Shown here: piece by piece, positions 1 to 64,000 of the stretch
How the letters are laid out: each line of letters opens with the position of its first letter
How positions within the stretch are numbered: position 1 is the stretch's first letter
IMG/VR virus record: IMGVR_UViG_3300026101_000001
Span: 19,407-83,406 of that record
Strand: one strand, 5' to 3'
Length of the DNA stretch: 64,000 bases
Source of the DNA: a virus
Taxonomy: Duplodnaviria; Caudoviricetes
Notes under the pieces: model-generated
Seen by the model: only the letters and a program-made list of their open reading frames with translations
Told to the model about the DNA's origin: nothing
Databases searched by the model: none
Translations under genes and position numbers: made by a program

Positions 1-3000
1 TTTGATACTCGGGTCTAACGAATCGTATTGTTTCTGGTTGTTCTCTACTTCCAGTAACGTGTTCGCTCGGTTAAGCATTTCTTGAGCAAGGTTGTTTATA
101 TACTCTTCGGCTTTATCCCGTGCATCACCCGATAGGCCAAATTGCTTCATCAGAGAATCTAGTTCTTGCGGGGATTGGTTTAGGATATTGAATAACTGGC
201 TTTGCAATGCTTGTGTTTGCGTGCGTGCTTCTTGTGCACGGCCATAAGCACCGGCCTCTTGAGGGTTAATGTTGCGAATAAGCTCGTTGATACTCGCAAG
301 ATCATCCCCGAAATTCGGCAGCGCGGTATCTATCAGACTTCTATAAACATTTCCTCGACTGGCAAAGCGTCCTCGCTGGGTCGCGGTTTTACCGCTACCA
401 ACGCTAACATCCGTTCCCTTCTCTTGGGCTAATAGTCTGCGCTCAGATGAATCGAAAAAGCCGATTGAAAACAGCTCATTTAATTTAGCTTCCGAGTTAT
501 CAACAAAGTTATTCCGGTTTTGGTTCTGAAGGTACCCCACTCCATCCCGAGTAGTGTCTTCAAACTCCTTCATCTTGCTAATAAGCTTGTCGTAGCTGTC
601 TATAGAATCATCGATGTACAACCCTTGCTGGCGAAACTCATCATTAAGACGACGTATCTCGCGCTGAAGAGACTCATTATTCGTAAGGTCATTTTGCTTT
701 AAGATAAGCGTATCAATAGCGGACCCAACTTTTTTAAGCTGGTCTTCATAAACCTTAGTTTCAGAGGTACCACGGTTTAAGGCCGCTTGCGTGCTATCAA
801 CACGGTCATTAGCTCGGGCTCGGCCATCGAGGTACTGGTACCCATAAACCCCTGCGGTACCTACGGCAGTAGCAAGCCCAACCCCAGGTATTGCACGAGC
901 GGCGAATCCTGCCGCGGTACCTAATCCCCTACCCGTGGCAACCTTAGCAAGCCTAGAGATTGTGCTACCTTTACCTTTTCCTCCGGTTAGCATATCCACG
1001 CCGCCAAGTAACCCCGCGCCCAGACGAAGAACGCTCCTTGTGGCCAGCACGCCACCTAGTATGGAGGCCGGTACTGCTAAAGCGCTTAGAATGGGGCCGA
1101 GGTCTCTTACCACTGAAAGAAAGTCAGCGGTCTTTTCAGTAAGCTTGGTAATGGTGTCTAGTAGTGGCTCCATTGACTCATAGACAATCGATTTACTGAT
1201 TGAGCCCAAACGGTCTAACTGGTTAGCTAAGGCTTCCATCTGCGTGTCGTTCGCACGGGCCGCAGAACCACCAATACGCATTTGTTCGCTTAGGTCTTCC
1301 GCTACGCTAATGTTATTTGCAAAAGCTCCGTATGCAGAGGCCGCACGCACTTCCATACTTTCCATAGCATCACGGACAGTAAAGCCACTCTCGGCCAGCG
1401 TTTTCATTACCGGTATCAAACCGTGAGTCGTAATATCTAGGTCAGACATTGAGAGCCCGAGGTTGTGTACAATCTCGGTAAAAGACTCTGACGGTTTCTG
1501 CAGGGATATAATAATTTGTCGAAGGCCAGTACCGAGTGTAGAACCCGCTCGGATACCAGAGTTAGCCATTGCGCCAAGTGCGGAGACCGTTTCTTCAAAC
1601 GTCACATTAGACTGGGCCGCTAAGTTACCCGAGTACTGAAGACCTAAAGCGAGTTTATCGAGGTTCAATTTGGAGCTGTTCACAGCCGTAGTCATTTTGT
1701 CTACGATGTTGATCATCTGCGAACTGTCTTTATTAAATACCCCTAATGTTGATGTGGCTAGGTCAACGGCACTTTTTAAGTCCGAACCTACCGCGGTAGC
1801 AAAGAGCGTAACGCCCTCTATCGCATTTTGGATATCATTTTGACCTAAGCCAGCCTGACCAAGAGTTATGGCCGCATCTGCGACGTCCGTGGCTGTAAAC
1901 TTAGTTTTCTCCGAAACATCAATAAGGTTTTTAGACAGTTCTTCCATTTCCTCATTAGTGAGGTTCACAATGGATTGAAGTTGTTTAAACTGTCTATCTA
2001 ACTCTGTTGAGAAAGTCGCGGACGTTGCAAGGCCACCAACACCTGCGCCCATCACCGCGTAGTTACGAAGCAACTGCCCTTGGTTTCTGAATAGCTGGGC
2101 TCCGCCATCTAAGCGCTGATTGGTTTGCGATTGTCTAATCTGTTCAATACGACGAGCTACACGTTGTTGTTCGGTTACTTGTGTCGAAGGTCGCTGGGCT
2201 TTTTGTGCTGCTTTTTCAGCACGCTTGGCCTCGGCCGCAGCATCAGCGAATTCTTTTAATCGTGCTTTGGCAAGCTTGGTTGATTCTTCAAGTTCTCTTA
2301 GCGCTTTACCCGCGTTATTCTCTAGCGTTTTATTTCTCGTCTCCGGCGCGAGACTGGACTTCAGCGCTTTACGGGCGGCATTCTCGTAAACCTTATTCCG
2401 AGCAATAGCGTCCTCTAGTTGAGTTCTGTTCAACGTAGAGATTTGAGACGCTTTAACCTTCTGCCCTTTAGCTACGGTAGGGTTTAATCGAAACTCATCA
2501 TCATTGTAGGATTTAAGCGTTCGTCTTACAGTTCGAGCTTGTGTGTCTTGCGCTACTTCTGCTTTTTTAGAAGCCTCGGTAAATTTCTTTAGTCTTTCTT
2601 CCGCAGCGACTAAGCCGGACTCAAGCTTCTTAAGCGCATTTTGAGCTTTCTTCTCAAGGCTGGTATCACCTAACCGAATCGCATCGTTAAGCGCACTTTG
2701 TGCTCCACTACGTAAAAGCTTTTGCCTTTGAATCCCTGTGCGCAATTCACTTTCATTTAACGTGTTTACTCGAGACTTATAGAGCTGGCTTCCTTTTGGA
2801 ACAGTAGGGTTCTTACGAAATTGAAGGTCGTAATAGTCAGCAAGATCCTTTGCTTGTTTCTTGGCTTGCGCTTGGGCCTGTTTAGTGAATCGGCCTGTAA
2901 TTTCCCCAAAGGCTTGATTAAGCCCTTTCACTAATTGCTGTTGCTGTTGAGGGTTGAGTCCCTTACCAAGGGTTAAGGCAATTTGATCTAGTAACGCACG

Positions 3001-3261
3001 CGCATTCTTTTGGTTCTCACTTAAGATTTTGCGCTGGGTGTTAACTTCATTCTTAGCGTTCTGGGCGAGTTCAGAGCGCCCCTGTGGGGTGTCTTTAATA
3101 GCCTTAATGTTGGCTTGAAGCTGTTGACTCGCGGCTTGTGTGACCCGCTCTAGCTTTTCAAACTCGCGAGTTAGTTCCTCGATTACCTTTTTGGATTTAG
3201 GATCGACGGTAAAATTAAGTAAGGTATTTCTAATTGTATTGGATGCAGTGCTGCCGGCCAT
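1..3261 (-). CDS. Tail tape measure protein (TP901-type core); runs off window start, missing from ORF track
   Basis: ATG at 3261 (MAGSTASNTIRNTLLNF...), frame open where checked incl. window edge; TMP core 'KTKFTATDVADAAITLGQAGL...LNLDKLALGLQYSGNLAAQSNVTFEETVSALGAMANSGIRAGSTLGTGLRQ'; follows tail chaperones. Confidence 0.9.
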   Translation of the reverse strand, partial: MAGSTASNTIRNTLLNFTVDPKSKKVIEELTREFEKLERVTQAASQQLQANIKAIKDTPQGRSELAQNAKNEVNTQRKILSENQKNARALLDQIALTLGKGLNPQQQQQLVKGLNQAFGEITGRFTKQAQAQAKKQAKDLADYYDLQFRKNPTVPKGSQLYKSRVNTLNESELRTGIQRQKLLRSGAQSALNDAIRLGDTSLEKKAQNALKKLESGLVAAEERLKKFTEASKKAEVAQDTQARTVRRTLKSYNDDEFRLNPTVAKGQKVKASQISTLNRTQLEDAIARNKVYENAARKALKSSLAPETRNKTLENNAGKALRELEESTKLAKARLKEFADAAAEAKRAEKAAQKAQRPSTQVTEQQRVARRIEQIRQSQTNQRLDGGAQLFRNQGQLLRNYAVMGAGVGGLATSATFSTELDRQFKQLQSIVNLTNEEMEELSKNLIDVSEKTKFTATDVADAAITLGQAGLGQNDIQNAIEGVTLFATAVGSDLKSAVDLATSTLGVFNKDSSQMINIVDKMTTAVNSSKLNLDKLALGLQYSGNLAAQSNVTFEETVSALGAMANSGIRAGSTLGTGLRQIIISLQKPSESFTEIVHNLGLSMSDLDITTHGLIPVMKTLAESGFTVRDAMESMEVRAASAYGAFANNISVAEDLSEQMRIGGSAARANDTQMEALANQLDRLGSISKSIVYESMEPLLDTITKLTEKTADFLSVVRDLGPILSALAVPASILGGVLATRSVLRLGAGLLGGVDMLTGGKGKGSTISRLAKVATGRGLGTAAGFAARAIPGVGLATAVGTAGVYGYQYLDGRARANDRVDSTQAALNRGTSETKVYEDQLKKVGSAIDTLILKQNDLTNNESLQREIRRLNDEFRQQGLYIDDSIDSYDKLISKMKEFEDTTRDGVGYLQNQNRNNFVDNSEAKLNELFSIGFFDSSERRLLAQEKGTDVSVGSGKTATQRGRFASRGNVYRSLIDTALPNFGDDLASINELIRNINPQEAGAYGRAQEARTQTQALQSQLFNILNQSPQELDSLMKQFGLSGDARDKAEEYINNLAQEMLNRANTLLEVENNQKQYDSLDPSIK

Positions 3262-3280
3262 CGTCAATTTCCCCTAATTG

Positions 3281-3652
3281 TTACCCAAAAACGGCTCTTG
3301 CTCGGGCCTCAGCTTCTATTTCATCTTTTGGTACCGTGCTCGTAGTTTTACGTCTGGGCTTGCCTGAACCACTTTCTTTTTTACCGAAGATAGTCCCTGC
3401 GGCATTCAATAACGTCACATACTCTTGGGTCATTGTGACAGTCTTTAAGCCAAGTGTTAGCTTGGTTTTAACTTTGATATCTTGGTTACTATGCGACCAA
3501 AATATCTTCTGTAGCTGGCTGGGTACCGTTTCGAAAACAAAACACAACTGCTCTTCAAACGACAGTTTTAGGTACCAAGAATTGAAGACCTCTAAGTGGT
3601 CTGCTTCTTCTTCATTCGTTGCTTGGCTCTTTGTAGAGCCTTCATAAAAAAA
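3281..3652 (-). CDS. Tail chaperone -1 frameshift extension (gpGT-like T part)
   Basis: -1 frame is open from the T-TTT-TTT site to the stop at 3281 (YEGSTKSQATNEEEADHLEVFNSWYLKLSFEEQLCFVF...). Confidence 0.8.
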   Translation of the reverse strand, partial: FFYEGSTKSQATNEEEADHLEVFNSWYLKLSFEEQLCFVFETVPSQLQKIFWSHSNQDIKVKTKLTLGLKTVTMTQEYVTLLNAAGTIFGKKESGSGKPRRKTTSTVPKDEIEAEARARAVFG

Positions 3653-3939
3653 GTCTCAACGTGCTCCGATACCCATTCAAGCAAGTCCAGTATTTGGTCT
3701 GGGTCTGCCTTCATTGTATTAATATCGAAATTCTTGGTTATTCGGCCCGTCTCATTTCTTTCAGATAGGAGTTCAGTAATTACACTCGCTCGAACGTCGG
3801 AATTTAAGAGGATTTGTTCGAGTTCTTCCGCATTTCTAAAGTACCCTGTGATGGTATTGAGTAGCGCAAAACTCATGAAAACTTCTTTATCTTCGCCGTT
3901 AACGCTGATGTTAAAGGTTACAGAAGGGTTATCACTCAT
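3592..3939 (-). CDS. Tail assembly chaperone (lambda gpG-like)
   Basis: Between tail tube and TMP; ATG at 3939 after start motif; slippery site near 3' end. Confidence 0.8.
   Translation of the reverse strand: MSDNPSVTFNISVNGEDKEVFMSFALLNTITGYFRNAEELEQILLNSDVRASVITELLSERNETGRITKNFDINTMKADPDQILDLLEWVSEHVETFFMKALQRAKQRMKKKQTT
3646..3652 (-). other. Programmed -1 ribosomal frameshift slippery heptamer T TTT TTT
   Basis: ACT TTT TTT ATG in the G frame; -1 slip joins the G and T ORFs. Confidence 0.8.
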
Positions 3940-3952
3940 CGTCAATTTCCTT

Positions 3953-3976
3953 AAAAAAGGCCTCCGAAGAGGCCTT
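3953..3976 (-). terminator. Intrinsic terminator after tail tube gene
   Basis: AAGGCCTC-TTCG-GAGGCCTT followed by T run on minus strand. Confidence 0.8.
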
Positions 3977-4001
3977 CTAAACAGTTTTTAAACCCAGGGT
4001 T

Positions 4002-4832
4002 TTACGACAATACGCTTTCTACTGAGTCATGAAACAACTTACCAGAGGTACCTTTGAAAGGTGCATAGTAAGTATCGGAAGGTGTAACTTTAAGTGGCGT
4101 AAACTCAAATGGTGTATTACCGAAGTTGTCGGTACCAAATGCCATAGTAAGACCTGAAGAAACACGCATCTTAGGAATAAGAAGTGTGATCCACTTACCG
4201 TTAGCTAGCTGGCCTTGAACCTTAGCGGCAAAGTCTCGGTCAACATCCGTTGAGCCCACATCAAGTACCGTTACTAGAGATACGTATGCGCCAGCCGGAA
4301 CTTCCCAAGCCATAGTGCTGTCAGGTACTGACACTTCGATAGTAGCGGTTGCTGCTGTACCCTCTGTAAGCCCTGAAACATTTGTTACGGTACCTAAAAC
4401 AATATTTTCTGAGATAGGGTCGCGAACACTAACCCAGCTACCTACCTCAATATCCTGTCCTGTACCATCATTGAGTTCTAGAGATACCGCACCTGATGAG
4501 AAAGAAGCTGCAGTCTTAACTACGTGAGCATCACCTTCAGGAGATACCAACTCCCCACCGTCTAGACCCAACGCGTAAGCGAGGTTCTTTTCGGTGTATT
4601 CGTACATTTCGAATGTGCCTCGAGTCGTGGCACCAGTTGTTAGTGTGAAAACAACATCGTTAGTTCGGCCTTGGGTAAGGTCAGAACGTTCCTTGGTTGC
4701 TTCTACTGTGAAATTCTTAACTAGGCCCACAGAGTGTTCTTCTGGGTTTAGTTTATAGAGGTCTTCTGGGTTACCAATCATTACAGTGGCAGTACCCAAC
4801 ATAAAATCAGTTGTTTTAGCTTCACCAGCCAT
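4002..4832 (-). CDS. Major tail (tube) protein
   Basis: Position before chaperones/TMP; 'FMLGTATVMIG...GLVKNFTVEAT...PKMRVSSGLTMAFGTDNFGNTPFEFTPL' typical of siphoviral tail tube. Confidence 0.8.
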   Translation of the reverse strand: MAGEAKTTDFMLGTATVMIGNPEDLYKLNPEEHSVGLVKNFTVEATKERSDLTQGRTNDVVFTLTTGATTRGTFEMYEYTEKNLAYALGLDGGELVSPEGDAHVVKTAASFSSGAVSLELNDGTGQDIEVGSWVSVRDPISENIVLGTVTNVSGLTEGTAATATIEVSVPDSTMAWEVPAGAYVSLVTVLDVGSTDVDRDFAAKVQGQLANGKWITLLIPKMRVSSGLTMAFGTDNFGNTPFEFTPLKVTPSDTYYAPFKGTSGKLFHDSVESVLS

Positions 4833-4887
4833 CGTCAATCTCCAAATTTTAGGTTATTATTGATACCTTGCTGAAGGAGGATGAAAC

Positions 4888-5229
4888 ATGGCAAAACTTA
4901 CACCAATTTCAATCATCACACCCACGAACATTTTTGTGACCGCAGCCAGAGCACCTATTGAAGGTGAATCGGATGCGGACAAGTTGCGCGTCTTATTAGA
5001 CCACTTTTTACACAATAACTTAAGTCCAATCGATATGCGTGTTGTTCCTAAGTCGGCATCATCAAAAAGCTTTACCTTAAGACTACCCAAAAAAGTTTTG
5101 AATCGTCTTGATCAGTACTGCCAACGAACACTATACACCCGTCAACAAGCTTTTCAAATCGCTGTTTGCGCCAGCTTGAAGGACTTAGGACTTACTCATT
5201 TTGTCGATTCATCTAAAGCTGAGGCCTGA
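4888..5229 (+). CDS. Ribbon-helix-helix (Arc/CopG-like) DNA-binding protein, antisense within tail operon
   Basis: GGAGG RBS upstream; C-terminal 'KSFTLRLPKKVLNRLDQYCQRTLYTRQQAFQIAV' fits RHH pattern. Confidence 0.6.
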   Translation: MAKLTPISIITPTNIFVTAARAPIEGESDADKLRVLLDHFLHNNLSPIDMRVVPKSASSKSFTLRLPKKVLNRLDQYCQRTLYTRQQAFQIAVCASLKDLGLTHFVDSSKAEA

Positions 5230-5654
5230 AAAATTATCGACTGAATAACCCGAGAGTTTTTTCCGTCCTGAACAGGAAGAATTTGGGTCATATTCATACA
5301 CGTAATATTTCCCCTTCTAGCCCCTGTAGTTTCATCAAAAAGCGTAAAGGCTTTCGTTGGCCTTAAACACTCAAAAATATGATCTACGACTTTGGTTAGT
5401 CGCATATTGTTAGTGTCAGATACCGTGCTAATTGTTACTGCCGCAGAAAGCGTGTCTAGCGGAATATCGTCCGTGCCCGACTGTACTGCTAAATCCTCAA
5501 TACCAATAAAGTCCCCTTCCGGTAACTCATCTTCATTGGAAAAGGCATCGAGGTTGAGGCTCTTAAATTCAGTTCCGACAAGCGCACGCAATAGCTTTGC
5601 ATTATCACTGCAGAAGCGAAGTAGAGAGGCTTGGATATTTATATACTGGGCCAT
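5196..5654 (-). CDS. Putative tail terminator/completion protein
   Basis: Size and position immediately upstream of tail tube. Confidence 0.55.
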   Translation of the reverse strand: MAQYINIQASLLRFCSDNAKLLRALVGTEFKSLNLDAFSNEDELPEGDFIGIEDLAVQSGTDDIPLDTLSAAVTISTVSDTNNMRLTKVVDHIFECLRPTKAFTLFDETTGARRGNITCMNMTQILPVQDGKNSRVIQSIIFQASALDESTK

Positions 5655-6563
5655 CTAAAGGACACCTTCTCGTTGTAGGTAAGCGGTTAAAGAGTTTTTT
5701 CCTGTGCTAGAAAGTAAGGCGCCAAAGTAAGGTAACAAAATAGCGTGCTTGTACTTATGCAAATGACCTATCTTGTTTCGTTCCTTTTGGTCAATTAAGC
5801 CTAACGTTTCAAGTATATCGGCCAGTTCATCAAAGTCCGATTTAGCACCTAAAAAGCTGTTGAGTTTAGCTAAGTAACTGATATTGATCCCTGCCGTGAC
5901 CAGCCCTTGAGCCAGAGCCCTTTGAGTAGAAACATGACCCCTAACACCTTCAACCGTTACACGGCCATTACCAACTATTTTTACACCTTGAGTGGGTTGG
6001 ATTGCCCCTTGTCTTAGGTAATGATTAACTGCGGGTATAACGGCATCTTTCCACGCTACATATTCTTTTGTCCTCGGGTTGTATGGTTTCCCGTTCCAAC
6101 CAGAAACTCTAAGCCCAGGCCTTAAAGCACCCTTCCCTTTAATCACAGGAGACAACGAAAGCCCCCCAAGTCCCGTATAAAGCTTTGCACCAACATCATT
6201 ATTGCTGCCTAATCGTCTTAGCAACTGAACTAGAGAAGTCTTACCTTTTTTCTCACTGAGCCCCCTGAACAACATCGGCTCTTGAGTTAAAGGCTTTTTA
6301 CCTAAGCCTATATTTTTGCGAATTTGCCATCGTGAGGTTATTCGTTTACTCGTTCCTTCATAGCCAAAAGCATTCGGCGCGTAGCCAATTACCTCCGCCT
6401 CCTTCGACATAGCGCTTATCATTGCAGCTAGCGAAGTGAAAACATTATTCAGAAAAGCAACGGTGGCCGACTCTATTTCACTTCGAACAAAAGCGGTTTC
6501 CCCTTCTGTTAAACCTGTAACTAGAGCTTCGAACTGGGCTTGAAAATCAGCGGTAACCGACAC
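5655..6563 (-). CDS. Putative neck/tail-completion protein
   Basis: Synteny in head-tail joining block; basic 302 aa. Confidence 0.4.
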   Translation of the reverse strand: MSVTADFQAQFEALVTGLTEGETAFVRSEIESATVAFLNNVFTSLAAMISAMSKEAEVIGYAPNAFGYEGTSKRITSRWQIRKNIGLGKKPLTQEPMLFRGLSEKKGKTSLVQLLRRLGSNNDVGAKLYTGLGGLSLSPVIKGKGALRPGLRVSGWNGKPYNPRTKEYVAWKDAVIPAVNHYLRQGAIQPTQGVKIVGNGRVTVEGVRGHVSTQRALAQGLVTAGINISYLAKLNSFLGAKSDFDELADILETLGLIDQKERNKIGHLHKYKHAILLPYFGALLSSTGKNSLTAYLQREGVL

Positions 6564-6566
6564 GGC

Positions 6567-7049
6567 CTACACCTCTACGCGGTAAATTCCTGAAACAGGT
6601 ATAACCTTAGTTACGCTTCGGCCATTTATCTTGGCATCCTTGGGGATTTTAGAGCCAAAGTAAAAGACCTCCTGTGAGACCGTAAGACCTTTTACCTCAG
6701 CGGGGGTTTCAATTTCCTGTACACAAGAAAGGGTTTCACTTTCAGTACTAAAGCCATTGGTCTCCAACCCCGTTACAGGATGGCGGACGCGAATAGAATA
6801 GATAACATCAACCTCAGCGTTAATAGCCAACCCGAGGAAAACGTTATTTAGGCCGTAAGCATGGTGTTCGGCCAGTAGGAAGGCTGTGTGTTCATTCTTG
6901 CGAATAATGTCCCCTGCTTTAACCCTGAAGCGCTTTGGTATATGCACCAAAGCCCTAACGGGTACCAGACTTCTAAAACTCTCATTCGGTTGCGTAGTAC
7001 GTGCAACCAAATTAAGATTCCCCGAAGTATATCGGGTGAAGATATTCAT
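6567..7049 (-). CDS. Putative head closure protein
   Basis: Synteny; beta-rich 160 aa. Confidence 0.45.
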   Translation of the reverse strand: MNIFTRYTSGNLNLVARTTQPNESFRSLVPVRALVHIPKRFRVKAGDIIRKNEHTAFLLAEHHAYGLNNVFLGLAINAEVDVIYSIRVRHPVTGLETNGFSTESETLSCVQEIETPAEVKGLTVSQEVFYFGSKIPKDAKINGRSVTKVIPVSGIYRVEV

Positions 7050-7732
7050 GCGTCCTCACCCGTGAATGGGTCTGTTCGGCTCACAAACTCAAGTAGTGGA
7101 GATTGAGGGAATTCAGCTACGGACTCAAACGTTAATTTGTGAGCCCAGTACTGAGAGGTAATAGAGTCCTGCACGGATTTTATATCGATATTTGATAGTC
7201 GAGACTTCTTAGTGTCGTCAATTTCATTAGACTTTAGAGTTTTCAGTCCTAACGCAGGGAGGTGGCGCACAGCTTCATGTAGCAAAATTAACTTGTTGAT
7301 ACGAGCGTTTGTATCCTCAAGTAGGCCTTGGCCAAGTTCATTTACTAGCTCATTGAACGAGTAAATAAAATCAATCTCACTATCAGGGAGTTCTTCTTCG
7401 TATAGCCCGATAAGGGTTCTTAGATTCGAAGGTGTGGATGTAAACATAAAATCCATATGAACCCGAACAATATCCGTATAGATACGTTGGCGATTTTCGC
7501 TCGTGAACTTAACCGTCAACTTAAAAAAGCTCAAGATATCACTGCTGCTGACTTTCAGGATATCTTGAGGGATGCTGTAATCAGCATCAAAAGGTACATC
7601 CACCGAATGTACCTCAACGCCCTCTTGGTCCTTGAGGGAGACACTTACGGTCCCAAAGTCCGGCAAATAGGTGTAGTCACCTATTTGAAACTCGGTCAGC
7701 ATTAACATTTCGTTATTTGGGACGCTTAACAT
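7046..7732 (-). CDS. Putative head-tail adaptor protein
   Basis: Synteny two genes after capsid. Confidence 0.45.
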   Translation of the reverse strand: MLSVPNNEMLMLTEFQIGDYTYLPDFGTVSVSLKDQEGVEVHSVDVPFDADYSIPQDILKVSSSDILSFFKLTVKFTSENRQRIYTDIVRVHMDFMFTSTPSNLRTLIGLYEEELPDSEIDFIYSFNELVNELGQGLLEDTNARINKLILLHEAVRHLPALGLKTLKSNEIDDTKKSRLSNIDIKSVQDSITSQYWAHKLTFESVAEFPQSPLLEFVSRTDPFTGEDA

Positions 7733-7741
7733 GGTTGTTCC

Positions 7742-8125
7742 TTAAGACTTCGCTTTAGTCGTGCGAGTCGTGGTTTTCTTAGGGGTTGGTGCTGGTTCTG
7801 GTGAGTCGTCCTTATCACCTTCGCCAGAGTCTTCCTTATCACCTTCGCCAGAGTCGTCCTTGCTCTCTTCAACACCTTCAAGGCTCAGCTTGAAATTTTC
7901 CAGTGCGGTTTCCCAGTCACCATCATGATCGTCAAAGAACTTTTTGAACTCTTCATCCGTGGCGTTATCTGGCAAGTCGTTATCCAGCACCTTTACTTGC
8001 TGCTGGGAAACAAACTGGTCCACTTCCGTGCAATGGCCTATTACCGAAGGGCGGAACGCTTCAATAATTCCGAAACGGGTCATTAGCATAAAATTTTTAG
8101 TGGTTTTAGCTAAGATCATTTTCAT
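7742..8125 (-). CDS. Small acidic virion-associated protein with low-complexity tail
   Basis: Directly after capsid; DSGEGDK(E/D) repeat and PAPTPKKTTT tail. Confidence 0.55.
   Translation of the reverse strand: MKMILAKTTKNFMLMTRFGIIEAFRPSVIGHCTEVDQFVSQQQVKVLDNDLPDNATDEEFKKFFDDHDGDWETALENFKLSLEGVEESKDDSGEGDKEDSGEGDKDDSPEPAPTPKKTTTRTTKAKS
7803..7861. repeat. 24-bp in-frame tandem repeat (~2.5 copies)
   Basis: GAGTC(G/T)TCCTTATCACCTTCGCCA repeated. Confidence 0.9.
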
Positions 8126-8139
8126 TATTTGATTCTCCA

Positions 8140-8167
8140 AATAGCCCCCTTAATTAAGGGGGCTATT
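8140..8167. terminator. Hairpin after capsid gene (terminator/stability element)
   Basis: AATAGCCCCC-TTAATTAA-GGGGGCTATT perfect palindrome. Confidence 0.6.
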
Positions 8168-8172
8168 GTTGG

Positions 8173-9378
8173 TTAGGCCGTGGTATCGAAGATTACGCGA
8201 GTATCACCGTAAACTAGGCGATAACCTGAGTTCTCAGTCTTCACGTAAGTAATCGACTGGTTCTTGATTGCTGTCTCAGACTCAGACAGTACAGAACCAG
8301 CTTCGATAAGTTCTTCCAGCGTGTCGGCCTTTGAATAACAAATCAGCTTACCAGTTGGGGCTGAGCTTGAAATATGGAAGTTAACACCGCTTAAGAAGTC
8401 CATGGCCAGAGCCACGCGAGGACCACCGTTCTCCTGAAGAATTTCAGAAGTAGACTTACCGTTAGGTTGAGTTGGTAAGAACATTAGGAACAGTTCTAAC
8501 CACATATCGTAGTTACCTACGATAGTATCAACCGGTACGCCTTTACGCGCACGTTGGGCCAAGAAGTCAGCTAATGCTACGTAGTTACCTTTAAGACCTT
8601 TAGCCGCATCCCAATCTTTATAATTAGAAGCGGGGACCACTTCTGCAGCTTCGTGAACACCATCACCGTTAATCAATAGCGTGGTTGCCATCTTCACTTT
8701 GCTGATTTCTTTGTTACGCGCAATACGGGCCGCGTATGGTGTAAGGATATCTAGGCTCACACGACGTTCGAATTCGTATGAGGTACGAATACCTGAACCA
8801 TGCTTGAAGAACTTAACCGACTTATCAGAGCTTTTGATAGTCTGCATCGGAATGTTAGCAAGTTCCGCGATAGGCGAAGTATTTAACTGGCCTTGGTCGT
8901 CAAAAATTGCGGTGGTAATAAGCTCATTACCAGTGATAGTACGTGTCTGTGCCACCATAGGGGCCGTTGATTCGTACATATCTTGGCGCGTATTCCACTG
9001 AAGCATATCATCGATAACTTCTGGGAAAAGTGCGCGAGAGCCTGGGCGTGCACTGAAAGTGTCCGCTGCCGCTTGAAGGGTAATACCTTGCTCAAACGCG
9101 TTTTTGAACGGGAGGTTCAACTCTACGATAGCGGCTTGGTAGCCGGTCATAAAGTTACCGTTATCCAAACGGAAGTTTTTACCAGCCTTTTCATCATTCG
9201 ACGCACGAACGTCAACTGCTAGGTTTAGGTAATCACGAACGTTAATACCGTATTGTTTTGCTGCTTGTACCAGCTTTACACCAGCGCGAATTGAATCGTC
9301 GCTGTGTTCGCTATCGATACCCGCAAGAACGTCTTTAAGCGGGGCGCGTTTAATCTGACTAAGATTTGCTGCTTGCAT
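8173..9378 (-). CDS. Major capsid protein
   Basis: 401 aa after protease and decoration genes; highly-expressed codon pattern; HK97-like size and position. Confidence 0.8.
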   Translation of the reverse strand: MQAANLSQIKRAPLKDVLAGIDSEHSDDSIRAGVKLVQAAKQYGINVRDYLNLAVDVRASNDEKAGKNFRLDNGNFMTGYQAAIVELNLPFKNAFEQGITLQAAADTFSARPGSRALFPEVIDDMLQWNTRQDMYESTAPMVAQTRTITGNELITTAIFDDQGQLNTSPIAELANIPMQTIKSSDKSVKFFKHGSGIRTSYEFERRVSLDILTPYAARIARNKEISKVKMATTLLINGDGVHEAAEVVPASNYKDWDAAKGLKGNYVALADFLAQRARKGVPVDTIVGNYDMWLELFLMFLPTQPNGKSTSEILQENGGPRVALAMDFLSGVNFHISSSAPTGKLICYSKADTLEELIEAGSVLSESETAIKNQSITYVKTENSGYRLVYGDTRVIFDTTA

Positions 9379-9420
9379 CGTCAATCTCCAAATTTTTATT
9401 TGTGGTGCGAATCTTCCGAA

Positions 9421-9813
9421 TTAACGGAAGATTACAGATACCAAGTTGTTAGTGGTATCAACGGCGGTAACAACCACGTTGCGACCTAGACCAGCTCCGG
9501 CAGCTTTTACTTTACCGTCACCGTTTGATACTACGTGGCCACCCACTGTCGGAGCTGTACCCGCGTATTCAAACTCGGCACACATATGCCATGACACAGC
9601 ACCCATTTTTACGCCTTCAACTTCACGGTTTTCATAAGACTCTAGGTAACCTAGAATCTCATCATCTGCAGCACCAAAGCCCACCGTAAAATCTCCGGTT
9701 ACCGAAACCGGTTTACCAACGTCCGCAAAACCCGTGATTGATGCATCTAGATAGAATGATGCTGCCGCGGATTCAGTGCGGATACCCTTATGTTGTAAAT
9801 CGCCAATTTGCAT
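9421..9813 (-). CDS. Capsid decoration/cement protein
   Basis: 130 aa Gly/Val-rich beta protein between protease and capsid. Confidence 0.65.
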   Translation of the reverse strand: MQIGDLQHKGIRTESAAASFYLDASITGFADVGKPVSVTGDFTVGFGAADDEILGYLESYENREVEGVKMGAVSWHMCAEFEYAGTAPTVGGHVVSNGDGKVKAAGAGLGRNVVVTAVDTTNNLVSVIFR

Positions 9814-9824
9814 GACTCTTCCCC

Positions 9825-10991
9825 TTATCGATTAGAAACAAACGCACTGTTATGCGCGGCAGTAAGCACCAGAACGTCGTCAGCTCCCGGTGTATCCGCA
9901 CCTTTGCCAACACCACCCCTTGGGATTGCTGCCAGTTTAATTTGAGCTTGTTTTAACAGCTCAATTTTCTCGTCAGCGCTGGCGTCTTCAGCCAACGTCA
10001 AACCCGCTGCAACCGCAGCCAGTTTTAGTTGTTCATCGAACACGCCGACAATTTTGTTCGCCGTTTCAAGTTGCGCTTGAGCGGCTGAAAGATCAGATTG
10101 AAGTTTGGTCTCAGAACCATTTTCAATCTTCGTATTTAGTTCTTCTACTTGTCCTTTCAGCGCGGCAACTTCCGACTGAGAAGCGGTAAGCGCTGCCTCT
10201 GCCGATTCGAGTTTAACTTCTAGCTTGCCGTTAGCTGCGGACAACGTAGAAACTTGGTTTGTTAATGCTGATAAATCCATAGTTTCACCTGTTGTTTCAC
10301 TTTGAGTTGGGGAGCAAGTCATATAACTGTACTGTACGGCTTCAGGAGAACTTGAAGCGGCAAGCTGGTTATATGCGTCTTTGCCCAGACGTTGCTTGGC
10401 AGAGCCAAGTATCTTCGGTTTATTACTCGCGCCTTTGTTCACGAGTGATAATTCTTTCCAAGCACGGAGGTCGGTTAAGCGAAGGTGGGTTCCGTTCTCA
10501 CCGATTCGATGACCGTTATCACATTCACGAAACCAGAAACTCATTTCGTTGCCTTCGGCCATGTAGTCGAAACCACATTCAGAACAGTACGCGTGATTGG
10601 GAGCTGCCCCGACAGAAACCTCATCTAGAATAGAAAGGTCAATATCTCTGGCGTAAGGGCCTTCAGCATCGACATAGAAAAGAACGTTTAAGTCCATGTG
10701 CCCTTCATCGGCGCTATAGGTATCTGCGGCAAACACCTTACCTACAGGGAGCATCTGGCCATTGTGCATGACCTGAATAGGGACACTTTCTTCTTTGTAA
10801 TACGCCGCCATCTGTGACAGAAAGCCTTCTGTCATTTGTGCGCCATGATAGGCTGTGCTTGGTTGATTGATTGGACGAGTAGATGCCGCAACGCTCTCAT
10901 ACGCTGCAATCTGCGAAAAGTCTATTTCATCACCAGCGGCTGCGGTGATAAGCGATTTGATACGCTCAGTGAGGGTTAGCCGTTTAGCCAT
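9825..10991 (-). CDS. Prohead protease / scaffold
   Basis: 'QVMHNGQMLPVGKV', 'DEVSVG', 'ELSLVNKGA' protease-like motifs plus C-terminal coiled-coil. Confidence 0.7.
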   Translation of the reverse strand: MAKRLTLTERIKSLITAAAGDEIDFSQIAAYESVAASTRPINQPSTAYHGAQMTEGFLSQMAAYYKEESVPIQVMHNGQMLPVGKVFAADTYSADEGHMDLNVLFYVDAEGPYARDIDLSILDEVSVGAAPNHAYCSECGFDYMAEGNEMSFWFRECDNGHRIGENGTHLRLTDLRAWKELSLVNKGASNKPKILGSAKQRLGKDAYNQLAASSSPEAVQYSYMTCSPTQSETTGETMDLSALTNQVSTLSAANGKLEVKLESAEAALTASQSEVAALKGQVEELNTKIENGSETKLQSDLSAAQAQLETANKIVGVFDEQLKLAAVAAGLTLAEDASADEKIELLKQAQIKLAAIPRGGVGKGADTPGADDVLVLTAAHNSAFVSNR

Positions 10992-11066
10992 CGTCAATTT
11001 CCATCCAAATTTTCGATTATCTTAGGGCTTTTCAATCGCGTTGCCAAGCCCGATTAAAAATTAACC

Positions 11067-12527
11067 TTAAGACTGGTTAGCGTTAGACTTCGCACTTTTG
11101 TCTGAAGCGCGACTAACAGAACGTCCTTGCGGGTCAGAATTAGGGCTTACTTTTTCTGCTTCTACTTCCATAGCGCCGCCAATAAACCCCGTTCCACTTA
11201 GCTCAGCTACCGAGTCCGGTCTAATGCGACGGTACATGGCAATATGGTAATCATCGTCGGTTATCAACCCATCACTTAGGTCGGTTCGCAAGCGGTTTGA
11301 CTTCAAGTTCAATTGGGCCTCTAGCTCAAGCTCCGAACGCAAATCAATATTAGGGAATCTGACAATAACTCGACTCTCGGAGCCTTGCATACGTAAAGCC
11401 ATCGTAAGCATGCTGCCTAGGATTTCTCCGATAGGCTCATTCAAACTATCGGCAGCTTTGGCAAACAAGTTCGCTTCAACCGTCGCGGTATTTACACCCG
11501 ATTCACCCCGACCAAGTACCGTGGCCATCGTCTTTAACCCTGCTTGGTTTTGGGCGTTAAGCGTATCAATCACTTCCTGAATTTTAATACCTGTTGCGGG
11601 GTTCTTTTCATTAAGCATTGAAACTTCAGCACTGTCGGTGTGAACCATCGCTTGGTCTGGACGCAACGAAGCAAACGCGCTTCCAATATCTTGGCGGCGT
11701 TGAGAAATATAGGTTCTTAGTTTTTGCGGGTCTACTTTAACGTCAGCCGGAGCATTTTTCACCAAGACTTCTTCAAGTACCTTGATAGCGATTCGCGGGA
11801 ACCCTGTAACTTGCATGATTCGATACAAGTCATTAATCACCTGTTGCCTTGCTGCCATGGTATTAATTGCACTAACGAAGGGGCTATGGCCGTAAGCTTC
11901 AATAGGTGATTTTCGGTACCAAGCTACGAAGAAAGAAGGGATATCCATTTTAATTGGGTCCCCGCCCCCTTGGTCTTGCCATGGCACCATTTTCCCAGGC
12001 TCTTTTTCTTGCCATCGAATACTGGCCATATCGATATTGCGAAGCTCAGTTAATTGAAGTTGATCCCCAAATACCGTTTCACAGCCTATACCACCTCGGG
12101 CTAATAGCATGTAGCGGAATTCTTCTGATAGTTCTCGCAGAGTCTTAGGTCTTAAGTAACCTTTAGAGTAGTCGCGGCGGGTCTCTAAGGCTTCAATAAG
12201 TTCATTAACTATCTTGGCACCATCGCGGTCAATCGCCCCGTCGGGGTCTTTTACAACGATATAAGGGATAGAGCTCCCCGCCGTAGTTAGATATGCGCCT
12301 AATGCCGCTGAGGCATCAGGGTCGGACTTAACAAGCTTCATAATGAGAGTTTGTGAGTTATCCGAAACTCGACTTGAATAGATATCTTCTAGGTGTTCCC
12401 GATAATCTGGGAGCGATAGGACTTCTGTGTTGTTCTCTGCGTTATAGGTCGCAGTTTGTGTACTCCCTTTCGGCTTAAACCGATTAGGCACAATTACCTT
12501 GAGCTTGCTAAGTATTGTTCCGGCCAT
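11067..12527 (-). CDS. Portal protein
   Basis: 486 aa directly after TerL; 'YRKSPIEAYGHSPFVSAINT' portal-like segment. Confidence 0.8.
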   Translation of the reverse strand: MAGTILSKLKVIVPNRFKPKGSTQTATYNAENNTEVLSLPDYREHLEDIYSSRVSDNSQTLIMKLVKSDPDASAALGAYLTTAGSSIPYIVVKDPDGAIDRDGAKIVNELIEALETRRDYSKGYLRPKTLRELSEEFRYMLLARGGIGCETVFGDQLQLTELRNIDMASIRWQEKEPGKMVPWQDQGGGDPIKMDIPSFFVAWYRKSPIEAYGHSPFVSAINTMAARQQVINDLYRIMQVTGFPRIAIKVLEEVLVKNAPADVKVDPQKLRTYISQRRQDIGSAFASLRPDQAMVHTDSAEVSMLNEKNPATGIKIQEVIDTLNAQNQAGLKTMATVLGRGESGVNTATVEANLFAKAADSLNEPIGEILGSMLTMALRMQGSESRVIVRFPNIDLRSELELEAQLNLKSNRLRTDLSDGLITDDDYHIAMYRRIRPDSVAELSGTGFIGGAMEVEAEKVSPNSDPQGRSVSRASDKSAKSNANQS

Positions 12528-12545
12528 CGTCAATTTCCCAAATTG

Positions 12546-14348
12546 TTAGTACCGACGAATTATTTTTGTCGGGTTATTGCTGGAAGAATAACCGATTAAG
12601 TCGGTTGTGCCAAAGATATCATTATCTTGTTGGCCTAGAAGGATACCTCCACCGTGGCCAGCGTTAGAGAAATCGGTATTCACATTCACCCAGCCCTCAA
12701 GACCGTCTTTTACAATCTTATACGAGACCCCTGCGGCGAGATAGGCCATTGCGTGGAAGAAGTGGTCTTTACCGGAAAGCTTAACCCAAACGGCTTGTTC
12801 CTCTTCGACTTCCTCTCTGATCATATCCTGAAGATGAGACTCTATTTTGTCTTGGTTACTGGTGTAACCTTCAATCGACCACGTTAAGTTTCTTACACCC
12901 GTGGCCACATGGTCTAGCATATCGGTACGGTTTACCTTGATATAGTCCACTTCCCCGAGTGCATTCTTCTCTTCAGCAACTTCCTTACTTTTCGTGTAGT
13001 GCACCGGCATAATTCGCCCGAGGCTACCGTTACGGATATCATTACTGGTAGGTGTATAAGGGTACCTATCCAAGCCTCCCCCAACAAAATGATATTGCTC
13101 ATCTAGCTTATTAACCAGCCCCCGTAATTGGTCTATATGGCAGTACGTGGCTAAAATAATCCGCATCTTTCTAGGGTCGGTACCACAACCTACAACGATG
13201 TAGCACGTTACCCCCATATCGATACCAATGAAGTGTGGTTCACCTTGTCTTGGCTCTGGGATAGCTGGGCTTCCCATGGCTAGTTTTATCTGGCTTAACG
13301 AAAGCTTCTGGTCTTCGTTGTTGTAGGACTCACCCTTAACCGTGTTGTAAAAGCCCTTCAGGTTATCATTCGATTTGTAATCAAATAACTGAGCGAAACA
13401 ATACTGAGGGTCTAGTCTGTGGGTAGAGAACGTGCGGATACGGTACCCGCGGTTGAGCACCCGACTCGGGTATTTAGCCACCCATTCACGGTTTTCGTAG
13501 TCAGCAAGGTTTAGGGGCTTCCGGCATTTTTCACAAACCACGCGTGCGGATTGAATATCGAGCTGGCCAGAGTCGATAAGGTTATCTGAGATATCTTCAA
13601 ATTTTTCCAAATCATCTGGTAGGCCATCGACTTCGACGAACGCTCGGCTAAATACGGGTATTTGGTAATGGTTGCAGCAACGGCACTTAATCACGTACTC
13701 ATGCTGGTCACTTCTTCGGTATCCTCTGTCTACACCTACCCCTTCATAAGTTGGGGTACTGAAACGCTGGTTAACACGGTGATCGGAACCTTGTAGACGA
13801 GAGTTAAAGAGTGACAACATTGACGGGTCTGTTAAGTCAATCTCATCGTTAAAAACAAAGTCCGCGTTGATACTCGTGGCGTCGGCCTCTGCAGAACCAG
13901 TGACGTAAAGGAAACTGGTACCAATCCGCATAAGGTCCATAGACTGTTTGGTCTTGTCCCCATTCTCTTGCCTGAAAGCTTTATCAAAATTAATCAACGG
14001 CTGGATACGCGCTTTTGAAATACGCTTAAACATCCGCTCATTCGGCATGGTGTAAATCAAAGAGGTGTTGGGCGTCCGGCTTAATATCGCCAGCGCTTTA
14101 CGAATCTGTATTTCGGTAAGACCAACCTGAGAGGGCTTTATACAATCGAGGCTGGGGTGCATATCATCGGCAATCTGTTTTTGGAAGGGATAGCGCTCGA
14201 AACTAAAAGGCCGCTTGTTGAGTGAAGTGTTGGCACACATCCAATCACCATGCGTCATATCTTTCGAATCTTTGTTGTACCGGCCTTCTGCAGTCGAGTA
14301 CAAATCCATTAAAAACTGATTAGCCACAGCTACCTCAATTATCGTCAA
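12546..14348 (-). CDS. terL: Terminase large subunit, lambda gpA-like (exact start uncertain)
   Basis: 'IKPSQVGLTE' Walker A variant, 'FNDEID' Walker B, CxxC..CxxC insert, 'IGIDMG' and 'DHFFHA' nuclease motifs. Confidence 0.9.
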   Translation of the reverse strand: MTIIEVAVANQFLMDLYSTAEGRYNKDSKDMTHGDWMCANTSLNKRPFSFERYPFQKQIADDMHPSLDCIKPSQVGLTEIQIRKALAILSRTPNTSLIYTMPNERMFKRISKARIQPLINFDKAFRQENGDKTKQSMDLMRIGTSFLYVTGSAEADATSINADFVFNDEIDLTDPSMLSLFNSRLQGSDHRVNQRFSTPTYEGVGVDRGYRRSDQHEYVIKCRCCNHYQIPVFSRAFVEVDGLPDDLEKFEDISDNLIDSGQLDIQSARVVCEKCRKPLNLADYENREWVAKYPSRVLNRGYRIRTFSTHRLDPQYCFAQLFDYKSNDNLKGFYNTVKGESYNNEDQKLSLSQIKLAMGSPAIPEPRQGEPHFIGIDMGVTCYIVVGCGTDPRKMRIILATYCHIDQLRGLVNKLDEQYHFVGGGLDRYPYTPTSNDIRNGSLGRIMPVHYTKSKEVAEEKNALGEVDYIKVNRTDMLDHVATGVRNLTWSIEGYTSNQDKIESHLQDMIREEVEEEQAVWVKLSGKDHFFHAMAYLAAGVSYKIVKDGLEGWVNVNTDFSNAGHGGGILLGQQDNDIFGTTDLIGYSSSNNPTKIIRRY

Positions 14349-14439
14349 TTAGTCTATTTTCCGAATAGATTACGCTTTACTGACTATACAGGCAATCTTG
14401 CGGTATGATATTTAACCTATAACAAAGCGGAGATTGACG

Positions 14440-14928
14440 ATGAAAACACCCAAGTTCTATCCTGAGTTCACCCCTAACCTTTTCACAACGCTGAATACGT
14501 GGAAAAAACTAATTCAAGACGACCCAACCTACCTCGACGATGAAGACTGCCCTTACGAGCCCAACGAGATAGAATTCCTTACCGCGATTTTTAGCACCCA
14601 AACCGACGCTGGCATAACCGTTGCAGACTCAGAACTAGAGGATTCAGATGCGGTTCCTGATTTCGAGACGGAAGCACTTCAGCTTTACCGTGATATGAAA
14701 ACATTTAAAACGGCACTGAACAAAAGTGACACAAGCGAAATGACCAGTACGTTTCGTACCATGGTGTCACTGATGGAAAAAATCCTCGATGTTCAAGAAC
14801 GAGCCTCAGGTATAAAACAATTTGGTGTATTCAAAACGTTTATCCTCGATAGCATGGAGCGCTATCTAACACCGCAGCAAAAAACTGAGTTTATCGACGA
14901 AATGAAACTCGTACTTAATCAGGAGTAA
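14440..14928 (+). CDS. Hypothetical acidic helical protein, possible small terminase subunit
   Basis: Divergent from and adjacent to terL; has start motif; no other TerS candidate seen. Confidence 0.4.
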   Translation: MKTPKFYPEFTPNLFTTLNTWKKLIQDDPTYLDDEDCPYEPNEIEFLTAIFSTQTDAGITVADSELEDSDAVPDFETEALQLYRDMKTFKTALNKSDTSEMTSTFRTMVSLMEKILDVQERASGIKQFGVFKTFILDSMERYLTPQQKTEFIDEMKLVLNQE

Positions 14929-14932
14929 CCGC

Positions 14933-17440
14933 ATGTATAGTTTATTATCGAAAGCCTTATTTGCTGTAGGTATCCCAACCATTCCGCTGTTTAAAACTTC
15001 AAAGCTCCCTGCTATCCCTAGTGATAAAATACTTCATGCGACCCAGGAGTTACACCAAAAGAATTGGCAAGCGACACATGCGGATAAGCTTTGCGGCGTG
15101 GCCTTGGGTCAGGCGCTCAAAGACGAGAGTGAATATTGTCTTGTCGCGTTAAGGCTCGATCATAAACAATCCGATTTAAAGCTTTCGCTCTCTCATAAGC
15201 TTCCTTCAAGCTTTTGGCTGGTCTCTGAATCAAATAGCCATTACATGATTTTTAAAGCGCCGGCACCTTCGCCTTGTAGTGAGTCACTAAAATCGTTCAC
15301 GGTTCTTGGCTCGGGCCTCGAGGGAAGTTTACTTTCGTTCTTAGCGGAAGATACGTTCGTAGTACTAAGTTCACCGACTCAGGTACCTACCAAAGACGTC
15401 GTAGATAACTTACCGGTATTTGAACCACACCATATCATGGATGTGTTGCAGGAGATTATGCCGGATGTGGAGTTTCAAAAAGAGCCATACCAGCACGAAG
15501 CAAGGACAAAATTACACACTCTAGGCCAATTGGACGTAACTATGCGCTCTTACCTGACGCATTTTTGCTACGATTTTTTACTGAATTGCGACCAAAACAC
15601 GTACCTTTTGCCCGTTTTGCAAGAAATTGACGCGCTTTATGATAGTTTTTCGCAAAATTTTGCCAAAATACCCCCAAATCATCAAAAAGACGCCTATTTC
15701 CAGACCTTCTACTCACTTATCCACCAAGTGCGTATGTACTACAACCTTCGCCTTCCGCCCCACTGGGACATCAATATTGGCTCTAATCTAAGGGACAGAT
15801 ACGCGATTCCCTTCACTTCGAAGGACGCGCAATACACCTATCAAGGCCTTCAGAAGTACGTTTACGATAAAATGTCCGACGCCATAGGCAACGAAACCCA
15901 AATGTTGAGTGCATGCCAGTCGGCCATGGAAGAAATCGCACGCTCATTCACAGTAACCAAACTCGAAGTAGACCAGCTCAAGCGATATATCTCGCGTCAG
16001 TCTGGGATGAAGCTAAACATGACGAAGATGGATAGTCAGATAGCAAATCTTAGGAAGCAAGCGCGGGGCGTGATAGACCTTCCGGCCATCGTTACTATTG
16101 TTACTCAATTTCTCTCAAGTCAAACCGAGCATCGCTATGATGCGGCCATCGATGCCCAGAGATTATGCCGTTGGCTAGGCACGCATTGGGAACCTGTAGA
16201 AGACCATGAGATAAGCCATATCATCAACACCTACTTTCCGTCGAACTTCACAGACAAGGGTACGCGTAACACCAATACGATTATTACGGCTATCAAAAAC
16301 AAACTGGCCCTGCCCCTTCGACGCGTCAATTCTGTAGGGGTGAACTTCAACAACGGGTTCGTGAACTCCCAACTTCAGCTATTACCCCACGACCCAGATA
16401 TGGGGTTAACCTATACGTTGCCATTTACCTTCAACCCAGACCAAGTTTACCCACCCGAAAAGCTATATAAATTTATCACGGAGATTTGGGAGAACGACGA
16501 CGAGAGCGATAACATAATGGCTTTGCAAGAAGCGATGGCCGCGACGTTCTTCAACACGGGGACACTTTTTCAAAGGGCCATCCTACTTCACGGCACGCCA
16601 AAATCAGGAAAGAGTCAGATACTCAATATCATTCGCGGTCTGGTACCACCCCAAAAGCGCGTTTCACTCCCGCCCAACAAGTGGGGAGATAATGACGCGC
16701 TGGCCGCGCTATCGAATAAACTACTAAACCTGTGTGGCGAACTCTCTGAAAACGAACCTATCAACAGCCAGCGCTTCAAAGATATTGTTGATGGCCAAGA
16801 AGTCACGCTTAAGCGAAACATCAACCAACATAACACCCTGCAACCGATGGCTACACATTGGTTCGCCTCAAACCATCTGCCAAAAACTAAAGATTTCTCG
16901 GAAGGATTTACTCGACGCTGGTTGATACTCAATACGGAAAGACCTATTCCCCCTGAAAATCGAGAGCTGGATGTTGGTAACAAAATTGTTGCTGAAGAAA
17001 AGGACAAGATTATCTCGTGGGCCTTACGCGCTTATCCGAGACTGGTCAACAATCGCGACTACACCTTACCCGACTCACATCATGAGCTCGTGCGCCAGCT
17101 CGGGCAGATGAACAATAACGTTCGATACTTCTTCGAAGCCTCTGGGTATATTGAATTGTCTGATGATTCTATGATAGCGGTGCTTAAATCCCTACCAAAA
17201 GACGAGTTGATTGATGAGCTTAAGTCACTACCTTCTATAGCCGGTAGGGATTTATATACCCTCTACGCCGCATCTGTTCGCGAATTTAAAAACGGGGCTG
17301 TCGTGGATGAAGGTGAATTCTATCGTCGAACCAAAGAGCTCAGTACGCTTTATCAGTTTCTCCAAGTCGTGGGACGCGATTCGAAAAACCGATTAGTTAT
17401 TCAGTATTATGGACTGAACATTCAATTAAACGCTCATTAA
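14933..17440 (+). CDS. D5/P4-like SF3 helicase with degenerate N-terminal prim-pol-like domain
   Basis: Walker A 'HGTPKSGKS', Walker B 'NLCGEL', motif C 'FASNHLP', D5_N-like 'VNFNNGFV...LLPHDPD'. Confidence 0.85.
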   Translation: MYSLLSKALFAVGIPTIPLFKTSKLPAIPSDKILHATQELHQKNWQATHADKLCGVALGQALKDESEYCLVALRLDHKQSDLKLSLSHKLPSSFWLVSESNSHYMIFKAPAPSPCSESLKSFTVLGSGLEGSLLSFLAEDTFVVLSSPTQVPTKDVVDNLPVFEPHHIMDVLQEIMPDVEFQKEPYQHEARTKLHTLGQLDVTMRSYLTHFCYDFLLNCDQNTYLLPVLQEIDALYDSFSQNFAKIPPNHQKDAYFQTFYSLIHQVRMYYNLRLPPHWDINIGSNLRDRYAIPFTSKDAQYTYQGLQKYVYDKMSDAIGNETQMLSACQSAMEEIARSFTVTKLEVDQLKRYISRQSGMKLNMTKMDSQIANLRKQARGVIDLPAIVTIVTQFLSSQTEHRYDAAIDAQRLCRWLGTHWEPVEDHEISHIINTYFPSNFTDKGTRNTNTIITAIKNKLALPLRRVNSVGVNFNNGFVNSQLQLLPHDPDMGLTYTLPFTFNPDQVYPPEKLYKFITEIWENDDESDNIMALQEAMAATFFNTGTLFQRAILLHGTPKSGKSQILNIIRGLVPPQKRVSLPPNKWGDNDALAALSNKLLNLCGELSENEPINSQRFKDIVDGQEVTLKRNINQHNTLQPMATHWFASNHLPKTKDFSEGFTRRWLILNTERPIPPENRELDVGNKIVAEEKDKIISWALRAYPRLVNNRDYTLPDSHHELVRQLGQMNNNVRYFFEASGYIELSDDSMIAVLKSLPKDELIDELKSLPSIAGRDLYTLYAASVREFKNGAVVDEGEFYRRTKELSTLYQFLQVVGRDSKNRLVIQYYGLNIQLNAH

Positions 17441-17458
17441 TCAATCAGGCATAACCTT

Positions 17459-17490
17459 AGGCGAAAAAATTTTTAAAAATTTTTTCGCCT
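17459..17490. repeat. Perfect 32-bp palindrome AGGCGAAAAAATTTTT|AAAAATTTTTTCGCCT
   Basis: Exact self-complementarity checked base by base; followed by T run. Confidence 0.95.
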
Positions 17491-17507
17491 TTTTTACGTT
17501 TCTTTGC

Positions 17508-17524
17508 ACACATTGACAATGTGT
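17508..17524. promoter_or_regulatory. Putative operator ACACA-N7-TGTGT, containing TTGACA
   Basis: CACACATTG-A-CAATGTGTG dyad. Confidence 0.55.
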
Positions 17525-17555
17525 GTAAGTGCTTTCAATTGATGAACTTTTCCAA

Positions 17556-17584
17556 CTACAAAAACACAATTTAATTGTGTCTTT
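17556..17584. promoter_or_regulatory. Putative operator ACACA-N7-TGTGT
   Basis: 27/29 identical to reverse complement of 36955-36983. Confidence 0.65.
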
Positions 17585-17861
17585 TATTTCAGAAATACGA
17601 CAACAAAAGCCCTCGTGATTTAACACTTATATAACAGAATATAAGGTTTGCCACCGGTTTACTTACTTGACCAATCGAGGAGATTTTTATACTTTAGTTG
17701 GCGTTGACAGCAAACAGCTTACATGCCTCAACCGCGGGAGCCCAGCGCTCCTTACAATTTGGAAATTGACGATAAAGCCTGTTCTAATCTTTGTGCCCGT
17801 CCGCATACCTAGTTTCAAGCTTATCCTACGAGCAACGACCTCTGATTACGTTGAACGTCTC

Positions 17862-17900
17862 AAACCCCGAGTGGCCATAATCCCTCGGGGTTTTCTTTTT
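17862..17900 (+). terminator. Intrinsic terminator-like hairpin
   Basis: AAACCCCGAG...CTCGGGGTTT then TCTTTTT. Confidence 0.6.
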
Positions 17901-17906
17901 GGCCTA

Positions 17907-17978
17907 GGTTCTCGGGTCGCAGTTCTCGGGTAAAGTTTCTAGTTTCTGGGGTGAAGGTTCTCGGGTCGCGGTTCTAGG
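17907..17978. repeat. Short direct repeats GGTTCTCGGGTCGC and variants
   Basis: Copies at 17907 and 17956, partial copy GTTCTCGGGT at 17922, further GTTCT/GTTTCT units. Confidence 0.75.
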
Positions 17979-18185
17979 TTTGAGGGTAGTATCTATAACC
18001 TTCCAAAATTCCAAAAATTTTTCAGGTGGAGTGAGAGGGCCACCCCACTATATCACCCCATTTTCTTGCATAAAATCCACCCCCCCTTATATAGTGAATG
18101 CAACTCGGGACACGTACCACTTAACACGGCTCGAGGGGGGGAACATTCCCCCACCAACAAATTAACTTTTAAGGAATTGACGATT

Positions 18186-18905
18186 ATGACTACTGCTACC
18201 ACTTTCAATGCTTCTGTTTTTGCTTCTGCTCTTGTTACCGCTGATAAAAATGACCTACGCGTGCCAGCCGTGAAAATGGCTATTGCGTGCTATGCCGTAG
18301 CACACAACATGGAAAAAGGCGCTAACATCGCGCTTTGTTGTGACCTGTATGGCGTGCCAGCTAACCAACGCACAAAAGCCAACCGTGACAGCTCACGCCT
18401 ATACAACCAAGCAAAAGGTTACTGGAAAACTTACGTGAAATTCGTAAATGATAACCGTCAATATCTAACCAAGTTTTTTGATTCTATCAAAACCATTGAG
18501 TTAAACGGCACATTCGCGCAAATTGGTGACAAGGTATTAAACGCGGATATTTACGGCGAAAACGGTGCACCGCAAGGTCGCGTAGAATGGCTTAACTTTT
18601 TAGGTGAATACTTGCCTAAAGAAACGAAAGAAGAAAAGCCAAGCAAAGACGCAAAAAGCGCACCTGTAAAGGGCAAGGACAAAGAAGGGGGAGCGGCAAA
18701 GCGTGCTGCTGATGATAACGTCACAAGCGCTGTTCAGGCTCTTGTTTCTAAGCTTGAGGATCATACTCAAGCATTGATTAATCATCAGCTTGAAGCACTC
18801 GACGCGGCCGGTTTACCTAAAGCACATCGCGCCAAAGTTAGTAAGGCAATGCTTGCTTTATCGCTTGAGATTCAAAAGGATCTAGAAAAGCAATTAAACA
18901 AGTAA
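18186..18905 (+). CDS. Hypothetical protein (239 aa), self-contained unit
   Basis: ATG after palindrome plus start motif; biased codon usage; followed by palindrome and terminator. Confidence 0.8.
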   Translation: MTTATTFNASVFASALVTADKNDLRVPAVKMAIACYAVAHNMEKGANIALCCDLYGVPANQRTKANRDSSRLYNQAKGYWKTYVKFVNDNRQYLTKFFDSIKTIELNGTFAQIGDKVLNADIYGENGAPQGRVEWLNFLGEYLPKETKEEKPSKDAKSAPVKGKDKEGGAAKRAADDNVTSAVQALVSKLEDHTQALINHQLEALDAAGLPKAHRAKVSKAMLALSLEIQKDLEKQLNK

Positions 18906-18945
18906 GCCCAGCGGGGGGAACATTCCCCCCTCAATTCGAGAAACG

Positions 18946-18989
18946 AAAAACCGATTAGAACTAGCCGTGCTAATCGGTTTTTTATTTTT
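18946..18989 (+). terminator. Bidirectional intrinsic terminator
   Basis: AAAAACCGATTAG...CTAATCGGTTTTT plus T tract. Confidence 0.85.
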
Positions 18990-19180
18990 CGCGAGGCTAT
19001 TAAGCGCGTGCCTACCTATGCTGGTGGTGTGTGCCAGTGCCTAGGCTCTCGTGTCTAGGATCTAGGCTGGTGGATTGTGATAGCAATTCGCGTGAAGGGA
19101 ATTTGGGCAACTACAGGGCCGTGACTGTCGCGGCGATTTTAGGGGGGAACATTCTCCCCCAGATTTGAGGGAATAATATT

Positions 19181-19441
19181 ATGAAAATACCAATGCGAAT
19201 TTTGAGACAGAACAATGGTTTGAATCTGGGGACCACGGAATATATAAACGACAAGAAAGTTTGGTTTCATAAACTTGAGTTGGTAGGTACAACGGCTCAG
19301 CTTGAGCGCTGGTGGCGAATGCGCCAGCGTAGACCTAATCCACTTAAAGACTTGGATGAGGTTGTTATGTACAACGTTGAGCATGAGGGCGTGCTTGAGT
19401 GTGCAGAGGTTCAGGAAATAATTGCTCGATATGAGCGCTAA
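19181..19441 (+). CDS. Hypothetical protein
   Basis: GAGG RBS; bracketed by two palindrome copies. Confidence 0.55.
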   Translation: MKIPMRILRQNNGLNLGTTEYINDKKVWFHKLELVGTTAQLERWWRMRQRRPNPLKDLDEVVMYNVEHEGVLECAEVQEIIARYER

Positions 19442-19480
19442 TTAAGGGGGGAACATTCTCCCCCAGAGACAAGGAAATTG

Positions 19481-19717
19481 ATGATGATTACACGTACAGA
19501 TATCGCTTTATTTATCGCGTTTATGGTGCATTTCATGATGCTGGTGGCTGGGTTCACGGTACTCATTACGAGTGCCAATGGCCTGGGCTTAATTGAGGTA
19601 TCGAGTTACGCCAGTGTGCCGTTGTTTTTGATCTCCGTAGCGACCCTCAAAGCAGAGACTCTAGACAGAAGAAGTAATTTTCGGCTGGTGGAAGTTCGCT
19701 TTCATTCTAAAAAATAG
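19481..19717 (+). CDS. Small membrane protein (2 TM)
   Basis: Variant start motif GGAAATTGATGATG; two hydrophobic stretches. Confidence 0.55.
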   Translation: MMITRTDIALFIAFMVHFMMLVAGFTVLITSANGLGLIEVSSYASVPLFLISVATLKAETLDRRSNFRLVEVRFHSKK

Positions 19718-19925
19718 AATCTAGAATCGAGGCTGGTGGTTTTTGGTTCGAGAAAAAAGGACAAAAAATTCGAATCGAGGGTTGACAGCGCGGAAATAGG
19801 AGCAGCGCCGATTCCAACCCTCAAGCCTCTATCCAAGCTTCTCGCATGAGAATATAGGACCTCTACAAGGGTCGTGTAAAGTATTTTAAGGCCACAGGTA
19901 TTCGCCTTAACCTCAAAACAGAGCC

Positions 19926-20004
19926 CAATTTAAGGGCTTCAGGGGGGAACATTCTCCCCCTATTTTAGGACAATTTAAGGGCTTCAGGGGGGAACATTCC
20001 CCCC
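19926..20004. repeat. Tandem duplication of 29 bp including the G/C palindrome
   Basis: CAATTTAAGGGCTTCAGGGGGGAACATTC at 19926 and 19971. Confidence 0.9.
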
Positions 20005-20036
20005 TCATTTGAGCACATTTTGACAGGAAATTGACG

Positions 20037-20345
20037 ATGAAATTTAAGAACGTTTCGGTACATTTTGGCTGGTATAAGCCAGTGGTTGTCCTCCAATATG
20101 GCACGCTACAATACGAGATTGGCACGCTAGAATTGAAAGGTGTGACCCTCATGGAGCTAGGCAATTTAGACCCAGAACACGTAGCGAAGCATCACCAAAT
20201 GTTGTTGATTTGCGAAATGAGCACGGCAATTAGACTCGCTCAAAGGGACATTCCAGAGCCAGTTAACACCTGTTCCCGTAAACTTTTTGGCGAAACTGAC
20301 ACAGAACAACCAAAAGTAACACACAAGCCCAATTTAAGCGCCTAG
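20037..20345 (+). CDS. Hypothetical protein
   Basis: Start motif, ORF track. Confidence 0.6.
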   Translation: MKFKNVSVHFGWYKPVVVLQYGTLQYEIGTLELKGVTLMELGNLDPEHVAKHHQMLLICEMSTAIRLAQRDIPEPVNTCSRKLFGETDTEQPKVTHKPNLSA

Positions 20346-20519
20346 ATACAACAACTTAGGTTTTGTGTTCCTATAAACTTTCTCGGCCATTTTTGTGATT
20401 TCTCAAAACGGTAGAATGCGGTCTGTAGCTGTGCGAATTTTGACCAGTTACGCGTAACTTCGGTGAGGGTAATTATTACTCGCAATGCCGTGGGTAACAA
20501 GGGCTTCAGAGCCGGTGGC

Positions 20520-20583
20520 AAAAATGTTCCCACAAACTTTCGTTATTAAATGTACATTTATATATTTTACTGGGAACATTTTT
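20520..20583. repeat. 13-bp inverted repeat around AT-rich spacer
   Basis: AAAAATGTTCCCA-N38-TGGGAACATTTTT; spacer contains palindrome AAATGTACATTT. Confidence 0.85.
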
Positions 20584-20799
20584 TAAGAAGTATACTTTTA
20601 AAAACTTCGCTTTCGTTTTAATTCGTACCCAAGGATTATTTACAAGCGTTGTACGTGTTCCTCCTTGTGACTTGCTGCAAGTCGCAGTGATCTACCCAAC
20701 GACCTTTGCGTGACGAGCTGTGAGCTCTGCGTGATAAGAATTTGAATTCGCTTGTGGTGCTCACTGTCGCAACGTGCAACAAACCACCGTGGGAGTGAA

Positions 20800-20816
20800 T
20801 CACACCCAAATTGTGT
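20800..20816. promoter_or_regulatory. Putative operator (TCACA-N7-TGTGT)
   Basis: Right arm TTGTGTTTTT identical to the 36955 site; ~26 bp upstream of promoter -35. Confidence 0.5.
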
Positions 20817-20842
20817 TTTTGGTCGAAATAAGACCATTGCAA

Positions 20843-20871
20843 TTGACTCGGGCATTTTGCCCTTGTATAAC
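20843..20871 (+). promoter_or_regulatory. Sigma70 promoter driving accessory operon
   Basis: TTGACT-17-TATAAC; spacer contains dyad GGGCA-TTT-TGCCC. Confidence 0.75.
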
Positions 20872-20933
20872 TGAAATCCGCCCTTCGGGGTGTTACGGCG
20901 TGAGCCGATTAATTAACTTAGGAAATTGACGAT

Positions 20934-21320
20934 ATGACTACCACCATTCCCCAGCCTGTAAACCAGACTGCTCCCTCCCCTCACGAACTCATGCGCCAAA
21001 CCCAGCGCGAGATTGCTGAAACTGTCATGCAGATGAAAGCCAAGCAAATCGAATGTCTCATTGGTCTCTACCGAAAATCTGATGCTCTGAAGGGCACGAA
21101 TGACCTCGGCGAAATGCACCGTCGTACTGAAGCGCTGAGCCAAGAACTCGGCCTGGACTTTTCAGTGGTTGAAAAACTGGTCGATTTTGGCTTTAACTGC
21201 GGTGTTGAATGCGCGGCCTCTATCGCATCCTCAGCGGGTGCAATGGAAAAGGTGCTAGGTAAGGACGAATTCACCGAGAAGTCTTCGCGTGGTGACGCTG
21301 CGGCGCGAGAATCGGCATAG
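20934..21320 (+). CDS. Hypothetical protein
   Basis: Start motif; first gene after promoter. Confidence 0.75.
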   Translation: MTTTIPQPVNQTAPSPHELMRQTQREIAETVMQMKAKQIECLIGLYRKSDALKGTNDLGEMHRRTEALSQELGLDFSVVEKLVDFGFNCGVECAASIASSAGAMEKVLGKDEFTEKSSRGDAAARESA

Positions 21321-21351
21321 TTTAACCCGACAATTAGTGAGATTGACGATT

Positions 21352-21657
21352 ATGAGTAAAAAAGTGACTAAAAGTTCGAATCTAAATTCGATGCTTATGA
21401 AACATTGTGTGCGTGTTATGTATCTTTTGGATGAATTGAAAAGGTTGTGTGATTTACAAGGCACGGTTCACCTTGACGGAGATTATCCGTTGGCTATTCA
21501 CGGGACGGATAAATTTTGTGTTGGTCCTTTCAATGTGAGTGGGGGCTGGTTTCAGGAGATTATCGCCCGTCGTAAAGCCGAAATTATCGATGAGCTATTC
21601 GATATGGGGTACGACCTTACTTCCTTCGAGGAGCCTAAGGACGAGGACGATGAGTAA
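21352..21657 (+). CDS. Hypothetical protein
   Basis: Start motif GAGATTGACGATTATG. Confidence 0.7.
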   Translation: MSKKVTKSSNLNSMLMKHCVRVMYLLDELKRLCDLQGTVHLDGDYPLAIHGTDKFCVGPFNVSGGWFQEIIARRKAEIIDELFDMGYDLTSFEEPKDEDDE

Positions 21658-22144
21658 AAATCTACCTATTTTCCGGAGTATGATTGCGGTTGCGCATACG
21701 GCGAGAAACTGTGGTCGTTTGGCTATGACCATCGAGGGTGAAGATGAAGGCTCTCGCACCTCGATTGATAACCTCATGCCGATAACCAAAGACACGCCAC
21801 ACACCACAATCGAGGGTTACTGTGTCCGTGACGCGAAGATTCGAGCCCTGATGGGCTGGGAGTATTCGCACTGGATGTTGATTGAGTCCGCGTTTATCTG
21901 TGCCTTGGTGGAAGAAGTGAGCCTTGTGCTGGATGATTTTGAAATGGGCTCGTTGATGATTGATTCGCTGTTGGGTGTCAATATCCACATTCGCCGGTAT
22001 TCGGCTGAAGGTATAGGACTTGACCGCGATAAAATCAAAAGCTTTGCGTGGTTGTATCTGGGTAGTGAGTACCTCGATGATTTTATCAGCTACGCGGATT
22101 ATTTACTGGCCATGCTTGAAGTAAGAGCACAAGACGCCGCCTAA
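21650..22144 (+). CDS. Hypothetical protein
   Basis: Overlaps upstream stop; ORF track. Confidence 0.7.
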   Translation: MSKNLPIFRSMIAVAHTARNCGRLAMTIEGEDEGSRTSIDNLMPITKDTPHTTIEGYCVRDAKIRALMGWEYSHWMLIESAFICALVEEVSLVLDDFEMGSLMIDSLLGVNIHIRRYSAEGIGLDRDKIKSFAWLYLGSEYLDDFISYADYLLAMLEVRAQDAA

Positions 22145-22216
22145 GGGGGGGGAAATGTTCTCCCCTGCGGTTCGAAAAATTTGGTAATTAACTTTTTAAA
22201 TTGGAAATTGACGACT

Positions 22217-22705
22217 ATGACTAGACTAACTGAATGTGGTCCTTACACCCCTACCGAGAAACGCGCTATCACTCGAGCGCTAAACATCATTCGTGAGAAA
22301 CAGCCTAATTTCTATGGCCGTTCTAAGATTACTAATCCTATCGCTTGTCAGCAATATTGTGCCTTGCAACTGGTCGATGGCTCTCGCGAACGATTTCTTT
22401 GCCTATTTCTAGACTCTCAACATGGTTTGATTAGCGGTGAAATCATGTTTGAAGGAACGATAAACGCGGCCTCGGTTTACCCTCGTGAGATAATTCGTCG
22501 TGCTTTAGACCTGAATGCTGCGGCGTTGATAATCGCGCATAACCATCCCTCGGGGCACCCTGACCCGAGCCAAGCGGATATTCGTTTAACGCAAGAAATT
22601 AAACAGGCGTTAGCGAGTATCGATGTGCCGTTACTCGATCACATCATCGTAGGCAACGGCCAAGGTTGCCCCACTATTTCTCTTTCTCAACGAGGTGACT
22701 TATGA
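22217..22705 (+). CDS. radC: RadC-like JAB-domain protein
   Basis: '[14 protein letters not shown]', '[25 protein letters not shown]...PSQADI', 'LLDHIIVG'. Confidence 0.92.
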
Positions 22706-23187
22706 GTGCTGGTAATTTTCCGCTGTTAGAACTGTTAATCGAGACCATGGAAAAAGTGGTTGCGTCTGAGCTGCCATTTGAAATGGCCGATTTCTATAAG
22801 AACTACGATCCTGCCGACCAAGCCACCGATATTCACACTTGTGGCACTCCGGCCTGTGTAACTGGGTATGGTGCGGTTAATCCTAAAATTCAGAAACACT
22901 TGAATGTGGATATGCCCTATTTCCGAGCGGCGGAAACGGCTAAGCATATCGCGGGTTATTTGATATCTGAAATCGGGTGGTTGGGCTATTCGATTTTTGT
23001 CAGCAAAGCCGAGGAAAGATATGCACATGCCTCCGATTACCTACCAGAAACCGACCTTGAGTTTGAGCACCTACACAAAGATGAGCCCGAGGCTAAGGAA
23101 ACCTTGAAGTACATGAAGTATGTGCTGGCCTTCAAAGAGCGTGAACTAAAACGCTGGGAGCGTGAGGAAGCGGAAGATGAAAAATAA
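22702..23187 (+). CDS. Hypothetical protein
   Basis: ATGA overlap; '[11 protein letters not shown]' motif seen in small phage proteins. Confidence 0.7.
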
Positions 23188-23509
23188 GAATGGAATTGAA
23201 ATTGAACTAGGTACCGTGAGCCGTGCTACGCACCGGACTCAAGATTTAATCCCGACGTTTCTGGATGCTGTCCGTCAATATGCCGAGGCGGAGTATACCC
23301 AGATAATGGCCGGACCTTACAGCTTTATCCCCGCATGGGTAACCGATGAAGGTGACGAATGCGAGTGGTGGTATTGCGAGGAGGCCTGTCACAAGCTTGA
23401 AGAATTGTTCGAGATTTTAGACGCTCAAGCCCCAGAGGGCTATTACTTTGGGGCTCACGAAGGGGATGGCTCAGACTTTGGCTATTGGCCTATTCCTGAT
23501 GAGGACTAA
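23177..23509 (+). CDS. Acidic hypothetical phage protein
   Basis: 'APEGYYFGAHEGDGSDFGYW' C-terminal motif. Confidence 0.75.
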   Translation: MKNKNGIEIELGTVSRATHRTQDLIPTFLDAVRQYAEAEYTQIMAGPYSFIPAWVTDEGDECEWWYCEEACHKLEELFEILDAQAPEGYYFGAHEGDGSDFGYWPIPDED

Positions 23510-23556
23510 ACGATAACGAGGGTGGGAAAATTCCCCCCCTCTTTTGGAGATTGACG

Positions 23557-23712
23557 ATGCGCCAAGTGTGCAAAAAGTGTGGTGGCACCATGCTAGGTGA
23601 CGGGTATAAATCGGTTGAGCACTGCGAGTTTGCTACCGACCCAGAAATTGACTTTATGGCCCCTGATGAAGGGCCAGTTTATTGTGACTTTAAGGAAATT
23701 GACGATGAGTGA
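23557..23712 (+). CDS. 51-aa CxxC protein (not in ORF track)
   Basis: MRQVCKKCGGTMLGDGYKSVEHCEF...; start motif directly upstream. Confidence 0.7.
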   Translation: MRQVCKKCGGTMLGDGYKSVEHCEFATDPEIDFMAPDEGPVYCDFKEIDDE

Positions 23713-24193
23713 AATTAATAGAAAAAATTATTTAGAAAACTTCCGTAACGACGAACTAGTGGACGTTATAGAGTCGTTGCAAAAGAAACTAGAGGACTCT
23801 AAGCAATCGATAAATACCCTAAAGCAAGAGTGCCAGCGAATCTACGAAAGTGAACAGTTCTTCTCAGGTGTGGTGCATGGTGAAGTCAAAGATCACCGAA
23901 TTGACTGCACACAAGTAGGGCCGCACTTTATTCGCCCAAGAGTGGTGTTTGACGTATGCACCGATGATGAAACCCACGTTCCTGACTGCACCACACTCGA
24001 ACAAGCACAACGCTATTGCAAACAGCTTAATATCGAGGACCGTATGGGCGATGGCCGCGTGGACTTTGGTGGCGAAACAGCTAACGACCTAACGGGATTT
24101 GTCGAAGCGAACGAGCAGATGATACGTAACATTCTTACGCTGTCAGATGATGTTCTAGCCTATCTTTCAACCCTACCGGTAGGGGACGAGTAA
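23705..24193 (+). CDS. Hypothetical protein with N-terminal coiled coil
   Basis: Start motif; 'ENFRNDELVDVI' resembles 'ENFRKDELVEII' in 46134 ORF. Confidence 0.7.
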   Translation: MSEINRKNYLENFRNDELVDVIESLQKKLEDSKQSINTLKQECQRIYESEQFFSGVVHGEVKDHRIDCTQVGPHFIRPRVVFDVCTDDETHVPDCTTLEQAQRYCKQLNIEDRMGDGRVDFGGETANDLTGFVEANEQMIRNILTLSDDVLAYLSTLPVGDE

Positions 24194-24681
24194 TGAGCGA
24201 CTTAAAAGAATTCAAAATAGTGCTCGAAGAGAGCGATACCGGCCGACAGATTGTTTTACCTAACGTCATGGCAAGCGATTATGACGTTGCTGAAGCGTAT
24301 GGCAACCATGTTGCTGCGGACCTACCGGTTTCTGAAATTGACCGACAACAAGGCTTTGGCCTGAGTGAAACGTCGTGGTCTTGTTACCCTGAGGAAGTGA
24401 AGCCCGAACCTGAAAAAATGCGTCGAATGGAGTGGAACACTGGGCGTCATTATGGTCCAGAGGGCCAGATTATTCGTGTTGTTGAGTATGAGTATATTGC
24501 TCTATCCGGGGGGGCGCGAAGAGGTGTGTTGATGTATGACGTTACTCGTCGGATTTGCTATCAAATCAACGATTGCGAGTTCACTCAAGCTGCGGTCTTA
24601 CATCGTTACGAATTTGGTGGCCTTAGCCCCTATTCAAAAGCCGAATTCGAAAAAGCCTGGGCGGAGGCCGTAGACGTATGA
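24193..24681 (+). CDS. Hypothetical protein
   Basis: TAATG coupling. Confidence 0.7.
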   Translation: MSDLKEFKIVLEESDTGRQIVLPNVMASDYDVAEAYGNHVAADLPVSEIDRQQGFGLSETSWSCYPEEVKPEPEKMRRMEWNTGRHYGPEGQIIRVVEYEYIALSGGARRGVLMYDVTRRICYQINDCEFTQAAVLHRYEFGGLSPYSKAEFEKAWAEAVDV

Positions 24682-24899
24682 GTGAAGACACGCCGAAGAT
24701 AAAGCGTCCCAGAAACAAGACGCTTATTGAAGTTATCACTTACCTTGAGTCGATAAACCTAAATGTTTATGGCTCTGCCCTTTGTTTAGAAACGGGGGAG
24801 AAGTCCTTTGGTTTGATGGACTATAACCCTGAGAACGTAGTGCAATACCGCAAGTTACTGGAAGCGGGAAAAATTGGAGAGGAAATTGACGATGAGTAA
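24678..24899 (+). CDS. Hypothetical protein
   Basis: Coupled overlap. Confidence 0.65.
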   Translation: MSEDTPKIKRPRNKTLIEVITYLESINLNVYGSALCLETGEKSFGLMDYNPENVVQYRKLLEAGKIGEEIDDE

Positions 24900-25311
24900 C
24901 CAACCACATCCACAGCGATACACCTCAGAAGAGATTTTGGCGGATAAAGATATAGCGTTCTACAACATACCCGAAAGAGTCAGTTCGGGTATGCCTATTC
25001 ACTATATCCTAGCGGATGAAGAATGGGGCTGGATGGAATTCGTAAAAGGCAAATACGCCATTCAAGACTACATCATGAAAAACCTTGAGTGGGTTGACCC
25101 TGATGATCCCGAGGCCGAATTTCAAGTTGCGGTTCTCACTATCAATTGTGCCGATGAATTGAGTCGAGCGCTCGATGCCGATTGTGGGGGTGCGGGTAAA
25201 GCCGTTTGTTTGGCGGATGATACCGCACTACAAGCTATTTTCTTCTCGCTGTATCAAGAAGACTGGAACGAACGTTTGGAGGACTTTGAAGATGCCAAAG
25301 AAGAAGAATAA
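24892..25311 (+). CDS. Acidic hypothetical protein
   Basis: Start motif. Confidence 0.7.
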   Translation: MSNQPHPQRYTSEEILADKDIAFYNIPERVSSGMPIHYILADEEWGWMEFVKGKYAIQDYIMKNLEWVDPDDPEAEFQVAVLTINCADELSRALDADCGGAGKAVCLADDTALQAIFFSLYQEDWNERLEDFEDAKEEE

Positions 25312-25552
25312 AAACGTCCACATGATTGTTTGTCGTAAGCCTAATTCGGAGGAATTTAGTTTCTGGCCCCCGAAGATATTCCGTGGCCGCGTTGAAGCTA
25401 TTACTGAGTTCGACAAGACATTTATTAAGTGTGATTCCTTTGAGGAAACGCTTAGAAAAGAATACTGCGACCAAATGGGCCAGTTATTGTTTTTCGAAAC
25501 CGCAGCCGGTTTTCGCTGGCAGTTGTATTTAGACCTAGAACCTAACGATTAA
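25292..25552 (+). CDS. Hypothetical protein
   Basis: Overlap with upstream ORF. Confidence 0.55.
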   Translation: MPKKKNKNVHMIVCRKPNSEEFSFWPPKIFRGRVEAITEFDKTFIKCDSFEETLRKEYCDQMGQLLFFETAAGFRWQLYLDLEPND

Positions 25553-25575
25553 AATTGACGATAAGGAGAAAAGCC

Positions 25576-25803
25576 GTGAATAAGATTGGATTAATAACCG
25601 CGATGGTTGCTGGTATGGGGGCCTCGGTCTCTGGGGCGTGGGGTGAGAAATTAGCGCCCACTATAAAGCAAGTAGAAAAAGACCGCTCCAACTATGCGCA
25701 GAAGATAGACCACTTAGGCCGGAAGAAGCCTAAGGGCAGCGCTGCGGTTCAGCGTCGTGAAGCGAAAAAGCGTAAAGCGCTTCGAGCGCGTTCGAAGAAA
25801 TAG
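25576..25803 (+). CDS. Small basic protein with hydrophobic N-terminus
   Basis: AAGGAG RBS plus GTG; C-terminal 'AAVQRREAKKRK'. Confidence 0.65.
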   Translation: MNKIGLITAMVAGMGASVSGAWGEKLAPTIKQVEKDRSNYAQKIDHLGRKKPKGSAAVQRREAKKRKALRARSKK

Positions 25804-25813
25804 GGGGTTGGAT

Positions 25814-26011
25814 ATGCAATATTTCACAGCAGTGTTATTTGACCACCGACGCGGCAAGCGAGTGAACCACTGTGCCGCGGAGTGCTTGGCCTCTAACTTT
25901 CACCAAGCAGAAAACTTTGGTACCTCTTTAGCCGAGAAGTTTTCGCTAAAAGTAGAAGTTGAAGTTCGCTTGGGGCGTTTAGACACGCATAGGGATTTAC
26001 ACGGTGAGTAG
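25814..26011 (+). CDS. Hypothetical protein
   Basis: GGGGG RBS; operon position. Confidence 0.5.
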   Translation: MQYFTAVLFDHRRGKRVNHCAAECLASNFHQAENFGTSLAEKFSLKVEVEVRLGRLDTHRDLHGE

Positions 26012-26195
26012 TATCCCCAACCTATTTAAGGGCCTTGTTCCGGCAAAGGCTGACGCGCACTGTTCAAAGTGCCAGTCAAAGATAAGTGACTCAAGACGCC
26101 GTGCGATAGAAATGGAACTTGAGTTAATGGGTTCGAGCAAGAATATCTGCTCGGAATGTTTTAACCGTGAAGCGGTAATAATTAGTGTGATTTAG
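26004..26195 (+). CDS. Small zinc-finger protein (CxxC...CxxC)
   Basis: 'HCSKCQ...ICSECF'. Confidence 0.6.
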   Translation: MSSIPNLFKGLVPAKADAHCSKCQSKISDSRRRAIEMELELMGSSKNICSECFNREAVIISVI

Positions 26196-26242
26196 GGGGG
26201 AATGTTCTCCCCCCTTTGAAATTAACTTTTTGGAGATTGACG

Positions 26243-26782
26243 ATGGACCACTTTGATGCTCCACCTTGGGACGTAACGAGCAGCGCACCGATTGTTTCGC
26301 ACCCTAAGGCTGAGCCTGATAAACGAGACTTGTTCATCACATTGTTCTGTGATGCTAGTTTCTGCCCAAAAACAAAAGCGGGGGGTTTTGGTGGTTGGGT
26401 AAAAGCGGGATTCCCTCCAAGAACCTTTCGTGTTGGAGGCGTCCTTAACGAATGCAATAACGCCGAAGAAGCTGAGATTTGTGCCGTTATCCACACCTTA
26501 ACTCACGCCCAGCACAATAAATCCTTTAACACAGATTTTAGCTGGGAGGGAAAAGTTTTAGTAATCCAGTCGGATTGCCAAGGTGCAATCAAAAAACTAA
26601 AGCCCGTTATGGCGGAGAACTTAAAACACTTGAAACTGAAGTACATAAAGTGGAAGTGGGTTAAAGGCCATAGCGGGTATGGCAATAAACGCTCAGCGGT
26701 AAATGAGTTCTGCGACACACAAGCCAAGAAGTATATGTACGAAGAGAGAAAGCGCCGTAGAAATCGCGGTTTAGAAAATTAA
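26243..26782 (+). CDS. Ribonuclease HI-like protein
   Basis: 'LFCDAS', 'NAEEAEICAV', 'IQSDC', 'WVKGHSG', 'NEFCDTQAK': complete D-E-D-H-D set. Confidence 0.88.
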   Translation: MDHFDAPPWDVTSSAPIVSHPKAEPDKRDLFITLFCDASFCPKTKAGGFGGWVKAGFPPRTFRVGGVLNECNNAEEAEICAVIHTLTHAQHNKSFNTDFSWEGKVLVIQSDCQGAIKKLKPVMAENLKHLKLKYIKWKWVKGHSGYGNKRSAVNEFCDTQAKKYMYEERKRRRNRGLEN

Positions 26783-26804
26783 CTCTTAAATTTGGAAATT
26801 GACG

Positions 26805-27704
26805 ATGCAAATAAACGTAAACAGTTATTTTTGTGGTGCTGGCCTGATGGATATTGGGCTGATAAATGCGGGATTAACCATTAACCAGTCTTTTGAAATT
26901 GATAAAGACGCGGTTAAGACGTATCGCGAGAATATTGGCCACCATGTTCAACAGTGCGATTTGACTGAAGAGCTCGTGTTAAACCAAGAGGAATGTGATG
27001 CGATGGTCTTCACCTACCCTTGCACCAAGTATTCCACGATAGGCGATATTCACGGTGTAAGAACGGGTGACGATTTATTCCTTCATGCTTTGCGTCACTT
27101 GGCCATTCGCAAGCCCGATGCTTACGTGGTGGAAAATGTGCCAGGAATGAGAGCGTTTCCGCTGGTAATGGAAGCTATGACAAAGTTGCCGGATTACTAC
27201 GTTCACGTTTTTTGTCCGGTCCAATCTCAGCATTGGTTACCCCAGCGAAGAGATCGTCTGATTATTTTTGGTACCCGCCGACCTTTTGAAGTTCGCCCCC
27301 CGAAGAGTTGTCGTCCTGTGACGCTGGCTGAAATTGTCGAGCATGACCCAGAAGTAACCTTGCCCAGCGCTATTAAAGCGCGAATGTCGGGTAAGTACCG
27401 TGACCTCCCAATAATCAGCGACCCCAGCAAAGGAGATATAGCGCCGACTTGTGTTGCTCACTACGCCAAGGATAAATCGACGCGCTTGGTTGCTGACAAG
27501 CGATTCCCAATGGGTGTTCGTCCTTACTCAGTGCGTGAGTATGCGAGGCTGCAGGGTGTACCAGACTGGTTTACGTTCCCTGTCTCGGCTACGTCGGCAT
27601 ATCGCCAGATTGGTAATGGTGTGTCAGTGCCGAAAGGTGAATGGGCAGGCGGCGAGTTGTTCCGCTATTTTCAACAAAGTAAAAAATTAGACAAGGTGGC
27701 TTAA
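26805..27704 (+). CDS. DNA cytosine-5 methyltransferase (orphan)
   Basis: 'YFCGAG', 'TYPC', 'VENVPG', 'QRRDRL', 'RLQG', 'YRQIGNGV'. Confidence 0.95.
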   Translation: MQINVNSYFCGAGLMDIGLINAGLTINQSFEIDKDAVKTYRENIGHHVQQCDLTEELVLNQEECDAMVFTYPCTKYSTIGDIHGVRTGDDLFLHALRHLAIRKPDAYVVENVPGMRAFPLVMEAMTKLPDYYVHVFCPVQSQHWLPQRRDRLIIFGTRRPFEVRPPKSCRPVTLAEIVEHDPEVTLPSAIKARMSGKYRDLPIISDPSKGDIAPTCVAHYAKDKSTRLVADKRFPMGVRPYSVREYARLQGVPDWFTFPVSATSAYRQIGNGVSVPKGEWAGGELFRYFQQSKKLDKVA

Positions 27705-27947
27705 GTGAAGTACGAACTGGTGTATCACGACAGGTTTACGCATGAGCGCCGTATGCAAGAGTTCTTTGCTCCGAATCCTGAGAAAGCAAAAGAGCACGCA
27801 GACAGCATGTGTGAGCGACGTAAAGTGCCTTACTGTTTAGTAGATGCAAATGGCCGAACGTGGGAGCGAGATTATAGTCGAGAGACTATGAAGCTCTATG
27901 ATTGGTATGAAGTAACAACCCATAGCCCGATACGGGCTGCAAGCTAA
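27705..27947 (+). CDS. Hypothetical protein
   Basis: Abuts MTase stop. Confidence 0.55.
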   Translation: MKYELVYHDRFTHERRMQEFFAPNPEKAKEHADSMCERRKVPYCLVDANGRTWERDYSRETMKLYDWYEVTTHSPIRAAS

Positions 27948-28005
27948 AAACGGGGGAGAATATTCCCCCCTCTTAATTAACTTTTAAAATTGGAAATTGA
28001 CGATC

Positions 28006-28809
28006 ATGACTGATGTTAAACGTATCAATAAACAGGCTACGGCCACGATGCTGTTTGTAATTGCTGACGCGATTACACAACCACGCTTCGTAAAGTTCTT
28101 AGAAGATAACACCTCTCGATTTGGCTCAGATGGTACCGGTACCGTTGAAGACCTTCACGACAAGTTACGCCAGTTATTTGATTTTCAGCTTAAGCAAGCG
28201 GTAAGTGTGTATTCCGAGCAGTATTCAGTTTTGAGCTGGGAAGAAAAGTTACAAATGATGAGTGAAAAACTTATCAACTTAGGCAACCGCACGGCTCACA
28301 AGTGGCGTGTAAAGCTACACCAAAGCAGTAAGAAATTTATTGTCCCTCGCGGTGTGAGTTTATCGAAAGCTTTAACTGACTTGATGTTAAGTGCCCAGCC
28401 TCACCGAATAATTCTAAGTCAGTCTCGAGCCCCTACTCATCCAGACCATGACTGGCGTTGGGGTGGCGATATTGCCAATGCCGATATCTTTCTGGCCGCG
28501 CTATATAGTTTCGTTATTGCCAAAGACACGCTGGCCTACGACACAGGCATGATGTTTTTTGAAGACGTATTAACCGAGTTCGGCAATAAAATCGAATGGT
28601 TCGTGAAGGGGTATCCACACGACTTATTGGTTGTTGACCGAATGATAAATACGGGTGATCAGCGCAAAGACTATCAAGGTATCGGGCTACGCACTGAGTT
28701 CTGTTCTACGTGGTCTATCACTTCCGAGACTAGAAATATCTTGAGCAGTCACGGTTATCGAGAACTACGCCATAAAACGTATGGCCGAACTAAACAGGTG
28801 GCCGCATGA
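28006..28809 (+). CDS. Hypothetical protein
   Basis: Palindrome plus start motif. Confidence 0.8.
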   Translation: MTDVKRINKQATATMLFVIADAITQPRFVKFLEDNTSRFGSDGTGTVEDLHDKLRQLFDFQLKQAVSVYSEQYSVLSWEEKLQMMSEKLINLGNRTAHKWRVKLHQSSKKFIVPRGVSLSKALTDLMLSAQPHRIILSQSRAPTHPDHDWRWGGDIANADIFLAALYSFVIAKDTLAYDTGMMFFEDVLTEFGNKIEWFVKGYPHDLLVVDRMINTGDQRKDYQGIGLRTEFCSTWSITSETRNILSSHGYRELRHKTYGRTKQVAA

Positions 28810-29033
28810 AGAACCATTGCGAAAACCCTGAGTATGATGTGACGCAAGGACAAGTAGTGTGTCATGACTCAGGTACATTTAACAAAATTGTTGGTGAGGC
28901 TCTTGAAAACATGACTGAAGACAACTGGTTTACACAAGAGCTTTGGCTTTCAACGGTTGAGCACAAAGGTAAGCGTGTTCAAGTTCAATTGAAAGTAATG
29001 GCAGACGATTTAAGCTTTATAGACGAGAACTAA
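28806..29033 (+). CDS. Hypothetical protein
   Basis: ATGA overlap. Confidence 0.65.
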   Translation: MKNHCENPEYDVTQGQVVCHDSGTFNKIVGEALENMTEDNWFTQELWLSTVEHKGKRVQVQLKVMADDLSFIDEN

Positions 29034-29036
29034 ATC

Positions 29037-30188
29037 ATGATGGATAAAATTGAATATAAACTCCTGGCCTCTCGAGGCGTGAAAGGTTCAAGACCTTTTT
29101 ACCAAGTACTTATCCCTTTGCGCCAGCTAAGTTCTCTTTTGAAACTAGACGATCACTGGGATATTACTAAGCGTAGTCAACGTTTAGTGAATGTCCCGCG
29201 TGCTAAGAAGTTCGCAAAGTATTTAATCGAGAACCACAAGAACGATACGATGTTTGTCGTTCCACCTTTAGTGGGCTCGTTGGAGGGGGACTTTGACTTC
29301 GTTGAAGTGCAAATGGACCAGTATCGAAATATCGGCCATTTGCGTGTGGACCTCGATGCTCAAATGCTTTTGTTTGATGGCCAGCACCGAGCAAAAGGGG
29401 TTCAGCTTGCTTTGCAAGAGTATCCGATGCTTCAAAACAGCCAAGTTTCGATTATGCTTTTTCCGATGCTGGATTTATCTGAAAGACAACAGGCATTCCA
29501 TGATATTAATTCGATGCAAAAGGTACCGGTTGATTCAATCCGCATTGCATACAACAACGCCGACCCGATAGCTTCGACATTGATGGATACTGTACAAGCT
29601 TCGGATATTCGTGCGGTGGTTGAGTATGAGAAGAACAGTTGTACCGGTGACTCAGATAAATTCTGGGCACTAAAACAGCTCAATGAGTTTGCCAAGCTAT
29701 TTTGTGGTAAAGACAACTCACCAGAGCGCATGGCGGAATATTTAAAAGTCTTCTTAGACAAGATGTTTATCACTCAAAAACTAAGGCAGTTGTATACGTC
29801 TCACCCTCACGTTTGTAAGGAATATATACACCCGTCGGCGCAGTTCACGAGACAATTTTACATTCTTCCTTTCACAGTGACACTTAAGGCATTGGCCATG
29901 CTCTTTAGAAAAGCGGAAGAACTTGAAATTGGGCCTGAAGTGCTAAGTAACTTCTTAGAAGAAAGTAGCCCCAATAACGAGAAAAACTGGAACTACTTCG
30001 ATAAAGACAATGGGAAATGGGAACATCGTTGTGTATCCCATGACTACAAAATGAAAAGTAACGCCGTTGCGGTAAGAATGACCTACTATCAAATGGCAAA
30101 AGACGCGGGTATTGAGTTGTCGGAAGAAGAAATCGCGGAAGAAGAAAAAGTCCTGGCTGAAGCAAAAGCGATTGCTGCAGCCGTTTAA
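29037..30188 (+). CDS. DGQHR-domain / DndB-like protein
   Basis: 'SQRLVNVPRAKKFAKYL', 'LLFDGQHRAKG', 'QQAFHDIN'. Confidence 0.85.
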   Translation: MMDKIEYKLLASRGVKGSRPFYQVLIPLRQLSSLLKLDDHWDITKRSQRLVNVPRAKKFAKYLIENHKNDTMFVVPPLVGSLEGDFDFVEVQMDQYRNIGHLRVDLDAQMLLFDGQHRAKGVQLALQEYPMLQNSQVSIMLFPMLDLSERQQAFHDINSMQKVPVDSIRIAYNNADPIASTLMDTVQASDIRAVVEYEKNSCTGDSDKFWALKQLNEFAKLFCGKDNSPERMAEYLKVFLDKMFITQKLRQLYTSHPHVCKEYIHPSAQFTRQFYILPFTVTLKALAMLFRKAEELEIGPEVLSNFLEESSPNNEKNWNYFDKDNGKWEHRCVSHDYKMKSNAVAVRMTYYQMAKDAGIELSEEEIAEEEKVLAEAKAIAAAV

Positions 30189-30245
30189 CCTGGGGGGAAT
30201 GTTCTCCCCCTTCAATTAACTTTTACAATTTGGAAATTGACGATT

Positions 30246-31631
30246 ATGACTAATCAAACTGTTGCTACAAAACACGAAGATATCGAACGCGCTACTTACT
30301 CCCCTGAAGATAACAAGCTTCGTATTTATCCTATCAATCGCCTAGATACAGACCTTTACAACGAGCTTAAGGAACTGGGCTTTGGTTGGGCGCCAAAACA
30401 AGAACTCTTCGTAAAACCTTCATGGTCCCCTGAAGCGGAAGACTTATGTATTCGCTTGGCCGGCACGATTGAACCTGAAGACACGACGATGGCCGAGCGT
30501 GCCGAAGCGAAGGCTGAGCGGTTAAAAGCGCTTGCTGAAAAGCGTGCTGACCAAGCGCGAGGTTTTAGTGCTGCGGCGAACAATATGCAATTTGGTGATC
30601 AACCTATCCTTTTAGGCCACCACAGCCAGCGTAAAATGCAGAAAGCGCAAGAAGCTCAAGAGCGTAACGAAGAACGCGCCAAAGAAGCCAGCTCAGCGGT
30701 CCGCTATTGGAACTGGCGCATGATGGGTACTATTGCTCATGCCAACCACAAAAATCGCCCTGACGTTATTTATAGACGTATTAAAACGTTACTCACGGAC
30801 TTGCGAAAGCAACAACGCTATTTGCACGCTGCAGGGGATTGCTTATCTCTTTGGGAACGCTGCAAAGGTATGGAGGATGCCGAGAAGCAAAAAGAGTTTG
30901 CTTTGATGATTGCGAATTACCGTTGGGATATCTGCATTTCAGATAGTTACCGCGACATTAAGGAAGATAAGAAACCTTTATCGGAAATTATCGACGCCAA
31001 TATTGAGCTAGGTACCAAGCGTAAGAACGACCAGAACTTACACCGCAAGATAAACCATATCTTGAACCGTCTTACTTACGAACGGGCTCAGTTGGGGGAA
31101 GTTGAATATTTTACCGGTAAGCTTACCGCCCCTGTATTGCAAACGTTCCTTAGAACGCATGGCGCGGATAAACCTAAAGCGACCAAATCTGACGTTGGTT
31201 GGATTGCGGAGTGTGACAACGACTTACCTATCCACATTGGTACAGGTTCGACACTGGAACTGGAAGAATTGGAATGGCGCGACCTGATGTATGAGGTGGG
31301 CTATGAAGTGCCGGTTCCTAAGCCGAAGGCTCCCCCGATTGTTAACCTGTCACCGGAAGAAGTAAAAAGCGTAACGGTGAAAATGTGGAGCAGCGCGAAC
31401 AAGTACCCTATCGTCTCAATGACGAAAGCGGAGTATTCAGCAACCCATAGTGAGCAGCGGGGCGTTAAGCCGAGTACCTGTGGTCAGTTCAGAGTAAAAG
31501 TTTGTCGAATTGTTCCTGAGGGCCAGGATTTTTGGAAAGGCGAATGGGCTGTGGTTTACCTAACGGACTCAAAGACGCACGCCGCTCCGAATTCAACGGC
31601 TCTTGAGTATGTGGAAGTGGAGACAGCCTAA
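30246..31631 (+). CDS. DUF3560-like protein
   Basis: 'MAERAEAKAERLKALAEKR', 'QPILLGHHSQRK', 'RRIKTLLTDLRK'; adjacent to MTase as usual for this family. Confidence 0.75.
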   Translation: MTNQTVATKHEDIERATYSPEDNKLRIYPINRLDTDLYNELKELGFGWAPKQELFVKPSWSPEAEDLCIRLAGTIEPEDTTMAERAEAKAERLKALAEKRADQARGFSAAANNMQFGDQPILLGHHSQRKMQKAQEAQERNEERAKEASSAVRYWNWRMMGTIAHANHKNRPDVIYRRIKTLLTDLRKQQRYLHAAGDCLSLWERCKGMEDAEKQKEFALMIANYRWDICISDSYRDIKEDKKPLSEIIDANIELGTKRKNDQNLHRKINHILNRLTYERAQLGEVEYFTGKLTAPVLQTFLRTHGADKPKATKSDVGWIAECDNDLPIHIGTGSTLELEELEWRDLMYEVGYEVPVPKPKAPPIVNLSPEEVKSVTVKMWSSANKYPIVSMTKAEYSATHSEQRGVKPSTCGQFRVKVCRIVPEGQDFWKGEWAVVYLTDSKTHAAPNSTALEYVEVETA

Positions 31632-32248
31632 TGGATTCATCAGTGTATGTAAGACCCAATAAACCCAAGCATGTTAAGGCACCGGAAAAAGTAGAACTCG
31701 AGCCTATCGAGTTCTCCGAGGCCCCAAAGCCTGTCGTTGTTCATGCCTCAACGGAATGCCACGTTACGCCCTATGATGTGGCGGAGCGTATGGTCGAGCT
31801 GTTGGAGTTGGAACCCGAAGATCACGTTCTAGAACCTTCGGGTGGTACCGGTAATTTGGTTAAGGCGGTACAAAACACCGGCCACTCAGCGGATCTTATT
31901 ACTATTGTCGAGCGTGAATACTCGTTGGTTGAAGCTTTGTTACAGCGTTTTTGTAGTGCCGATTGCGAGGGGGCTATCCCCTTGGTGCATCACGAAGACT
32001 TCCTTAGCTGGGCCGAGGCTCGTTACAACGCGGGGTATCGTTATGAAAAGATCATAATGAACCCCCCGTTCAAACAGGTAAAAAAGCATATGGAGGCCGC
32101 ACGCAAGTTACTCCGCTTCACAGGGGTACTTGTTGCTGTGGTACCAACGTCGTTCGACCACCCCAGTTACGAGGAAGTCGAGACGTTACCCAGCGACACG
32201 TTTAGCACCTGTAAGGTGTTCACGAAAATCGTGCGGTATGAGGGTTAG
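31631..32248 (+). CDS. Small amino (N6A/N4C)-type methyltransferase
   Basis: 'VLEPSGGTGNL' and 'IMNPPF'. Confidence 0.85.
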   Translation: MDSSVYVRPNKPKHVKAPEKVELEPIEFSEAPKPVVVHASTECHVTPYDVAERMVELLELEPEDHVLEPSGGTGNLVKAVQNTGHSADLITIVEREYSLVEALLQRFCSADCEGAIPLVHHEDFLSWAEARYNAGYRYEKIIMNPPFKQVKKHMEAARKLLRFTGVLVAVVPTSFDHPSYEEVETLPSDTFSTCKVFTKIVRYEG

Positions 32249-32250
32249 CC

Positions 32251-32442
32251 ATGGCTATTTTAAAAGTTGAGTGGCGGTATGTGTATAAGGCCAAAGGTAA
32301 AGTAGACCCCAACCTAGACCGGAAGCTAACAGCTCAAGTATTACCAATGATATCTAAGGCCCTAGAAGATAATCAAACCGAAGGGTTTCTGGATGCGGTA
32401 TCTGAAGGAGACAAACTGAAAGGCCATTGGATGTTGGTCTAA
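32251..32442 (+). CDS. Hypothetical protein
   Basis: Operon position. Confidence 0.55.
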   Translation: MAILKVEWRYVYKAKGKVDPNLDRKLTAQVLPMISKALEDNQTEGFLDAVSEGDKLKGHWMLV

Positions 32443-32492
32443 CTACAGGGGGGAATGTTCCCCCCTTTTAATTAACTTGTTGGAAATTGACG

Positions 32493-33524
32493 ATGCAAAC
32501 GAAACTAGTATTACAAGATGATACGTACTTCCATGCGCCAAGTGTGGACTTAGATAGCTACGATCACATTATCGTATGCCACTCTATGGGGAAAGATAGC
32601 TGGGCCGCATTACTTCATATCCTGGCGGAGGGTGCAGACCGAAAGAAAATAGAAATTTGGCACCATGAAGTAGATGGCCGTGAAGGTTCTAACCTAATGG
32701 ATTGGGCGTTTATTTCAGACTATGCAAAGAAAGCCTGTACCTCGATGGGACTACCACTCTACTTTAGTTGGCTACAAGGGGGGTTTGAAGGTGAAATGCT
32801 TAAAGAGAACACTATCAGTCAACCGATACTTACTCAAACGCCGGATGGCCTGTTGCTACTAGAGAGGGATACTAACCGCTCTAAGCCCGCTACCCGTTTA
32901 AGGTTCCCCCAGCAGTCCGCGAGTCTCCAAACAAGATGGTGTAGCTCAGCACTGAAAATTGACGTAGCCCGACGCGCTTTAAATAACCAAGACAGGTTTA
33001 AGGGTAAACGCACGTTAATGATAACTGGGGAACGTCGTGAAGAGTCGAGTAACCGAGCTAAATACAATCAGCTAGAGCCCCATGCTTGTGATACTCGTTA
33101 TGGTCGAACAGCTCGGCACGTTGATGCTTGGCGTCCCGTTCTTGAGTGGTCAGAACAAAAAGTCTGGGACACATTAAAGCAAGCGGGTGTAGTTGCACCT
33201 GTCCCCTATCGCTTAGGCTGGAACCGTTCAAGCTGCCAAGCGTGTATTTATAATCACGGGAGTATATGGGCCACCATGAAGAAATACTTTCGTGAGCGTT
33301 TTGAAAAGGTGTTGAATTACGAAAAGCAATTCAACACAACCATTAGCCGTAGCAAGAAAAATATTGATGAGTTAGCGGCGCTCAACAAACCGTTAGAAAT
33401 ATCGGACTCGGCAGCGCTGGCCCAAGCCCAGCAATCCGAATATGTTTTACCTATATTCTGCCACCCTGACGACTGGGAAATGCCTGTAGGTGCATTCCGC
33501 TCTGAAGGTTGCGGTAGTGTTTAA
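32493..33524 (+). CDS. PAPS-reductase-family (PP-loop) protein
   Basis: 'HSMGKDS' PP-loop, 'RWCSSALK', 'TGERREES..RA', 'RLGWNRSSCQACI'. Confidence 0.85.
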   Translation: MQTKLVLQDDTYFHAPSVDLDSYDHIIVCHSMGKDSWAALLHILAEGADRKKIEIWHHEVDGREGSNLMDWAFISDYAKKACTSMGLPLYFSWLQGGFEGEMLKENTISQPILTQTPDGLLLLERDTNRSKPATRLRFPQQSASLQTRWCSSALKIDVARRALNNQDRFKGKRTLMITGERREESSNRAKYNQLEPHACDTRYGRTARHVDAWRPVLEWSEQKVWDTLKQAGVVAPVPYRLGWNRSSCQACIYNHGSIWATMKKYFRERFEKVLNYEKQFNTTISRSKKNIDELAALNKPLEISDSAALAQAQQSEYVLPIFCHPDDWEMPVGAFRSEGCGSV

Positions 33525-33543
33525 TTAACTGAGGAAATTGACG

Positions 33544-33990
33544 ATGAACCGTATAAGTAATTTTGATTTTGAGTTATCCCTATCTCACGCAGGTGAGGCT
33601 ACTGACGACACGACTAAGATGAAAGGCGAGATTATTCGTGTTCTAAAAGAGACGATTGCTGAACTCGAGGGTGGCGTCGGGGATAGCGAAGAATTTTGGA
33701 AAAAGTCCTTAAATGATATTAACGGACGTCCTTTTGGTAATGCGTATCTTAATGTTGAAGAAATGGACTGGATTTCAGACTGGGACGAATGGATTGAACA
33801 CTGCAAAGAGTATATCCGTGAGAACGGTTTCTACCTCGAACAGGAAAGCACCACTGTCTATGAGTGGGACACGTTAGCCGAACTAGACGAAACGGCGTTA
33901 GCTGAGTGGTTCAGTAATTACACGGACAGTGCAGTAACCCGAGAAGAAGTCTGCCCTGAAGCGCGTAACTGGGGATGGGACAGCGAATGA
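33544..33990 (+). CDS. Highly acidic hypothetical protein
   Basis: Start motif; D/E/W-rich. Confidence 0.75.
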   Translation: MNRISNFDFELSLSHAGEATDDTTKMKGEIIRVLKETIAELEGGVGDSEEFWKKSLNDINGRPFGNAYLNVEEMDWISDWDEWIEHCKEYIRENGFYLEQESTTVYEWDTLAELDETALAEWFSNYTDSAVTREEVCPEARNWGWDSE

Positions 33991-34199
33991 GTGGTAAAGA
34001 CCTAGGCACCCTGCTTCGCACAAAAGAAATTCTCGCGGGTTACTTTATTCCTCGACCTTATGAGCCGGCGGATAAAACACTTAACCGTGCTAAGAACGAA
34101 GCAATACAGAGACTACAACAACAAATTGTAGATATCCGTAATTTAACGAGTGAAGAGTTCTTCACTCGATCACCGAAGGAAATTGACGATGCAAATTAG
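33987..34199 (+). CDS. Hypothetical protein
   Basis: ATGA overlap. Confidence 0.6.
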   Translation: MSGKDLGTLLRTKEILAGYFIPRPYEPADKTLNRAKNEAIQRLQQQIVDIRNLTSEEFFTRSPKEIDDAN

Positions 34200-34539
34200 T
34201 AACGAAGACAAACAATCAATCCTTGAAGAAATTAACGCGGCCTTTATAGGCCATTGTGTTCGAGCCTACATGAGTTTGCTTAACCCAAGCCTTAAAGAGT
34301 TTATTGAAGCTCACCTAGAAGAGATAGATCCTCAAGTGGTGTTTATTGATAACGATATTGATATGGGGGCCGCGTCTCGAGCTCGAAACTCTTTGAAGCC
34401 TACCTTGTTCGTGTTCACTGAAAATATGAGAGCCGACTCGTATATAACGAGCTGTGCGGACAAGATAGAAATACCTGAAGAGATTCGTTTACGCGTTTTT
34501 GAAGCTTGGCATGACGCCCAGCCCAGTTGCGAAATTTAA
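34189..34539 (+). CDS. Hypothetical protein
   Basis: Start motif. Confidence 0.7.
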   Translation: MQISNEDKQSILEEINAAFIGHCVRAYMSLLNPSLKEFIEAHLEEIDPQVVFIDNDIDMGAASRARNSLKPTLFVFTENMRADSYITSCADKIEIPEEIRLRVFEAWHDAQPSCEI

Positions 34540-34596
34540 AACCCTGAAAGGGGGAATGTTCTCCCCCTCTTGAAATTAACTTGTTGGAGATTGACG

Positions 34597-35436
34597 ATGC
34601 ACCCTGAACTATCAAAACAACTAAAGGCAAACTGCCAGAAGTTAAGCCTAGACTTTAACACCCTTGATCTAATTGGTGAGTCTGAGACTCAAATAAAAGA
34701 TATAACAATTAAAATCGAGCGTGATGGGGATGCTGAAAGCCCTCGTGAGTGGGATAACGTGGGCACAATGGTGTGCTGGCATAGTAGATACAATTTAGGT
34801 GACGAACAACCTTCAGTAAGCTACCAAGACTATCGTATCAGTATGGTAGAAGAAGTTGAGCCAGGATTTGAGGCGATGTTGGAAAGATTAGAACATAACT
34901 GGCCTTCAACAAATTGGGATGCCCAAGGAACTAAAGATTACCAAGAACTGGTTGAGGCGAAGATTGAAGCGCGACTTGATAAATACTACTTCATCCTCCC
35001 ACTTTACCTTCACGACCATTCTGGAATTACTATGAATACAGGGGGGTTTTCGTGTTCTTGGGACTCTGGCCAAGTTGGTTTTATCTACGTCACAAAAGAG
35101 AAAGCCCGTGAAGAGTATGGTTTTAAGCGTTTAACAAAAGAACGTATTCAAAAGGTCTTTGAATTCTTAGATAGTGAAGTTAAAACCTATGCCGCGTATT
35201 TAGAGGGGGATGTGTATGGTTATGTTATCGAAGGCCAAGACATTGATGATTCTTGCTGGGGTTACGTTGGCCCTGACGGTGAGGGATGGGCGTTATTAGA
35301 AGCTTTATCGATAGTAGCTAACCATAAAAAAGAGCGTGCTGGCAGTCGAATTCAAAAAATTAAGACTTGGATCAAAAACCAAGTCCCGTTACTAAAACGT
35401 CGTGAACTGGCAACAGAACTACCAATACTGTTATAG
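34597..35436 (+). CDS. Conserved-looking phage hypothetical protein
   Basis: 'PREWDNVGTMVCWHSRYNLGD...LPLYLHDHSGI...WDSGQVG' motif pattern. Confidence 0.8.
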   Translation: MHPELSKQLKANCQKLSLDFNTLDLIGESETQIKDITIKIERDGDAESPREWDNVGTMVCWHSRYNLGDEQPSVSYQDYRISMVEEVEPGFEAMLERLEHNWPSTNWDAQGTKDYQELVEAKIEARLDKYYFILPLYLHDHSGITMNTGGFSCSWDSGQVGFIYVTKEKAREEYGFKRLTKERIQKVFEFLDSEVKTYAAYLEGDVYGYVIEGQDIDDSCWGYVGPDGEGWALLEALSIVANHKKERAGSRIQKIKTWIKNQVPLLKRRELATELPILL

Positions 35437-35442
35437 TGATAT

Positions 35443-35473
35443 CGAAATGTTGCCGCAGTTAGGCAACATTTCG
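35443..35473. terminator. 12-bp hairpin ending the accessory operon
   Basis: CGAAATGTTGCC-N7-GGCAACATTTCG, extended by GTGATAT/ATATCAC. Confidence 0.6.
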
Positions 35474-35588
35474 CCTCTTATATCACTCCTTATGGCTTGA
35501 AACGGTCTAAAACTCTTAGACTTTCGTTTAGGCACATGCTTTGCAATTAACTCCATAGAAACAACCAAACCTCTTATGGAGAAACACA

Positions 35589-35741
35589 ATGAAAAAATTA
35601 GGATTCGCAATCGCGCTAGTACTTGGTATGGGTTCAACAATGGCTATGGCTGATGTTGGTAGTAATGTTGTTGTCCCAAAACCAGCGGACAACCCTAAAA
35701 CCGAATCACTCAAGCCTAAAAAGCCTACGGTTGGTTTTTAA
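35589..35741 (+). CDS. 50-aa secreted peptide precursor (not in ORF track)
   Basis: GGAG RBS; MKKLGFAIALVLGMGSTMAMA|DVGSNVVVPKPADNPKTESLKPKKPTVGF; n/h/c regions with A-X-A cleavage site. Confidence 0.75.
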   Translation: MKKLGFAIALVLGMGSTMAMADVGSNVVVPKPADNPKTESLKPKKPTVGF

Positions 35742-35752
35742 GTCTAGAAATT

Positions 35753-35777
35753 AAAAGAGCGGCTAAGCCGCTCTTTT
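35753..35777. terminator. Bidirectional terminator between convergent peptide and membrane genes
   Basis: AAAAGAGCGGC-TAA-GCCGCTCTTTT. Confidence 0.8.
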
Positions 35778-36521
35778 AAATAGTACTTCCAATTTTCTAG
35801 GTATGGACCCTGCGAGGTCCTTGACGTAGAACTCTTGAATACTCGCGTGGAACAACAACATAAGCAACATAATAGTCTGGGTAATAAAGACGATATTAAA
35901 CAGGAAATAGAAGCTAGGTAAGTGTAGCGCGTACTCAATATCAACGAGACGATAACCATAAAGTAGTGGGCCTGTCTCATGAATACCAAAATGTATCGTG
36001 AATATGTGGTAGTAAACCGCAATAGCAAAACAGATAAACCAGCACAACTTATACACCATACATAACCATGTACCTAGGTTTGTGTCTTCAGTTTTATCCA
36101 GCAATTTGAATCCAGCTTCTCTAAATCTTTCAGACCTAATAAGTTGGTTCGCTACCCAAAACTGGAACTTAACCCGATACTGGTACATCACCATGGTTAG
36201 AATACCTGGCACATAAATCATGGCAATAGCGGTATGGAGTGTAGGACTTAGCGTAAACATTAGGCTGGCAATCGCCTGTTCAGAGATTGAAGCAATTATG
36301 ATCAAAGCCAAAACGATACGATTATTGAAACCCTTAACCATTACGCCAGCTAAGATAACGCATGAAAACATCACCGCGTAGTAGCTGAGCATATCGGACA
36401 GTGAGTTTAGTTGCCATTTCCCTTCCACAAGGAAGTTGTTTAAAACAGCCGTAAAGATAAGTAGGGCCGTAACGAAAAGCGCGAACCGTAAGCCGTAGGT
36501 TTTAAAGAAGTGACGGTACAT
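35763..36521 (-). CDS. Polytopic inner-membrane protein (~6 TM)
   Basis: About six hydrophobic segments; starts 4 nt after the XRE gene stop. Confidence 0.8.
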   Translation of the reverse strand: MYRHFFKTYGLRFALFVTALLIFTAVLNNFLVEGKWQLNSLSDMLSYYAVMFSCVILAGVMVKGFNNRIVLALIIIASISEQAIASLMFTLSPTLHTAIAMIYVPGILTMVMYQYRVKFQFWVANQLIRSERFREAGFKLLDKTEDTNLGTWLCMVYKLCWFICFAIAVYYHIFTIHFGIHETGPLLYGYRLVDIEYALHLPSFYFLFNIVFITQTIMLLMLLFHASIQEFYVKDLAGSIPRKLEVLFKRAA

Positions 36522-36525
36522 AAAA

Positions 36526-36846
36526 TTACTCCCAAAACGTCGCTAAGAATCTTTTAAAATCCGAGAATGGGATATCCGATAAGGTAATTTTACTCACTAC
36601 CGCACCGAGTCCCTTCTTCATGTGAGCGCGTTTTGCAATTTGTTGGTATTTGTAGAATTCTTCTGTGGAAATTTTGCCGTATCGCTCGGCATTTGAAATA
36701 GTATTCTTGTGAACGTCCGCAGCAATAGCGAGTTCTTCTTGCGTCAATCGATAATTCTGGCGCATGTTTTTAAACTTTCGAGCTATTCGCCTACGACGCT
36801 CTAGCTCCCAGGGTGGTTCTATATTATCGTCAATTTTCTTAGACAC
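36526..36846 (-). CDS. XRE-family HTH regulator, putative prophage repressor
   Basis: 'MRQNYRLTQEELAIAADVHKNTISNAER'; divergent from replication operon; no S24 peptidase domain. Confidence 0.8.
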   Translation of the reverse strand: MSKKIDDNIEPPWELERRRRIARKFKNMRQNYRLTQEELAIAADVHKNTISNAERYGKISTEEFYKYQQIAKRAHMKKGLGAVVSKITLSDIPFSDFKRFLATFWE

Positions 36847-36954
36847 GGCTGTACTCCATCAAGGCCATACTGTAAATCTTTTACTACAAAACAAAACGAA
36901 CAAATTCTAACCAATTAAATAAATTAAAGAAAGCAGAATTTTTTAATAAATATT

Positions 36955-36983
36955 AAAAACACAAATAAATTGTGTTTTTGTAG
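36955..36983. promoter_or_regulatory. Putative operator AAAAACACAA-N5-TTGTGTTTTT
   Basis: Perfect 10-bp arms in AT-rich divergent intergenic region. Confidence 0.7.
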
Positions 36984-37001
36984 CCGGACTTCGTTTTTAA
37001 C

Positions 37002-37030
37002 TTGATATACAAAAGTTGAAAGCGTAGTTT
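37002..37030 (+). promoter_or_regulatory. Possible sigma70 promoter for replication operon
   Basis: TTGATA-17-TAGTTT. Confidence 0.4.
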
Positions 37031-37075
37031 TAACTTTGCCTACGGGCTTAACTTTAAAATTTGGAAATTGACGAT

Positions 37076-38251
37076 ATGAATATTCCTGCTAATACCTCTA
37101 GCACCACTTCTCTAGATGCCGACGTTCGCTTTGAACAAACCCTTTATAAAGTCCATTCGGGCGGAAAAGTAGGTTCGTGGCATATCAAGGTTACGCTTAA
37201 CCCAGACGATACGGCCACCACACTTGTAACCTCTCGCAAGGTCTTAGGTGGCAAAGGTGTCGAAACGCCTACGGATTACACTGAAGGTAAGAATATTGGT
37301 CGCAGTAATGAAACTACGCCTATTATGCAAGCCGTGTTTGAAGCGCAAAGCAAAGTCAAAAAACAACTGGATAAAGGCTATGTTGAAGAGCAACCTGAAG
37401 AAGGTGCCGCGGTCACCAATGCCTTAGGCTTGGTTAAACCGATGTTGGCCCAACCGATTGATAAAGTAAAAGACTGGGAATTCCCTGTATTTGTTCAGCC
37501 TAAAATGGATGGCCACCGTTGCTTAGCAACCATACAAGATGAAAAGGTGTTCCTTTACTCTCGTGGCGGAAAGCCAATCACGGTTGTTCACGTTATGGAA
37601 CGTTTACAGTTTCTTTATGATAGAGGCATTTGGGATGGTACAACGTTGGATGGTGAGCTCTATGCACACGGTAAAGCCTTTGAAAATATTTCTAGTCTCA
37701 TCAAGAAGCCACAAGAAGACAGTAAATACCTGTCGTACAATATTTATGACGTTGTTCTTGATCTTCCTTACGCTGATAGATTTGATTACTTGGACTCTCG
37801 TATAACCGAAAGCTCTTACCCTACCCTATGCTTAACGGCCTGTTACAAAGTTATGGACCAAGCGGGTATCGACAAGTACCACGCTTCGTGGACCTCTAAC
37901 GGCTATGAAGGCACAATGGTTCGCCAAGGTGACGCATCCTACGAAACGGATAAACGCAGCGCATCTTTGATGAAGCGTAAGGACGAAGAAGACGCCGAGT
38001 TTGAAATTATTGGGATCCGCAAAGGTAAGCCTAATAAGCGACTGGGTACTGAGGTAGGTATTTATGTCTGTCAAACGGCAGATGGCAAAACCTTTGATGT
38101 TACGGCGCCTGGGGATGCTAAGGAGAAACACGATCATGCTATGAACGGGCATAAGAATATTGGCAAGAAACTCACCGTGTTCTCATATGGATACACTAAA
38201 GAAGGTAAGCCCTGCCATATCACTAATTCCCGTATTCGTGAGGACCTGTAA
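37076..38251 (+). CDS. ATP-dependent DNA ligase
   Basis: 'QPKMDGHRC' KxDG motif, 'LDGELY', 'YEGTMVR', 'MKRK'. Confidence 0.93.
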   Translation: MNIPANTSSTTSLDADVRFEQTLYKVHSGGKVGSWHIKVTLNPDDTATTLVTSRKVLGGKGVETPTDYTEGKNIGRSNETTPIMQAVFEAQSKVKKQLDKGYVEEQPEEGAAVTNALGLVKPMLAQPIDKVKDWEFPVFVQPKMDGHRCLATIQDEKVFLYSRGGKPITVVHVMERLQFLYDRGIWDGTTLDGELYAHGKAFENISSLIKKPQEDSKYLSYNIYDVVLDLPYADRFDYLDSRITESSYPTLCLTACYKVMDQAGIDKYHASWTSNGYEGTMVRQGDASYETDKRSASLMKRKDEEDAEFEIIGIRKGKPNKRLGTEVGIYVCQTADGKTFDVTAPGDAKEKHDHAMNGHKNIGKKLTVFSYGYTKEGKPCHITNSRIREDL

Positions 38252-38886
38252 TGGCCCAGCTACGTCGTGATAATGTTTTTCGATTACAGCGTAGCTTGTT
38301 CTACTGGGATAAGTCTTTCGATGCGCCTTTCGTTCACCTTATTTACAAAAAGCTGAAAGCGTATGTTGAAAATAAGTTTCCAGATTTAGACTGGGATGAG
38401 GAACTGAAGTTAGCGCGAGAAGACTTCTGGCATGTGAAGACTTGGGGGAACCTAGAGACGGGACTTGAAAAGTCTCGTCTAATTATCGATGTAAAAGGAC
38501 AAAAGATAAATATTCAGATCAGTAAAATGATGTGGTGTTTACTTTATCCTGATTACTTATTGATAACTTATCCGCTCTGGCCCCCGGGAAAACAAAAGAC
38601 GATGGATAGTGAAACGCTGAATTGGGCGAACCCTATGTTTCACTACCCCTCACGATATTGGCATCTTCCGGCACACGTTTATAGTTACTTTGAAAGTGTC
38701 TATGGAGAGCGTAGGCCTGAAGAGATTAAAGGTGACCGTTACCAAAAGTATCTTGTTAAGCGTAGTGAATATTGCCAGTACTTTGCTAGGAAGTACCGTT
38801 TACCCTTAAACCATTTTGAAGCGGTAACAGGAACGAGAGTTCAGGCAAGACACCACGATTTAAAAACTATCCTAGCGCTTTATTGA
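38251..38886 (+). CDS. Hypothetical protein
   Basis: TAATG coupling. Confidence 0.7.
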   Translation: MAQLRRDNVFRLQRSLFYWDKSFDAPFVHLIYKKLKAYVENKFPDLDWDEELKLAREDFWHVKTWGNLETGLEKSRLIIDVKGQKINIQISKMMWCLLYPDYLLITYPLWPPGKQKTMDSETLNWANPMFHYPSRYWHLPAHVYSYFESVYGERRPEEIKGDRYQKYLVKRSEYCQYFARKYRLPLNHFEAVTGTRVQARHHDLKTILALY

Positions 38887-39176
38887 CTTTGGAGGACCTA
38901 AACAATATGCCACAAAACTTACAAGCGGATTACTTTGTAAAGCTAAAGAAAGTGCAAGCTGAGTTGTCCCAGCTTCGTAACCTAGGTTCGAGTGCTAACT
39001 TTAAAGCTTTGTTGAAGGATATTGAGTCCGCTAACAAAATGGCCGATACGCTCGGGATTAAGCAACCTTATCCCGACTCCTTAGTGAGTGAAATTGAGGC
39101 CATGCAAGACCGTTTAACGCGTTATCAGCAAACGGGATTAGACGTCCCGAATCTTTCTAATGTCGTTAAACACTAA
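38883..39176 (+). CDS. Hypothetical coiled-coil protein
   Basis: Operon position. Confidence 0.6.
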   Translation: MTLEDLNNMPQNLQADYFVKLKKVQAELSQLRNLGSSANFKALLKDIESANKMADTLGIKQPYPDSLVSEIEAMQDRLTRYQQTGLDVPNLSNVVKH

Positions 39177-39438
39177 AACCCAACCCAAGTTGGAGCCGGT
39201 ATCGCTCCAACTTGAGGTTGTATCCCCCCTGCACAAGGCTATTGGGATGCGAATAGACTTCCACACCACGTTTACGTTTGATGATGATGGTGAGGCGTTA
39301 AGGAAGAAACTCGGGATGGCTGGAAGTAGTTTCAGTCGATTAAGACGGGGTACCAAAGAAATAACTTTGACAGACTTACAAAATCTGGCAGAATTCTTTA
39401 ACACTGGGGTAATAAATATTATCAAATCTAATTTTTAA
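39160..39438 (+). CDS. XRE-like HTH protein
   Basis: 'LRKKLGMAGSSFSRLRRGTKEITLTDLQNLAEFF'. Confidence 0.7.
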   Translation: MSLNTKTQPKLEPVSLQLEVVSPLHKAIGMRIDFHTTFTFDDDGEALRKKLGMAGSSFSRLRRGTKEITLTDLQNLAEFFNTGVINIIKSNF

Positions 39439-39464
39439 TTACTCAGACAATCAGGAAATTGACG

Positions 39465-40157
39465 ATGCAACTGCAAAAAGAACCCGCACCCCTCGGGCAC
39501 TATGGTATTCACGAGGACGAAGGTGTTAACTATATCTACCAAGATACTTGTCCGCATGGCTGGAACTTTATCGGCCTAAGCACCAAATCAAATCTTACGG
39601 TTAAACAACTGAGAAACCAGTGCTCACATAATATCAATGTGAATTTAGCCACACGTAAGCTAAGCAAAATCCACTTAAGTAAGTTCAACAACATTGTAGC
39701 CGACCCACTGGTTCAAGCTATGTTACCGGTACCGAATGGAAAAACTTACTTCCTAGACGAAGAACAACTACCGGATGCTGCGGTATGGCTTGCGTGCTTA
39801 GAACGGTTGAACTCTCCACTTCATACGTGGGTGAAGCCTTTGTTCGCTGTGAGCATGAACCACGCTATCAAACACATTGATAAAACCAATATTCACCCAA
39901 TGGTGTTTGTTGATTTGAAGAACACCGATAACGAATCTGTATTGAAGCTGGCCACGGCTGCAAAGACGTCTCCTAGAACGGTGATCTTCTGCGGTGACTC
40001 CTCAATGGTGCTCCCAAAACACGTTCATCGTTTAGAAACGAAACTTAGTGAACTTATGCCACTACAAGACTTAATCAGCTTGCCCCTAGAACACTTGGGG
40101 AGTTACGTATTATCTGAGTACTGCAAAGGTATTCGTTCGTTTGACAAAGTAGCATAA
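39465..40157 (+). CDS. Hypothetical protein
   Basis: Start motif. Confidence 0.75.
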   Translation: MQLQKEPAPLGHYGIHEDEGVNYIYQDTCPHGWNFIGLSTKSNLTVKQLRNQCSHNINVNLATRKLSKIHLSKFNNIVADPLVQAMLPVPNGKTYFLDEEQLPDAAVWLACLERLNSPLHTWVKPLFAVSMNHAIKHIDKTNIHPMVFVDLKNTDNESVLKLATAAKTSPRTVIFCGDSSMVLPKHVHRLETKLSELMPLQDLISLPLEHLGSYVLSEYCKGIRSFDKVA

Positions 40158-40187
40158 GAATAATTGACGATAAGAGACACGATAGCC

Positions 40188-40529
40188 ATGTTGAAATTTT
40201 CAGAAAGACTCGCGCTTTTGAAGAATGCGATACGAGAAAAAGACCTTAAGCAGAAAGACCTTGCAGACGCGCTAGGCTGCAATCAAGCCAAAGTTTCTTT
40301 GGCTCTTTCTGGGACTAAAGAGGTCCCCATGGAATTTTTACTCGAGATACTTCTTCAATCTGAGTTCCCAATCGAAAGAGTGTTCCCCGACTTGAAAAAC
40401 GATTTACAAGCGATTGTGACGTTGCTTGAGAAAGGGGCCAGTCAACAGGCCACGACTAATTTACTTAATTTGATGAAATTAACTAACCATTATGACCAGC
40501 ATTCAAAAGATACCAAAGCAGCCAGCTAA
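40188..40529 (+). CDS. XRE-family HTH protein
   Basis: 'IREKDLKQKDLADALGCNQAKVSLALSG'. Confidence 0.8.
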   Translation: MLKFSERLALLKNAIREKDLKQKDLADALGCNQAKVSLALSGTKEVPMEFLLEILLQSEFPIERVFPDLKNDLQAIVTLLEKGASQQATTNLLNLMKLTNHYDQHSKDTKAAS

Positions 40530-41970
40530 CGAAATCTGGTTCGATATGAATGATGTGTATGACAGAAGAGATTCACTGTCATTACGCCCCTATCAAATCG
40601 AGCACTTAGGTTTTTCACTGGCGAACTCTCGTTCAATGGATTTATCCGAGGCCGGTACCGGTAAAACTCCGGCAGGTTGCCTCTGGGTTTATCATCACTC
40701 TAAAGAGGGCCGCGTTATTTGGACGATGCCTAAATCTCTGCTCGTAAAGAACTACCATGAATTATTGTTGTGGTCAGACTTAGAGCCTCACCAAATTATG
40801 GTGATAGATGGTACGCCAGCTCAACGCGCTAAACAGTTTGCGAACAAAGAAACCAAAGTATTTATGATGGGGTTCGATGCCTTTGCCAACAATCACAAAG
40901 AAATTGTTGAGCGATACCCTGACACCTATCACCTCTGTGGTGATGAGTGGCATTTGGGTTTCAGCACCCATGGCGAACCGCATTACAGAAAACCCAATAC
41001 GTTCATTGGTCCCCAGCGCACCCACAAAATGTACCAGTACATGAAGCGCGGGGGTGACTTGTTGATCATGACGGGAACCTTTATCAATGGCCGGTTGTGT
41101 TCCGCGTATCCAGGCTTGAAGTTAATTAATCCCTTGTACTACCCAACGTACAACAACTTCATGATGTGGCACGCCATGTTAGATGAGTATGGGAAGCCCT
41201 TCATGTGGAAGAACCATGACCGACTTCAAGCTCTTATTGATAAGCACAGTCGTCGGGTTACATATGAACAAGCTTACGGCAAGGAAAAGAAAATTATCGT
41301 TGCCGAAATGTGCACCATGTCAAAGTCCCAGGCCAAAGCGTTTAACGATATTAAGCAAAAAGGTATTACTGAACTAGAAGATGATTTCTTAGAAGCTGAG
41401 AACGAAGCGGTAACGCTACAGCGATGCTTTAAGATCATGCAATGCCCAGAGGAGTATGGTTTAAAGCATAACGACTCTGATGGTAAAGACGCACACCTTA
41501 TGCAGCACCTTGAGACGCACAAGTTTAACGAAGAACCTTTGATTATCTTCGAAACGGTTGTTGCGGCCCATGCACGCTATAAGAAGATATGCGAAAAAAT
41601 GGGGCTACGTGCTGAGTATATAAACGGCAGCATAACCAGCCGGCGCGGAGAAATAGACCACAAGTTTCGCCAAGGGGAAATTGATGTGTTGATTTGTAGC
41701 CCTGAAGTAGCTGGTGTGGGTTTTAACTGGGGTCATGTAGACCACATGATATTTACCTCTTTCGACTGGCAAGACACGACATTTATCCAGAACTATCGAA
41801 GAGCGCTTCGGGGTGTTAGAGAGAAAGCCGTGCGAATTACCTTGCTTGTCTATCGTGGTGGCCTAGAGCTTCACGTAGCTAAGAAACTGCTGAATAAATC
41901 GAATGACCGTACACAAGTTGAAGAAGGTGTAACGGTTGACCTTGTAACCCCAATAATGCAAGCCGCTTAA
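40492..41970 (+). CDS. SNF2-like (SF2) helicase
   Basis: 'EAGTGKT', 'GDEWH', 'MTGT', 'SPEVAGVGFNW', 'QNYRRALR'. Confidence 0.88.
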   Translation: MTSIQKIPKQPANEIWFDMNDVYDRRDSLSLRPYQIEHLGFSLANSRSMDLSEAGTGKTPAGCLWVYHHSKEGRVIWTMPKSLLVKNYHELLLWSDLEPHQIMVIDGTPAQRAKQFANKETKVFMMGFDAFANNHKEIVERYPDTYHLCGDEWHLGFSTHGEPHYRKPNTFIGPQRTHKMYQYMKRGGDLLIMTGTFINGRLCSAYPGLKLINPLYYPTYNNFMMWHAMLDEYGKPFMWKNHDRLQALIDKHSRRVTYEQAYGKEKKIIVAEMCTMSKSQAKAFNDIKQKGITELEDDFLEAENEAVTLQRCFKIMQCPEEYGLKHNDSDGKDAHLMQHLETHKFNEEPLIIFETVVAAHARYKKICEKMGLRAEYINGSITSRRGEIDHKFRQGEIDVLICSPEVAGVGFNWGHVDHMIFTSFDWQDTTFIQNYRRALRGVREKAVRITLLVYRGGLELHVAKKLLNKSNDRTQVEEGVTVDLVTPIMQAA

Positions 41971-42060
41971 GGATCATTATGCAAATGACAAAAGTTGCAC
42001 TAGCTGTAAAAATTGCGCTGTCTACAGACGCGTTTCATCAAACCGTTACGGAGAATAAAA

Positions 42061-42330
42061 ATGCTACAGTTTAAGCCAACTGAAATAAGAGTTATTCCCG
42101 CTATGCTCAAAGCCAACTTAGATTTTTTTTCTAAGGCGTTGAATAATCCCTCGGACCAAGCAGAGCATCAGGCAGAGTACACTCTACTCAAGATGCAGCA
42201 AGCACTTCAGAACCTTAAAGGTAAAGAATTAGAGACTTTCCTAGCGGAATCAAAGGAAAATATAGCGACACTAAGAACGTTCTTAGATGCCGCGGAAAAA
42301 GAAATTGCTACATTAGTTGACGAAGGTTAA
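42061..42330 (+). CDS. Hypothetical protein
   Basis: GGAG RBS. Confidence 0.6.
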   Translation: MLQFKPTEIRVIPAMLKANLDFFSKALNNPSDQAEHQAEYTLLKMQQALQNLKGKELETFLAESKENIATLRTFLDAAEKEIATLVDEG

Positions 42331-42463
42331 TTAATAAGCTAAGGTTATCATCTATACCGCATTAAACTGCGATATAGCTGAACTTCGGAGAAAAGCGAAG
42401 GGCGAATGCCGCACAAACAGTAATTAATCAAAATGTAATTAATCTACAATCAGGAAATTGACG

Positions 42464-43525
42464 ATGAACAATATCGAACAAATGATCGCCGCTGCTCAAA
42501 ATAACGCAGCTCAAGCCGCTACTACTCAGCAAGAAACTCAAGTTACCCAGCAAGCCGTAGGTCAAGACTACCAGCAAGCTAACACCGCTCAAGCCGAGAC
42601 TACGCAGCAGCAAGCTACACAGGCTCAAGCTAACCCTCAGGTTGTTAACCAGACTGAGACTTACACGCAGCAAGCTAACCCTCAAGCGGTTAATACACAG
42701 CAAGCAAATGCTCAGCAAGCTACGCAGCAAGCTAATCCGCAAGTTAACGCTCAAGCGAGTGCTATCCCGGCTCATATTCAGCAACAAGCGCAGCAAGCTA
42801 ATACTGCTCCACAGCAAGCACAACAACCACAGCAAACGCCTATGGCTGTGAACCCAGTTGGAAACACCGGCATGGACCTACCAGCGAACTTACCGCCAGA
42901 GTTGGCTAAGTTTATTGGTCAGCGCGAAATGTCGATGGATACCATGTCTAACTCTGACCTGTTGGTTCAAGATTGGCTGAAGCCAAGCTACCACGGTATG
43001 GTTTTAGGTAGTGCTCCGTCAACACTTCTTAACCCCTTCCAGGTTGAGATTGATATGACTGAGAACGTGGGCTATATGTTGTGCCAAATGGTTCGCTGGA
43101 CCGTAGCAGGGGCTACAGGTGATCAAACCAACTATGTCCACACATACGATGGTTTGATTGGTTCAGATGGTCAACCTTGGGCGAATGCGGTAATGACAGC
43201 CTACCGCACCACCACAGACCCGAAAAAACCTAACGTACCGTTCCCAAGTGTTCAGTTACCAATGCGTTTAATCAACGACATTGCTGACCAACAAGGCACG
43301 GTAATTGCCCAAGCAGGTATTATGATTGGTCATACTACGGCTAAGACGGGATGGCAGAACTGGCAGAACTTCCACAATGCGTGTAAGCAAGCTGGTTTAT
43401 TAGGTCAGAAAGTGATTGTTGAAGTGTCTAACCAACCGGTTGCTCCTAAAGGTATCACTTACAAGTGGGGTACCTTGGAATTCAAACTGATTGGTCCGGC
43501 ACAAGGCCAAATCGCAGCACAATAA
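42464..43525 (+). CDS. Putative ssDNA-binding protein with long Q/A/N/T-rich N-terminus
   Basis: Located between helicase and 5'-3' exonuclease; own terminator; ~130 aa low-complexity region. Confidence 0.45.
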   Translation: MNNIEQMIAAAQNNAAQAATTQQETQVTQQAVGQDYQQANTAQAETTQQQATQAQANPQVVNQTETYTQQANPQAVNTQQANAQQATQQANPQVNAQASAIPAHIQQQAQQANTAPQQAQQPQQTPMAVNPVGNTGMDLPANLPPELAKFIGQREMSMDTMSNSDLLVQDWLKPSYHGMVLGSAPSTLLNPFQVEIDMTENVGYMLCQMVRWTVAGATGDQTNYVHTYDGLIGSDGQPWANAVMTAYRTTTDPKKPNVPFPSVQLPMRLINDIADQQGTVIAQAGIMIGHTTAKTGWQNWQNFHNACKQAGLLGQKVIVEVSNQPVAPKGITYKWGTLEFKLIGPAQGQIAAQ

Positions 43526-43541
43526 CCTTTTAATTAACTTA

Positions 43542-43568
43542 AAAAGGGTCGGCTAGTCCGGCCCTTTT
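43542..43568 (+). terminator. Intrinsic terminator
   Basis: AAAAGGGTCGG-CTAGT-CCGGCCCTTTT. Confidence 0.75.
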
Positions 43569-43587
43569 GCTCTCGGAAATTGACGAT

Positions 43588-44391
43588 ATGACAAAGCTAA
43601 AACTACACATTTGTGATGGTAATAACCTTCTTCGCCGCAAGTTTGAAAGCGACGGCCCTAACTGGGCTATTCATGCCTATGTTCAGGCCTGTGCAAATAA
43701 CTCTCCTTATGGTTCGTTAATATGGGTTTGGGATGGTGCGAACGCTAAGAAGCCTCGCCAAGATATCCACCCAGCATACAAAGCCAGCTCAGACTCTACA
43801 GACGAATTTTACCTCTTCATGGATAAGTTCCGTGAATTGCTTACACACTCAGGCTGCATCCAGATTAGATGCGAGGGCCGAGAAGCGGATGATGTTATTG
43901 CCGAGCTGGTAAATACTAAATCCCCTGAGACTGAAATCTTTATTGACAGTAACGACCAAGATTATCGCCAGCTACTCAGCGACACGGTAACCATGGATTA
44001 CGTTAGTGAGAAGCTTAAAGAATTCAAGCCCGATGATATGCGCCTTTACAAAACCCTGGTGGGTGATAAATCGGATGCAATTACCGGCCTCTCACGTTTT
44101 GGTCATGGCACGTATCAAAAGCTAAGTGACTCTGCCAAGTGCTTCTTAGAAGATGCCCTGCAGAGTGACGACCCTATCACAGCGGATCAAGTTGAAGCTG
44201 AAGCGGGTTTCACTAAAGCGATGGCTACTCGATTTGTTGAGAGTCGTGATGAGCTGAAGAAGTTCTGGAAGATCATCGGTTTCTTCCACGTACCACAAAG
44301 CGAAATTCACGCTGGTACGATTATCGGTAAGCAAGACACCGTAGCGGCCAAAGCTGTCTTCGACGCTTTAGCAATTCCTATCAACTTATAG
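43588..44391 (+). CDS. 5'-3' exonuclease (FEN/Pol I N-terminal family)
   Basis: 'ICDGNN', 'VWDG', 'EADDVIA', 'NDQD', 'LVGDKSDAITG'. Confidence 0.9.
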   Translation: MTKLKLHICDGNNLLRRKFESDGPNWAIHAYVQACANNSPYGSLIWVWDGANAKKPRQDIHPAYKASSDSTDEFYLFMDKFRELLTHSGCIQIRCEGREADDVIAELVNTKSPETEIFIDSNDQDYRQLLSDTVTMDYVSEKLKEFKPDDMRLYKTLVGDKSDAITGLSRFGHGTYQKLSDSAKCFLEDALQSDDPITADQVEAEAGFTKAMATRFVESRDELKKFWKIIGFFHVPQSEIHAGTIIGKQDTVAAKAVFDALAIPINL

Positions 44392-44422
44392 TGGTTGGGG
44401 CTTCGGCCCCTCGAGAACGATT

Positions 44423-45049
44423 ATGAGTAGCACAAATAAAAAGGTCGCTGAGTTCGAAGACTACCCTACCCCGCGAGAACTTGTCGAAGCCTTATTCAAG
44501 TATATTGACTGGGATGCACTTAGGCACTTTGCGTCCTACGACAACCGGCCAGCTAGGTTCCTAGAGCCGTGTCGAGGTCTGAAAAGAAATATATACGACT
44601 TGGTACCACAGGACTTTGAAAAGTATTACTGCGAGATTCAGGAAGGTTTGAACTACCTAGAGACAGACCTCAGCCCATTACACTTCGATATTATCGTAAC
44701 TAATCCCCCATTCTCGCTTTTCGAAGAGTTTGTCACCAAAGCACGCAGTGAGGCCGCGGACCACGGGTTTGTATGCTTCTTAATGCGGATTAACGCTTTA
44801 GGGACAAAGAAACGTGAGAAGTTCTGGGCTGATAACCCACCGGATAAAATTATTGTCGCGGTACCACGCCCTGACTTTAGTGGTGGAGGGGGTGATAGCT
44901 GCGAGTATGCGTGGTTCTGCTGGGACCCTACGGGGATCTTATTAGTAGACTCGAACGTTGGACGTCTTAACTGGGATAAGCCCTCTAAACGTCGTCGCAA
45001 GAAGATAGACAACCGGAAATTGACTGATGAAAAAGAAAGCCAAGCGTAA
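44423..45049 (+). CDS. Amino-type DNA methyltransferase (orphan)
   Basis: 'YPTP', 'FLEPCRG', 'IVTNPPFS'. Confidence 0.85.
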   Translation: MSSTNKKVAEFEDYPTPRELVEALFKYIDWDALRHFASYDNRPARFLEPCRGLKRNIYDLVPQDFEKYYCEIQEGLNYLETDLSPLHFDIIVTNPPFSLFEEFVTKARSEAADHGFVCFLMRINALGTKKREKFWADNPPDKIIVAVPRPDFSGGGGDSCEYAWFCWDPTGILLVDSNVGRLNWDKPSKRRRKKIDNRKLTDEKESQA

Positions 45050-45545
45050 TAAGAAATACAACCCTCGAAAGTACATAGACCTTGTGGTTCGCGACAAAGT
45101 GAAGAACTTTGCTATCGCGATGGTGTTGGGTGAAACGAAGTATTGCACGCTTATTGACTATAAGACGGGTGAGGAGCTTAACGTAACGGTGGATGTGGCC
45201 GAGAGCGTTGAGAAAGGTTGTTTCAATTGGTATTACGAATGCTCTGTGGTCTGTCGTGACCAGAACGGAAAAGAGTACGTCGTAAGTGAGCCCCATTATT
45301 TCCAATCGCGTTACCGCCAATCAGACGAGCGTTTAAATAAATATCTCATTGATGTTCATGTGGCATTCAAAGAAAAACAGAACCCACTTCATGTTATCAC
45401 GATGGCCTGGGTCGCTATTCCCGTTATGAACGAAACGGAAAACCTTGACCTCGAGACCCTTGGCAAAATTTACGAAAACCTCGGCGCGTTCGATTACCTA
45501 TCAACGTGGGAGAACGAACAGCTTGAGAAGGAGAAAGTGGCGTGA
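45027..45545 (+). CDS. Hypothetical protein
   Basis: Variant start motif GGAAATTGACTGATG. Confidence 0.75.
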   Translation: MKKKAKRNKKYNPRKYIDLVVRDKVKNFAIAMVLGETKYCTLIDYKTGEELNVTVDVAESVEKGCFNWYYECSVVCRDQNGKEYVVSEPHYFQSRYRQSDERLNKYLIDVHVAFKEKQNPLHVITMAWVAIPVMNETENLDLETLGKIYENLGAFDYLSTWENEQLEKEKVA

Positions 45546-46141
45546 GCAAATACAAATTTAACAATGGTTTCATTTATTGCAACGGTTTTAGGATGCCAAT
45601 GACTAGCGTTGTAGAAGCTCTGAACGAAAGGGACTGGGAGCTAAGCAAGGGCAAAGAGGATTATAAGAACTTATTTGAGGCATTTGAGGATTGTCAAAAG
45701 GTTTTAGGGGATGCGAATAAGCGTTTGGAAAATCTCTCTCGAGTAAACAAAGAATACAAAGAGGTTCTAACCCCTATCTGGGATTACTGTCGGGAGAACG
45801 TAAAGGTTGAACTAGGGAAAAGTATTTCTGAGGCCTTAATTGAATCACATAAACTTTTACAGTCTCAAGTTTGGAGCCTAGAACAGCGATGTAAATTGCT
45901 TGAAGAAGATTCCAAAGATACCGCTAAGTATGTAGAAATTCAGCGTGGGGAACTAGCAAAGGCTAATGAGCGTGCAAGGGAGTTGGAAAATTCTAATGCA
46001 AGAATGCTGCATGAGGTCGCCAACCAGTATGATGGAAATGATTCAACAGAGTGGTCTATTGGTGCAAATCATGTTTTCAGGCTATTTGCTAAATGGATTA
46101 GCAAGAACGAACAACTACGCAAGGAGCAAGAGAATGGTTAA
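45542..46141 (+). CDS. Coiled-coil hypothetical (ead/ea22-like mosaic region)
   Basis: Ends EQLRKEQENG. Confidence 0.65.
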   Translation: MSKYKFNNGFIYCNGFRMPMTSVVEALNERDWELSKGKEDYKNLFEAFEDCQKVLGDANKRLENLSRVNKEYKEVLTPIWDYCRENVKVELGKSISEALIESHKLLQSQVWSLEQRCKLLEEDSKDTAKYVEIQRGELAKANERARELENSNARMLHEVANQYDGNDSTEWSIGANHVFRLFAKWISKNEQLRKEQENG

Positions 46142-46658
46142 GCGTTACAAAGAGGTTTTTGACCCTAACCGCAGCCAAGAGTGCATTTGTCACAGAGGCC
46201 CGATGAATAGAGGTTTAGAAGAAAGTCCTGACGGTGATTTTGTAGATATTGAAGACTACGAAGAGTTAAAGAAGCAACTAGCAAAGGCTAATGAGCGTGT
46301 TGCTGAACTTGAAGATAAGCACTTAAACTTAGTGTTGTGGCATAACCTAGACCCTCAACAAGCTAAGTTATACAGCGATAAATATGCAAGCAAATTCGCC
46401 ATAGAGAATCAGGTAAAGGGTGCTGAGGCTTTAATGTATGCCTTCCCTCTTAACGCTAGTGACCAAATGAAAAAGTGGGTAGAACAACTACGCAAAAAGC
46501 AAGACGATGGACAACAAAGCACGGAAAACTTCCGCAAAGACGAGTTAGTGGAAATAATCGGCAAACTACGGGAAGAAAATGCTCTTTTGAAAGAACAGAA
46601 ACATGATGCGTATTACGCCGAGCGAAATTGGAACGAGTTACATGGTGATGAATCATGA
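46134..46658 (+). CDS. Coiled-coil hypothetical protein (start re-assigned to 46134)
   Basis: AAGGAG RBS inside repeat; internal LAKANERV and EQLRKKQ modules. Confidence 0.65.
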   Translation: MVKRYKEVFDPNRSQECICHRGPMNRGLEESPDGDFVDIEDYEELKKQLAKANERVAELEDKHLNLVLWHNLDPQQAKLYSDKYASKFAIENQVKGAEALMYAFPLNASDQMKKWVEQLRKKQDDGQQSTENFRKDELVEIIGKLREENALLKEQKHDAYYAERNWNELHGDES

Positions 46659-46726
46659 GAGCTAATAAGTTTATAAAACTTTACTGTGCCAGCGAACAAC
46701 TACGCAAGGAGCAAGAGTATGGGTAA
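46655..46726 (+). pseudogene. 23-codon remnant ORF ending EQLRKEQEYG
   Basis: ATGA-coupled; shares 25-bp 3' repeat with 46108-46132. Confidence 0.45.
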
Positions 46727-46877
46727 AGAATACGACCGTTTTAAAGAGTCTCAGAACAAAGAGAACCGCTTACCAGTTACAAGTTTTACGAAGCGTGATG
46801 GTACCGTAGGGATGCGTTTAAAGGACCTCCCGAGCCGAGAGCCTAGAGGCGTGTATGATCCTTCAAGAGGTTTTTAA
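46719..46877 (+). CDS. Small hypothetical protein
   Basis: AAGGAG RBS from repeat. Confidence 0.55.
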   Translation: MGKEYDRFKESQNKENRLPVTSFTKRDGTVGMRLKDLPSREPRGVYDPSRGF

Positions 46878-46879
46878 TT

Positions 46880-47065
46880 ATGCCAATTAACAGAAAAACG
46901 AAAAAGAATGCTTGGTCCTCAGAAGAGGAAACCAAGTTGTTTAATATCGCTAAACGCAAAACAACGTTTGAAGAACTTCAATCTGAGTTCCCTAACCGAA
47001 CACTAGTTGCAATTAAAGATAAGTTCTATCGCATGGGTTTTAAGAATGAACATATCAGAACTTAA
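46880..47065 (+). CDS. Myb/SANT-like HTH protein
   Basis: 'WSSEEETKL...FPNRTLVAIKDK'. Confidence 0.7.
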   Translation: MPINRKTKKNAWSSEEETKLFNIAKRKTTFEELQSEFPNRTLVAIKDKFYRMGFKNEHIRT

Positions 47066-47255
47066 AATTATTCGTGTGGTGTGCCCTGATTGTGGGACTG
47101 GCGGCGCGAGTAACTGGGCTTGCTTCTGTCACGTTTGTGAAGACCATATTTTGATGCTTCCGGCCAAGGGCTCACACGGTACACAAAACTGGAACGAAAT
47201 CGCGAGACTGTATGAAGGTAAGGTATCAACGTACAGTCCGCAACTACCAGCTTAA
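47046..47255 (+). CDS. Small zinc-ribbon protein
   Basis: 'CPDCG...CHVC'. Confidence 0.6.
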   Translation: MNISELKIIRVVCPDCGTGGASNWACFCHVCEDHILMLPAKGSHGTQNWNEIARLYEGKVSTYSPQLPA

Positions 47256-47279
47256 CTAACTAAAAACAGGAAATTGACG

Positions 47280-48167
47280 ATGTATTTTAAAAACGCAAAG
47301 ATTTATTCACTCACTCAAAATGTAGACTTGTCTAACCTTGTGCCAGCGCTAGAGGCAATCCCCTTTCACCCTTGCGGTTCGCATACCCTAGCCTCTTTAG
47401 GTTTTGCGCCTATCATTGGTTCGTTGCTGGCTCATGAGGTTCAAGGTATTTACACGGTTAAGCTTTTGAAAGAAAGCAAGATACTCCCTGCTCGAGTTAT
47501 CAACCGTGAGTTAGAAGAAAAAGTTAAGCTTATTGAAGCGGAAACGGGATCACCGGTTGGGAAAAAACAGCGCCAAGACTTAAAAGAAGAGATAGTCACA
47601 CTTCTAACACCGCGTGCGTTCACAGACCAAACCTCGACTATTGGCACAATCATCCCAGAGCATAAACTAGTGTTAGTGAATGCCTCTTCAGATGGTGAGG
47701 CAGAAATCTTCCTTGCGGTACTTCGCAAAGCGCTAGGTAGTTTACCGTTAGTTCCATTCGCAAGACGGTCTCTCGCTTCAGACCTAACAAGCTGGATTGT
47801 TAATGGCCACCCTGACAAATTTGAATTGCTCGAAGAGACTGAGCTTCAAGCCACAGATGAGACCAAAGCGGTTATCCGTGCAAAAAATCAAGAACTCGAC
47901 TCAGAAGAAATTCAACTGTGTTTAGACTCAGGCAAGCTCGTTCAGAAACTTGCTGTCAGTTATGACGACCAATTGACCGCTATGCTCTGTGAAGATGGTT
48001 CTGTTAAGCGTATCAAGTACTCAGATCGCTTGATTGAAGAAAGTGACGATATTCCTAAGGACCAACAGGAAGCGCGTCTCGATTCAGAAATCTATCTCGG
48101 GGCCAGTGCACTTCTATCGTTAGCGCTGGACCTTAAAGCGGCGTTTAGCTTAGATGCGGATGAGTAA
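47280..48167 (+). CDS. rdgC: Recombination-associated protein RdgC
   Basis: 'MYFKNAKIY', 'ESKILPARVI', 'LLTPRAF', 'LRKALGSLP', 'GKLVQKLA'. Confidence 0.93.
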   Translation: MYFKNAKIYSLTQNVDLSNLVPALEAIPFHPCGSHTLASLGFAPIIGSLLAHEVQGIYTVKLLKESKILPARVINRELEEKVKLIEAETGSPVGKKQRQDLKEEIVTLLTPRAFTDQTSTIGTIIPEHKLVLVNASSDGEAEIFLAVLRKALGSLPLVPFARRSLASDLTSWIVNGHPDKFELLEETELQATDETKAVIRAKNQELDSEEIQLCLDSGKLVQKLAVSYDDQLTAMLCEDGSVKRIKYSDRLIEESDDIPKDQQEARLDSEIYLGASALLSLALDLKAAFSLDADE

Positions 48168-48175
48168 GGAGATTG

Positions 48176-48577
48176 ATGATGCCATACGTACCACCAATGC
48201 AAAAAGTTGATGAAGTTTTACCAGAAGCAAGTTCAGGTACACCAATGCCGGAAGTTAAAGGGTATAACCCTGATATAAAAGTAAAGACTGCTTTTAGTAA
48301 AGAAATCATCGAACAAACGGTGGCTTTCCCCCGTCAAGAATCGTTATTCAATCATATAACGAAGCAAATCGTTTTCTTACAAGACGAGGGGATTAACCAA
48401 GCGTTGTATAAGCTGGGATACCTTAGCCCCAAGCAACTGATTGCACTTAAAGACGCATACTTCGCTGCGAAACACAACGAAGGGGGTGTTCAGCGTGTTA
48501 TGGCTGAGTTAGGTAAGTTGTTTGATGAATCGGCTATACCTGTGAGGTCTTCTGAAGAAGACCAAGAGTGGCAGTAA
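48176..48577 (+). CDS. Hypothetical protein
   Basis: Variant motif GGAGATTGATGATG. Confidence 0.7.
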   Translation: MMPYVPPMQKVDEVLPEASSGTPMPEVKGYNPDIKVKTAFSKEIIEQTVAFPRQESLFNHITKQIVFLQDEGINQALYKLGYLSPKQLIALKDAYFAAKHNEGGVQRVMAELGKLFDESAIPVRSSEEDQEWQ

Positions 48578-51451
48578 ATGTACTCGCAAATTAACGAGAG
48601 AACTGGATTAGTCGAGCAATTGGTTGATGCTCGTAACGTCCATGTTCTCGAGGAAATCAAAGCCAAAATTAACCAAATGGGACAGCCTGTGGGTTTCGAT
48701 ATCGAAACCCATGATGCTGACAGGCACAAAGGCCTGAACCAATACATGAAGTTAAACAAAGACGACGAGGACTATCGTAACCCTAAGAAGCTGGTCTTTG
48801 ATATCAATAGAACAACGGTGACGGGCTTTTCTCTGTATATCCGAGGGGATAATACTGTTTATTATGCAAACGCCGCTCACGCCGATGCAGACAACCGTAT
48901 AGCGCCGGATGTTGTACGTAGTTTTGTTCAGTATATGGCAGACCATCCGCTGAAGATAATTCATAACTACCCTTTTGAGCGGACGATGTGTTTAAAAAGC
49001 TTAGGTATCGACTTAGGTTGGAACTACGTAGACACGCTTCAAATGGCGGTATCTGCGTACAATTCAGACCAGTATGATATTGAGGTGTTTCGCCAGTCGG
49101 ACCTATTAGGGATTAAGAAACTTATCCCTCAGATTCGCCGCACTTTCGCTGGGGTTCAAGACTTTAGGAAGTTAGATACAGCTCAGCAAGAACTTTTACA
49201 AAAGATCTTGGGTAAAGACTCAAAAGCAGACCATAGTTATAACGGATTTGTTAAATCGATTAACTATGGGTACAACCTAAAGCAGATCACAGAGCGTATC
49301 TTTGGCTACAAACAAACGTCATTTAAAGATGCTCTGCAAGGTAAAGCCCATATGGGTCTACTTACCGGTGAAGAAGTTCTTCACTACGGTGCGGACGATG
49401 CTTACTGGTGTGTACGTATTTATGATTGGCTTTGCCAGTTCATGCAGAACACGAACCCTGAAGTGTTACGCACGTTCTTCGAGCAAGAAAATCCAATGTG
49501 TTACGTCTACTCGGATTGCTGGGTTAAAGGCTGGCGTGTTAATAAAGACGCGGTTCTTTCCCGCCGTGAAACGGAACGCGCCAACTACATCGAAGTGATT
49601 AAGGAGTTAGGCGAACTACTTCAAACCTTAGAGTTCCCCGAGGCCCCTGCCCCGCGGCTCTATCAGAAACAACCGAAATGGTATGTCGGTAAGGAAGGTA
49701 TTTCTTACCAGCGCTATCGGGACAAGATATTGTTTCTAAAAGAGGGTTATGCGGACTTTACCCAAGCATATGACCAAGATATGGCTGTCGAGGACTTCGA
49801 TTTTGCGACACTAACCTCAGGGCCGGTTTCAATACCCTGGATGGAAGAAGAAAAGTTCAAGCTCAAAAAGAAGGAACTAGACTTACGCGGCAACTTCTCG
49901 CATTACATGGTACAGCGCACGTTATTTCACGACTTATTGTATCTGCCGTTCGTTTATATCAAAGGCGATATCAAAACGGATGCGGAGGCACGCGGTAAGC
50001 TGATTGAGTTTGCTGAGCGTTTAGGTTCTGACCCCGCACTTTGGGTCAAGGAATGGAAACGCTATGGCCAGTTAGCCGAGCTGCCGGACGAAACGTTACA
50101 AGTCCTGGCTCAACAGTGTTGTGACCAGTATCCAACGGACACCGCTAAGCAGATTATTAACGCTATTAATAAGCTGGCTCAGATAGAACAGCGAATGAAG
50201 TTGTATATCACGAACTATTTGCTACTTACGGACCCTGATACAGACCGCATGTACCCGATTATTAGTTCGCGACTTAACACACGCCGAATGGCCGCTGAGA
50301 ACCCTAACCCGATGCAGCTAAGTAAACGTGGTGAATCTACCTATATTCGTGGGTTCTTCTTACCGCACAGAGACGACCATTTGTTGGTGGCTGTGGATTG
50401 GTCTCAGGTAGAACTTGTGTTGATTGGGGAGTTAAGTAAAGACCCTAACTTCCAGAAGGCTTATGGCCAGATACCTTACGATGATTTGCATTTAGGTGCG
50501 GCTACTTCAGCAATCAAGGTTTTCTACCCTGATTTTACTTCGGGGATGTTGGCCAGCGTGAAGAACCTAGAGGGTCAAGAATTAGAAGCGTTCAAACTGC
50601 AGTACTCTCGAGTGCTTATTGACCCAGTTAAAAACGCAGCGCTTGAGCCTTACGAAGTTGCTAAGTGGTGGCGTGGTTCAGCGGGTAAGCCTTCTAACTT
50701 TGGTTACTGGTACTCGGGCTCTCTAATGACGGTGCAAGATAAACTAGGTTGGACGTCGGATGAAATGTGGGCGGGTACCGACAATTACCGAGATACCTTC
50801 CCTGTTGCTGAACAATGGAGAATAAACACTCAGCGCGAGATTGAAGTACAAGGTTACGTTGATATCTTTGATGGCCACAGACGTTACAAGTATGAAGGTA
50901 CCAACGATTGGTTCTATCACTTCACGGCTAAGTGGGATGCGTATAATGACCCTGTGTTATCACAGTTCGGCGCGTTTATCGCTAAGAAGATTCAACGTAG
51001 AGCTGGGAACCAAGCGGTAAACGCTAAGATTCAAGGTGGTTGTGCAACGTTAGCCAAGCGCTCGATGCTCAAACTATGGCACGAGATTAATGCCCCAGAT
51101 ACAAAATGGGACGCAGATATCGTAATGCCTATTCACGATGAATTAGTATTTAGTGTACGATGGGACCAAGCTGTTGATTTTGGTCAACGCATACTCGAAG
51201 TGATGTGTAGTCACCCTGACTTAGTGAGCTGGCTGAAACTAGATGGTACCGTTTCAGTTGGTCGCACGCTCGAGCCGTATCACCCAACCAAGGCCCCGTT
51301 CGGTCAAGTCGAACTAGACGAAGCACCGGAGCTTGAAGGGTATATTCCAAAGGAACTGAAAGATACTAAGCTCACCACGGAATACCGACATAATGTTGTT
51401 GCTTATCTTATGGGACACGAACCTGTAGTTGCTGTGGAGGTGGCCGCATGA
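48578..51451 (+). CDS. Family A DNA polymerase with 3'-5' exonuclease
   Basis: Exo 'FDIET', 'HNYPFE', 'YGADD'; pol 'DWSQVEL', 'KPSNFGYWY', 'IHDELVF'. Confidence 0.95.
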   Translation: MYSQINERTGLVEQLVDARNVHVLEEIKAKINQMGQPVGFDIETHDADRHKGLNQYMKLNKDDEDYRNPKKLVFDINRTTVTGFSLYIRGDNTVYYANAAHADADNRIAPDVVRSFVQYMADHPLKIIHNYPFERTMCLKSLGIDLGWNYVDTLQMAVSAYNSDQYDIEVFRQSDLLGIKKLIPQIRRTFAGVQDFRKLDTAQQELLQKILGKDSKADHSYNGFVKSINYGYNLKQITERIFGYKQTSFKDALQGKAHMGLLTGEEVLHYGADDAYWCVRIYDWLCQFMQNTNPEVLRTFFEQENPMCYVYSDCWVKGWRVNKDAVLSRRETERANYIEVIKELGELLQTLEFPEAPAPRLYQKQPKWYVGKEGISYQRYRDKILFLKEGYADFTQAYDQDMAVEDFDFATLTSGPVSIPWMEEEKFKLKKKELDLRGNFSHYMVQRTLFHDLLYLPFVYIKGDIKTDAEARGKLIEFAERLGSDPALWVKEWKRYGQLAELPDETLQVLAQQCCDQYPTDTAKQIINAINKLAQIEQRMKLYITNYLLLTDPDTDRMYPIISSRLNTRRMAAENPNPMQLSKRGESTYIRGFFLPHRDDHLLVAVDWSQVELVLIGELSKDPNFQKAYGQIPYDDLHLGAATSAIKVFYPDFTSGMLASVKNLEGQELEAFKLQYSRVLIDPVKNAALEPYEVAKWWRGSAGKPSNFGYWYSGSLMTVQDKLGWTSDEMWAGTDNYRDTFPVAEQWRINTQREIEVQGYVDIFDGHRRYKYEGTNDWFYHFTAKWDAYNDPVLSQFGAFIAKKIQRRAGNQAVNAKIQGGCATLAKRSMLKLWHEINAPDTKWDADIVMPIHDELVFSVRWDQAVDFGQRILEVMCSHPDLVSWLKLDGTVSVGRTLEPYHPTKAPFGQVELDEAPELEGYIPKELKDTKLTTEYRHNVVAYLMGHEPVVAVEVAA

Positions 51452-51651
51452 GTTCGCATATTCCTGGGGTGATAGTACAGCACACTCCTGAGGCTGAATT
51501 CTGTTGTGGTTCTTTGTGTGATAAGTCTCGGCTTATCACACAAATAAGTAGCCAGATAGAACGGGCCTTATTACTTGAACATGCGTTGCGGGAACTAAAC
51601 CCGCAACATCCTTTACTGAGAGAAACACATGGCCCCAGCAACCGGAAATAA
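51448..51651 (+). CDS. Hypothetical protein
   Basis: ATGA overlap. Confidence 0.5.
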   Translation: MSSHIPGVIVQHTPEAEFCCGSLCDKSRLITQISSQIERALLLEHALRELNPQHPLLRETHGPSNRK

Positions 51652-52315
51652 TTTACCAGCTCCGTTTTCGTATCTACTTGGAAAACACTGGTGCACGCTA
51701 GATACTGAAACGACAGGTATAGGCCATGGCCATCAAATCGTAGAAATTGCGGTAAAAGATGGTCTAACCGGAAAAGTATTACTCGATACGCTGGTACGCC
51801 CTACTAGAGATATCGACCCTAAAGCACAAGCTGTTCACGGTATTAGCCTTCAGACTTGTGCTTTGGCTCCCACTTGGCCAGAAGTTCGCTATAAGCTGAT
51901 GGAAGCGGTAAAGGGAAAGACCGTGATCATTTATAACGCGAACTTCGATATCCAAATGCTGGTGCAAACCAATGCGGCGTGGAATATTAACTGTAACGGT
52001 TACTTTGGTGCTAAAGAGTACTTCTGTGCTATGACAGAGTACTCGAGACGAGCGCGTATCTACAATCACCTTCATGGCCGCAACCGCAGCTTTAAGCTTG
52101 TAGATGCCGCAGCACTAGAAGGTATTACGCCCAAAGGAACGCTACATCGCGCCGTTGCTGATTGTGACCTAACTTATGATTTGGTGCACAAGATAATGTC
52201 TGAATTCGTGGTTTCCGCTAACGAACCCGAGTTTGAGGAACTAGGACTGGAGTTTGACGACCCGCAGTGGGAAGAAGTTGATATGCCGGACGCAGAACCT
52301 TGGAGAGAATTTTGA
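51629..52315 (+). CDS. DEDDh 3'-5' exonuclease (DnaQ-like)
   Basis: 'LDTETTG', 'YNANFD', 'HRAVADC'. Confidence 0.92.
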   Translation: MAPATGNNLPAPFSYLLGKHWCTLDTETTGIGHGHQIVEIAVKDGLTGKVLLDTLVRPTRDIDPKAQAVHGISLQTCALAPTWPEVRYKLMEAVKGKTVIIYNANFDIQMLVQTNAAWNINCNGYFGAKEYFCAMTEYSRRARIYNHLHGRNRSFKLVDAAALEGITPKGTLHRAVADCDLTYDLVHKIMSEFVVSANEPEFEELGLEFDDPQWEEVDMPDAEPWREF

Positions 52316-52521
52316 ATACCGAACTAGAGTTTTACGTTTGGGGTTTATGGGTAGCGCTGTTAATTACAGCGCTATATATTATCCCCCGCTATATACGAGA
52401 GCGAATCGCTAAATCTAAGAAAATGGCTCTAGGTTCAGAACCTTATGAACCGTTTCAAGAACCAAAGCCGGAGAACGACCTTACAACCATTGAGAAAAAC
52501 GATTCAGGAAGACTAATCTGA
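52300..52521 (+). CDS. Small single-TM protein
   Basis: 'FYVWGLWVALLITALYII'. Confidence 0.5.
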   Translation: MERILNTELEFYVWGLWVALLITALYIIPRYIRERIAKSKKMALGSEPYEPFQEPKPENDLTTIEKNDSGRLI

Positions 52522-52610
52522 TTAATAAAAACCCAGTTAGTTTGCCAGCAACTCACTTGATTACTTTTTATAATACTGGTCTCATACTTAAAAATTAAAG
52601 GAAATTGACG

Positions 52611-53219
52611 ATGATATTTTACGGTATTAAATATAACTTTTTAACGCCTGAAATCTTTAAAAAGTTTTTCAGCGATATTAATGACTTCAGAACCGCTTTT
52701 GACTTGCCAATAGGTGTGCCCGATAGCGCACAAGACTATCAACTACACTTCGACTTATATCGCGAAGAAATGCGGGAGCTTTTCAGCGCAGAAACCCGAG
52801 TAGATAAAATAGATGCTATTGTGGATAGCCTCTATGTGTTGTTTGGTAAATATGTTCAGTTCGATATCGTTCTAGACGAACAAGAACCTTGTGAACTCAA
52901 CGTTGTAGAAACACTTCTATCAGCTTCCGAAGAAATAAACTTCGATATCCTAAAAGCCTGGGATATTGTTCATCACTCGAATATGAGTAAGCTATGTAAC
53001 GATGATAACGTGCAAGCGACACTCGACCACTACACCGCATTGGGTGTTAGTGTTGAAGCAAAACCTGTAACACTTACCAATAAAAATAAAAATGAAGGTA
53101 CCGCGCTGTGGGCCGTTAAGGTCAAAGAAGCTAGTACCGATAAAGATGGTAAAAGCTATGCTGCTGGCAAAGTGCTTAAGTCTGTTGATTACACCCCTGC
53201 AGACCTAAGTAAACTTTGA
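52611..53219 (+). CDS. MazG-like NTP pyrophosphohydrolase
   Basis: 'REEMREL', 'DAIVDSLYV', 'HHSNMSK'. Confidence 0.8.
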   Translation: MIFYGIKYNFLTPEIFKKFFSDINDFRTAFDLPIGVPDSAQDYQLHFDLYREEMRELFSAETRVDKIDAIVDSLYVLFGKYVQFDIVLDEQEPCELNVVETLLSASEEINFDILKAWDIVHHSNMSKLCNDDNVQATLDHYTALGVSVEAKPVTLTNKNKNEGTALWAVKVKEASTDKDGKSYAAGKVLKSVDYTPADLSKL

Positions 53220-53269
53220 TGAAGTCGGCTCTCACTTAGAGGGCCGCTACAATTTGGATTGAATTGACG

Positions 53270-56200
53270 ATGGCTAACCAAGTAGAACAACCGTTTTACC
53301 TGACACTTTTTACGAACTCCACCGGAGTGCTCACCAAAGAGCTACGAATGGAGCATGGTAAAATTGTAAGTGATGCACCTAAGATGGTGACAGGTACAGC
53401 AAAACGAGTGCAGCTAACACTCTCACAGTTACCCGATTTTATAAAAAGCCTAGAGCCTAACCAGTGTTTTACCCCTGGCGTTATGGATACGGACCACGAG
53501 TTTGTAGAGGTCCTAACCAGTAACGAGTTTGAGCGCCGTGGCTATGAATATCCAGTGCACGTAGATGAAACCGGTGTGTATGGCACACGTTCTTCGAAAT
53601 CTATGATCACAAAAGGTCCAAGTCTAATCCTATTCGATTATGATAAAGACGAGCACGCTAAGCTAAAAATTACCAATCCTGAAGATTTCCTAACGCATCT
53701 GAATAGTGCGGTTCCAGAATTAGAACTAAACAACACGGACTATATCAGAACTTACAGTACTTCAACGTCATTGTTTGACAAAGAAACCAATAAAGTAATT
53801 CGCCCCGCAGATGGCTTCCATATTTATATGCTCGTTGATAAAGGGGAAGATATTGCTCGGTTTGGTAAAATGCTTGAGAAGCGCTGCTGGATGGCGGGTT
53901 TAGGCCACATTAAAGTAAGTGCCAGCGGTGGACGACTACCAAGAACGATTTTTGATACCTCAGTTTTCCAGCCGGAACGTCTATGTTTCGAAGCCGGTGC
54001 CTTCATCAAACTAAAAGAATCGTTCTACCAGAAGTTACCAAAAGGTGAAATTAACCGCAGAGCTAAACGCTCTTTAAAAACCACACTGCTTAAGGATTAC
54101 ACCCCAACTCAAGATAAAGAATTCCGTCGTGTGGTTGAGCTGGAAAAGCAATCTGAGGACGTTATAAACCGTGTCTCTGAATTCAGAGAAATCAAAGTTC
54201 AGCGAATGGTGAACACCACGCATTACACTCAGATGCCGCTTTCTCGTGACGAGGCCATGAAGATTGTTAAAGCGCATGAGAACAAAATACTTCACCCCGC
54301 AGATATTCTTGAATTTGAGGATGGTCGTGTTACCAGTGTGCTTGAAGCGTTTTTAAATCCAACGCTTTACGATGGTGCTCAGTTGCAAGACCCACTACGT
54401 CCTGAGAAAGGTTATTCAAAAGCTAAGTTCTACGCTAACGCTGGGCGCTATGGTGATTACAATCCTACGATTCACTCGTTTGTAGAAGGTGAGCGAAACT
54501 TTGAGCTGCGTGAGTCTATCGAAACCTTTATGAGTAAGACCGAGGACACCGAATCTAGACTGGAAGAATTCGACAACAAGGCAATGGTTATAGATCAGCG
54601 CTATCTACCGGAGCTAAGACTACGCCCAGGTATTACACTTGTTAAAAGTGAGAAAGGTACTGGTAAGACTTATATGCTGAAGCAACAGGTACAAGACTTC
54701 GATGGTCGAGTTATCGCTATCAGCCAGCTAATCTCGTTAGTTAACTCACTCTCTAAGCAGTTCAATCTTGCAGACTATAACGAAATAGAAAGCGAACGGT
54801 TGCACTCCTTACGTATGCAGAAGCGCTTAGGTATCTGTCTTAACTCGATATACAAGCTACAAGGCCAGAACTACGACATTGTGATCATGGATGAGGTTTG
54901 TCAGCTTGTGCGTGCGATAAAAGCGACAACCGTTGATAAGCCGGCAGCATGCTTAAAAGTCTTACGTGAGATTATTGCGGGAGCAAAGTTCGTAGTCTGT
55001 ATGGACGCCGACTTGAACAAAGAGTTCGTGGACCTAATGAGAGACCCGCAATTTGGTATCCTCCCTGAAGACCGCACGATTAACGTTATCGTTAATAAGT
55101 ACCGTCCGGCAAAGGAACAACAGCGACAAGTGACCTTGTACCAAGATACCGATGGTAAAGGGGATACTTCAGCGTTCGTAGAAGCTTTGATGTGTGAGGC
55201 TAAAACTACCGGCCTATTCTACGCTTCGAATTCTAAAGTGGATGTGCTTAAGAAAGCGGCCACGATTATTGAGGAAATGGGTGGGGATAGTCAGCTAGAG
55301 CATGAACACTTCATGACGGAGATTAATGGTCGTCGTGTTATCACCATAACGAGTAACAATTCTCAGACACCAGATGTACAAGCCTTTATTCGTGATTTGA
55401 ACGGCAACTTAAAAGATGATGATATTTTTATGTCTTCGCCTTCTATGGGTACCGGCCACTCAATCGATGCGACTGAAATGGGTGCGAAGTTTAAAAAGAC
55501 GTTCGCGTTTTTCACAAAGATGGCGGGTAATTTACCTTCGGATTGTTTGCAGCATATGAGCCGCGTTCGTGAGTGTACCGACTACCATATTATGTACCTT
55601 GATAATGCGAGACGTTACCCTACCGCGCCTTTAGAAATCGTTCAAAAAGAGATATACGGAAATCGTAACACCATAGATAACAAACTAAGTGTGCAGTTTA
55701 TTTCTGAATATGATTATGCAACCGAACGTTTGAAAATAAATGACCATGGTTGGTCGGACTGGTATGGCCAACTCAAGAGTTTTGAAAATAATAAACTCAA
55801 TCACTTTTCTAAAAATTTGATAAACGCTTTAGAAAATGAAGGTTACAACATCAACACGCTTTATACGCTGGCCTCTGAAGAAGGCTACAATTTGAAAATG
55901 TTGATGGATGAACTTACAGATCAGATTCGAGAAGTTGAAAAACAAAAGCTTAGGGATACTGAGCTGTTAACGGACGAAGAATTTGAAATTTTAGATAACC
56001 AGACTTTGAAAAACGCAGAGGAACAACGACAGCTACTTAAGAAACGTCAAGCGCGACTCTTTGGCCTCGAGGCTGGGGATGAACTGAACGATGTAGTTAC
56101 TATGTCAACACAGGCTCTCAATGGTAGACGCAAGGGTTTGATGCTGGGTGCTAACAATGACGACCTGTTCCTTATCGATATGATTAATCGTTTCGATACT

Positions 56201-56773
56201 AAGCGACACGATAAAGATAAAACGGCGTTTGCAGATCACCAAGGCTTGGGCCGTGGCTTCTTTTACCATTTAGGTGTGATATTTCTAAATGATATCCCCA
56301 CCTACGATGGCCGAGAAATAACAGATTTAGAAAAAGACCGCGCTTTTGATTTTCTATTAGCCCATGCAAGGGATTTAGAAATCCTTCAAGGTATCCGCAT
56401 TCCTTTATGTGATACCGACAAGAAGCGTCATGAGTTCGTTCGCCGCGTTCTTACTTCGTTTGGTATGAAATATCGTAGAGAAAAGAAACGTGTAGGTGTC
56501 CGTTCAGTTTATAAATATTATTTAGATGATGAACGTTTTAATCGCTGGGTTGAGGATGTGAGAAGGGCTAAAGAGCTCTCCCACAGTACGATGTTCACAG
56601 GTCTTGAAGAAGTGCCAGGAAATTTGAAAGCCTATGTATTTCAAGCTTTGGCTGGGTCTCCGCAAGTTTCTGAATTACATCCATATATTTCTAAATTACA
56701 TCCAGAAATTCAAAACCGACTTATCAACTTACTTAATAATAAATTGTTTGTCGTTACTACTAACGTTGCATAA
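53270..56773 (+). CDS. AEP primase fused to SF2 (origin-binding protein-like) helicase
   Basis: AEP 'LFDYD', 'GFHIY', 'FDTS'; SF2 'SEKGTGKT', 'MDEV', 'MDAD', 'SPSMGTG', 'QHMSRVR'. Confidence 0.8.
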   Translation: MANQVEQPFYLTLFTNSTGVLTKELRMEHGKIVSDAPKMVTGTAKRVQLTLSQLPDFIKSLEPNQCFTPGVMDTDHEFVEVLTSNEFERRGYEYPVHVDETGVYGTRSSKSMITKGPSLILFDYDKDEHAKLKITNPEDFLTHLNSAVPELELNNTDYIRTYSTSTSLFDKETNKVIRPADGFHIYMLVDKGEDIARFGKMLEKRCWMAGLGHIKVSASGGRLPRTIFDTSVFQPERLCFEAGAFIKLKESFYQKLPKGEINRRAKRSLKTTLLKDYTPTQDKEFRRVVELEKQSEDVINRVSEFREIKVQRMVNTTHYTQMPLSRDEAMKIVKAHENKILHPADILEFEDGRVTSVLEAFLNPTLYDGAQLQDPLRPEKGYSKAKFYANAGRYGDYNPTIHSFVEGERNFELRESIETFMSKTEDTESRLEEFDNKAMVIDQRYLPELRLRPGITLVKSEKGTGKTYMLKQQVQDFDGRVIAISQLISLVNSLSKQFNLADYNEIESERLHSLRMQKRLGICLNSIYKLQGQNYDIVIMDEVCQLVRAIKATTVDKPAACLKVLREIIAGAKFVVCMDADLNKEFVDLMRDPQFGILPEDRTINVIVNKYRPAKEQQRQVTLYQDTDGKGDTSAFVEALMCEAKTTGLFYASNSKVDVLKKAATIIEEMGGDSQLEHEHFMTEINGRRVITITSNNSQTPDVQAFIRDLNGNLKDDDIFMSSPSMGTGHSIDATEMGAKFKKTFAFFTKMAGNLPSDCLQHMSRVRECTDYHIMYLDNARRYPTAPLEIVQKEIYGNRNTIDNKLSVQFISEYDYATERLKINDHGWSDWYGQLKSFENNKLNHFSKNLINALENEGYNINTLYTLASEEGYNLKMLMDELTDQIREVEKQKLRDTELLTDEEFEILDNQTLKNAEEQRQLLKKRQARLFGLEAGDELNDVVTMSTQALNGRRKGLMLGANNDDLFLIDMINRFDTKRHDKDKTAFADHQGLGRGFFYHLGVIFLNDIPTYDGREITDLEKDRAFDFLLAHARDLEILQGIRIPLCDTDKKRHEFVRRVLTSFGMKYRREKKRVGVRSVYKYYLDDERFNRWVEDVRRAKELSHSTMFTGLEEVPGNLKAYVFQALAGSPQVSELHPYISKLHPEIQNRLINLLNNKLFVVTTNVA

Positions 56774-56866
56774 CGCTGTATTATTAAGCATAATACCTAT
56801 TAATTAATATAATAATTATAAAGGTTCCACTAGGAGCCTTTTTAAATATGAATTGACGAGTTGAGC

Positions 56867-57373
56867 ATGGATAACGCCACTTTTGGAATTGACGGTGTAA
56901 GCCTTAAATATAATTCTAAAAAATTACAATTTGAAAAACCTATCCATTGCTGGCTTTGGGTGGTCACCTATTGTCGTAAAAATAAATTCCGAATCTTAAC
57001 TAACAAACCGTTAAGCAGGGAGATTTATGAGCAACTTCGTGCGGTTATTTCTCCTAAGAAAGTCAGCTCAAGAGAATTATACGATGCGATAGGCTTTCAC
57101 GTTAATTCTATAAAATACCTCAATCGTATTCGTACTGGTGCGCAGCGCTTTAACCTTTGGGGAAAGCCTGACGGTAGAGTAACCGAGTCCGAAGCGGACC
57201 ATGCTCGTAAGAGAATGGTTGAACTACATTCTATGTACTTACGCTCTCGACGTAAGAACAAGAAGCAAGGGATTATCATAAATCAGAAAGTGGGACGCGG
57301 CACACGCCAGTCAACATCAGATGATAAAGGTGATAAACCTAAAAGAGTATTAACTCTAAATAAAACAAAATAA
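56867..57373 (+). CDS. ProQ/FinO-family RNA chaperone
   Basis: 'KPLSREIYEQL...SSRELYDAIGFHVNSIKYLNRIRTGAQRFNLWGKPDGRVTESEADHARKRM' parallels ProQ 'PLKIGI..DL...Y....GA.R.DL.G...G.....EHA'; basic tail. Confidence 0.8.
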   Translation: MDNATFGIDGVSLKYNSKKLQFEKPIHCWLWVVTYCRKNKFRILTNKPLSREIYEQLRAVISPKKVSSRELYDAIGFHVNSIKYLNRIRTGAQRFNLWGKPDGRVTESEADHARKRMVELHSMYLRSRRKNKKQGIIINQKVGRGTRQSTSDDKGDKPKRVLTLNKTK

Positions 57374-57398
57374 GTTTTATACAATTAGGAAATTGACG

Positions 57399-57806
57399 AT
57401 GCAAAACACTGGTAAACCCTCCGAAGATATCTTCGAAGAGAATATGAAAGCGCTGGGCGCTCATGTATATCGCTTCGAAGACCATGCTGATGTAAACAAG
57501 TCTCGCGTTCGCAAACGTATCGTTTCATCAAAACCCTCAGACTATCTTGTTACCGAAAAAGGTTTAACGGCCTACGCGGAAGTAAAAAGTATTGCTGAAA
57601 GTTCCCGCTTTGATTTCTCTCGAATTGAGAAACGTCAATGGCGCGAAGCAACCAAGGTAACCAAAGCTGGGGGCCTCTACTACTTCTACCTCCATTTCAT
57701 AAGTATTGATGGGTGGTTTAAAGTCCCAGCATCCCTAATTCTAAGCTGGCCTAAGAAGTCTATGCGTTTTGAAGAACTCACGCAGTTCCAATTTACGTGG
57801 GGATAA
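57399..57806 (+). CDS. PD-(D/E)xK nuclease, Holliday junction resolvase-like
   Basis: 'SEDIF', 'PSDY', 'AEVKS'. Confidence 0.75.
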   Translation: MQNTGKPSEDIFEENMKALGAHVYRFEDHADVNKSRVRKRIVSSKPSDYLVTEKGLTAYAEVKSIAESSRFDFSRIEKRQWREATKVTKAGGLYYFYLHFISIDGWFKVPASLILSWPKKSMRFEELTQFQFTWG

Positions 57807-57810
57807 CCTT

Positions 57811-58185
57811 ATGCTTGAGGTTACTTGTGGATGGGCCTTACACGCTGAAACTGAGATTAATACTTTAATTTGGCGGAATGCTAGGCTGGCAAAGCTGGTT
57901 TTGTTGTGGCGAAGAGGACATATAACAGACCAGCATTTTATACCCCGAATTGTTCAACCTTGGGAACCAGATGAAGAATCCGAAGAGTTTGAGGACTTCA
58001 ATGAACTTAGGAACCCTAATGCGGCTTACCGAGTTTTATGCTTTGCTGTGCTGGGACACGCTGTTAGTGTCTATCCAGATATTAAAAGATTTGTACTCGA
58101 ATACTGGCCGTATTTTAGCCCAGATTTAAACTGGAAAATTAGAGTTAACTTTACTGAGGGCCAAGTCCCCTCAATTATTATTTAG
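57811..58185 (+). CDS. Hypothetical protein
   Basis: Operon position. Confidence 0.55.
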   Translation: MLEVTCGWALHAETEINTLIWRNARLAKLVLLWRRGHITDQHFIPRIVQPWEPDEESEEFEDFNELRNPNAAYRVLCFAVLGHAVSVYPDIKRFVLEYWPYFSPDLNWKIRVNFTEGQVPSIII

Positions 58186-58195
58186 GAAATTGACG

Positions 58196-58684
58196 ATGCA
58201 AAAAACAGTTTTAGACCCTTGTTCAGGGTCTCGTATGTGGTGGTTGGATAAAGCTCACCCCTCCGCAGTATATGGTGATATTAGAAACGAGACTATAACT
58301 GTTACAGATAGAACACATAAATCGGATGGGACTCGAACTGTAAAAATTGAACCCGACACTTTAATGGATTTCAGAGAGCTCCCTTTTGCGGATAACACTT
58401 TCAACGTTGTAGCTTTCGACCCACCTCATTTAGAGAGAGCAGGTCCTAAAAGTTGGCTTGCCGCTAAATACGGTAAATTAGGTAATGATTGGAGAGAAGA
58501 TTTGAACAAAGGCTTCAATGAGTGCTTGAGAGTTTTGAAACCTGGGGGAACGCTTGTTTTCAAATGGAATGAAACTCAAATAAAACTCAAAGAGATACTT
58601 CCTCTATGTCCAGTTAAACCACTATTTGGGCAAGTTTCAGGCCGTTCGGGATTAACTCACTTTTTAGTTTTTATGAAACCATAG
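58196..58684 (+). CDS. Small SAM-dependent DNA methyltransferase
   Basis: 'LDPCSGSRM', 'FDPPHL', 'RVLKPGGTLVFKW'. Confidence 0.85.
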   Translation: MQKTVLDPCSGSRMWWLDKAHPSAVYGDIRNETITVTDRTHKSDGTRTVKIEPDTLMDFRELPFADNTFNVVAFDPPHLERAGPKSWLAAKYGKLGNDWREDLNKGFNECLRVLKPGGTLVFKWNETQIKLKEILPLCPVKPLFGQVSGRSGLTHFLVFMKP

Positions 58685-58711
58685 CATAAACTTTTATTTA
58701 GGAAATTGACG

Positions 58712-59737
58712 ATGCAAATGTTACCAATCGAATCGCTAAACGATTTAATTAAACTCCCCTCTTTTGTTCAGACGTTAGGTGACCCGCACCTAGCACGTAA
58801 ATTCAATACCGGCGTACCAACACACCGCAAAGGTGAGCGCGAAGAAATGGTGAAAGATATTTTTGCCGGTATTGTAAATGCGCCAGGGTATAAGCTTCAC
58901 GTTTGTATGGGTGACTTATTTGATAAGTTCCGCGTTCCTGAAGAAGATATTTTATTTGCGGCCGACGTTTATCGTCTCGCGGCCAGCACTTACCGTGACC
59001 GTCAGTTCGTGATAATTCGCGGCAACCATGACGCTTCTAGAGATACGCAGTTCAAAAGCTCTTTTGATGTTTTTACACAGCTTGTAGCTCACGTTCCGAA
59101 TATTCACGTAGTTGCAGAAAGCGCACTCAAACTAACCATTGAGAAAGAAAATTTTGTTTTCTACCCGTGGCACCCGTTTAAAACAGCTAAAGAAATTGCG
59201 GCAGAGATTAAGCCACCGGTTGGATACTTCGCGTTTGGCCATTGGGACATTCTTGCTTTTAGTGAAGATAGCTCAGCGACGGATAACTTGATCCCGTTTG
59301 AAGAAATGCAAACAGCACTTGCGGTTATCACTGGCCACTATCATACACCGCGTATTTTTATGGAAGGTGATACGCCAGTCTGGGTTACCGGCTCTATGCA
59401 ACCCTACTCGCATGCCGAGGACCCAAATAACCAGCTCTACATAACGCTCTCGCTTCAAGAAGCAACCGCGGCCTTAGAAGCTGACCCTGATAAGTTCAAA
59501 AACATGAACCTTCGAATCACGCTTCTACCAACGGAGGCCCCGATTGCTGAAGTGGATTGTTTGAGCCTGACTTTCAAACGTGTGTCGGAAAATAAAGACG
59601 ACGAACTGGAAGTTAATCTAGATAGCTTCGACTTAGAAGGCATCTTCAAATCGACAATGGCGGAACACAACGTTTCAACTGAAACTACAAATCAACTTTG
59701 GGGCCAGTTTATGGACCTAAGCGCGGAGGCTGAATAA
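58712..59737 (+). CDS. SbcD/Mre11-like metallophosphoesterase
   Basis: 'GDPHL', 'GDLFD', 'GNHD', 'GHWD', 'GHYH'. Confidence 0.9.
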   Translation: MQMLPIESLNDLIKLPSFVQTLGDPHLARKFNTGVPTHRKGEREEMVKDIFAGIVNAPGYKLHVCMGDLFDKFRVPEEDILFAADVYRLAASTYRDRQFVIIRGNHDASRDTQFKSSFDVFTQLVAHVPNIHVVAESALKLTIEKENFVFYPWHPFKTAKEIAAEIKPPVGYFAFGHWDILAFSEDSSATDNLIPFEEMQTALAVITGHYHTPRIFMEGDTPVWVTGSMQPYSHAEDPNNQLYITLSLQEATAALEADPDKFKNMNLRITLLPTEAPIAEVDCLSLTFKRVSENKDDELEVNLDSFDLEGIFKSTMAEHNVSTETTNQLWGQFMDLSAEAE

Positions 59738-61761
59738 TGCTTTCTTCAATTAAATATGACTTAACGTTCTCGAACGGCAAAACAATTAAAAACGAGTTGG
59801 AACTAAATGCTGGTTCAACCTTGATCACCGGCGCGAACGGCAAAGGTAAATCACTTAACTTTGAAATGGTAGGCTTTGCCCTCTTTGGTAACAAAGCACT
59901 TCGCGGCATTGCTGGTGATTACAAGCGAATGAAGGTAGAGGTTGTTATTGCTATCAATGGCGAGACGTACACTATCAGCCGTACCAAATCTAAGTCTGAA
60001 GTCTTTCATAAAAATGAGCCTATCGTAAGTGGTACCAAGCCTGTAAATCAGTGGGTAGTTAGAACCCTGGGTTATGGCTTTGATGTGTTCCGAATTGCTC
60101 ACTGGTGCGCTCAAGGTGATATCCAAGCGCTTGCGGATATGCGCCCAACTGAACGTAAACAAATGATTGATTCGGTAGCTGGCCTTACGCAGATGGATGG
60201 GCTTGCTAATAATATGGCCGGTGAGATTAGAGAACTGCGTGCGGTTATCGACACTCACAAAAAGAACCTTGTTGAACCTGTGGCGCCTACGCAGCCTCAA
60301 ACTCCTAAAGCCGATATCGAGAATGCGTTAGCAACGTATAAAACAAGTCTTGAGAACTGGCTAACGGCAAAAGCGGTCTCGGTACCAACCGAACCAACGA
60401 AACCGGTAGCACCTGAAGAGCCGATTTACCCAGAAAAACCGCAGCTTCTATCGCCTACGATGAAAGCCCCTGAGTTCCCGACGTTAACTAACGGTATGCC
60501 AAGCACAGTATCCCAGTTAACCACCGTGGAACTGAACCTTCAGAATAACCTTGATAAAGCGGTGAAGGTTGAAGCTGAGTTCTTGCGTCTCGAGGCACAG
60601 TACAAGCCTTGTGAACCTAACGCCGAGTGGCCGGAGCAAGAGGCGCTTTATGACGCGTGGGCTCAACACGAGCGTTACAATCGGATTCAAGAACTTAAGG
60701 CTTCACACACTATTGAGTGTCCTAAATGTAACCATCACTTCCATTTGTCGGCAGAAATTGCAGAACTGGAAAAATTACCTTTAAGGGAAAAGGCCCCGGG
60801 CTTAACCATTAAGCAATGGAATGATATCGCTGCCCAAATTGAAATAAACAAAAAGCACGACACGGTATTAGAAGAGCTGCAGGGCTTAAAGATTGATGAT
60901 TTGAGAACCGCGCTTCATGAAGTTCGCACGGCTAAGTCTGCAATACTGCAGTTTGAGAAAGAGAACAAGGACTATAAGAGCCATGTATCGAATATTTCTC
61001 AGATGAACGACCAGCAAATTAAAAACTGGGAAGGTACCTGTAAGCGGATAAAAGACCAGTATGATAACCAGATGCGGATGTATGACAGTCAAGCAACGCA
61101 TTTTGAAGGCCTGAAGCAAGCTTACGGTGAAGCTAAAGCGAATTATGACCAAGCGCAAGAAACGCTTAACAGTATTACACAACAATTCCCTGATAATACT
61201 GAAGCGACCTTACGTAATGTCATTAGCCAGCTAGAGTCGGCCCGTCAAGAATGGGCGAACTACGAGCACCTTTCGGGGCAGTACGAACAGGCTTTGGCCA
61301 CCTATAATAAAAGTATTGAGGTTGTAGCTGCCGAGGAAGAGCGTTTATCGGAACTGTCTCGGGCCCGTGAAGCACTTAAAGTGGTGAAAGCTAAGGTTCA
61401 AAGTCACCTATTGCCTTCACTTAATAAAGTGGCATCGATGCTAATGAGTGAAATGACCGGTGGCGAATTCCAGTCCGTTGAAGTGGGACAGGATTTCGAG
61501 GTTGTTGTTGATGGCCAGCCGCTAAGAACGCTATCGGGTTCAGGTAAAGACCTCGCTAATTTAACTCTACGCATAGGTTTAGGTCGTATTTTGACTCACC
61601 GTGTATTACCGTTAATGATGTTAGACGAGATTGATAGCGCGATGGACGACACACGAGCCAGCTTCACATGGCAATGTATCCAACGTATCACACCTCATAT
61701 CGGACAGGTTTTACAGGCATCACATAAAGAACTAGATGCCGAGAACCGCGTAGCTGTTTAA
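59737..61761 (+). CDS. SbcC/Rad50-like SMC ATPase
   Basis: 'GANGKGKS', 'CPKC' zinc hook, 'LSGSG', 'LDEID'. Confidence 0.9.
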   Translation: MLSSIKYDLTFSNGKTIKNELELNAGSTLITGANGKGKSLNFEMVGFALFGNKALRGIAGDYKRMKVEVVIAINGETYTISRTKSKSEVFHKNEPIVSGTKPVNQWVVRTLGYGFDVFRIAHWCAQGDIQALADMRPTERKQMIDSVAGLTQMDGLANNMAGEIRELRAVIDTHKKNLVEPVAPTQPQTPKADIENALATYKTSLENWLTAKAVSVPTEPTKPVAPEEPIYPEKPQLLSPTMKAPEFPTLTNGMPSTVSQLTTVELNLQNNLDKAVKVEAEFLRLEAQYKPCEPNAEWPEQEALYDAWAQHERYNRIQELKASHTIECPKCNHHFHLSAEIAELEKLPLREKAPGLTIKQWNDIAAQIEINKKHDTVLEELQGLKIDDLRTALHEVRTAKSAILQFEKENKDYKSHVSNISQMNDQQIKNWEGTCKRIKDQYDNQMRMYDSQATHFEGLKQAYGEAKANYDQAQETLNSITQQFPDNTEATLRNVISQLESARQEWANYEHLSGQYEQALATYNKSIEVVAAEEERLSELSRAREALKVVKAKVQSHLLPSLNKVASMLMSEMTGGEFQSVEVGQDFEVVVDGQPLRTLSGSGKDLANLTLRIGLGRILTHRVLPLMMLDEIDSAMDDTRASFTWQCIQRITPHIGQVLQASHKELDAENRVAV

Positions 61762-61808
61762 CTTTTGTAGGCTGGTGAAAGCCAGCCTTTGATTTGGAAA
61801 TTGATTTT

Positions 61809-62030
61809 ATGAAAGAGAAACTCCGCTTTAAAGTCCCCTACTGTGAATACTGTCATGAGTATGCAACGGTAACTCAGCAAGCACCAATTTCGGGATCTTT
61901 CGAGAATAGGACCAAAAATACTGATGAAGTTATTTTTGAGAGCGTCTGTAGTGACCATGTTAGAAACCACCACGATGCCCTAACCTTTACCTTTTATAAC
62001 CTCGTTTATTCTAAGGGGTGGAGACCATGA
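61809..62030 (+). CDS. Small CxxC..CxxH zinc-finger protein, copy 1
   Basis: MKEKLRFKVPYCEYCHEYA...CSDH. Confidence 0.6.
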   Translation: MKEKLRFKVPYCEYCHEYATVTQQAPISGSFENRTKNTDEVIFESVCSDHVRNHHDALTFTFYNLVYSKGWRP

Positions 62031-62197
62031 AAGAGAAACCACGCTTTAAAGTCCCCTACTGTGAATACTGTCATGAGTATGCGACGGGGAAACAACTCGC
62101 TCCGCCCGCTTACGTAACTGATGGACCACTTGCAATGCAGCAAAAGAGAAAATATGAACTCGTGTGTAAAAAACATGCGACGAATCCGCTCCCTTAG
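62027..62197 (+). CDS. Small CxxC..CxxH zinc-finger protein, copy 2 (not in ORF track)
   Basis: MKEKPRFKVPYCEYCHEYA...CKKH; GGAG RBS; 58/61 nt identical 5' end. Confidence 0.6.
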   Translation: MKEKPRFKVPYCEYCHEYATGKQLAPPAYVTDGPLAMQQKRKYELVCKKHATNPLP

Positions 62198-62230
62198 TAA
62201 GCTAACTTTTAAAATTTGGAAATTGACGAT

Positions 62231-62479
62231 ATGACGAACTCAGCTAATGATAACTATCCTGTTGCTATTAATGTGACTACTAGCCTAAGAACCGTACCAC
62301 TCACTAAATATTGTGAACTGTCTGGTGAAGACATAGAAACGGTACGACAGAGAATTAAACGCGGACACTGGGTAAAAGGCGTACATGCTATTAAGCCACC
62401 CCATATTCGCGAACTTTGGATTGACTTAGAAGCGGTAGAACAATGGATAAGAAATGGGGGCAGCTCCCTCGCGGGGTAA
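62231..62479 (+). CDS. xis: Excisionase (winged-helix Xis)
   Basis: 'VPLTKYCELSGEDIETVRQRIKRGHW...LWIDLEAVEQW', overlapping int start. Confidence 0.85.
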   Translation: MTNSANDNYPVAINVTTSLRTVPLTKYCELSGEDIETVRQRIKRGHWVKGVHAIKPPHIRELWIDLEAVEQWIRNGGSSLAG

Positions 62480-63681
62480 CTATTCGGCCTGGGGCCAAAG
62501 AAGACCGTATTCAAATTAACTTCGAATATAAAGGGGTTCGCTGCCGCGAACTCCTTAAGGTCCCCGTCAACAAATCTAATATCCGATACGCGGGTAACTT
62601 ACGCGGTGAGATATTAAATAAAATTGAGCGTGAAACTTTCCGATACGCGGACTACTTCCCTAGCTCACCAAAGCTAAAAATATTCGGGGGCGCTGTAGCG
62701 TGGGGCAAGACCGTTGAAGCGTACTTGGAGGAATATATTGAGAGCGTCAAGAAACGGGGGCTCTCACCTTCCACGATTAAGGGCTACGAAAAACTGAAGA
62801 CGTCGGTTAAGGAACTCCACCCTATTCCCGTGACCGAGCTCTCGCCGCAAGTTTTGAAAAGCTTTGTTCTCAAGTCTGGGAACTCACCTAAAACCCTGCG
62901 AAACAAGTTCAGCTTTTTACGTACCGCACTGGCCGAGGCCGTAACCGACGGACTGGTATCCACTAATCCGATCGACGGTGTGAAGCTTTCTAACTACGTG
63001 GAAAAAGATAACAAGGTCGATTTAGACGGTGGCCACGATGATATTGACCCATTCACCCCACAAGAAGTGGAAGCTATCTATGAGCATTGCAGACCAGAAG
63101 AACTCAATATCGTTGAGCTGGTTTTCAATACAGGGATGCGGCCTAGTGAATGGTCTGCGCTTAAATGGAACGAGGTTGATTTCATTCACAACACATTGGT
63201 AGTAAAAGCGGCCATCGTGCATAACGAGATCAAGGGTCCAAAATCGAAAGCCGGTAAACGTGCCATACCTTTAAATGAAAGTGCTATGAATGCCCTGAAC
63301 CGGCAAAGAGAACTTTCCTATCTGGGTCGTGGTTTTGTGTTCCCTAAAAACTTAAAGTTTGGAATGGAACTGCCAGAGGGGGAGTTGAACCGGATAAACC
63401 CAGACTCATTTCGTAAACACAAATGGAGTCGAATTCTTACTGCTGCAAAAGTAAGATACCGGTACCCTTATCAAATGCGTCACACTTTCGCGACCCGACA
63501 TATTAGTGAAGGAATAAACTTGTGGCAGTTGGCAAATTGGATGGGCCACTCTTCGCCAGAAATGCTATTTCGACACTACGGTAAATTCATCGAGGATTAC
63601 GAGAAGAAAATCCAAAATGACACGAGTGCGGCACGAGACACCAATGGCACAAACAAAAAACCAAGCTTATCAGCTATTTAG
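62443..63681 (+). CDS. int: Tyrosine integrase
   Basis: Arm domain 'LPRGVTIR...IQINFEYKGVRCRE'; catalytic R (MRPSE), RH (QMRHT), H (MGHS), Y (RHYG). Confidence 0.95.
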   Translation: MDKKWGQLPRGVTIRPGAKEDRIQINFEYKGVRCRELLKVPVNKSNIRYAGNLRGEILNKIERETFRYADYFPSSPKLKIFGGAVAWGKTVEAYLEEYIESVKKRGLSPSTIKGYEKLKTSVKELHPIPVTELSPQVLKSFVLKSGNSPKTLRNKFSFLRTALAEAVTDGLVSTNPIDGVKLSNYVEKDNKVDLDGGHDDIDPFTPQEVEAIYEHCRPEELNIVELVFNTGMRPSEWSALKWNEVDFIHNTLVVKAAIVHNEIKGPKSKAGKRAIPLNESAMNALNRQRELSYLGRGFVFPKNLKFGMELPEGELNRINPDSFRKHKWSRILTAAKVRYRYPYQMRHTFATRHISEGINLWQLANWMGHSSPEMLFRHYGKFIEDYEKKIQNDTSAARDTNGTNKKPSLSAI

Positions 63682-63690
63682 AGAATAATC

Positions 63691-63721
63691 GACGCGGGTT
63701 CAAATCCCGCCAGCTCCACCA
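63691..63721 (+). ncRNA. ssrA: att site: duplicated 3' end of tmRNA (not a full gene)
   Basis: GACGCGGGTTCAAATCCCGCCAGCTCCACCA matches the gammaproteobacterial tmRNA T-arm/acceptor 3' end; 9 nt after int stop. Confidence 0.85.
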
Positions 63722-63726
63722 ATTCC

Positions 63727-63753
63727 AAAGGCTTGCCACTCGGCAAGCCTTTT
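63727..63753 (+). terminator. Host ssrA terminator
   Basis: AAAGGCTTGCC-ACTC-GGCAAGCCTTTT. Confidence 0.85.
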
Positions 63754-63888
63754 TCGTTTCAGCTTCCGAAATTTGTAAATTGTTTCTAATTAAAACAAAA
63801 CACACACTACCTAAATAAAAGCTATTCCCATCTAGATAGTTATATTATAACATTGCAGCACGATTCTAATGTATAGCTTCTCCAAACA

Positions 63889-64000
63889 ATGCAAACAAAT
63901 TCAGTGATATGCGCGGATGCGCTTACCGTGTGTGTTGACGATCGCACGCTTCTAGACAATCTCAATTTTAATGTAGGAAAAGGCGAAGTATTTGCACTTT
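63889..64000 (+). CDS. Host ABC transporter ATP-binding protein (5' part)
   Basis: MQTNSVICADALTVCVDDRTLLDNLNFNVGKGEVFAL, the typical lead-in to a Walker A motif. Confidence 0.7.
   Translation, partial: MQTNSVICADALTVCVDDRTLLDNLNFNVGKGEVFAL

Follow-up and report, generated by a model that had tools for sequence, protein, structure and literature searches.

A 13-14 nt ribosome-binding cassette opens about 40% of the genes of an Alteromonas-type prophage

The sequence GGARATTGACGATG is a 13-14 nt ribosome-binding cassette that opens ~40% of the genes of an ~83-kb Alteromonas-type prophage. It is over-represented, co-oriented with its genes and fixed in its geometry to the ATG; its Shine-Dalgarno (SD) part and its 9-mer are separable; and it is conserved across a small clade of marine phages, with an 85%-identical provirus (G001), a 59%-identical complete phage (G002) and Pseudoalteromonas phage KB12-38 each carrying versions of their own. 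We propose, with moderate confidence, that the motif is a standardised translation-initiation element acting on mRNA that also serves as a recombination junction, i.e. a start-associated sequence. The window analysed here is a stretch of 64,000 nucleotides, bases 19407-83406 of an 83,406-bp contig, and coordinates refer to the window unless indicated.

A composite motif at gene starts

The window contains 41 exact copies of ATTGACGA, while shuffled sequences averaged 2.36 and never exceeded 6 (0 of 100 shuffles reached 41). At ≤2 mismatches GGARATTGACGAT yielded 42 matches versus 2.5 expected, and the contig total is 46 motif copies. Gene starts account for 39 of the 41 exact copies, and all 39 are oriented with their own gene, as claimed; the other two are strays within coding sequence, a number that chance predicts. 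There are four variant sites beyond the exact copies. The strand of the copies is that of the local genes, minus below 14.35 kb and plus above. Every coordinate in the initial annotation was recovered, including the variants at 19481, 45027, 48176 and 61809, and its statement that int lacks the motif held. The same was true upstream of the XRE gene, although a copy lies nearby in codons 4-8. The 13-mer occurs once in E. coli K-12, and the 14-mer at most three times per genome across 401 Pseudomonadota genomes.

The motif combines a Shine-Dalgarno GGA(A/G), 8 nt from the ATG, with a separable 9-mer, ATTGACGAT. At class 1 sites (n=38; 34 exact and 4 variant) the 9-mer occupies the spacer between SD and ATG, and the distance from motif end to ATG is 0-3 nt in all 38. 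At class 2 sites (n=5: terL, 17761, 25550, 40159 and the ProQ gene copy at 56848) a 9-mer without GGA lies immediately 5' of an independent SD, 8-21 nt before the start, showing that the 9-mer need not belong to the SD. Across early, replication and late operons, motif copies stand at the head of groups of translationally coupled genes. The sites are as follows.

3260-3272 (-): class 1; tape-measure gene, ATG 3261
3938-3950 (-): class 1; tail chaperone gene, terminator-like hairpin immediately before the motif
4831-4843 (-): class 1, GGAG form; tail tube gene
7214-7226 (-): stray copy within coding sequence, no start codon near
9377-9389 (-): class 1, GGAG form; major capsid gene
10990-11002 (-): class 1; 388-aa head gene in protease/scaffold position
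12526-12538 (-): class 1; portal gene, ATCGACGA in 85% relatives
14341-14353 (-): class 2; terL, 9-mer without GGA, then own SD (GAGG), GTG 14327
36826-36838 (-): stray copy in codons 4-8 of the XRE gene, missing from the G001 orthologue
14429-14441 (+): class 1; gene 14440-14928, first rightward gene
17761-17773 (+): class 2-like; early control region
18137-34567 (+): early accessory region; motifs preceded by GGGGGGAAnnTTCCCCCC-type hairpins and AATTAACT(T)
18172-18184 (+): class 1, AGGA form; gene 18186-18905, hairpin and AATTAACTT extension
19473-19485 (+): variant ATTGATGAT; gene 19481-19717
20026-20038 (+): class 1; gene 20037-20345
20921-20933 (+): class 1 with extension; gene 20934-21320
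21338-21350 (+): class 1, TGAG form; ATG 21352, recurrent homology breakpoint in close relatives
22203-22215 (+): class 1 with extension; gene 22217-22705
23546-23558 (+): class 1; small gene from 23557, hairpin before the motif
23694-23706 (+): class 1; gene 23705-24193, cassette missing in G001
24881-24893 (+): class 1; gene 24892-25311, motif within upstream ORF 24678-24899
25550-25562 (+): class 2; 9-mer, then AAGGAG, GTG 25576
26232-26244 (+): class 1 with hairpin and extension; additional gene here in G001, between two motif copies
26794-26806 (+): class 1; gene 26805-27704
27992-28004 (+): class 1 with hairpin and extension; gene 28006-28809
30232-30244 (+): class 1 with hairpin and extension; DUF3560 gene 30246-31631
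32482-32494 (+): class 1 with hairpin and extension; gene 32493-33524
33533-33545 (+): class 1; gene 33544-33990
34178-34190 (+): class 1; gene 34189-34539
34586-34598 (+): class 1 with hairpin and extension; gene 34597-35436
37063-37075 (+): class 1; gene 37076-38251, ATP-dependent DNA ligase
39454-39466 (+): class 1; gene 39465-40157, SF3-helicase-like fold
40159-40171 (+): class 2; HTH protein, ATG 40188, 9-mer 18 nt before the ATG
42453-42465 (+): class 1; gene 42464-43525, probable gp32-like SSB
43575-43587 (+): class 1; 5'-3' exonuclease gene, hairpin immediately before the motif
45015-45027 (+): variant GGAAATTGACTGA(TG); gene 45027-45545, within upstream gene 44423-45049
47269-47281 (+): class 1; gene 47280-48167, recombination exonuclease
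48168-48180 (+): variant GGAGATTGATGAT; gene 48176-48577, adjoins upstream stop codon
52600-52612 (+): class 1; MazG-like pyrophosphohydrolase gene
53259-53271 (+): class 1 core, GGA not adjacent (GGATTGA 6 nt upstream); ori-helicase gene 53270-56773
56848-56860 (+): class 2-like ATTGACGAG; ProQ/FinO gene, ATG 8 nt downstream
56867-57373 (+): ProQ/FinO-domain gene, RNA-binding candidate
57388-57400 (+): class 1; RecU-like resolvase gene
58185-58197 (+): class 1; left copy of a 25-nt direct repeat around methyltransferase cassette 58196-58684
58701-58713 (+): class 1; right copy of the 25-nt repeat, SbcD-like gene 58712-59737
61796-61808 (+): variant GGAAATTGATTTT; left end of a 400-nt segment missing in G001
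62218-62230 (+): class 1; right end of the 400-nt segment, gene 62231-62479, upstream of int

The initial annotation had described the upstream extension as frequent. The extension, AATTAACT(T), is real, but it was found at only ~10 of 43 sites, where it follows G/C hairpins and is confined to 18-35 kb. The composite of SD and 9-mer, the variants in relatives and the overlap with cassette exchange points were missing from that first reading.

Conservation in related phages

In 17 orthologous pairs with G001 the motif positions are 88-100% identical, except for one T/C position, while identity falls to 40-65% in the upstream flank, and the coding sequence downstream is also less conserved than the motif. 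This better conservation of the motif than of its flanks points to selection. This phage, G002 and KB12-38 share a GGA-to-ATG spacing of 8 nt, yet the 9-mer lies 2 nt further 3' in this phage; because the SD-ATG spacing is held while the 9-mer shifts, the two parts appear to be under separate constraints. The class 2 site of terL is kept in G001 and G002, and the 9-mer is conserved at the core genes for capsid, portal, tail tube and tape measure across phages with 59%-identical portal proteins. In KB12-38 only GGATTGAC is conserved and the palindromic character of the G001 form is lost; R-N-AUU is common to all versions. The motif was not found in more distant relatives.

Gene context, promoters and RNA pairing

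The gap upstream of class 1 genes exceeds 10 nt in 31 of 34 cases (median 57.5 nt), whereas among motif-less genes the gap has a median of 4 nt, and 29 of the 52 overlap or adjoin the upstream gene. This links the motif to fresh ribosome loading. The initial annotation had offered two options, translational control or a site that blocks elongation. The fixed ATG geometry, the association with fresh loading and the motifs inside upstream genes better support the former; the latter is weakened. That the motif acts on RNA rather than DNA we infer from its position only.

Pairing with 16S rRNA is possible for GGA(G) only and the other conserved positions cannot pair; with E. coli rrsH as a stand-in, there was no excess complementarity and the best duplex was no better than for shuffled motifs. 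The suggestion that the motif is the target of an sRNA was not supported: no sense transcript contains an antisense copy. Motif-bearing starts had the same SD strength and predicted accessibility as other starts, and in these computed values no gain in initiation from the 9-mer was seen.

Transcription initiation at the motif is unlikely to be the explanation. It would require a minimal, -10-only phage promoter (TAAAAT/TACAAT, with a phage factor helping) joined to a conserved initial transcribed sequence, such that transcripts start at or near the A of ATTGACGAT and the 9-mer forms the common 5' end of many mRNAs. A TAAAAT/TACAAT-like hexamer does lie 2 nt ahead of GGA, which places it 6 nt from the 9-mer, at about a third of sites (9-12 sites in each of this phage, G001 and G002), and the class 2 sites at terL and at genome positions 2085 and 14677 have the same hexamer-to-9-mer distance, so that class 1 and class 2 could be unified as short and long leaders. 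Many motifs also lie just 10-25 nt past terminator-like hairpins. Against this, the hexamer is missing at about half of the sites and its excess is modest (25 versus 19 in A/T-rich shuffles); no -35 element is present; and transcripts starting at the 9-mer would lack the conserved GGA. No sigma-70 -35/-10 promoter was detected at the cassettes, a region in which such promoter-like sites are depleted (16 versus 29.7 expected). The motifs at 24881 and 45015 lie within an upstream gene and that at 48168 adjoins a stop codon, leaving no room for a promoter at those sites. For a siphophage, six sites within a single late structural operon would be out of the ordinary, and the scanned genes revealed neither an RNA polymerase nor a sigma factor.

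Terminator-like sites number 45 versus 20.5 expected, and G/C hairpins of one family precede ~10 motifs. That many sites directly follow terminator-like hairpins is compatible with promoters, as is the presence of the hexamer. Near divergent control regions the motif copies are at ribosome-binding sites.

Motif copies and cassette exchange

Motif copies lie at the ends of insertions and deletions that distinguish relatives. A 25-nt repeat with the motif inside it stands on either side of the methyltransferase cassette, which is 70% nucleotide-identical to a gene at another G002 locus; three more insertions or deletions relative to G001 have motif copies as boundaries; and 9 of 22 internal homology breakpoints between close relatives fall no further than 20 nt from a motif. 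Being identical at many genes, the motif cassette may also serve as a crossover point for the gain, loss and transfer of single genes. The phage encodes recombination functions of its own (exonuclease, SSB-like, SbcCD-like and resolvase). The uniformity of the motif within the genome could owe much to homogenisation by recombination and not to a reader.

We consider it improbable that the motif is nothing but a recombination linker, a spacer without a reader in which an ordinary ribosome-binding site is kept uniform by recombination and by compatibility with a shared cassette pool. The boundaries just described, among them those of a cross-lineage cassette transfer, and the encoded recombination functions agree with such a role, as does the lack of a detectable effect on SD strength or accessibility. 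In its favour, too, structural genes of G001 mostly carry ATCGACGA, whereas its accessory cassettes have the ATTGACGA form found in this phage and resemble this phage more closely (78-83% versus 66-75%). A linker would not explain why the 9-mer is conserved at core genes that are not shuffled, between phages with 59%-identical portal proteins, or why it is kept at class 2 sites, outside the ribosome-binding site; moreover, 13-25 nt is short for efficient homologous exchange.

A precedent for a linker is found in the promoter-early stem-loop (PeSL) cassettes of T4-type phages (PMC2839356, PMC4122927), likewise short composite repeats with a stem-loop between small accessory genes, for which shuffling between copies has been invoked. 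Recombination between copies would similarly explain the repeat-bounded insertions, deletions and replacements among the relatives studied here. PeSL elements, however, carry strong sigma-70-like promoters, which were undetectable at the motif cassettes, and the unit repeated here is a ribosome-binding region that also precedes core structural and replication genes.

Comparison with known systems

The initial annotation compared the motif with the start-associated sequences (SAS) of Cluster K mycobacteriophages (PMC3203893, 2011; 2025 survey, PMC12699233), whose function is still unexplained, and the analogy proved apt. Both are asymmetric 13-nt repeats with an SD core and conserved bases beyond 16S pairing, placed a few nt upstream of the starts of a subset of genes in a single orientation, with ATG strongly preferred. 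About half of the SAS have an upstream extension of imperfect 17-bp inverted repeats; the extension in the prophage, at ~10 of 43 sites, occupies a comparable position but takes another form, a true G/C hairpin with AATTAACT(T). SAS are rare in the genomes of their hosts. K1 phages and the prophage both integrate in the host tmRNA gene. The consensus sequences differ (GGGATAGGAGCCC at ≤2 mismatches versus GGARATTGACGAT) and share only the SD-like GGA(G); the hosts are actinobacterial there and marine gammaproteobacterial here; and SAS number 11-19 and are confined to non-structural genes, whereas the 46 copies here extend to the tape measure, chaperone, tail tube, capsid, portal and terL genes. 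In the prophage the motif overlaps the ATG, its non-SD part is a 9-mer that can precede another SD, and its copies bound cassette insertions and deletions.

Stoperators of Cluster A phages are binding sites for the immunity repressor (L5 gp71) that act on elongating polymerase (PMC9283540). An equivalent site here, at which a DNA-binding protein of the phage would, depending on orientation, block the elongating RNA polymerase or modulate its progress and so silence the prophage, is quite improbable. The resemblance lies in the many asymmetric 13-mers (>20 in Cluster A, >40 here) that are spread genome-wide over short intergenic spaces and strictly co-oriented with transcription; in addition, the G001 form ATCGACGAT is a 4-1-4 palindrome, and class 2 sites show that the 9-mer is not needed as part of the SD. 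Stoperators, however, have no fixed distance to start codons, and a roadblock has no need of the near-invariant SD/ATG geometry seen here. The palindrome is lost in KB12-38, which keeps only GGATTGAC, and no copy overlaps the predicted early promoters (17.4-37.2 kb), where an operator would be expected by analogy. Nor do the repressor candidates follow the motif: the XRE (36526), RHH (4888) and HTH (39160/40188) proteins had no tblastn counterpart in G002 or KB12-38, both of which keep the core.

In T4, the phage factors RegA and RegB recognise sequences that overlap or border the SD/AUG of ~30 mRNAs (reviewed in PMC3014915). The RegA SELEX consensus, aaAAUUGUUAUGUAA, resembles GGAAAUUGACGAUG of this phage, a likeness that fails for the G002 and KB12-38 versions, and T4 RegA sites are loosely conserved whereas the motif is nearly invariant. 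No RegA (PF01818) or RegB (PF10715) homologue was found in the 83-kb contig at E ≤ 1. Cleavage of the motif by a host or phage endoribonuclease (RNase E-type before AUU, or RegB-like with S1), separating cistrons and inactivating or maturing mRNAs whose new 3' ends the upstream hairpins protect, is very unlikely: R-N-AUU in every version, hairpins just upstream of many sites and the precedent of GG*AGRAYARAA, the long SD-anchored motif that T4 RegB recognises with S1 at translation initiation regions (PMC3014915), are in its favour, but no RegB homologue was found in the prophage, an RNase E-type consensus is too information-poor to explain the conserved GAC(G)AT, and a cut between SD and AUG would inactivate the most-needed late mRNAs.

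Candidate readers and outlook

As a translation-initiation element, the motif would act on mRNA inside the ribosome-binding region, with GGA(A/G) held 8 nt from the ATG and the independent 9-nt element placed either between SD and ATG or 5' of a separate SD. The 9-mer would be read not by the 16S 3' tail but by some other factor, a phage protein or a host ribosome- or mRNA-binding component, which would so set the expression of ~45 genes together, and the same cassette would double as a crossover point for swapping single-gene cassettes.

Among the readers named in the initial annotation, the XRE, RHH and HTH proteins do not fit the distribution of the motif; the ProQ/FinO protein does. All four motif-bearing phages have it and the motif-less G003-G005 do not; it is the only RNA-binding candidate found whose distribution matches, and we offer it as a lead only. 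The correlation involves just two clades, with phylogeny as a confounder, and the RNA that FinO-domain proteins are known to bind is structured, unlike a linear 9-mer.

It is conceivable, if unlikely, that the 9-mer AUUGACGAU is an RNA operator within the ribosome-binding region of ~45 mRNAs through which a clade-specific phage factor switches early, replication and late translation together. If true, this would amount to a translational regulon spanning the whole phage, for which no counterpart has been described among temperate phages of Gram-negative bacteria, and it would provide the first mechanistic handle on start-associated sequences generally.

A motif at gene starts throughout the prophage

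The core of the motif, ATTGACGA, occurs 41 times in the window, against 2.36 on average and 6 at most in dinucleotide-preserving shuffles, and the 13-mer GGARATTGACGAT gives 42 matches with two or fewer mismatches where 2.5 are expected. The whole 83,406-bp contig, of which the window covers bases 19407-83406, holds 46 exact copies. Within the window, 34 exact copies abut an ATG, five lie slightly upstream of starts that have their own Shine-Dalgarno (SD) sequence, and two, the number that chance predicts, are strays within coding sequence: one at 7214-7226, the other at 36826-36838, where it covers codons 4-8 of the XRE gene. Each of four variant sites (19473, 45015, 48168 and 61796) also abuts an ATG. 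Every copy runs in the direction of the local genes, as the initial annotation had stated; its motif coordinates were all correct on checking.

A 32-bp direct repeat matching the ssrA (tmRNA) 3' end marks both ends of the prophage, at contig positions 97-128 and 83097 (window 63691-63722). The contig opens with ~96 nt from the end of the host ssrA gene. The integrase is encoded at:

62443-63681, integrase gene

One phage protein shares 98% identity with an entry named Alteromonas macleodii, making Alteromonas the likely host and, going by that name, probably A. macleodii. The same protein appears on 242 contigs, including many Tara contigs of ~80 kb.

Two arrangements of the motif

In class 1 (38 sites) the motif reads GGA(A/G)-ATTGACGAT, and the ATG overlaps its last AT or comes within 3 nt. 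In class 2 the 9-mer ATTGACGAT lacks a preceding GGA and is followed by TAA or TA, an independent SD (GAGG, AAGGAG and similar) and a start codon 8-21 nt downstream. The left part of the contig adds four class 2 sites to the five in the window:

14341, class 2 site of terL
17761, class 2 site
25550, class 2 site
40159, class 2 site
56848, class 2 site

This geometry indicates that the 9-mer is a distinct element, more than the spacer behind an SD. The TTG of the motif was rejected as the true start codon, since it lies 1 nt from GGA and its frame relative to the ATG varies between phages.

The GGA is preceded by an A/T-rich stretch, often TAAAAT or TACAAT and then TT. Among the small accessory genes at 18-35 kb, about ten motifs are preceded by a hairpin of one family, GGGGGGAAnnTTCCCCCC, and then AATTAACT(T); the hairpin family differs from phage to phage among relatives. 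At the AATTAACTT sites (window 18160-34582) the upstream extension includes TTAACTTT, which we take to resemble the 'epsilon' translational enhancer of T7 gene 10, UUAACUUUA. G/C hairpins between 18137 and 34567 (e.g. 19942-19959, 27952-27970 and 32447-32466) carry GAAC or GTTC in the loop region, presumably the consensus for Dnd phosphorothioation, and the phage encodes a DndB-like protein (29037-30188). Separately, a long A/T-rich perfect hairpin of 14 pairs with T runs on both sides (17459-17490) follows a primase-like gene and is likely a bidirectional terminator bordering the early control region.

Motif-bearing genes head translationally coupled groups

Genes were listed by a simple ORF-based procedure that returned about 100 genes and is imperfect, probably missing some small ones. 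On this list, class 1 genes are separated from the previous gene by a median of 57.5 nt (more than 10 nt in 31 of 34 cases), versus 4 nt for motif-less genes, 29 of 52 of which overlap or abut the gene upstream. The motif thus belongs to the cistron that opens each translationally coupled group, at which ribosomes have to load afresh. All modules are represented, in line with the earlier claim that early, replication and late genes are covered: the late genes for tape measure, chaperone, tail tube, capsid, the head protease/scaffold position, portal and terL; the first rightward gene and most accessory cassettes; and, for replication and recombination, ligase, exonucleases, the ori-helicase, resolvase and an SbcD-like gene. 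The motifs at 24881 and 45015 are embedded in the upstream ORF and that at 48168 begins directly past a stop codon, so that at these three sites there is no space for a separate promoter.

The motif in related phages

Relatives were gathered by portal protein similarity as a graded series in IMG/VR. Those with portals 95-100% identical have the same motif. G001, a provirus with an 85% identical portal, mixes ATCGACGA (21 copies) with ATTGACGA; the form with C at the variable T/C position is found mostly at structural genes and the T form mostly at accessory cassettes. In G002, a complete phage (portal 59%), the motif is GGATTGACGAT(A)TG with AATTAAACTAAAATT before it. In Pseudoalteromonas phage KB12-38 (portal 60%), 29 of the 83 annotated starts carry GGATTGA; the consensus there is GGATTGAC(A)NN-ATG, with the same AATTAAACTAAAAC extension. 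In these last two phages AATTAAACTAAAA(C/T)T stands in place of TTAACTTT. Window positions 53253-53271 read GGATTGAATTGACGATG, which looks like their GGATTGA form fused to the core of the present phage.

The distance from GGA to ATG is 8 nt in all four motif-bearing phages. The ATTGAC block, on the other hand, abuts GGA in G002 and KB12-38 and is shifted 3' by 2 nt in this phage and in G001; start spacing and presence of the 9-mer are therefore two separate constraints. Orthologous genes keep the position of the motif (portal, capsid, tail tube, chaperone, tape measure and terL). Comparison of 17 orthologous pairs with G001 gives 88-100% identity for the motif, the T/C position excepted, and 40-65% for the upstream flank (ungapped); the downstream coding sequence is also less conserved than the motif.

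The motif was absent from the two more distant genomes that were scanned: high-GC relative G004 had no comparably enriched 8-mer, and Acinetobacter phage EAb13 had six matches to GGA(N0-2)TTGAC and no enriched motif 8-mer. Other high-GC records like G004 and, by portal similarity, the lineage of Achromobacter JWF and Caulobacter Seuss also belong among the more distant relatives. EAb13 (OQ717042.1) has a different over-represented palindrome, with 8-mers containing CTGCAG present 16-31 times each against 1-2 expected. None of 401 Pseudomonadota genomes had more than three copies of the 14-mer. Matches to the G002-type 14-mer in viral contigs were mostly single chance matches among those listed.

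Candidate readers of the motif

Only the GGA(G) of the motif can pair with the 16S tail, and with E. coli rrsH standing in for the host's 16S rRNA, the best duplex anywhere in the molecule was no better than for shuffled motifs. The 9-mer is conserved all the same, which bears out the earlier statement that conservation extends beyond the SD. Because the 9-mer is separable and strongly conserved yet unable to pair with the 16S tail, we argue that the motif is more than a good SD; the 9-mer would be read by a further factor. Neither SD strength nor predicted openness of structure differs significantly between motif-bearing and other starts.

[quoted passage not shown] The XRE, RHH and HTH proteins, also put forward as readers, have tblastn counterparts in G001 and none in G002 or KB12-38, and were rejected on that ground. 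Few proteins are common to the four motif-bearing phages and absent (by tblastn) from G004 and EAb13. Besides a MazG-like enzyme, the ori-helicase, a tail protein and two unknowns, this set includes:

56867-57373, ProQ/FinO-domain protein (Pfam E = 7e-13)

The ProQ/FinO family is present in G001 and G002 and absent from the records G003-G005; as a reader of the motif this protein is a lead, drawn from its distribution in only two clades.

The two unknowns had no match in Pfam, PHROGs or the protein atlas:

39465-40157, 230 aa, no family match, limited to this phage group (model pLDDT 90)
42464-43525, 353 aa, N-terminal half (~130 aa) Q-rich and disordered, C-terminal domain with weak similarity to the T4 gp32 core

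The best structural matches of the first are SF3/D5-type helicase cores (Cch, NrS-1 and poxvirus E5; TM ~0.54). The second is probably an SSB, as it adjoins a 5'-3' exonuclease. Both were set aside as readers since they look replication-related. Homologues of the second, 81-85% identical, are filed under Tenacibaculum sp. KUL113/KUL118, in what look like mislabelled or contaminated assemblies.

Recombination at motif copies

Single-gene insertions and deletions relative to G001 have motif copies at their edges. A methyltransferase gene (58196-58684) is flanked on both sides by the 25-nt direct repeat TTATTTAGGAAATTGACGATGCAAA and is missing in G001, where one motif joins the same flanks. It is 70% nucleotide-identical to a gene at another locus of G002 (22148-22630), against ~40% protein identity for neighbouring genes, and is thus a single-gene cassette laterally transferred between divergent phages. 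A 400-nt segment between two motif copies (61809-62217) is likewise missing from G001, which for its part has an extra gene between two copies that correspond to the single copy at 26232 here. Ten of 56 alignment ends versus G001 fall no more than 25 nt from a motif; random positions would give 1.6, a null that is generous because breakpoints favour gene boundaries. Among closer relatives, the 22 internal breakpoints at 17.4-22.8 kb include nine no more than 20 nt from a motif and four at a G/C hairpin.

A role in recombination is thus directly visible. By analogy with the PeSLs of T4-type phages (PMC2839356, PMC4122927), it probably follows from the repetition of one cassette at many genes, and recombination between copies may help to keep them uniform.

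Discussion

The initial annotation had offered two readings, a translational control element or an elongation-blocking repressor site. We put at about even the chance that the motif is a translational cis-element within the mRNA's ribosome-binding region and that recombination is its second role. An mRNA element is favoured by the fixed geometry to the ATG, by the association with fresh ribosome loading, by copies that sit inside upstream genes and by the lack of promoter features. There is precedent in T4, where long motifs in translation initiation regions are recognised by phage factors: the SELEX consensus of RegA operators is aaAAUUGUUAUGUAA, and RegB/S1 sites read GG*AGRAYARAA (PMC3014915). 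No RegA or RegB homologue was found in this phage.

A promoter or initial-transcribed-sequence is an unlikely alternative. TTGACG was considered as a -35 element, and a conserved -10 downstream was not found; a -10-like hexamer 2 nt upstream of GGA occurs at only 9-12 sites per genome, and such hexamers number 25 overall against 19 expected for A/T-rich flanks, little above expectation. Sigma-70 promoter-like sites at 17.4-37.2 kb are depleted (16 versus 29.7 expected), with none at a cassette. We think it just as improbable that the motif is a pure linker: motif copies do border exchanged genes, and the 9-mer also stands apart from the SD-ATG spacer at class 2 sites. The repressor-site reading, a stoperator-like DNA site, fared worse than translational control and we regard it as quite unlikely. 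That the motif is an RNase site is very unlikely.

The closest known parallel comes from Cluster K mycobacteriophages, whose SAS/ESAS is a 13-bp repeat containing an SD core, located in one orientation 3-7 bp from mostly ATG starts and extended upstream by an inverted repeat at half of the sites (PMC3203893). That study gave no answer as to its function, nor had one appeared by 2025 (PMC12699233). In position the present motif is SAS-like; in sequence, host and distribution it falls outside the group. Unlike SAS, it also covers structural genes, is more numerous, has a separable non-SD part and overlaps the ATG. We found no report of it in the literature searched, including papers treating KB12-38; searches with motif strings returned only primers and unrelated matches.

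Start-associated sequences have been known since 2011, from Cluster K mycobacteriophages only. The second, independent instance described here is a stronger example (46 copies, structural genes, a separable 9-mer) and experimentally tractable, so the phenomenon is not a mycobacteriophage oddity. Its carriers are a clade of marine Alteromonas/Pseudoalteromonas temperate phages that recurs as ~80-kb contigs in Tara metagenomes, providing a Gram-negative system for testing start-associated sequences in which the T/C position, the 2-nt slide of the 9-mer and the class 2 sites are ready-made mutants. The motif also helps start-codon annotation in these phages, and it illustrates that a shared expression cassette can double as a joint for single-gene exchange.

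What the first reader, a model, noticed from the sequence alone, without database searches (positions are those of the whole stretch)
35589..36983. Candidate peptide-signalling lysis/lysogeny switch: secreted 50-aa peptide, 6-TM membrane protein and XRE repressor
Seen: an ORF below the 60-aa cut-off (35589-35741, GGAG RBS) encodes a Sec signal peptide (MKK/LGFAIALVLGMGS/TMAMA) and a 29-aa Pro/Lys-rich mature peptide DVGSNVVVPKPADNPKTESLKPKKPTVGF. It converges, at a shared bidirectional terminator, on a two-gene operon: an XRE HTH protein followed 4 nt later by a ~6-TM protein. That operon is divergent from the replication operon across a dyad operator. The HTH lacks an S24 autocleavage domain. 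Known: arbitrium (AimP/AimR/AimX) is a secreted-peptide phage decision system in Bacillus phages, and CI repressors normally need the S24 domain for RecA/SOS induction. Inference: this Gram-negative phage may export a peptide, sense it with its own membrane receptor and control the repressor that way. The alternative is a cI-rexAB-like exclusion/immunity module.
Basis: partly seen in the sequence, partly recalled or inferred. Interest (0 to 1): 0.88.

Follow-up and report, generated by a model that had tools for sequence, protein, structure and literature searches.

The report
Phage repressor with peptide–membrane-protein cassette
A temperate marine phage carries, next to its repressor gene, an inseparable pair of unknown genes (a six-helix membrane protein and a small exported peptide with its own sigma-54 promoter); the pair is real, but a sister phage keeps the repressor without it, so it is an add-on to the dormancy switch, not its core.

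Summary
Observation confirmed. The 50-aa ORF (35589-35741) is a real gene: pairwise dN/dS is about 0.03 in the comparisons with dS above 0.6 (range 0.02-0.30). It keeps an n-h-AXA signal peptide in five lineages. It converges on an XRE-HTH/6-TM operon at a bidirectional terminator. The genome is an 83-kb temperate phage with an integrase and no S24 peptidase; the host is probably Alteromonas.

New results:
1. HTH, membrane protein and peptide occur together in 12 distinct loci from 5 lineages (membrane protein down to 26% identity), although the gene upstream of the peptide varies.
2. Every peptide gene has a sigma-54 -24/-12 element (GGCA[CT]-N5-TTGC) 39-46 nt before its start. No phage enhancer-binding protein was found in the five genomes searched, so expression probably depends on a host activator.
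3. One sister lineage (L045) keeps the HTH (69% identical) but lacks membrane protein, peptide and sigma-54 element. The pair is therefore a dispensable unit and the repressor works without it.
4. Neither protein matches any known family or fold.

The architecture copies B. subtilis sdpC / sdpR-sdpI (convergent peptide gene, repressor plus 6-TM operon), without sequence similarity.

Verdict: a repressor-linked accessory envelope cassette, most likely cI-rex-like exclusion tuned by the peptide (0.38). Sdp-like peptide control of the repressor stays open (about 0.2). The complex predictor was closed.

The parts
35443..35473 (+). 12-bp inverted repeat (CGAAATGTTGCC-N7-GGCAACATTTCG), 83-113 nt upstream of the predicted sigma-54 start. 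It is either the terminator or processing hairpin of the upstream operon, or an activator (UAS) site. Unresolved.
   Evidence: The stem is kept and the loop varies in close relatives. Three further lineages (L021, L022, L023) have a TTGCC(G)...(C)GGCAA repeat at a similar distance but with different spacing. No T run follows it. My regex found no other copy of this hairpin type in the window.
35531..35544 (+). Sigma-54 type -24/-12 promoter element, GGCAC-N5-TTGC (GG-N10-GC). Predicted start near 35556.
   Evidence: One of only two exact matches in 64 kb (0.41 expected). The same element lies 39-46 nt before the start codon in 12 of 12 peptide-bearing loci. Its 5-nt spacer and its flanks vary, and the flanks cannot be aligned in L022, L023 and L047. 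It is absent from the locus that lacks the peptide.
35551..35581 (+). Hairpin CTCCATA...TATGGAG that pairs with the Shine-Dalgarno sequence of the peptide gene.
   Evidence: Folds. L021 has a compensatory change (CTCCAA/TTGGAG), and L038 and L041 have G-U-preserving changes. The hairpin is absent in L022 and L023. Inference: a transcript starting at about 35556 would lack the 5' arm, so only read-through RNA would be masked.
35589..35741 (+). Gene for a 50-aa pre-peptide: a Sec-type signal peptide (residues 1-21, cut after AMA) and a 29-aa Pro/Lys-rich mature peptide. K42-P43-K44 is invariant in all five lineages. P46 is invariant in the nine aligned sequences but is replaced in the 41-aa peptides of L047 and L049. 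The last 11 residues are invariant in the close group.
   Evidence: A 175-nt metatranscriptome contig covers 35573-35747.
35751..35779 (.). Bidirectional intrinsic terminator shared by the peptide gene and the HTH/membrane-protein operon. The last codons of the membrane-protein gene lie in its stem.
   Evidence: Its position is kept, with different GC-rich stems, in all lineages.
35763..36521 (-). 252-aa inner-membrane protein with six predicted helices, N-in/C-in. It belongs to an orphan family. The invariant motifs face the cytoplasm: GFNN (64-67), E145-x-T-N148 and E230-x-Y-x-KDL-x-G-x-x-P241.
   Evidence: No hit in Pfam, PHROGs, PADLOC, NCBIfam or PDB sequences. Model pLDDT is 69 and fold matches are only generic helical bundles.
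36526..36846 (-). 106-aa XRE-type HTH protein (HTH at about residues 20-66) with a 40-aa C-terminal extension and no S24 domain. It is the candidate lysogeny repressor. Its last codons (TGG GAG TAA) supply the SD for the membrane-protein gene.
   Evidence: HTH_3 scores 22.8 bits against a cut-off of 23; phrog_7950 is annotated as a repressor. The PDB profile hits C.BclI and HipB over residues 12-66. Identity between lineages is 48-69%, and the helix H-x-NT-[IV]-SN-x-ER is invariant. Apart from the structural block at 1-14348, no ORF of 90 aa or more on the minus strand lies outside a larger plus-strand ORF, so this operon looks like the only leftward one.
36955..36979 (.). Perfect dyad AAAAACACAA-N5-TTGTGTTTTT between the divergent HTH and ligase operons. 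Candidate operator.
   Evidence: Near-copies lie at 17563-17581 and 20799-20817. The CACAA-N5-TTGTG core is kept in L021 and L022 but not in L023 or L045, although the HTH recognition helix is the same there. Assigning this dyad to this HTH is therefore uncertain.
17563..17581 (.). Second copy of the dyad (1 mismatch), in the intergenic region ahead of the long rightward accessory-gene operon that ends at the peptide gene.
37002..37030 (+). Candidate sigma-70 promoter of the ligase/replication operon (TTGATA-N17-TAGTTT), about 20 bp to the right of the dyad.
   Evidence: My own reading. The block CTTGA...GCGTAGTTT is kept across lineages. The consensus scanner did not call it, so this is a weak assignment.

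Best explanation
**Shown.**
- The window is part of an 83-kb temperate phage with a tyrosine integrase at its right end. Relatives are proviruses or free genomes.
- The host is probably Alteromonas. That is an inference from GC content, Shine-Dalgarno use and ligase similarity.
- HTH, 6-TM protein and exported peptide form a conserved block.
- The 6-TM protein and the peptide are inherited, and lost, as one unit. The HTH persists without them.

**Inferred.**
- The HTH is the phage repressor and does not need the other two genes.
- The 6-TM protein is translated from the repressor mRNA, so it is present in lysogens.
- The peptide gene is silent unless a host enhancer-binding protein activates its sigma-54 promoter.
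- The pre-peptide is then exported by Sec and cut by signal peptidase. This leaves a 22-29-aa periplasmic peptide.
- Its conserved KPK-containing end docks on the periplasmic face of the 6-TM protein.

**Most likely role.** This is a lysogen-expressed envelope function laid out like lambda cI-rexAB. The membrane protein excludes or aborts superinfecting phage, and the peptide tunes it under a host condition read through sigma-54. The cassette is an accessory to the lysis/lysogeny switch, not its core.
For: - **Temperate phage.** Integrase; relatives classed as proviruses.
- **Repressor role of the HTH.** It heads what appears to be the only leftward operon outside the structural block. It has an XRE fold. 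A dyad lies in the divergent control region, with a second copy ahead of the other rightward operon.
- **Pair inherited as a unit.** Both genes are present in 12 loci from 5 lineages, although the gene upstream of the peptide differs (114, 146, 262, 279, 282, 288 or 294 aa). Both are absent in L045/L046. The HTH of L045 nests in the window's clade with 99/98 support. No locus has only one of the two.
- **Purifying selection on all three genes**.
- **Sigma-54 element** in 12 of 12 peptide-bearing loci. No phage enhancer-binding protein in the five genomes searched.
- **Distinct start signals.** The three genes lack the AATTTGGAAATTGACGA start motif that precedes 16 other phage genes, which fits separate regulation.
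- **Presence in RNA libraries.** Contigs from four marine metatranscriptome studies cover the operon and the peptide gene.
- **General knowledge.** Membrane proteins co-transcribed with prophage repressors are commonly exclusion or defence factors (lambda rexAB, for example).
Against: - No exclusion or defence family matches either protein (PADLOC, PHROGs, Pfam).
- The best-conserved parts of the 6-TM protein face the cytoplasm, not the periplasm where incoming phage DNA or the peptide would act. This fits a cytoplasmic partner such as the HTH at least as well.
- Tight coupling to the HTH gene (2-6 nt apart in all lineages) fits a physical complex equally well.
- Peptide-to-membrane-protein contact is inferred only from co-inheritance.
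- The sigma-54 assignment rests on sequence alone, and no activator site has been identified.
- The dyad-to-HTH link is weakened by L045 and L023.
- RNA contigs cannot give strand, transcript ends or expression level, and DNA carry-over is possible.
Confidence: 0.38

Rival explanations
1. Sdp-like three-protein signalling applied to a prophage. The exported peptide is a ligand for the 6-TM protein. The liganded membrane protein sequesters or releases the S24-less repressor at the membrane. This gives RecA-independent control of induction or lysogenisation, gated by a host sigma-54 activator.
For: - The gene layout matches B. subtilis sdpC / sdpR-sdpI: a secreted-peptide gene convergent with a repressor plus 6-TM operon, where SdpI sequesters SdpR when SdpC binds (PMC2910880).
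- The invariant motifs of the 6-TM protein are cytoplasmic, and the HTH is the most conserved of the three proteins. The peptide and the periplasmic loops are the most diverged between lineages.
- Within the close group, the last 11 peptide residues are invariant and periplasmic loop 3 is 92% conserved.
- The genome has no S24 domain, so another induction route is needed.
- One charge swap coincides: peptide E39K with membrane-protein K35Q/E. This is a single event.
Against: - The L045 lineage keeps the HTH, including its C-terminal tail, without the membrane protein or the peptide. The tail therefore has a function of its own, and the switch works without the pair.
- There is no similarity to the SdpI or ArsR families.
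- With only five lineages, co-variation cannot be separated from shared descent.
- No binding test was possible.
- Routing a cytoplasmic decision through the periplasm is roundabout.
Confidence: 0.2
2. Toxin-antitoxin or abortive-infection pair. The HTH is a HipB-like DNA-binding antitoxin. The 6-TM protein is a membrane-damaging toxin held in check by the antitoxin's C-terminal tail. The peptide modulates it or is unrelated.
For: - The best NCBIfam and PDB matches of the HTH include HipB, Y4mF and MqsA antitoxins.
- The antitoxin-then-toxin gene order with a 4-nt gap is typical of type II modules.
- The cytoplasmic motifs of the membrane protein are conserved.
Against: - These matches cover only the generic XRE fold, at weak scores far below family cut-offs.
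- The HTH survives alone in L045 with its tail intact.
- The HTH sits exactly where a phage repressor is expected.
- I know of no type II toxin that is a 6-TM protein.
Confidence: 0.1
3. Peptide toxin plus immunity protein. Lysogens export a harmful peptide under sigma-54 control, and the constitutively made 6-TM protein protects the producer. This resembles bacteriocin or Sdp immunity.
For: - The two genes are strictly co-inherited and lost together.
- The immunity-like gene would be expressed with the repressor.
- Sec-dependent peptide toxins with polytopic immunity proteins exist (SdpC/SdpI; PMC2910880).
Against: - The mature peptide is hydrophilic, and its net charge flips between lineages: about +3 in the window and about -4 in L021. 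That is unlike membrane-active toxins.
- Sec export in a Gram-negative host leaves it in the periplasm, with no export route across the outer membrane in the locus.
- There are no maturation genes nearby.
Confidence: 0.1
4. The peptide gene is an independent moron (a lysogenic-conversion gene) that merely lies next to the repressor operon. The 6-TM protein acts alone.
For: - The peptide gene has its own promoter and terminator, is on the opposite strand, and borders a variable accessory-gene region.
Against: - It is kept in all 12 loci across 5 lineages while its upstream neighbours change.
- It disappears only together with the 6-TM gene. Independent cargo would be expected to come and go on its own.
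Confidence: 0.12

Closest known systems
SdpC / SdpR-SdpI cannibalism-immunity signalling of Bacillus subtilis
   Same: A gene for a secreted peptide converges on a two-gene operon that encodes a small HTH autorepressor followed by a 6-TM protein. In Sdp, the membrane protein binds the peptide outside and sequesters the repressor inside (PMC2910880).
   Different: There is no sequence relationship: the 6-TM protein has no SdpI Pfam hit, and the regulator is XRE, not ArsR. The peptide is short, hydrophilic and needs no SdpAB. The host is Gram-negative, so the peptide ends in the periplasm. The regulator sits at a phage immunity locus. The peptide has a sigma-54 promoter. The repressor can exist without the pair (L045).
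Lambda immunity region cI-rexA-rexB (and other repressor-linked exclusion genes)
   Same: The repressor gene is followed in the same operon by a polytopic membrane protein made in lysogens. The operon is transcribed divergently from the lytic genes. The cassette is dispensable for repression.
   Different: The HTH has no S24 domain. There is no similarity to RexA or RexB (no PHROG or Pfam hit). An obligatory exported-peptide partner with its own sigma-54 promoter has no counterpart in lambda.
Arbitrium (AimP-AimR-AimX) and other RRNPP peptide systems of Firmicutes phages
   Same: A short pre-peptide with a signal peptide, encoded beside a phage regulator. The C-terminal end of the peptide is the conserved or specific part.
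   Different: There is no TPR-type cytoplasmic receptor. The candidate receptor is a membrane protein. There is no evidence of re-import. The host is Gram-negative. RRNPP systems are described for Gram-positive Firmicutes and their elements (PMC10075063).
Sigma-54 (RpoN) dependent promoters
   Same: GG-N10-GC with TTGC at -12, at a fixed distance from the gene, with only the defining bases invariant.
   Different: It lies in a phage genome that encodes no enhancer-binding protein. The activator and its binding site are unknown. I found no described case of a phage peptide gene under sigma-54 control in the searches I ran. These were limited searches.

Membership tests
XRE / Cro-CI type HTH regulators | Five-helix HTH_3-type DNA-binding domain | tested here: met
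   HTH_3 scores 22.8 bits, just under the cut-off of 23 (23.9 with its neighbours in the frame). The family profile hits PDB C.BclI and HipB at E 9e-7 to 8e-4 over residues 12-66.
LexA/CI-type SOS-cleavable repressors | C-terminal Peptidase_S24 autocleavage domain | tested here: not met
   The protein is 106 aa. PF00717 has no match anywhere in the 83-kb genome, while the control genomes were positive.
Arbitrium (AimR/AimP) | Intracellular TPR receptor with an N-terminal HTH that binds the mature peptide | tested here: not met
   The only adjacent regulator is a 106-aa HTH with a 40-aa tail. There is no TPR hit.
Arbitrium (AimR/AimP) | Short secreted pro-peptide gene beside the receptor | tested here: met
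   A 41-50-aa ORF with a signal peptide in 12 loci. Processing to a short mature peptide was not tested.
SdpC/SdpI/SdpR pathway | Membrane protein belongs to the SdpI family | tested here: not met
   No Pfam family at E up to 0.1 for four divergent members. The fold search was uninformative.
SdpC/SdpI/SdpR pathway | Operon of repressor then 6-TM protein, convergent with the secreted-peptide gene | tested here: met
   for the window. for other lineages. The layout of sdp is taken from PMC2910880.
SdpC/SdpI/SdpR pathway | Ligand-dependent sequestration of the repressor by the membrane protein | not testable with these tools
This needs two-hybrid, pull-down or localisation experiments.
Lambda cI-rexAB type immunity/exclusion operon | Homology to RexA or RexB, or to a known exclusion protein | tested here: not met
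   No PHROG, PADLOC or Pfam hit for the 6-TM protein or the peptide.
Lambda cI-rexAB type immunity/exclusion operon | Exclusion of superinfecting phage by the lysogen | not testable with these tools
   This needs plating assays on lysogens with and without the cassette.
Sigma-54 dependent promoter | GG at -24 and GC at -12, separated by 10 nt, within TGGCAC-N5-TTGCW | tested here: met
   aGGCACatgctTTGCa at 35530-35545. 12 of 12 loci keep GGCA[CT]-N5-TTGC 39-46 nt before the start codon while the spacer varies.
Sigma-54 dependent promoter | A cognate enhancer-binding protein and its upstream site | tested here: inconclusive
   No PF00158 protein in five phage genomes. The host genome is not in hand. 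Candidate sites (the inverted repeat at 35443-35473; a FleQ-like box only in L047 and L049) are unproven.
Sec / signal peptidase I substrates | Basic n-region, hydrophobic h-region, small-x-small cleavage motif, and no lipobox Cys | tested here: met
   MKK + 12-16 hydrophobic residues + AMA, ALA, SLA, AVA/AQA or AFA in five lineages, with no Cys at +1. This was judged by inspection, because no predictor was available.
Type II toxin-antitoxin (HipB-like antitoxin) | Cognate toxin of a known family downstream | tested here: not met
   The downstream gene has no family match. The antitoxin models hit at 20-25 bits against cut-offs of 62-79.

The most novel reading that the evidence does not exclude
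A Gram-negative marine phage lineage controls its S24-less repressor through an Sdp-like relay. A host sigma-54 activator switches on a phage peptide. The peptide is exported to the periplasm and binds a phage-encoded 6-TM receptor. The receptor's conserved cytoplasmic face then captures or releases the repressor. This would be an SOS-independent, peptide-mediated input to induction or lysogenisation. If the peptide escapes the cell, it could also act between cells.
Probability: 0.2. Interest if true: 0.9.

Novelty: new variant of a known kind. Interest (0 to 1): 0.62.

Why it matters
Peptide-based control of phage dormancy is known only from Gram-positive hosts, where the receptors are cytoplasmic. 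This cassette is compact and gives a clear experimental handle on how a prophage without an SOS-cleavable repressor couples to host physiology. It pairs an orphan 6-TM protein made with the repressor and an exported peptide under a host sigma-54 activator. Nature has also supplied a knock-out: the L045-type phage lacks both genes. Whether the cassette turns out to be exclusion or signalling, it would define two new protein families. To my knowledge it would also be an undescribed use of sigma-54 by a phage. The phage sequence appears in marine metagenomes or metatranscriptomes of 13 studies, so it is not a rarity.

Tried and rejected
- **First structure model** (6 close sequences) had pLDDT 45 and was unusable.
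- **Second structure model** (9 sequences) had pLDDT 69 and pTM 0.61. Foldseek against PDB gave nothing below E 0.5. VIA-align gave only generic helical bundles, with Z up to 8.8, which is within background for helical proteins.
- **ESM Atlas** best score was 0.84, below the level the tool calls meaningful.
- **Family libraries.** Pfam, PHROGs, PADLOC and NCBIfam gave no hit for the 6-TM protein or the peptide. PDB sequence search found none.
- **Phage GenBank tblastn** found none.
- **GTDB species genomes.** No relative was found, so the host could not be named that way.
- **Extra scans.** Viral and metagenome scans with the profile added no new diversity.
- **Host from provirus ends.** No tRNA was found, and the ends were not clearly host DNA.
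- **Shared tail motif.** Earlier scan notes describe repressors whose C-terminal tail is copied at the N-terminus of the downstream membrane protein. Here the HTH tail ([FY]K-x-F[LI]..[FL]W) and the membrane-protein start (HF[FL]K..LRF) share only basic-aromatic character. No convincing shared or co-varying motif.
- **Metalloprotease idea** for the His/Glu cluster at 172-182. These histidines are not conserved between lineages.
- **o-Spanin or entericidin-type lipoprotein.** There is no lipobox Cys.
- **The hairpin at 35443-35473 as a member of a dispersed hairpin family.** My regex found no other copy of that type.
- **RNA contigs.** Depth was higher over the HTH/membrane-protein operon than over the ligase gene in two runs. 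Contig ends from three studies fall at 36869-36897, and nothing covers 36898-36946. Contigs cannot rank genes or prove transcript ends, so this is only a weak hint of a leftward start there.
- **Literature searches** for sigma-54 in prophage switches found nothing relevant.
Full report
**1. Context**

The window is bases 19407-83406 of an 83,406-bp IMG/VR virus record that CheckV rates as complete.
- It encodes terminase, portal and major head protein on the minus strand at the left.
- From about 14.4 kb to the right end there is an almost unbroken plus-strand array: primase, accessory genes, ligase, helicases, DNA polymerase and SbcC-like genes.
- The array ends in a tyrosine integrase at 62443-63681, which has an Arm-DNA-binding domain.
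- Four close relatives in IMG/VR are two genomes with direct terminal repeats and two proviruses. The phage is therefore temperate.
- The only named records are 'Tenacibaculum sp. KUL113/KUL118'. Those assemblies are 7.6-7.9 Mb at 39% GC, in a study where clean Alteromonas genomes are 4.5 Mb at 44% GC (PMC10112130). I read them as mixed cultures.
- Local GC is 39-50%, the genes use clear Shine-Dalgarno sites, and the ligase is 70% identical in DNA to Alteromonas phage AD45. This points to Alteromonas as host. That is an inference.

**2.

Coordinates, RBS, terminator, 4-nt gene spacing, dyad and the lack of S24 are all as described.

The small ORF is a real gene. In relatives whose membrane protein is 75-96% identical, the peptide DNA has accumulated mostly synonymous changes. 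Between WIN and L013 there are 24 synonymous and 6 non-synonymous differences. Pairwise dN/dS is 0.02-0.06 once dS exceeds 0.6, and 0.02-0.30 over all pairs. This is as strong as for the HTH and the membrane protein.

**3. How far the triad reaches**

The membrane-protein family is tiny.
- A word-based search of 5.8 billion proteins found 7 clusters, six of them full-length and at least 75% identical.
- A full HMMER profile search of 1.84 billion representatives added three distant members at 29-39% identity.
- A profile search with the HTH found a fifth lineage at 26-27% identity.

In every one of these 12 distinct loci the layout is the same: ligase operon, then the divergent HTH and membrane-protein genes 2-6 nt apart, then a bidirectional terminator, then a convergent ORF of 41-50 aa with a signal peptide.

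The gene upstream of the peptide differs between loci (114, 146, 262, 279, 282, 288 or 294 aa). The peptide therefore belongs to the immunity side, not to the variable cargo.

Mature peptides are not alignable between lineages except for a hydrophobic-x-KPK motif near the C-terminus. K42, P43 and K44 are invariant in all five lineages. P46 is invariant in the nine aligned sequences but not in L047 or L049. Within the close group the last 11 residues never change, while seven earlier mature-peptide positions do.

**4. A natural knock-out**

The HTH profile search also found a lineage from Tara Oceans and other samples (5 contigs, up to 75 kb).
- Its HTH is 69% identical to the window's.
- The HTH gene is followed directly by the convergent phrog_6186-like gene that lies upstream of the peptide in the window.
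- Within the 6.3-kb and 3.6-kb stretches held for L045 and L046 there is no membrane protein, no peptide and no sigma-54 element.
- In an HTH tree this lineage sits inside the window's clade with 99/98 support. Both major clades contain triad-bearing members, so one joint loss is the simplest history. The tree is midpoint-rooted and the branches are long, so this is parsimony, not proof.

The tally is both genes in 12 loci, neither in one lineage, and only one of them in none.

Consequences:
- The two genes are a functional unit.
- The HTH does not need them.
- The HTH's C-terminal tail has a role of its own, because L045 keeps it.

**5. The peptide has its own sigma-54 promoter**

The sequence aGGCACatgctTTGCa lies at 35530-45, 44 nt before the ATG. 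It matches the -24/-12 consensus TGGCAC-N5-TTGCW (from my own knowledge of the RpoN consensus).
- GGCA[CT]-N5-TTGC is present 39-46 nt upstream of the start codon in all 12 loci. The 5-nt spacer varies, and the flanks cannot be aligned in L022, L023 and L047.
- The exact pattern occurs twice in 64 kb, against 0.41 expected.
- Sigma-54 holoenzyme needs an ATP-dependent enhancer-binding protein. None is encoded in the five phage genomes searched. Expression would therefore depend on a host activator, that is, on a host physiological signal.
- The activator is unknown.
- A 12-bp inverted repeat lies 83-113 nt upstream of the predicted start, where such sites usually lie. It could equally be the terminator of the upstream operon.
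- Lineage 5 carries a 13/14 match to the Pseudomonas FleQ box at -81. The consensus string is as printed in PMC8125075 and PMC6120874. The other lineages do not have it.
- In the window's group and in L021, a hairpin pairs with the peptide's Shine-Dalgarno sequence, with one compensatory and two wobble changes. A sigma-54 transcript starting near 35556 would lack the 5' arm. Read-through RNA from the early operon would then be masked and the sigma-54 transcript translatable. That is an inference.

**6. The membrane protein**

- It has six hydrophobic segments. Basic residues place the N-terminus, the 63-67 loop, the 114-150 loop and the C-terminus inside the cell.
- The invariant residues across lineages cluster on that inside face: GFNN at 64-67, E145-x-T-N148 and E230-x-Y-x-KDL-x-G-x-x-P241.
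- Periplasmic loops 1 and 2 are the least conserved parts, at 13-14% mean identity between lineages.
- Nothing in Pfam, PHROGs, PADLOC, NCBIfam or PDB matches it.
- The better AlphaFold model (pLDDT 69) finds only generic helical bundles.

**7. The HTH**

- It is an XRE fold with weak similarity to controller proteins and HipB. It also has 40 unmatched C-terminal residues.
- Apart from the structural block at 1-14348, every other minus-strand ORF of 90 aa or more lies inside a larger plus-strand ORF. This makes the HTH operon the apparent only leftward one.
- A perfect dyad lies in the divergent control region. Near-copies lie ahead of the other long rightward operon at 17563 and at 20799.
- This pattern is what a lysogeny repressor would show.
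- The dyad core is present in L021 and L022 but absent in L023 and L045, although the recognition helix is identical there. I therefore treat 'dyad = operator of this HTH' as likely, not shown.

**8. Expression**

Logan contigs from four marine metatranscriptome studies cover the HTH/membrane-protein operon and the peptide gene. One 175-nt contig spans just 35573-35747. These are contigs, so strand, transcript ends and level cannot be read, and DNA carry-over is possible. This is weak support for transcription and nothing more.

**9. Weighing the mechanisms**

Co-inheritance and joint loss make a functional pair of peptide and membrane protein likely. I put that at about 0.7.

What the pair does is open.
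- Prior knowledge favours a lysogen-expressed exclusion or defence function for a membrane protein transcribed with a repressor, in the lambda cI-rex manner. The dispensability shown by L045 fits an accessory role.
- Against that, the conserved face of the protein is cytoplasmic and the gene is tightly coupled to the HTH. This fits a physical complex between the membrane protein and the HTH.
- The gene layout is the same as B. subtilis sdpC / sdpR-sdpI. There a secreted peptide makes a 6-TM protein sequester the repressor (PMC2910880).

I give the exclusion-type reading 0.38 and the Sdp-like regulatory reading 0.2. Smaller shares go to a toxin-antitoxin pair, a toxin-immunity pair and an unrelated moron.

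Arbitrium is not the right comparison, because its defining TPR receptor is absent.

**10. Novelty**

- Two orphan families.
- A phage gene under sigma-54 control.
- An Sdp-like layout at a prophage immunity locus of a Gram-negative host.

I found none of these described in the limited literature searches I ran.

I did not test whether the two are related. It suggests the architecture may recur more widely.

Noticed in passing
window, 16 sites including 17756-17772, 26789-26805, 30227-30243, 37058-37074 and 62213-62229: The 17-mer AATTTGGAAATTGACGA (up to 2 mismatches) occurs 16 times, against 0.06 expected. It is always co-oriented with the genes. Where I checked (ligase), it lies directly before the ATG. 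It is also kept before the ligase gene in distant lineages. It looks like a phage-specific start or leader signal. The HTH, membrane-protein and peptide genes lack it.
   Followed up: partly
window 17904-17987: Iteron-like array of GGTTCTCGGGT-type units (4 overlapping copies) in the long non-coding stretch between the primase gene and the accessory operon. Possible replication origin.
   Followed up: no
window 17507-17525 and 20799-17: Further CACA/TGTG palindromes: CACACATTG-A-CAATGTGTG, which encloses TTGACA, and a 2-mismatch copy of the operator-like dyad at 20799-20817. They may belong to the same regulon as the dyad at 36955-36979.
   Followed up: partly
L047 and L049, 81 to 68 nt upstream of the predicted sigma-54 start of the peptide gene: GTCAATTAATTGAC (L047) and GTCAATTTCTTGAC (L049) match the Pseudomonas FleQ box GTCaNTAAATTGAC at 13 of 14 positions. 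FleQ is a sigma-54 activator. The window's lineage has no such box.
   Followed up: partly
L045 3001-3420 (Tara Oceans contig) and L046: Natural variant of the phage in which the HTH gene converges directly on the phrog_6186-like gene. Membrane protein, peptide, sigma-54 element and the CACAA dyad are all missing. The HTH's final Trp codon, which doubles as the membrane-protein SD, is changed.
   Followed up: yes
window peptide residue 39 and membrane-protein residue 35: Peptide E39 goes with K35 in periplasmic loop 1 (window, L010, L011). Peptide K39 goes with Q or E at that place (L012, L013, L038, L039, L041). This is a possible charge swap, but probably a single evolutionary event.
   Followed up: partly
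NCBI assemblies named Tenacibaculum sp. KUL113 and KUL118 (proteins P0003, P0005): These 'Tenacibaculum' assemblies are 7.6-7.9 Mb at about 39% GC. That is roughly an Alteromonas genome plus a Tenacibaculum genome, so the host label of the prophage is probably wrong.
   Followed up: partly
window 36869-36950: RNA-library contigs from three studies stop at 36869-36897, and the next contigs resume at 36950-37056. This would fit divergent transcript starts on either side of the AT-rich control region. Contigs cannot prove ends.
   Followed up: partly
G004 (IMGVR_UViG_2895548450_000001) 79.4-90.8 kb: This provirus record has three tyrosine-recombinase genes at one end, where the others have one. 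It may be a tandem or neighbouring integrated element.
   Followed up: no
window 29037-33524: A PAPS-reductase-family gene (phrog_424) lies in the window. DndB, DNA methylase and DUF3560 genes lie in the accessory operon upstream of the peptide in related loci.
   Followed up: no
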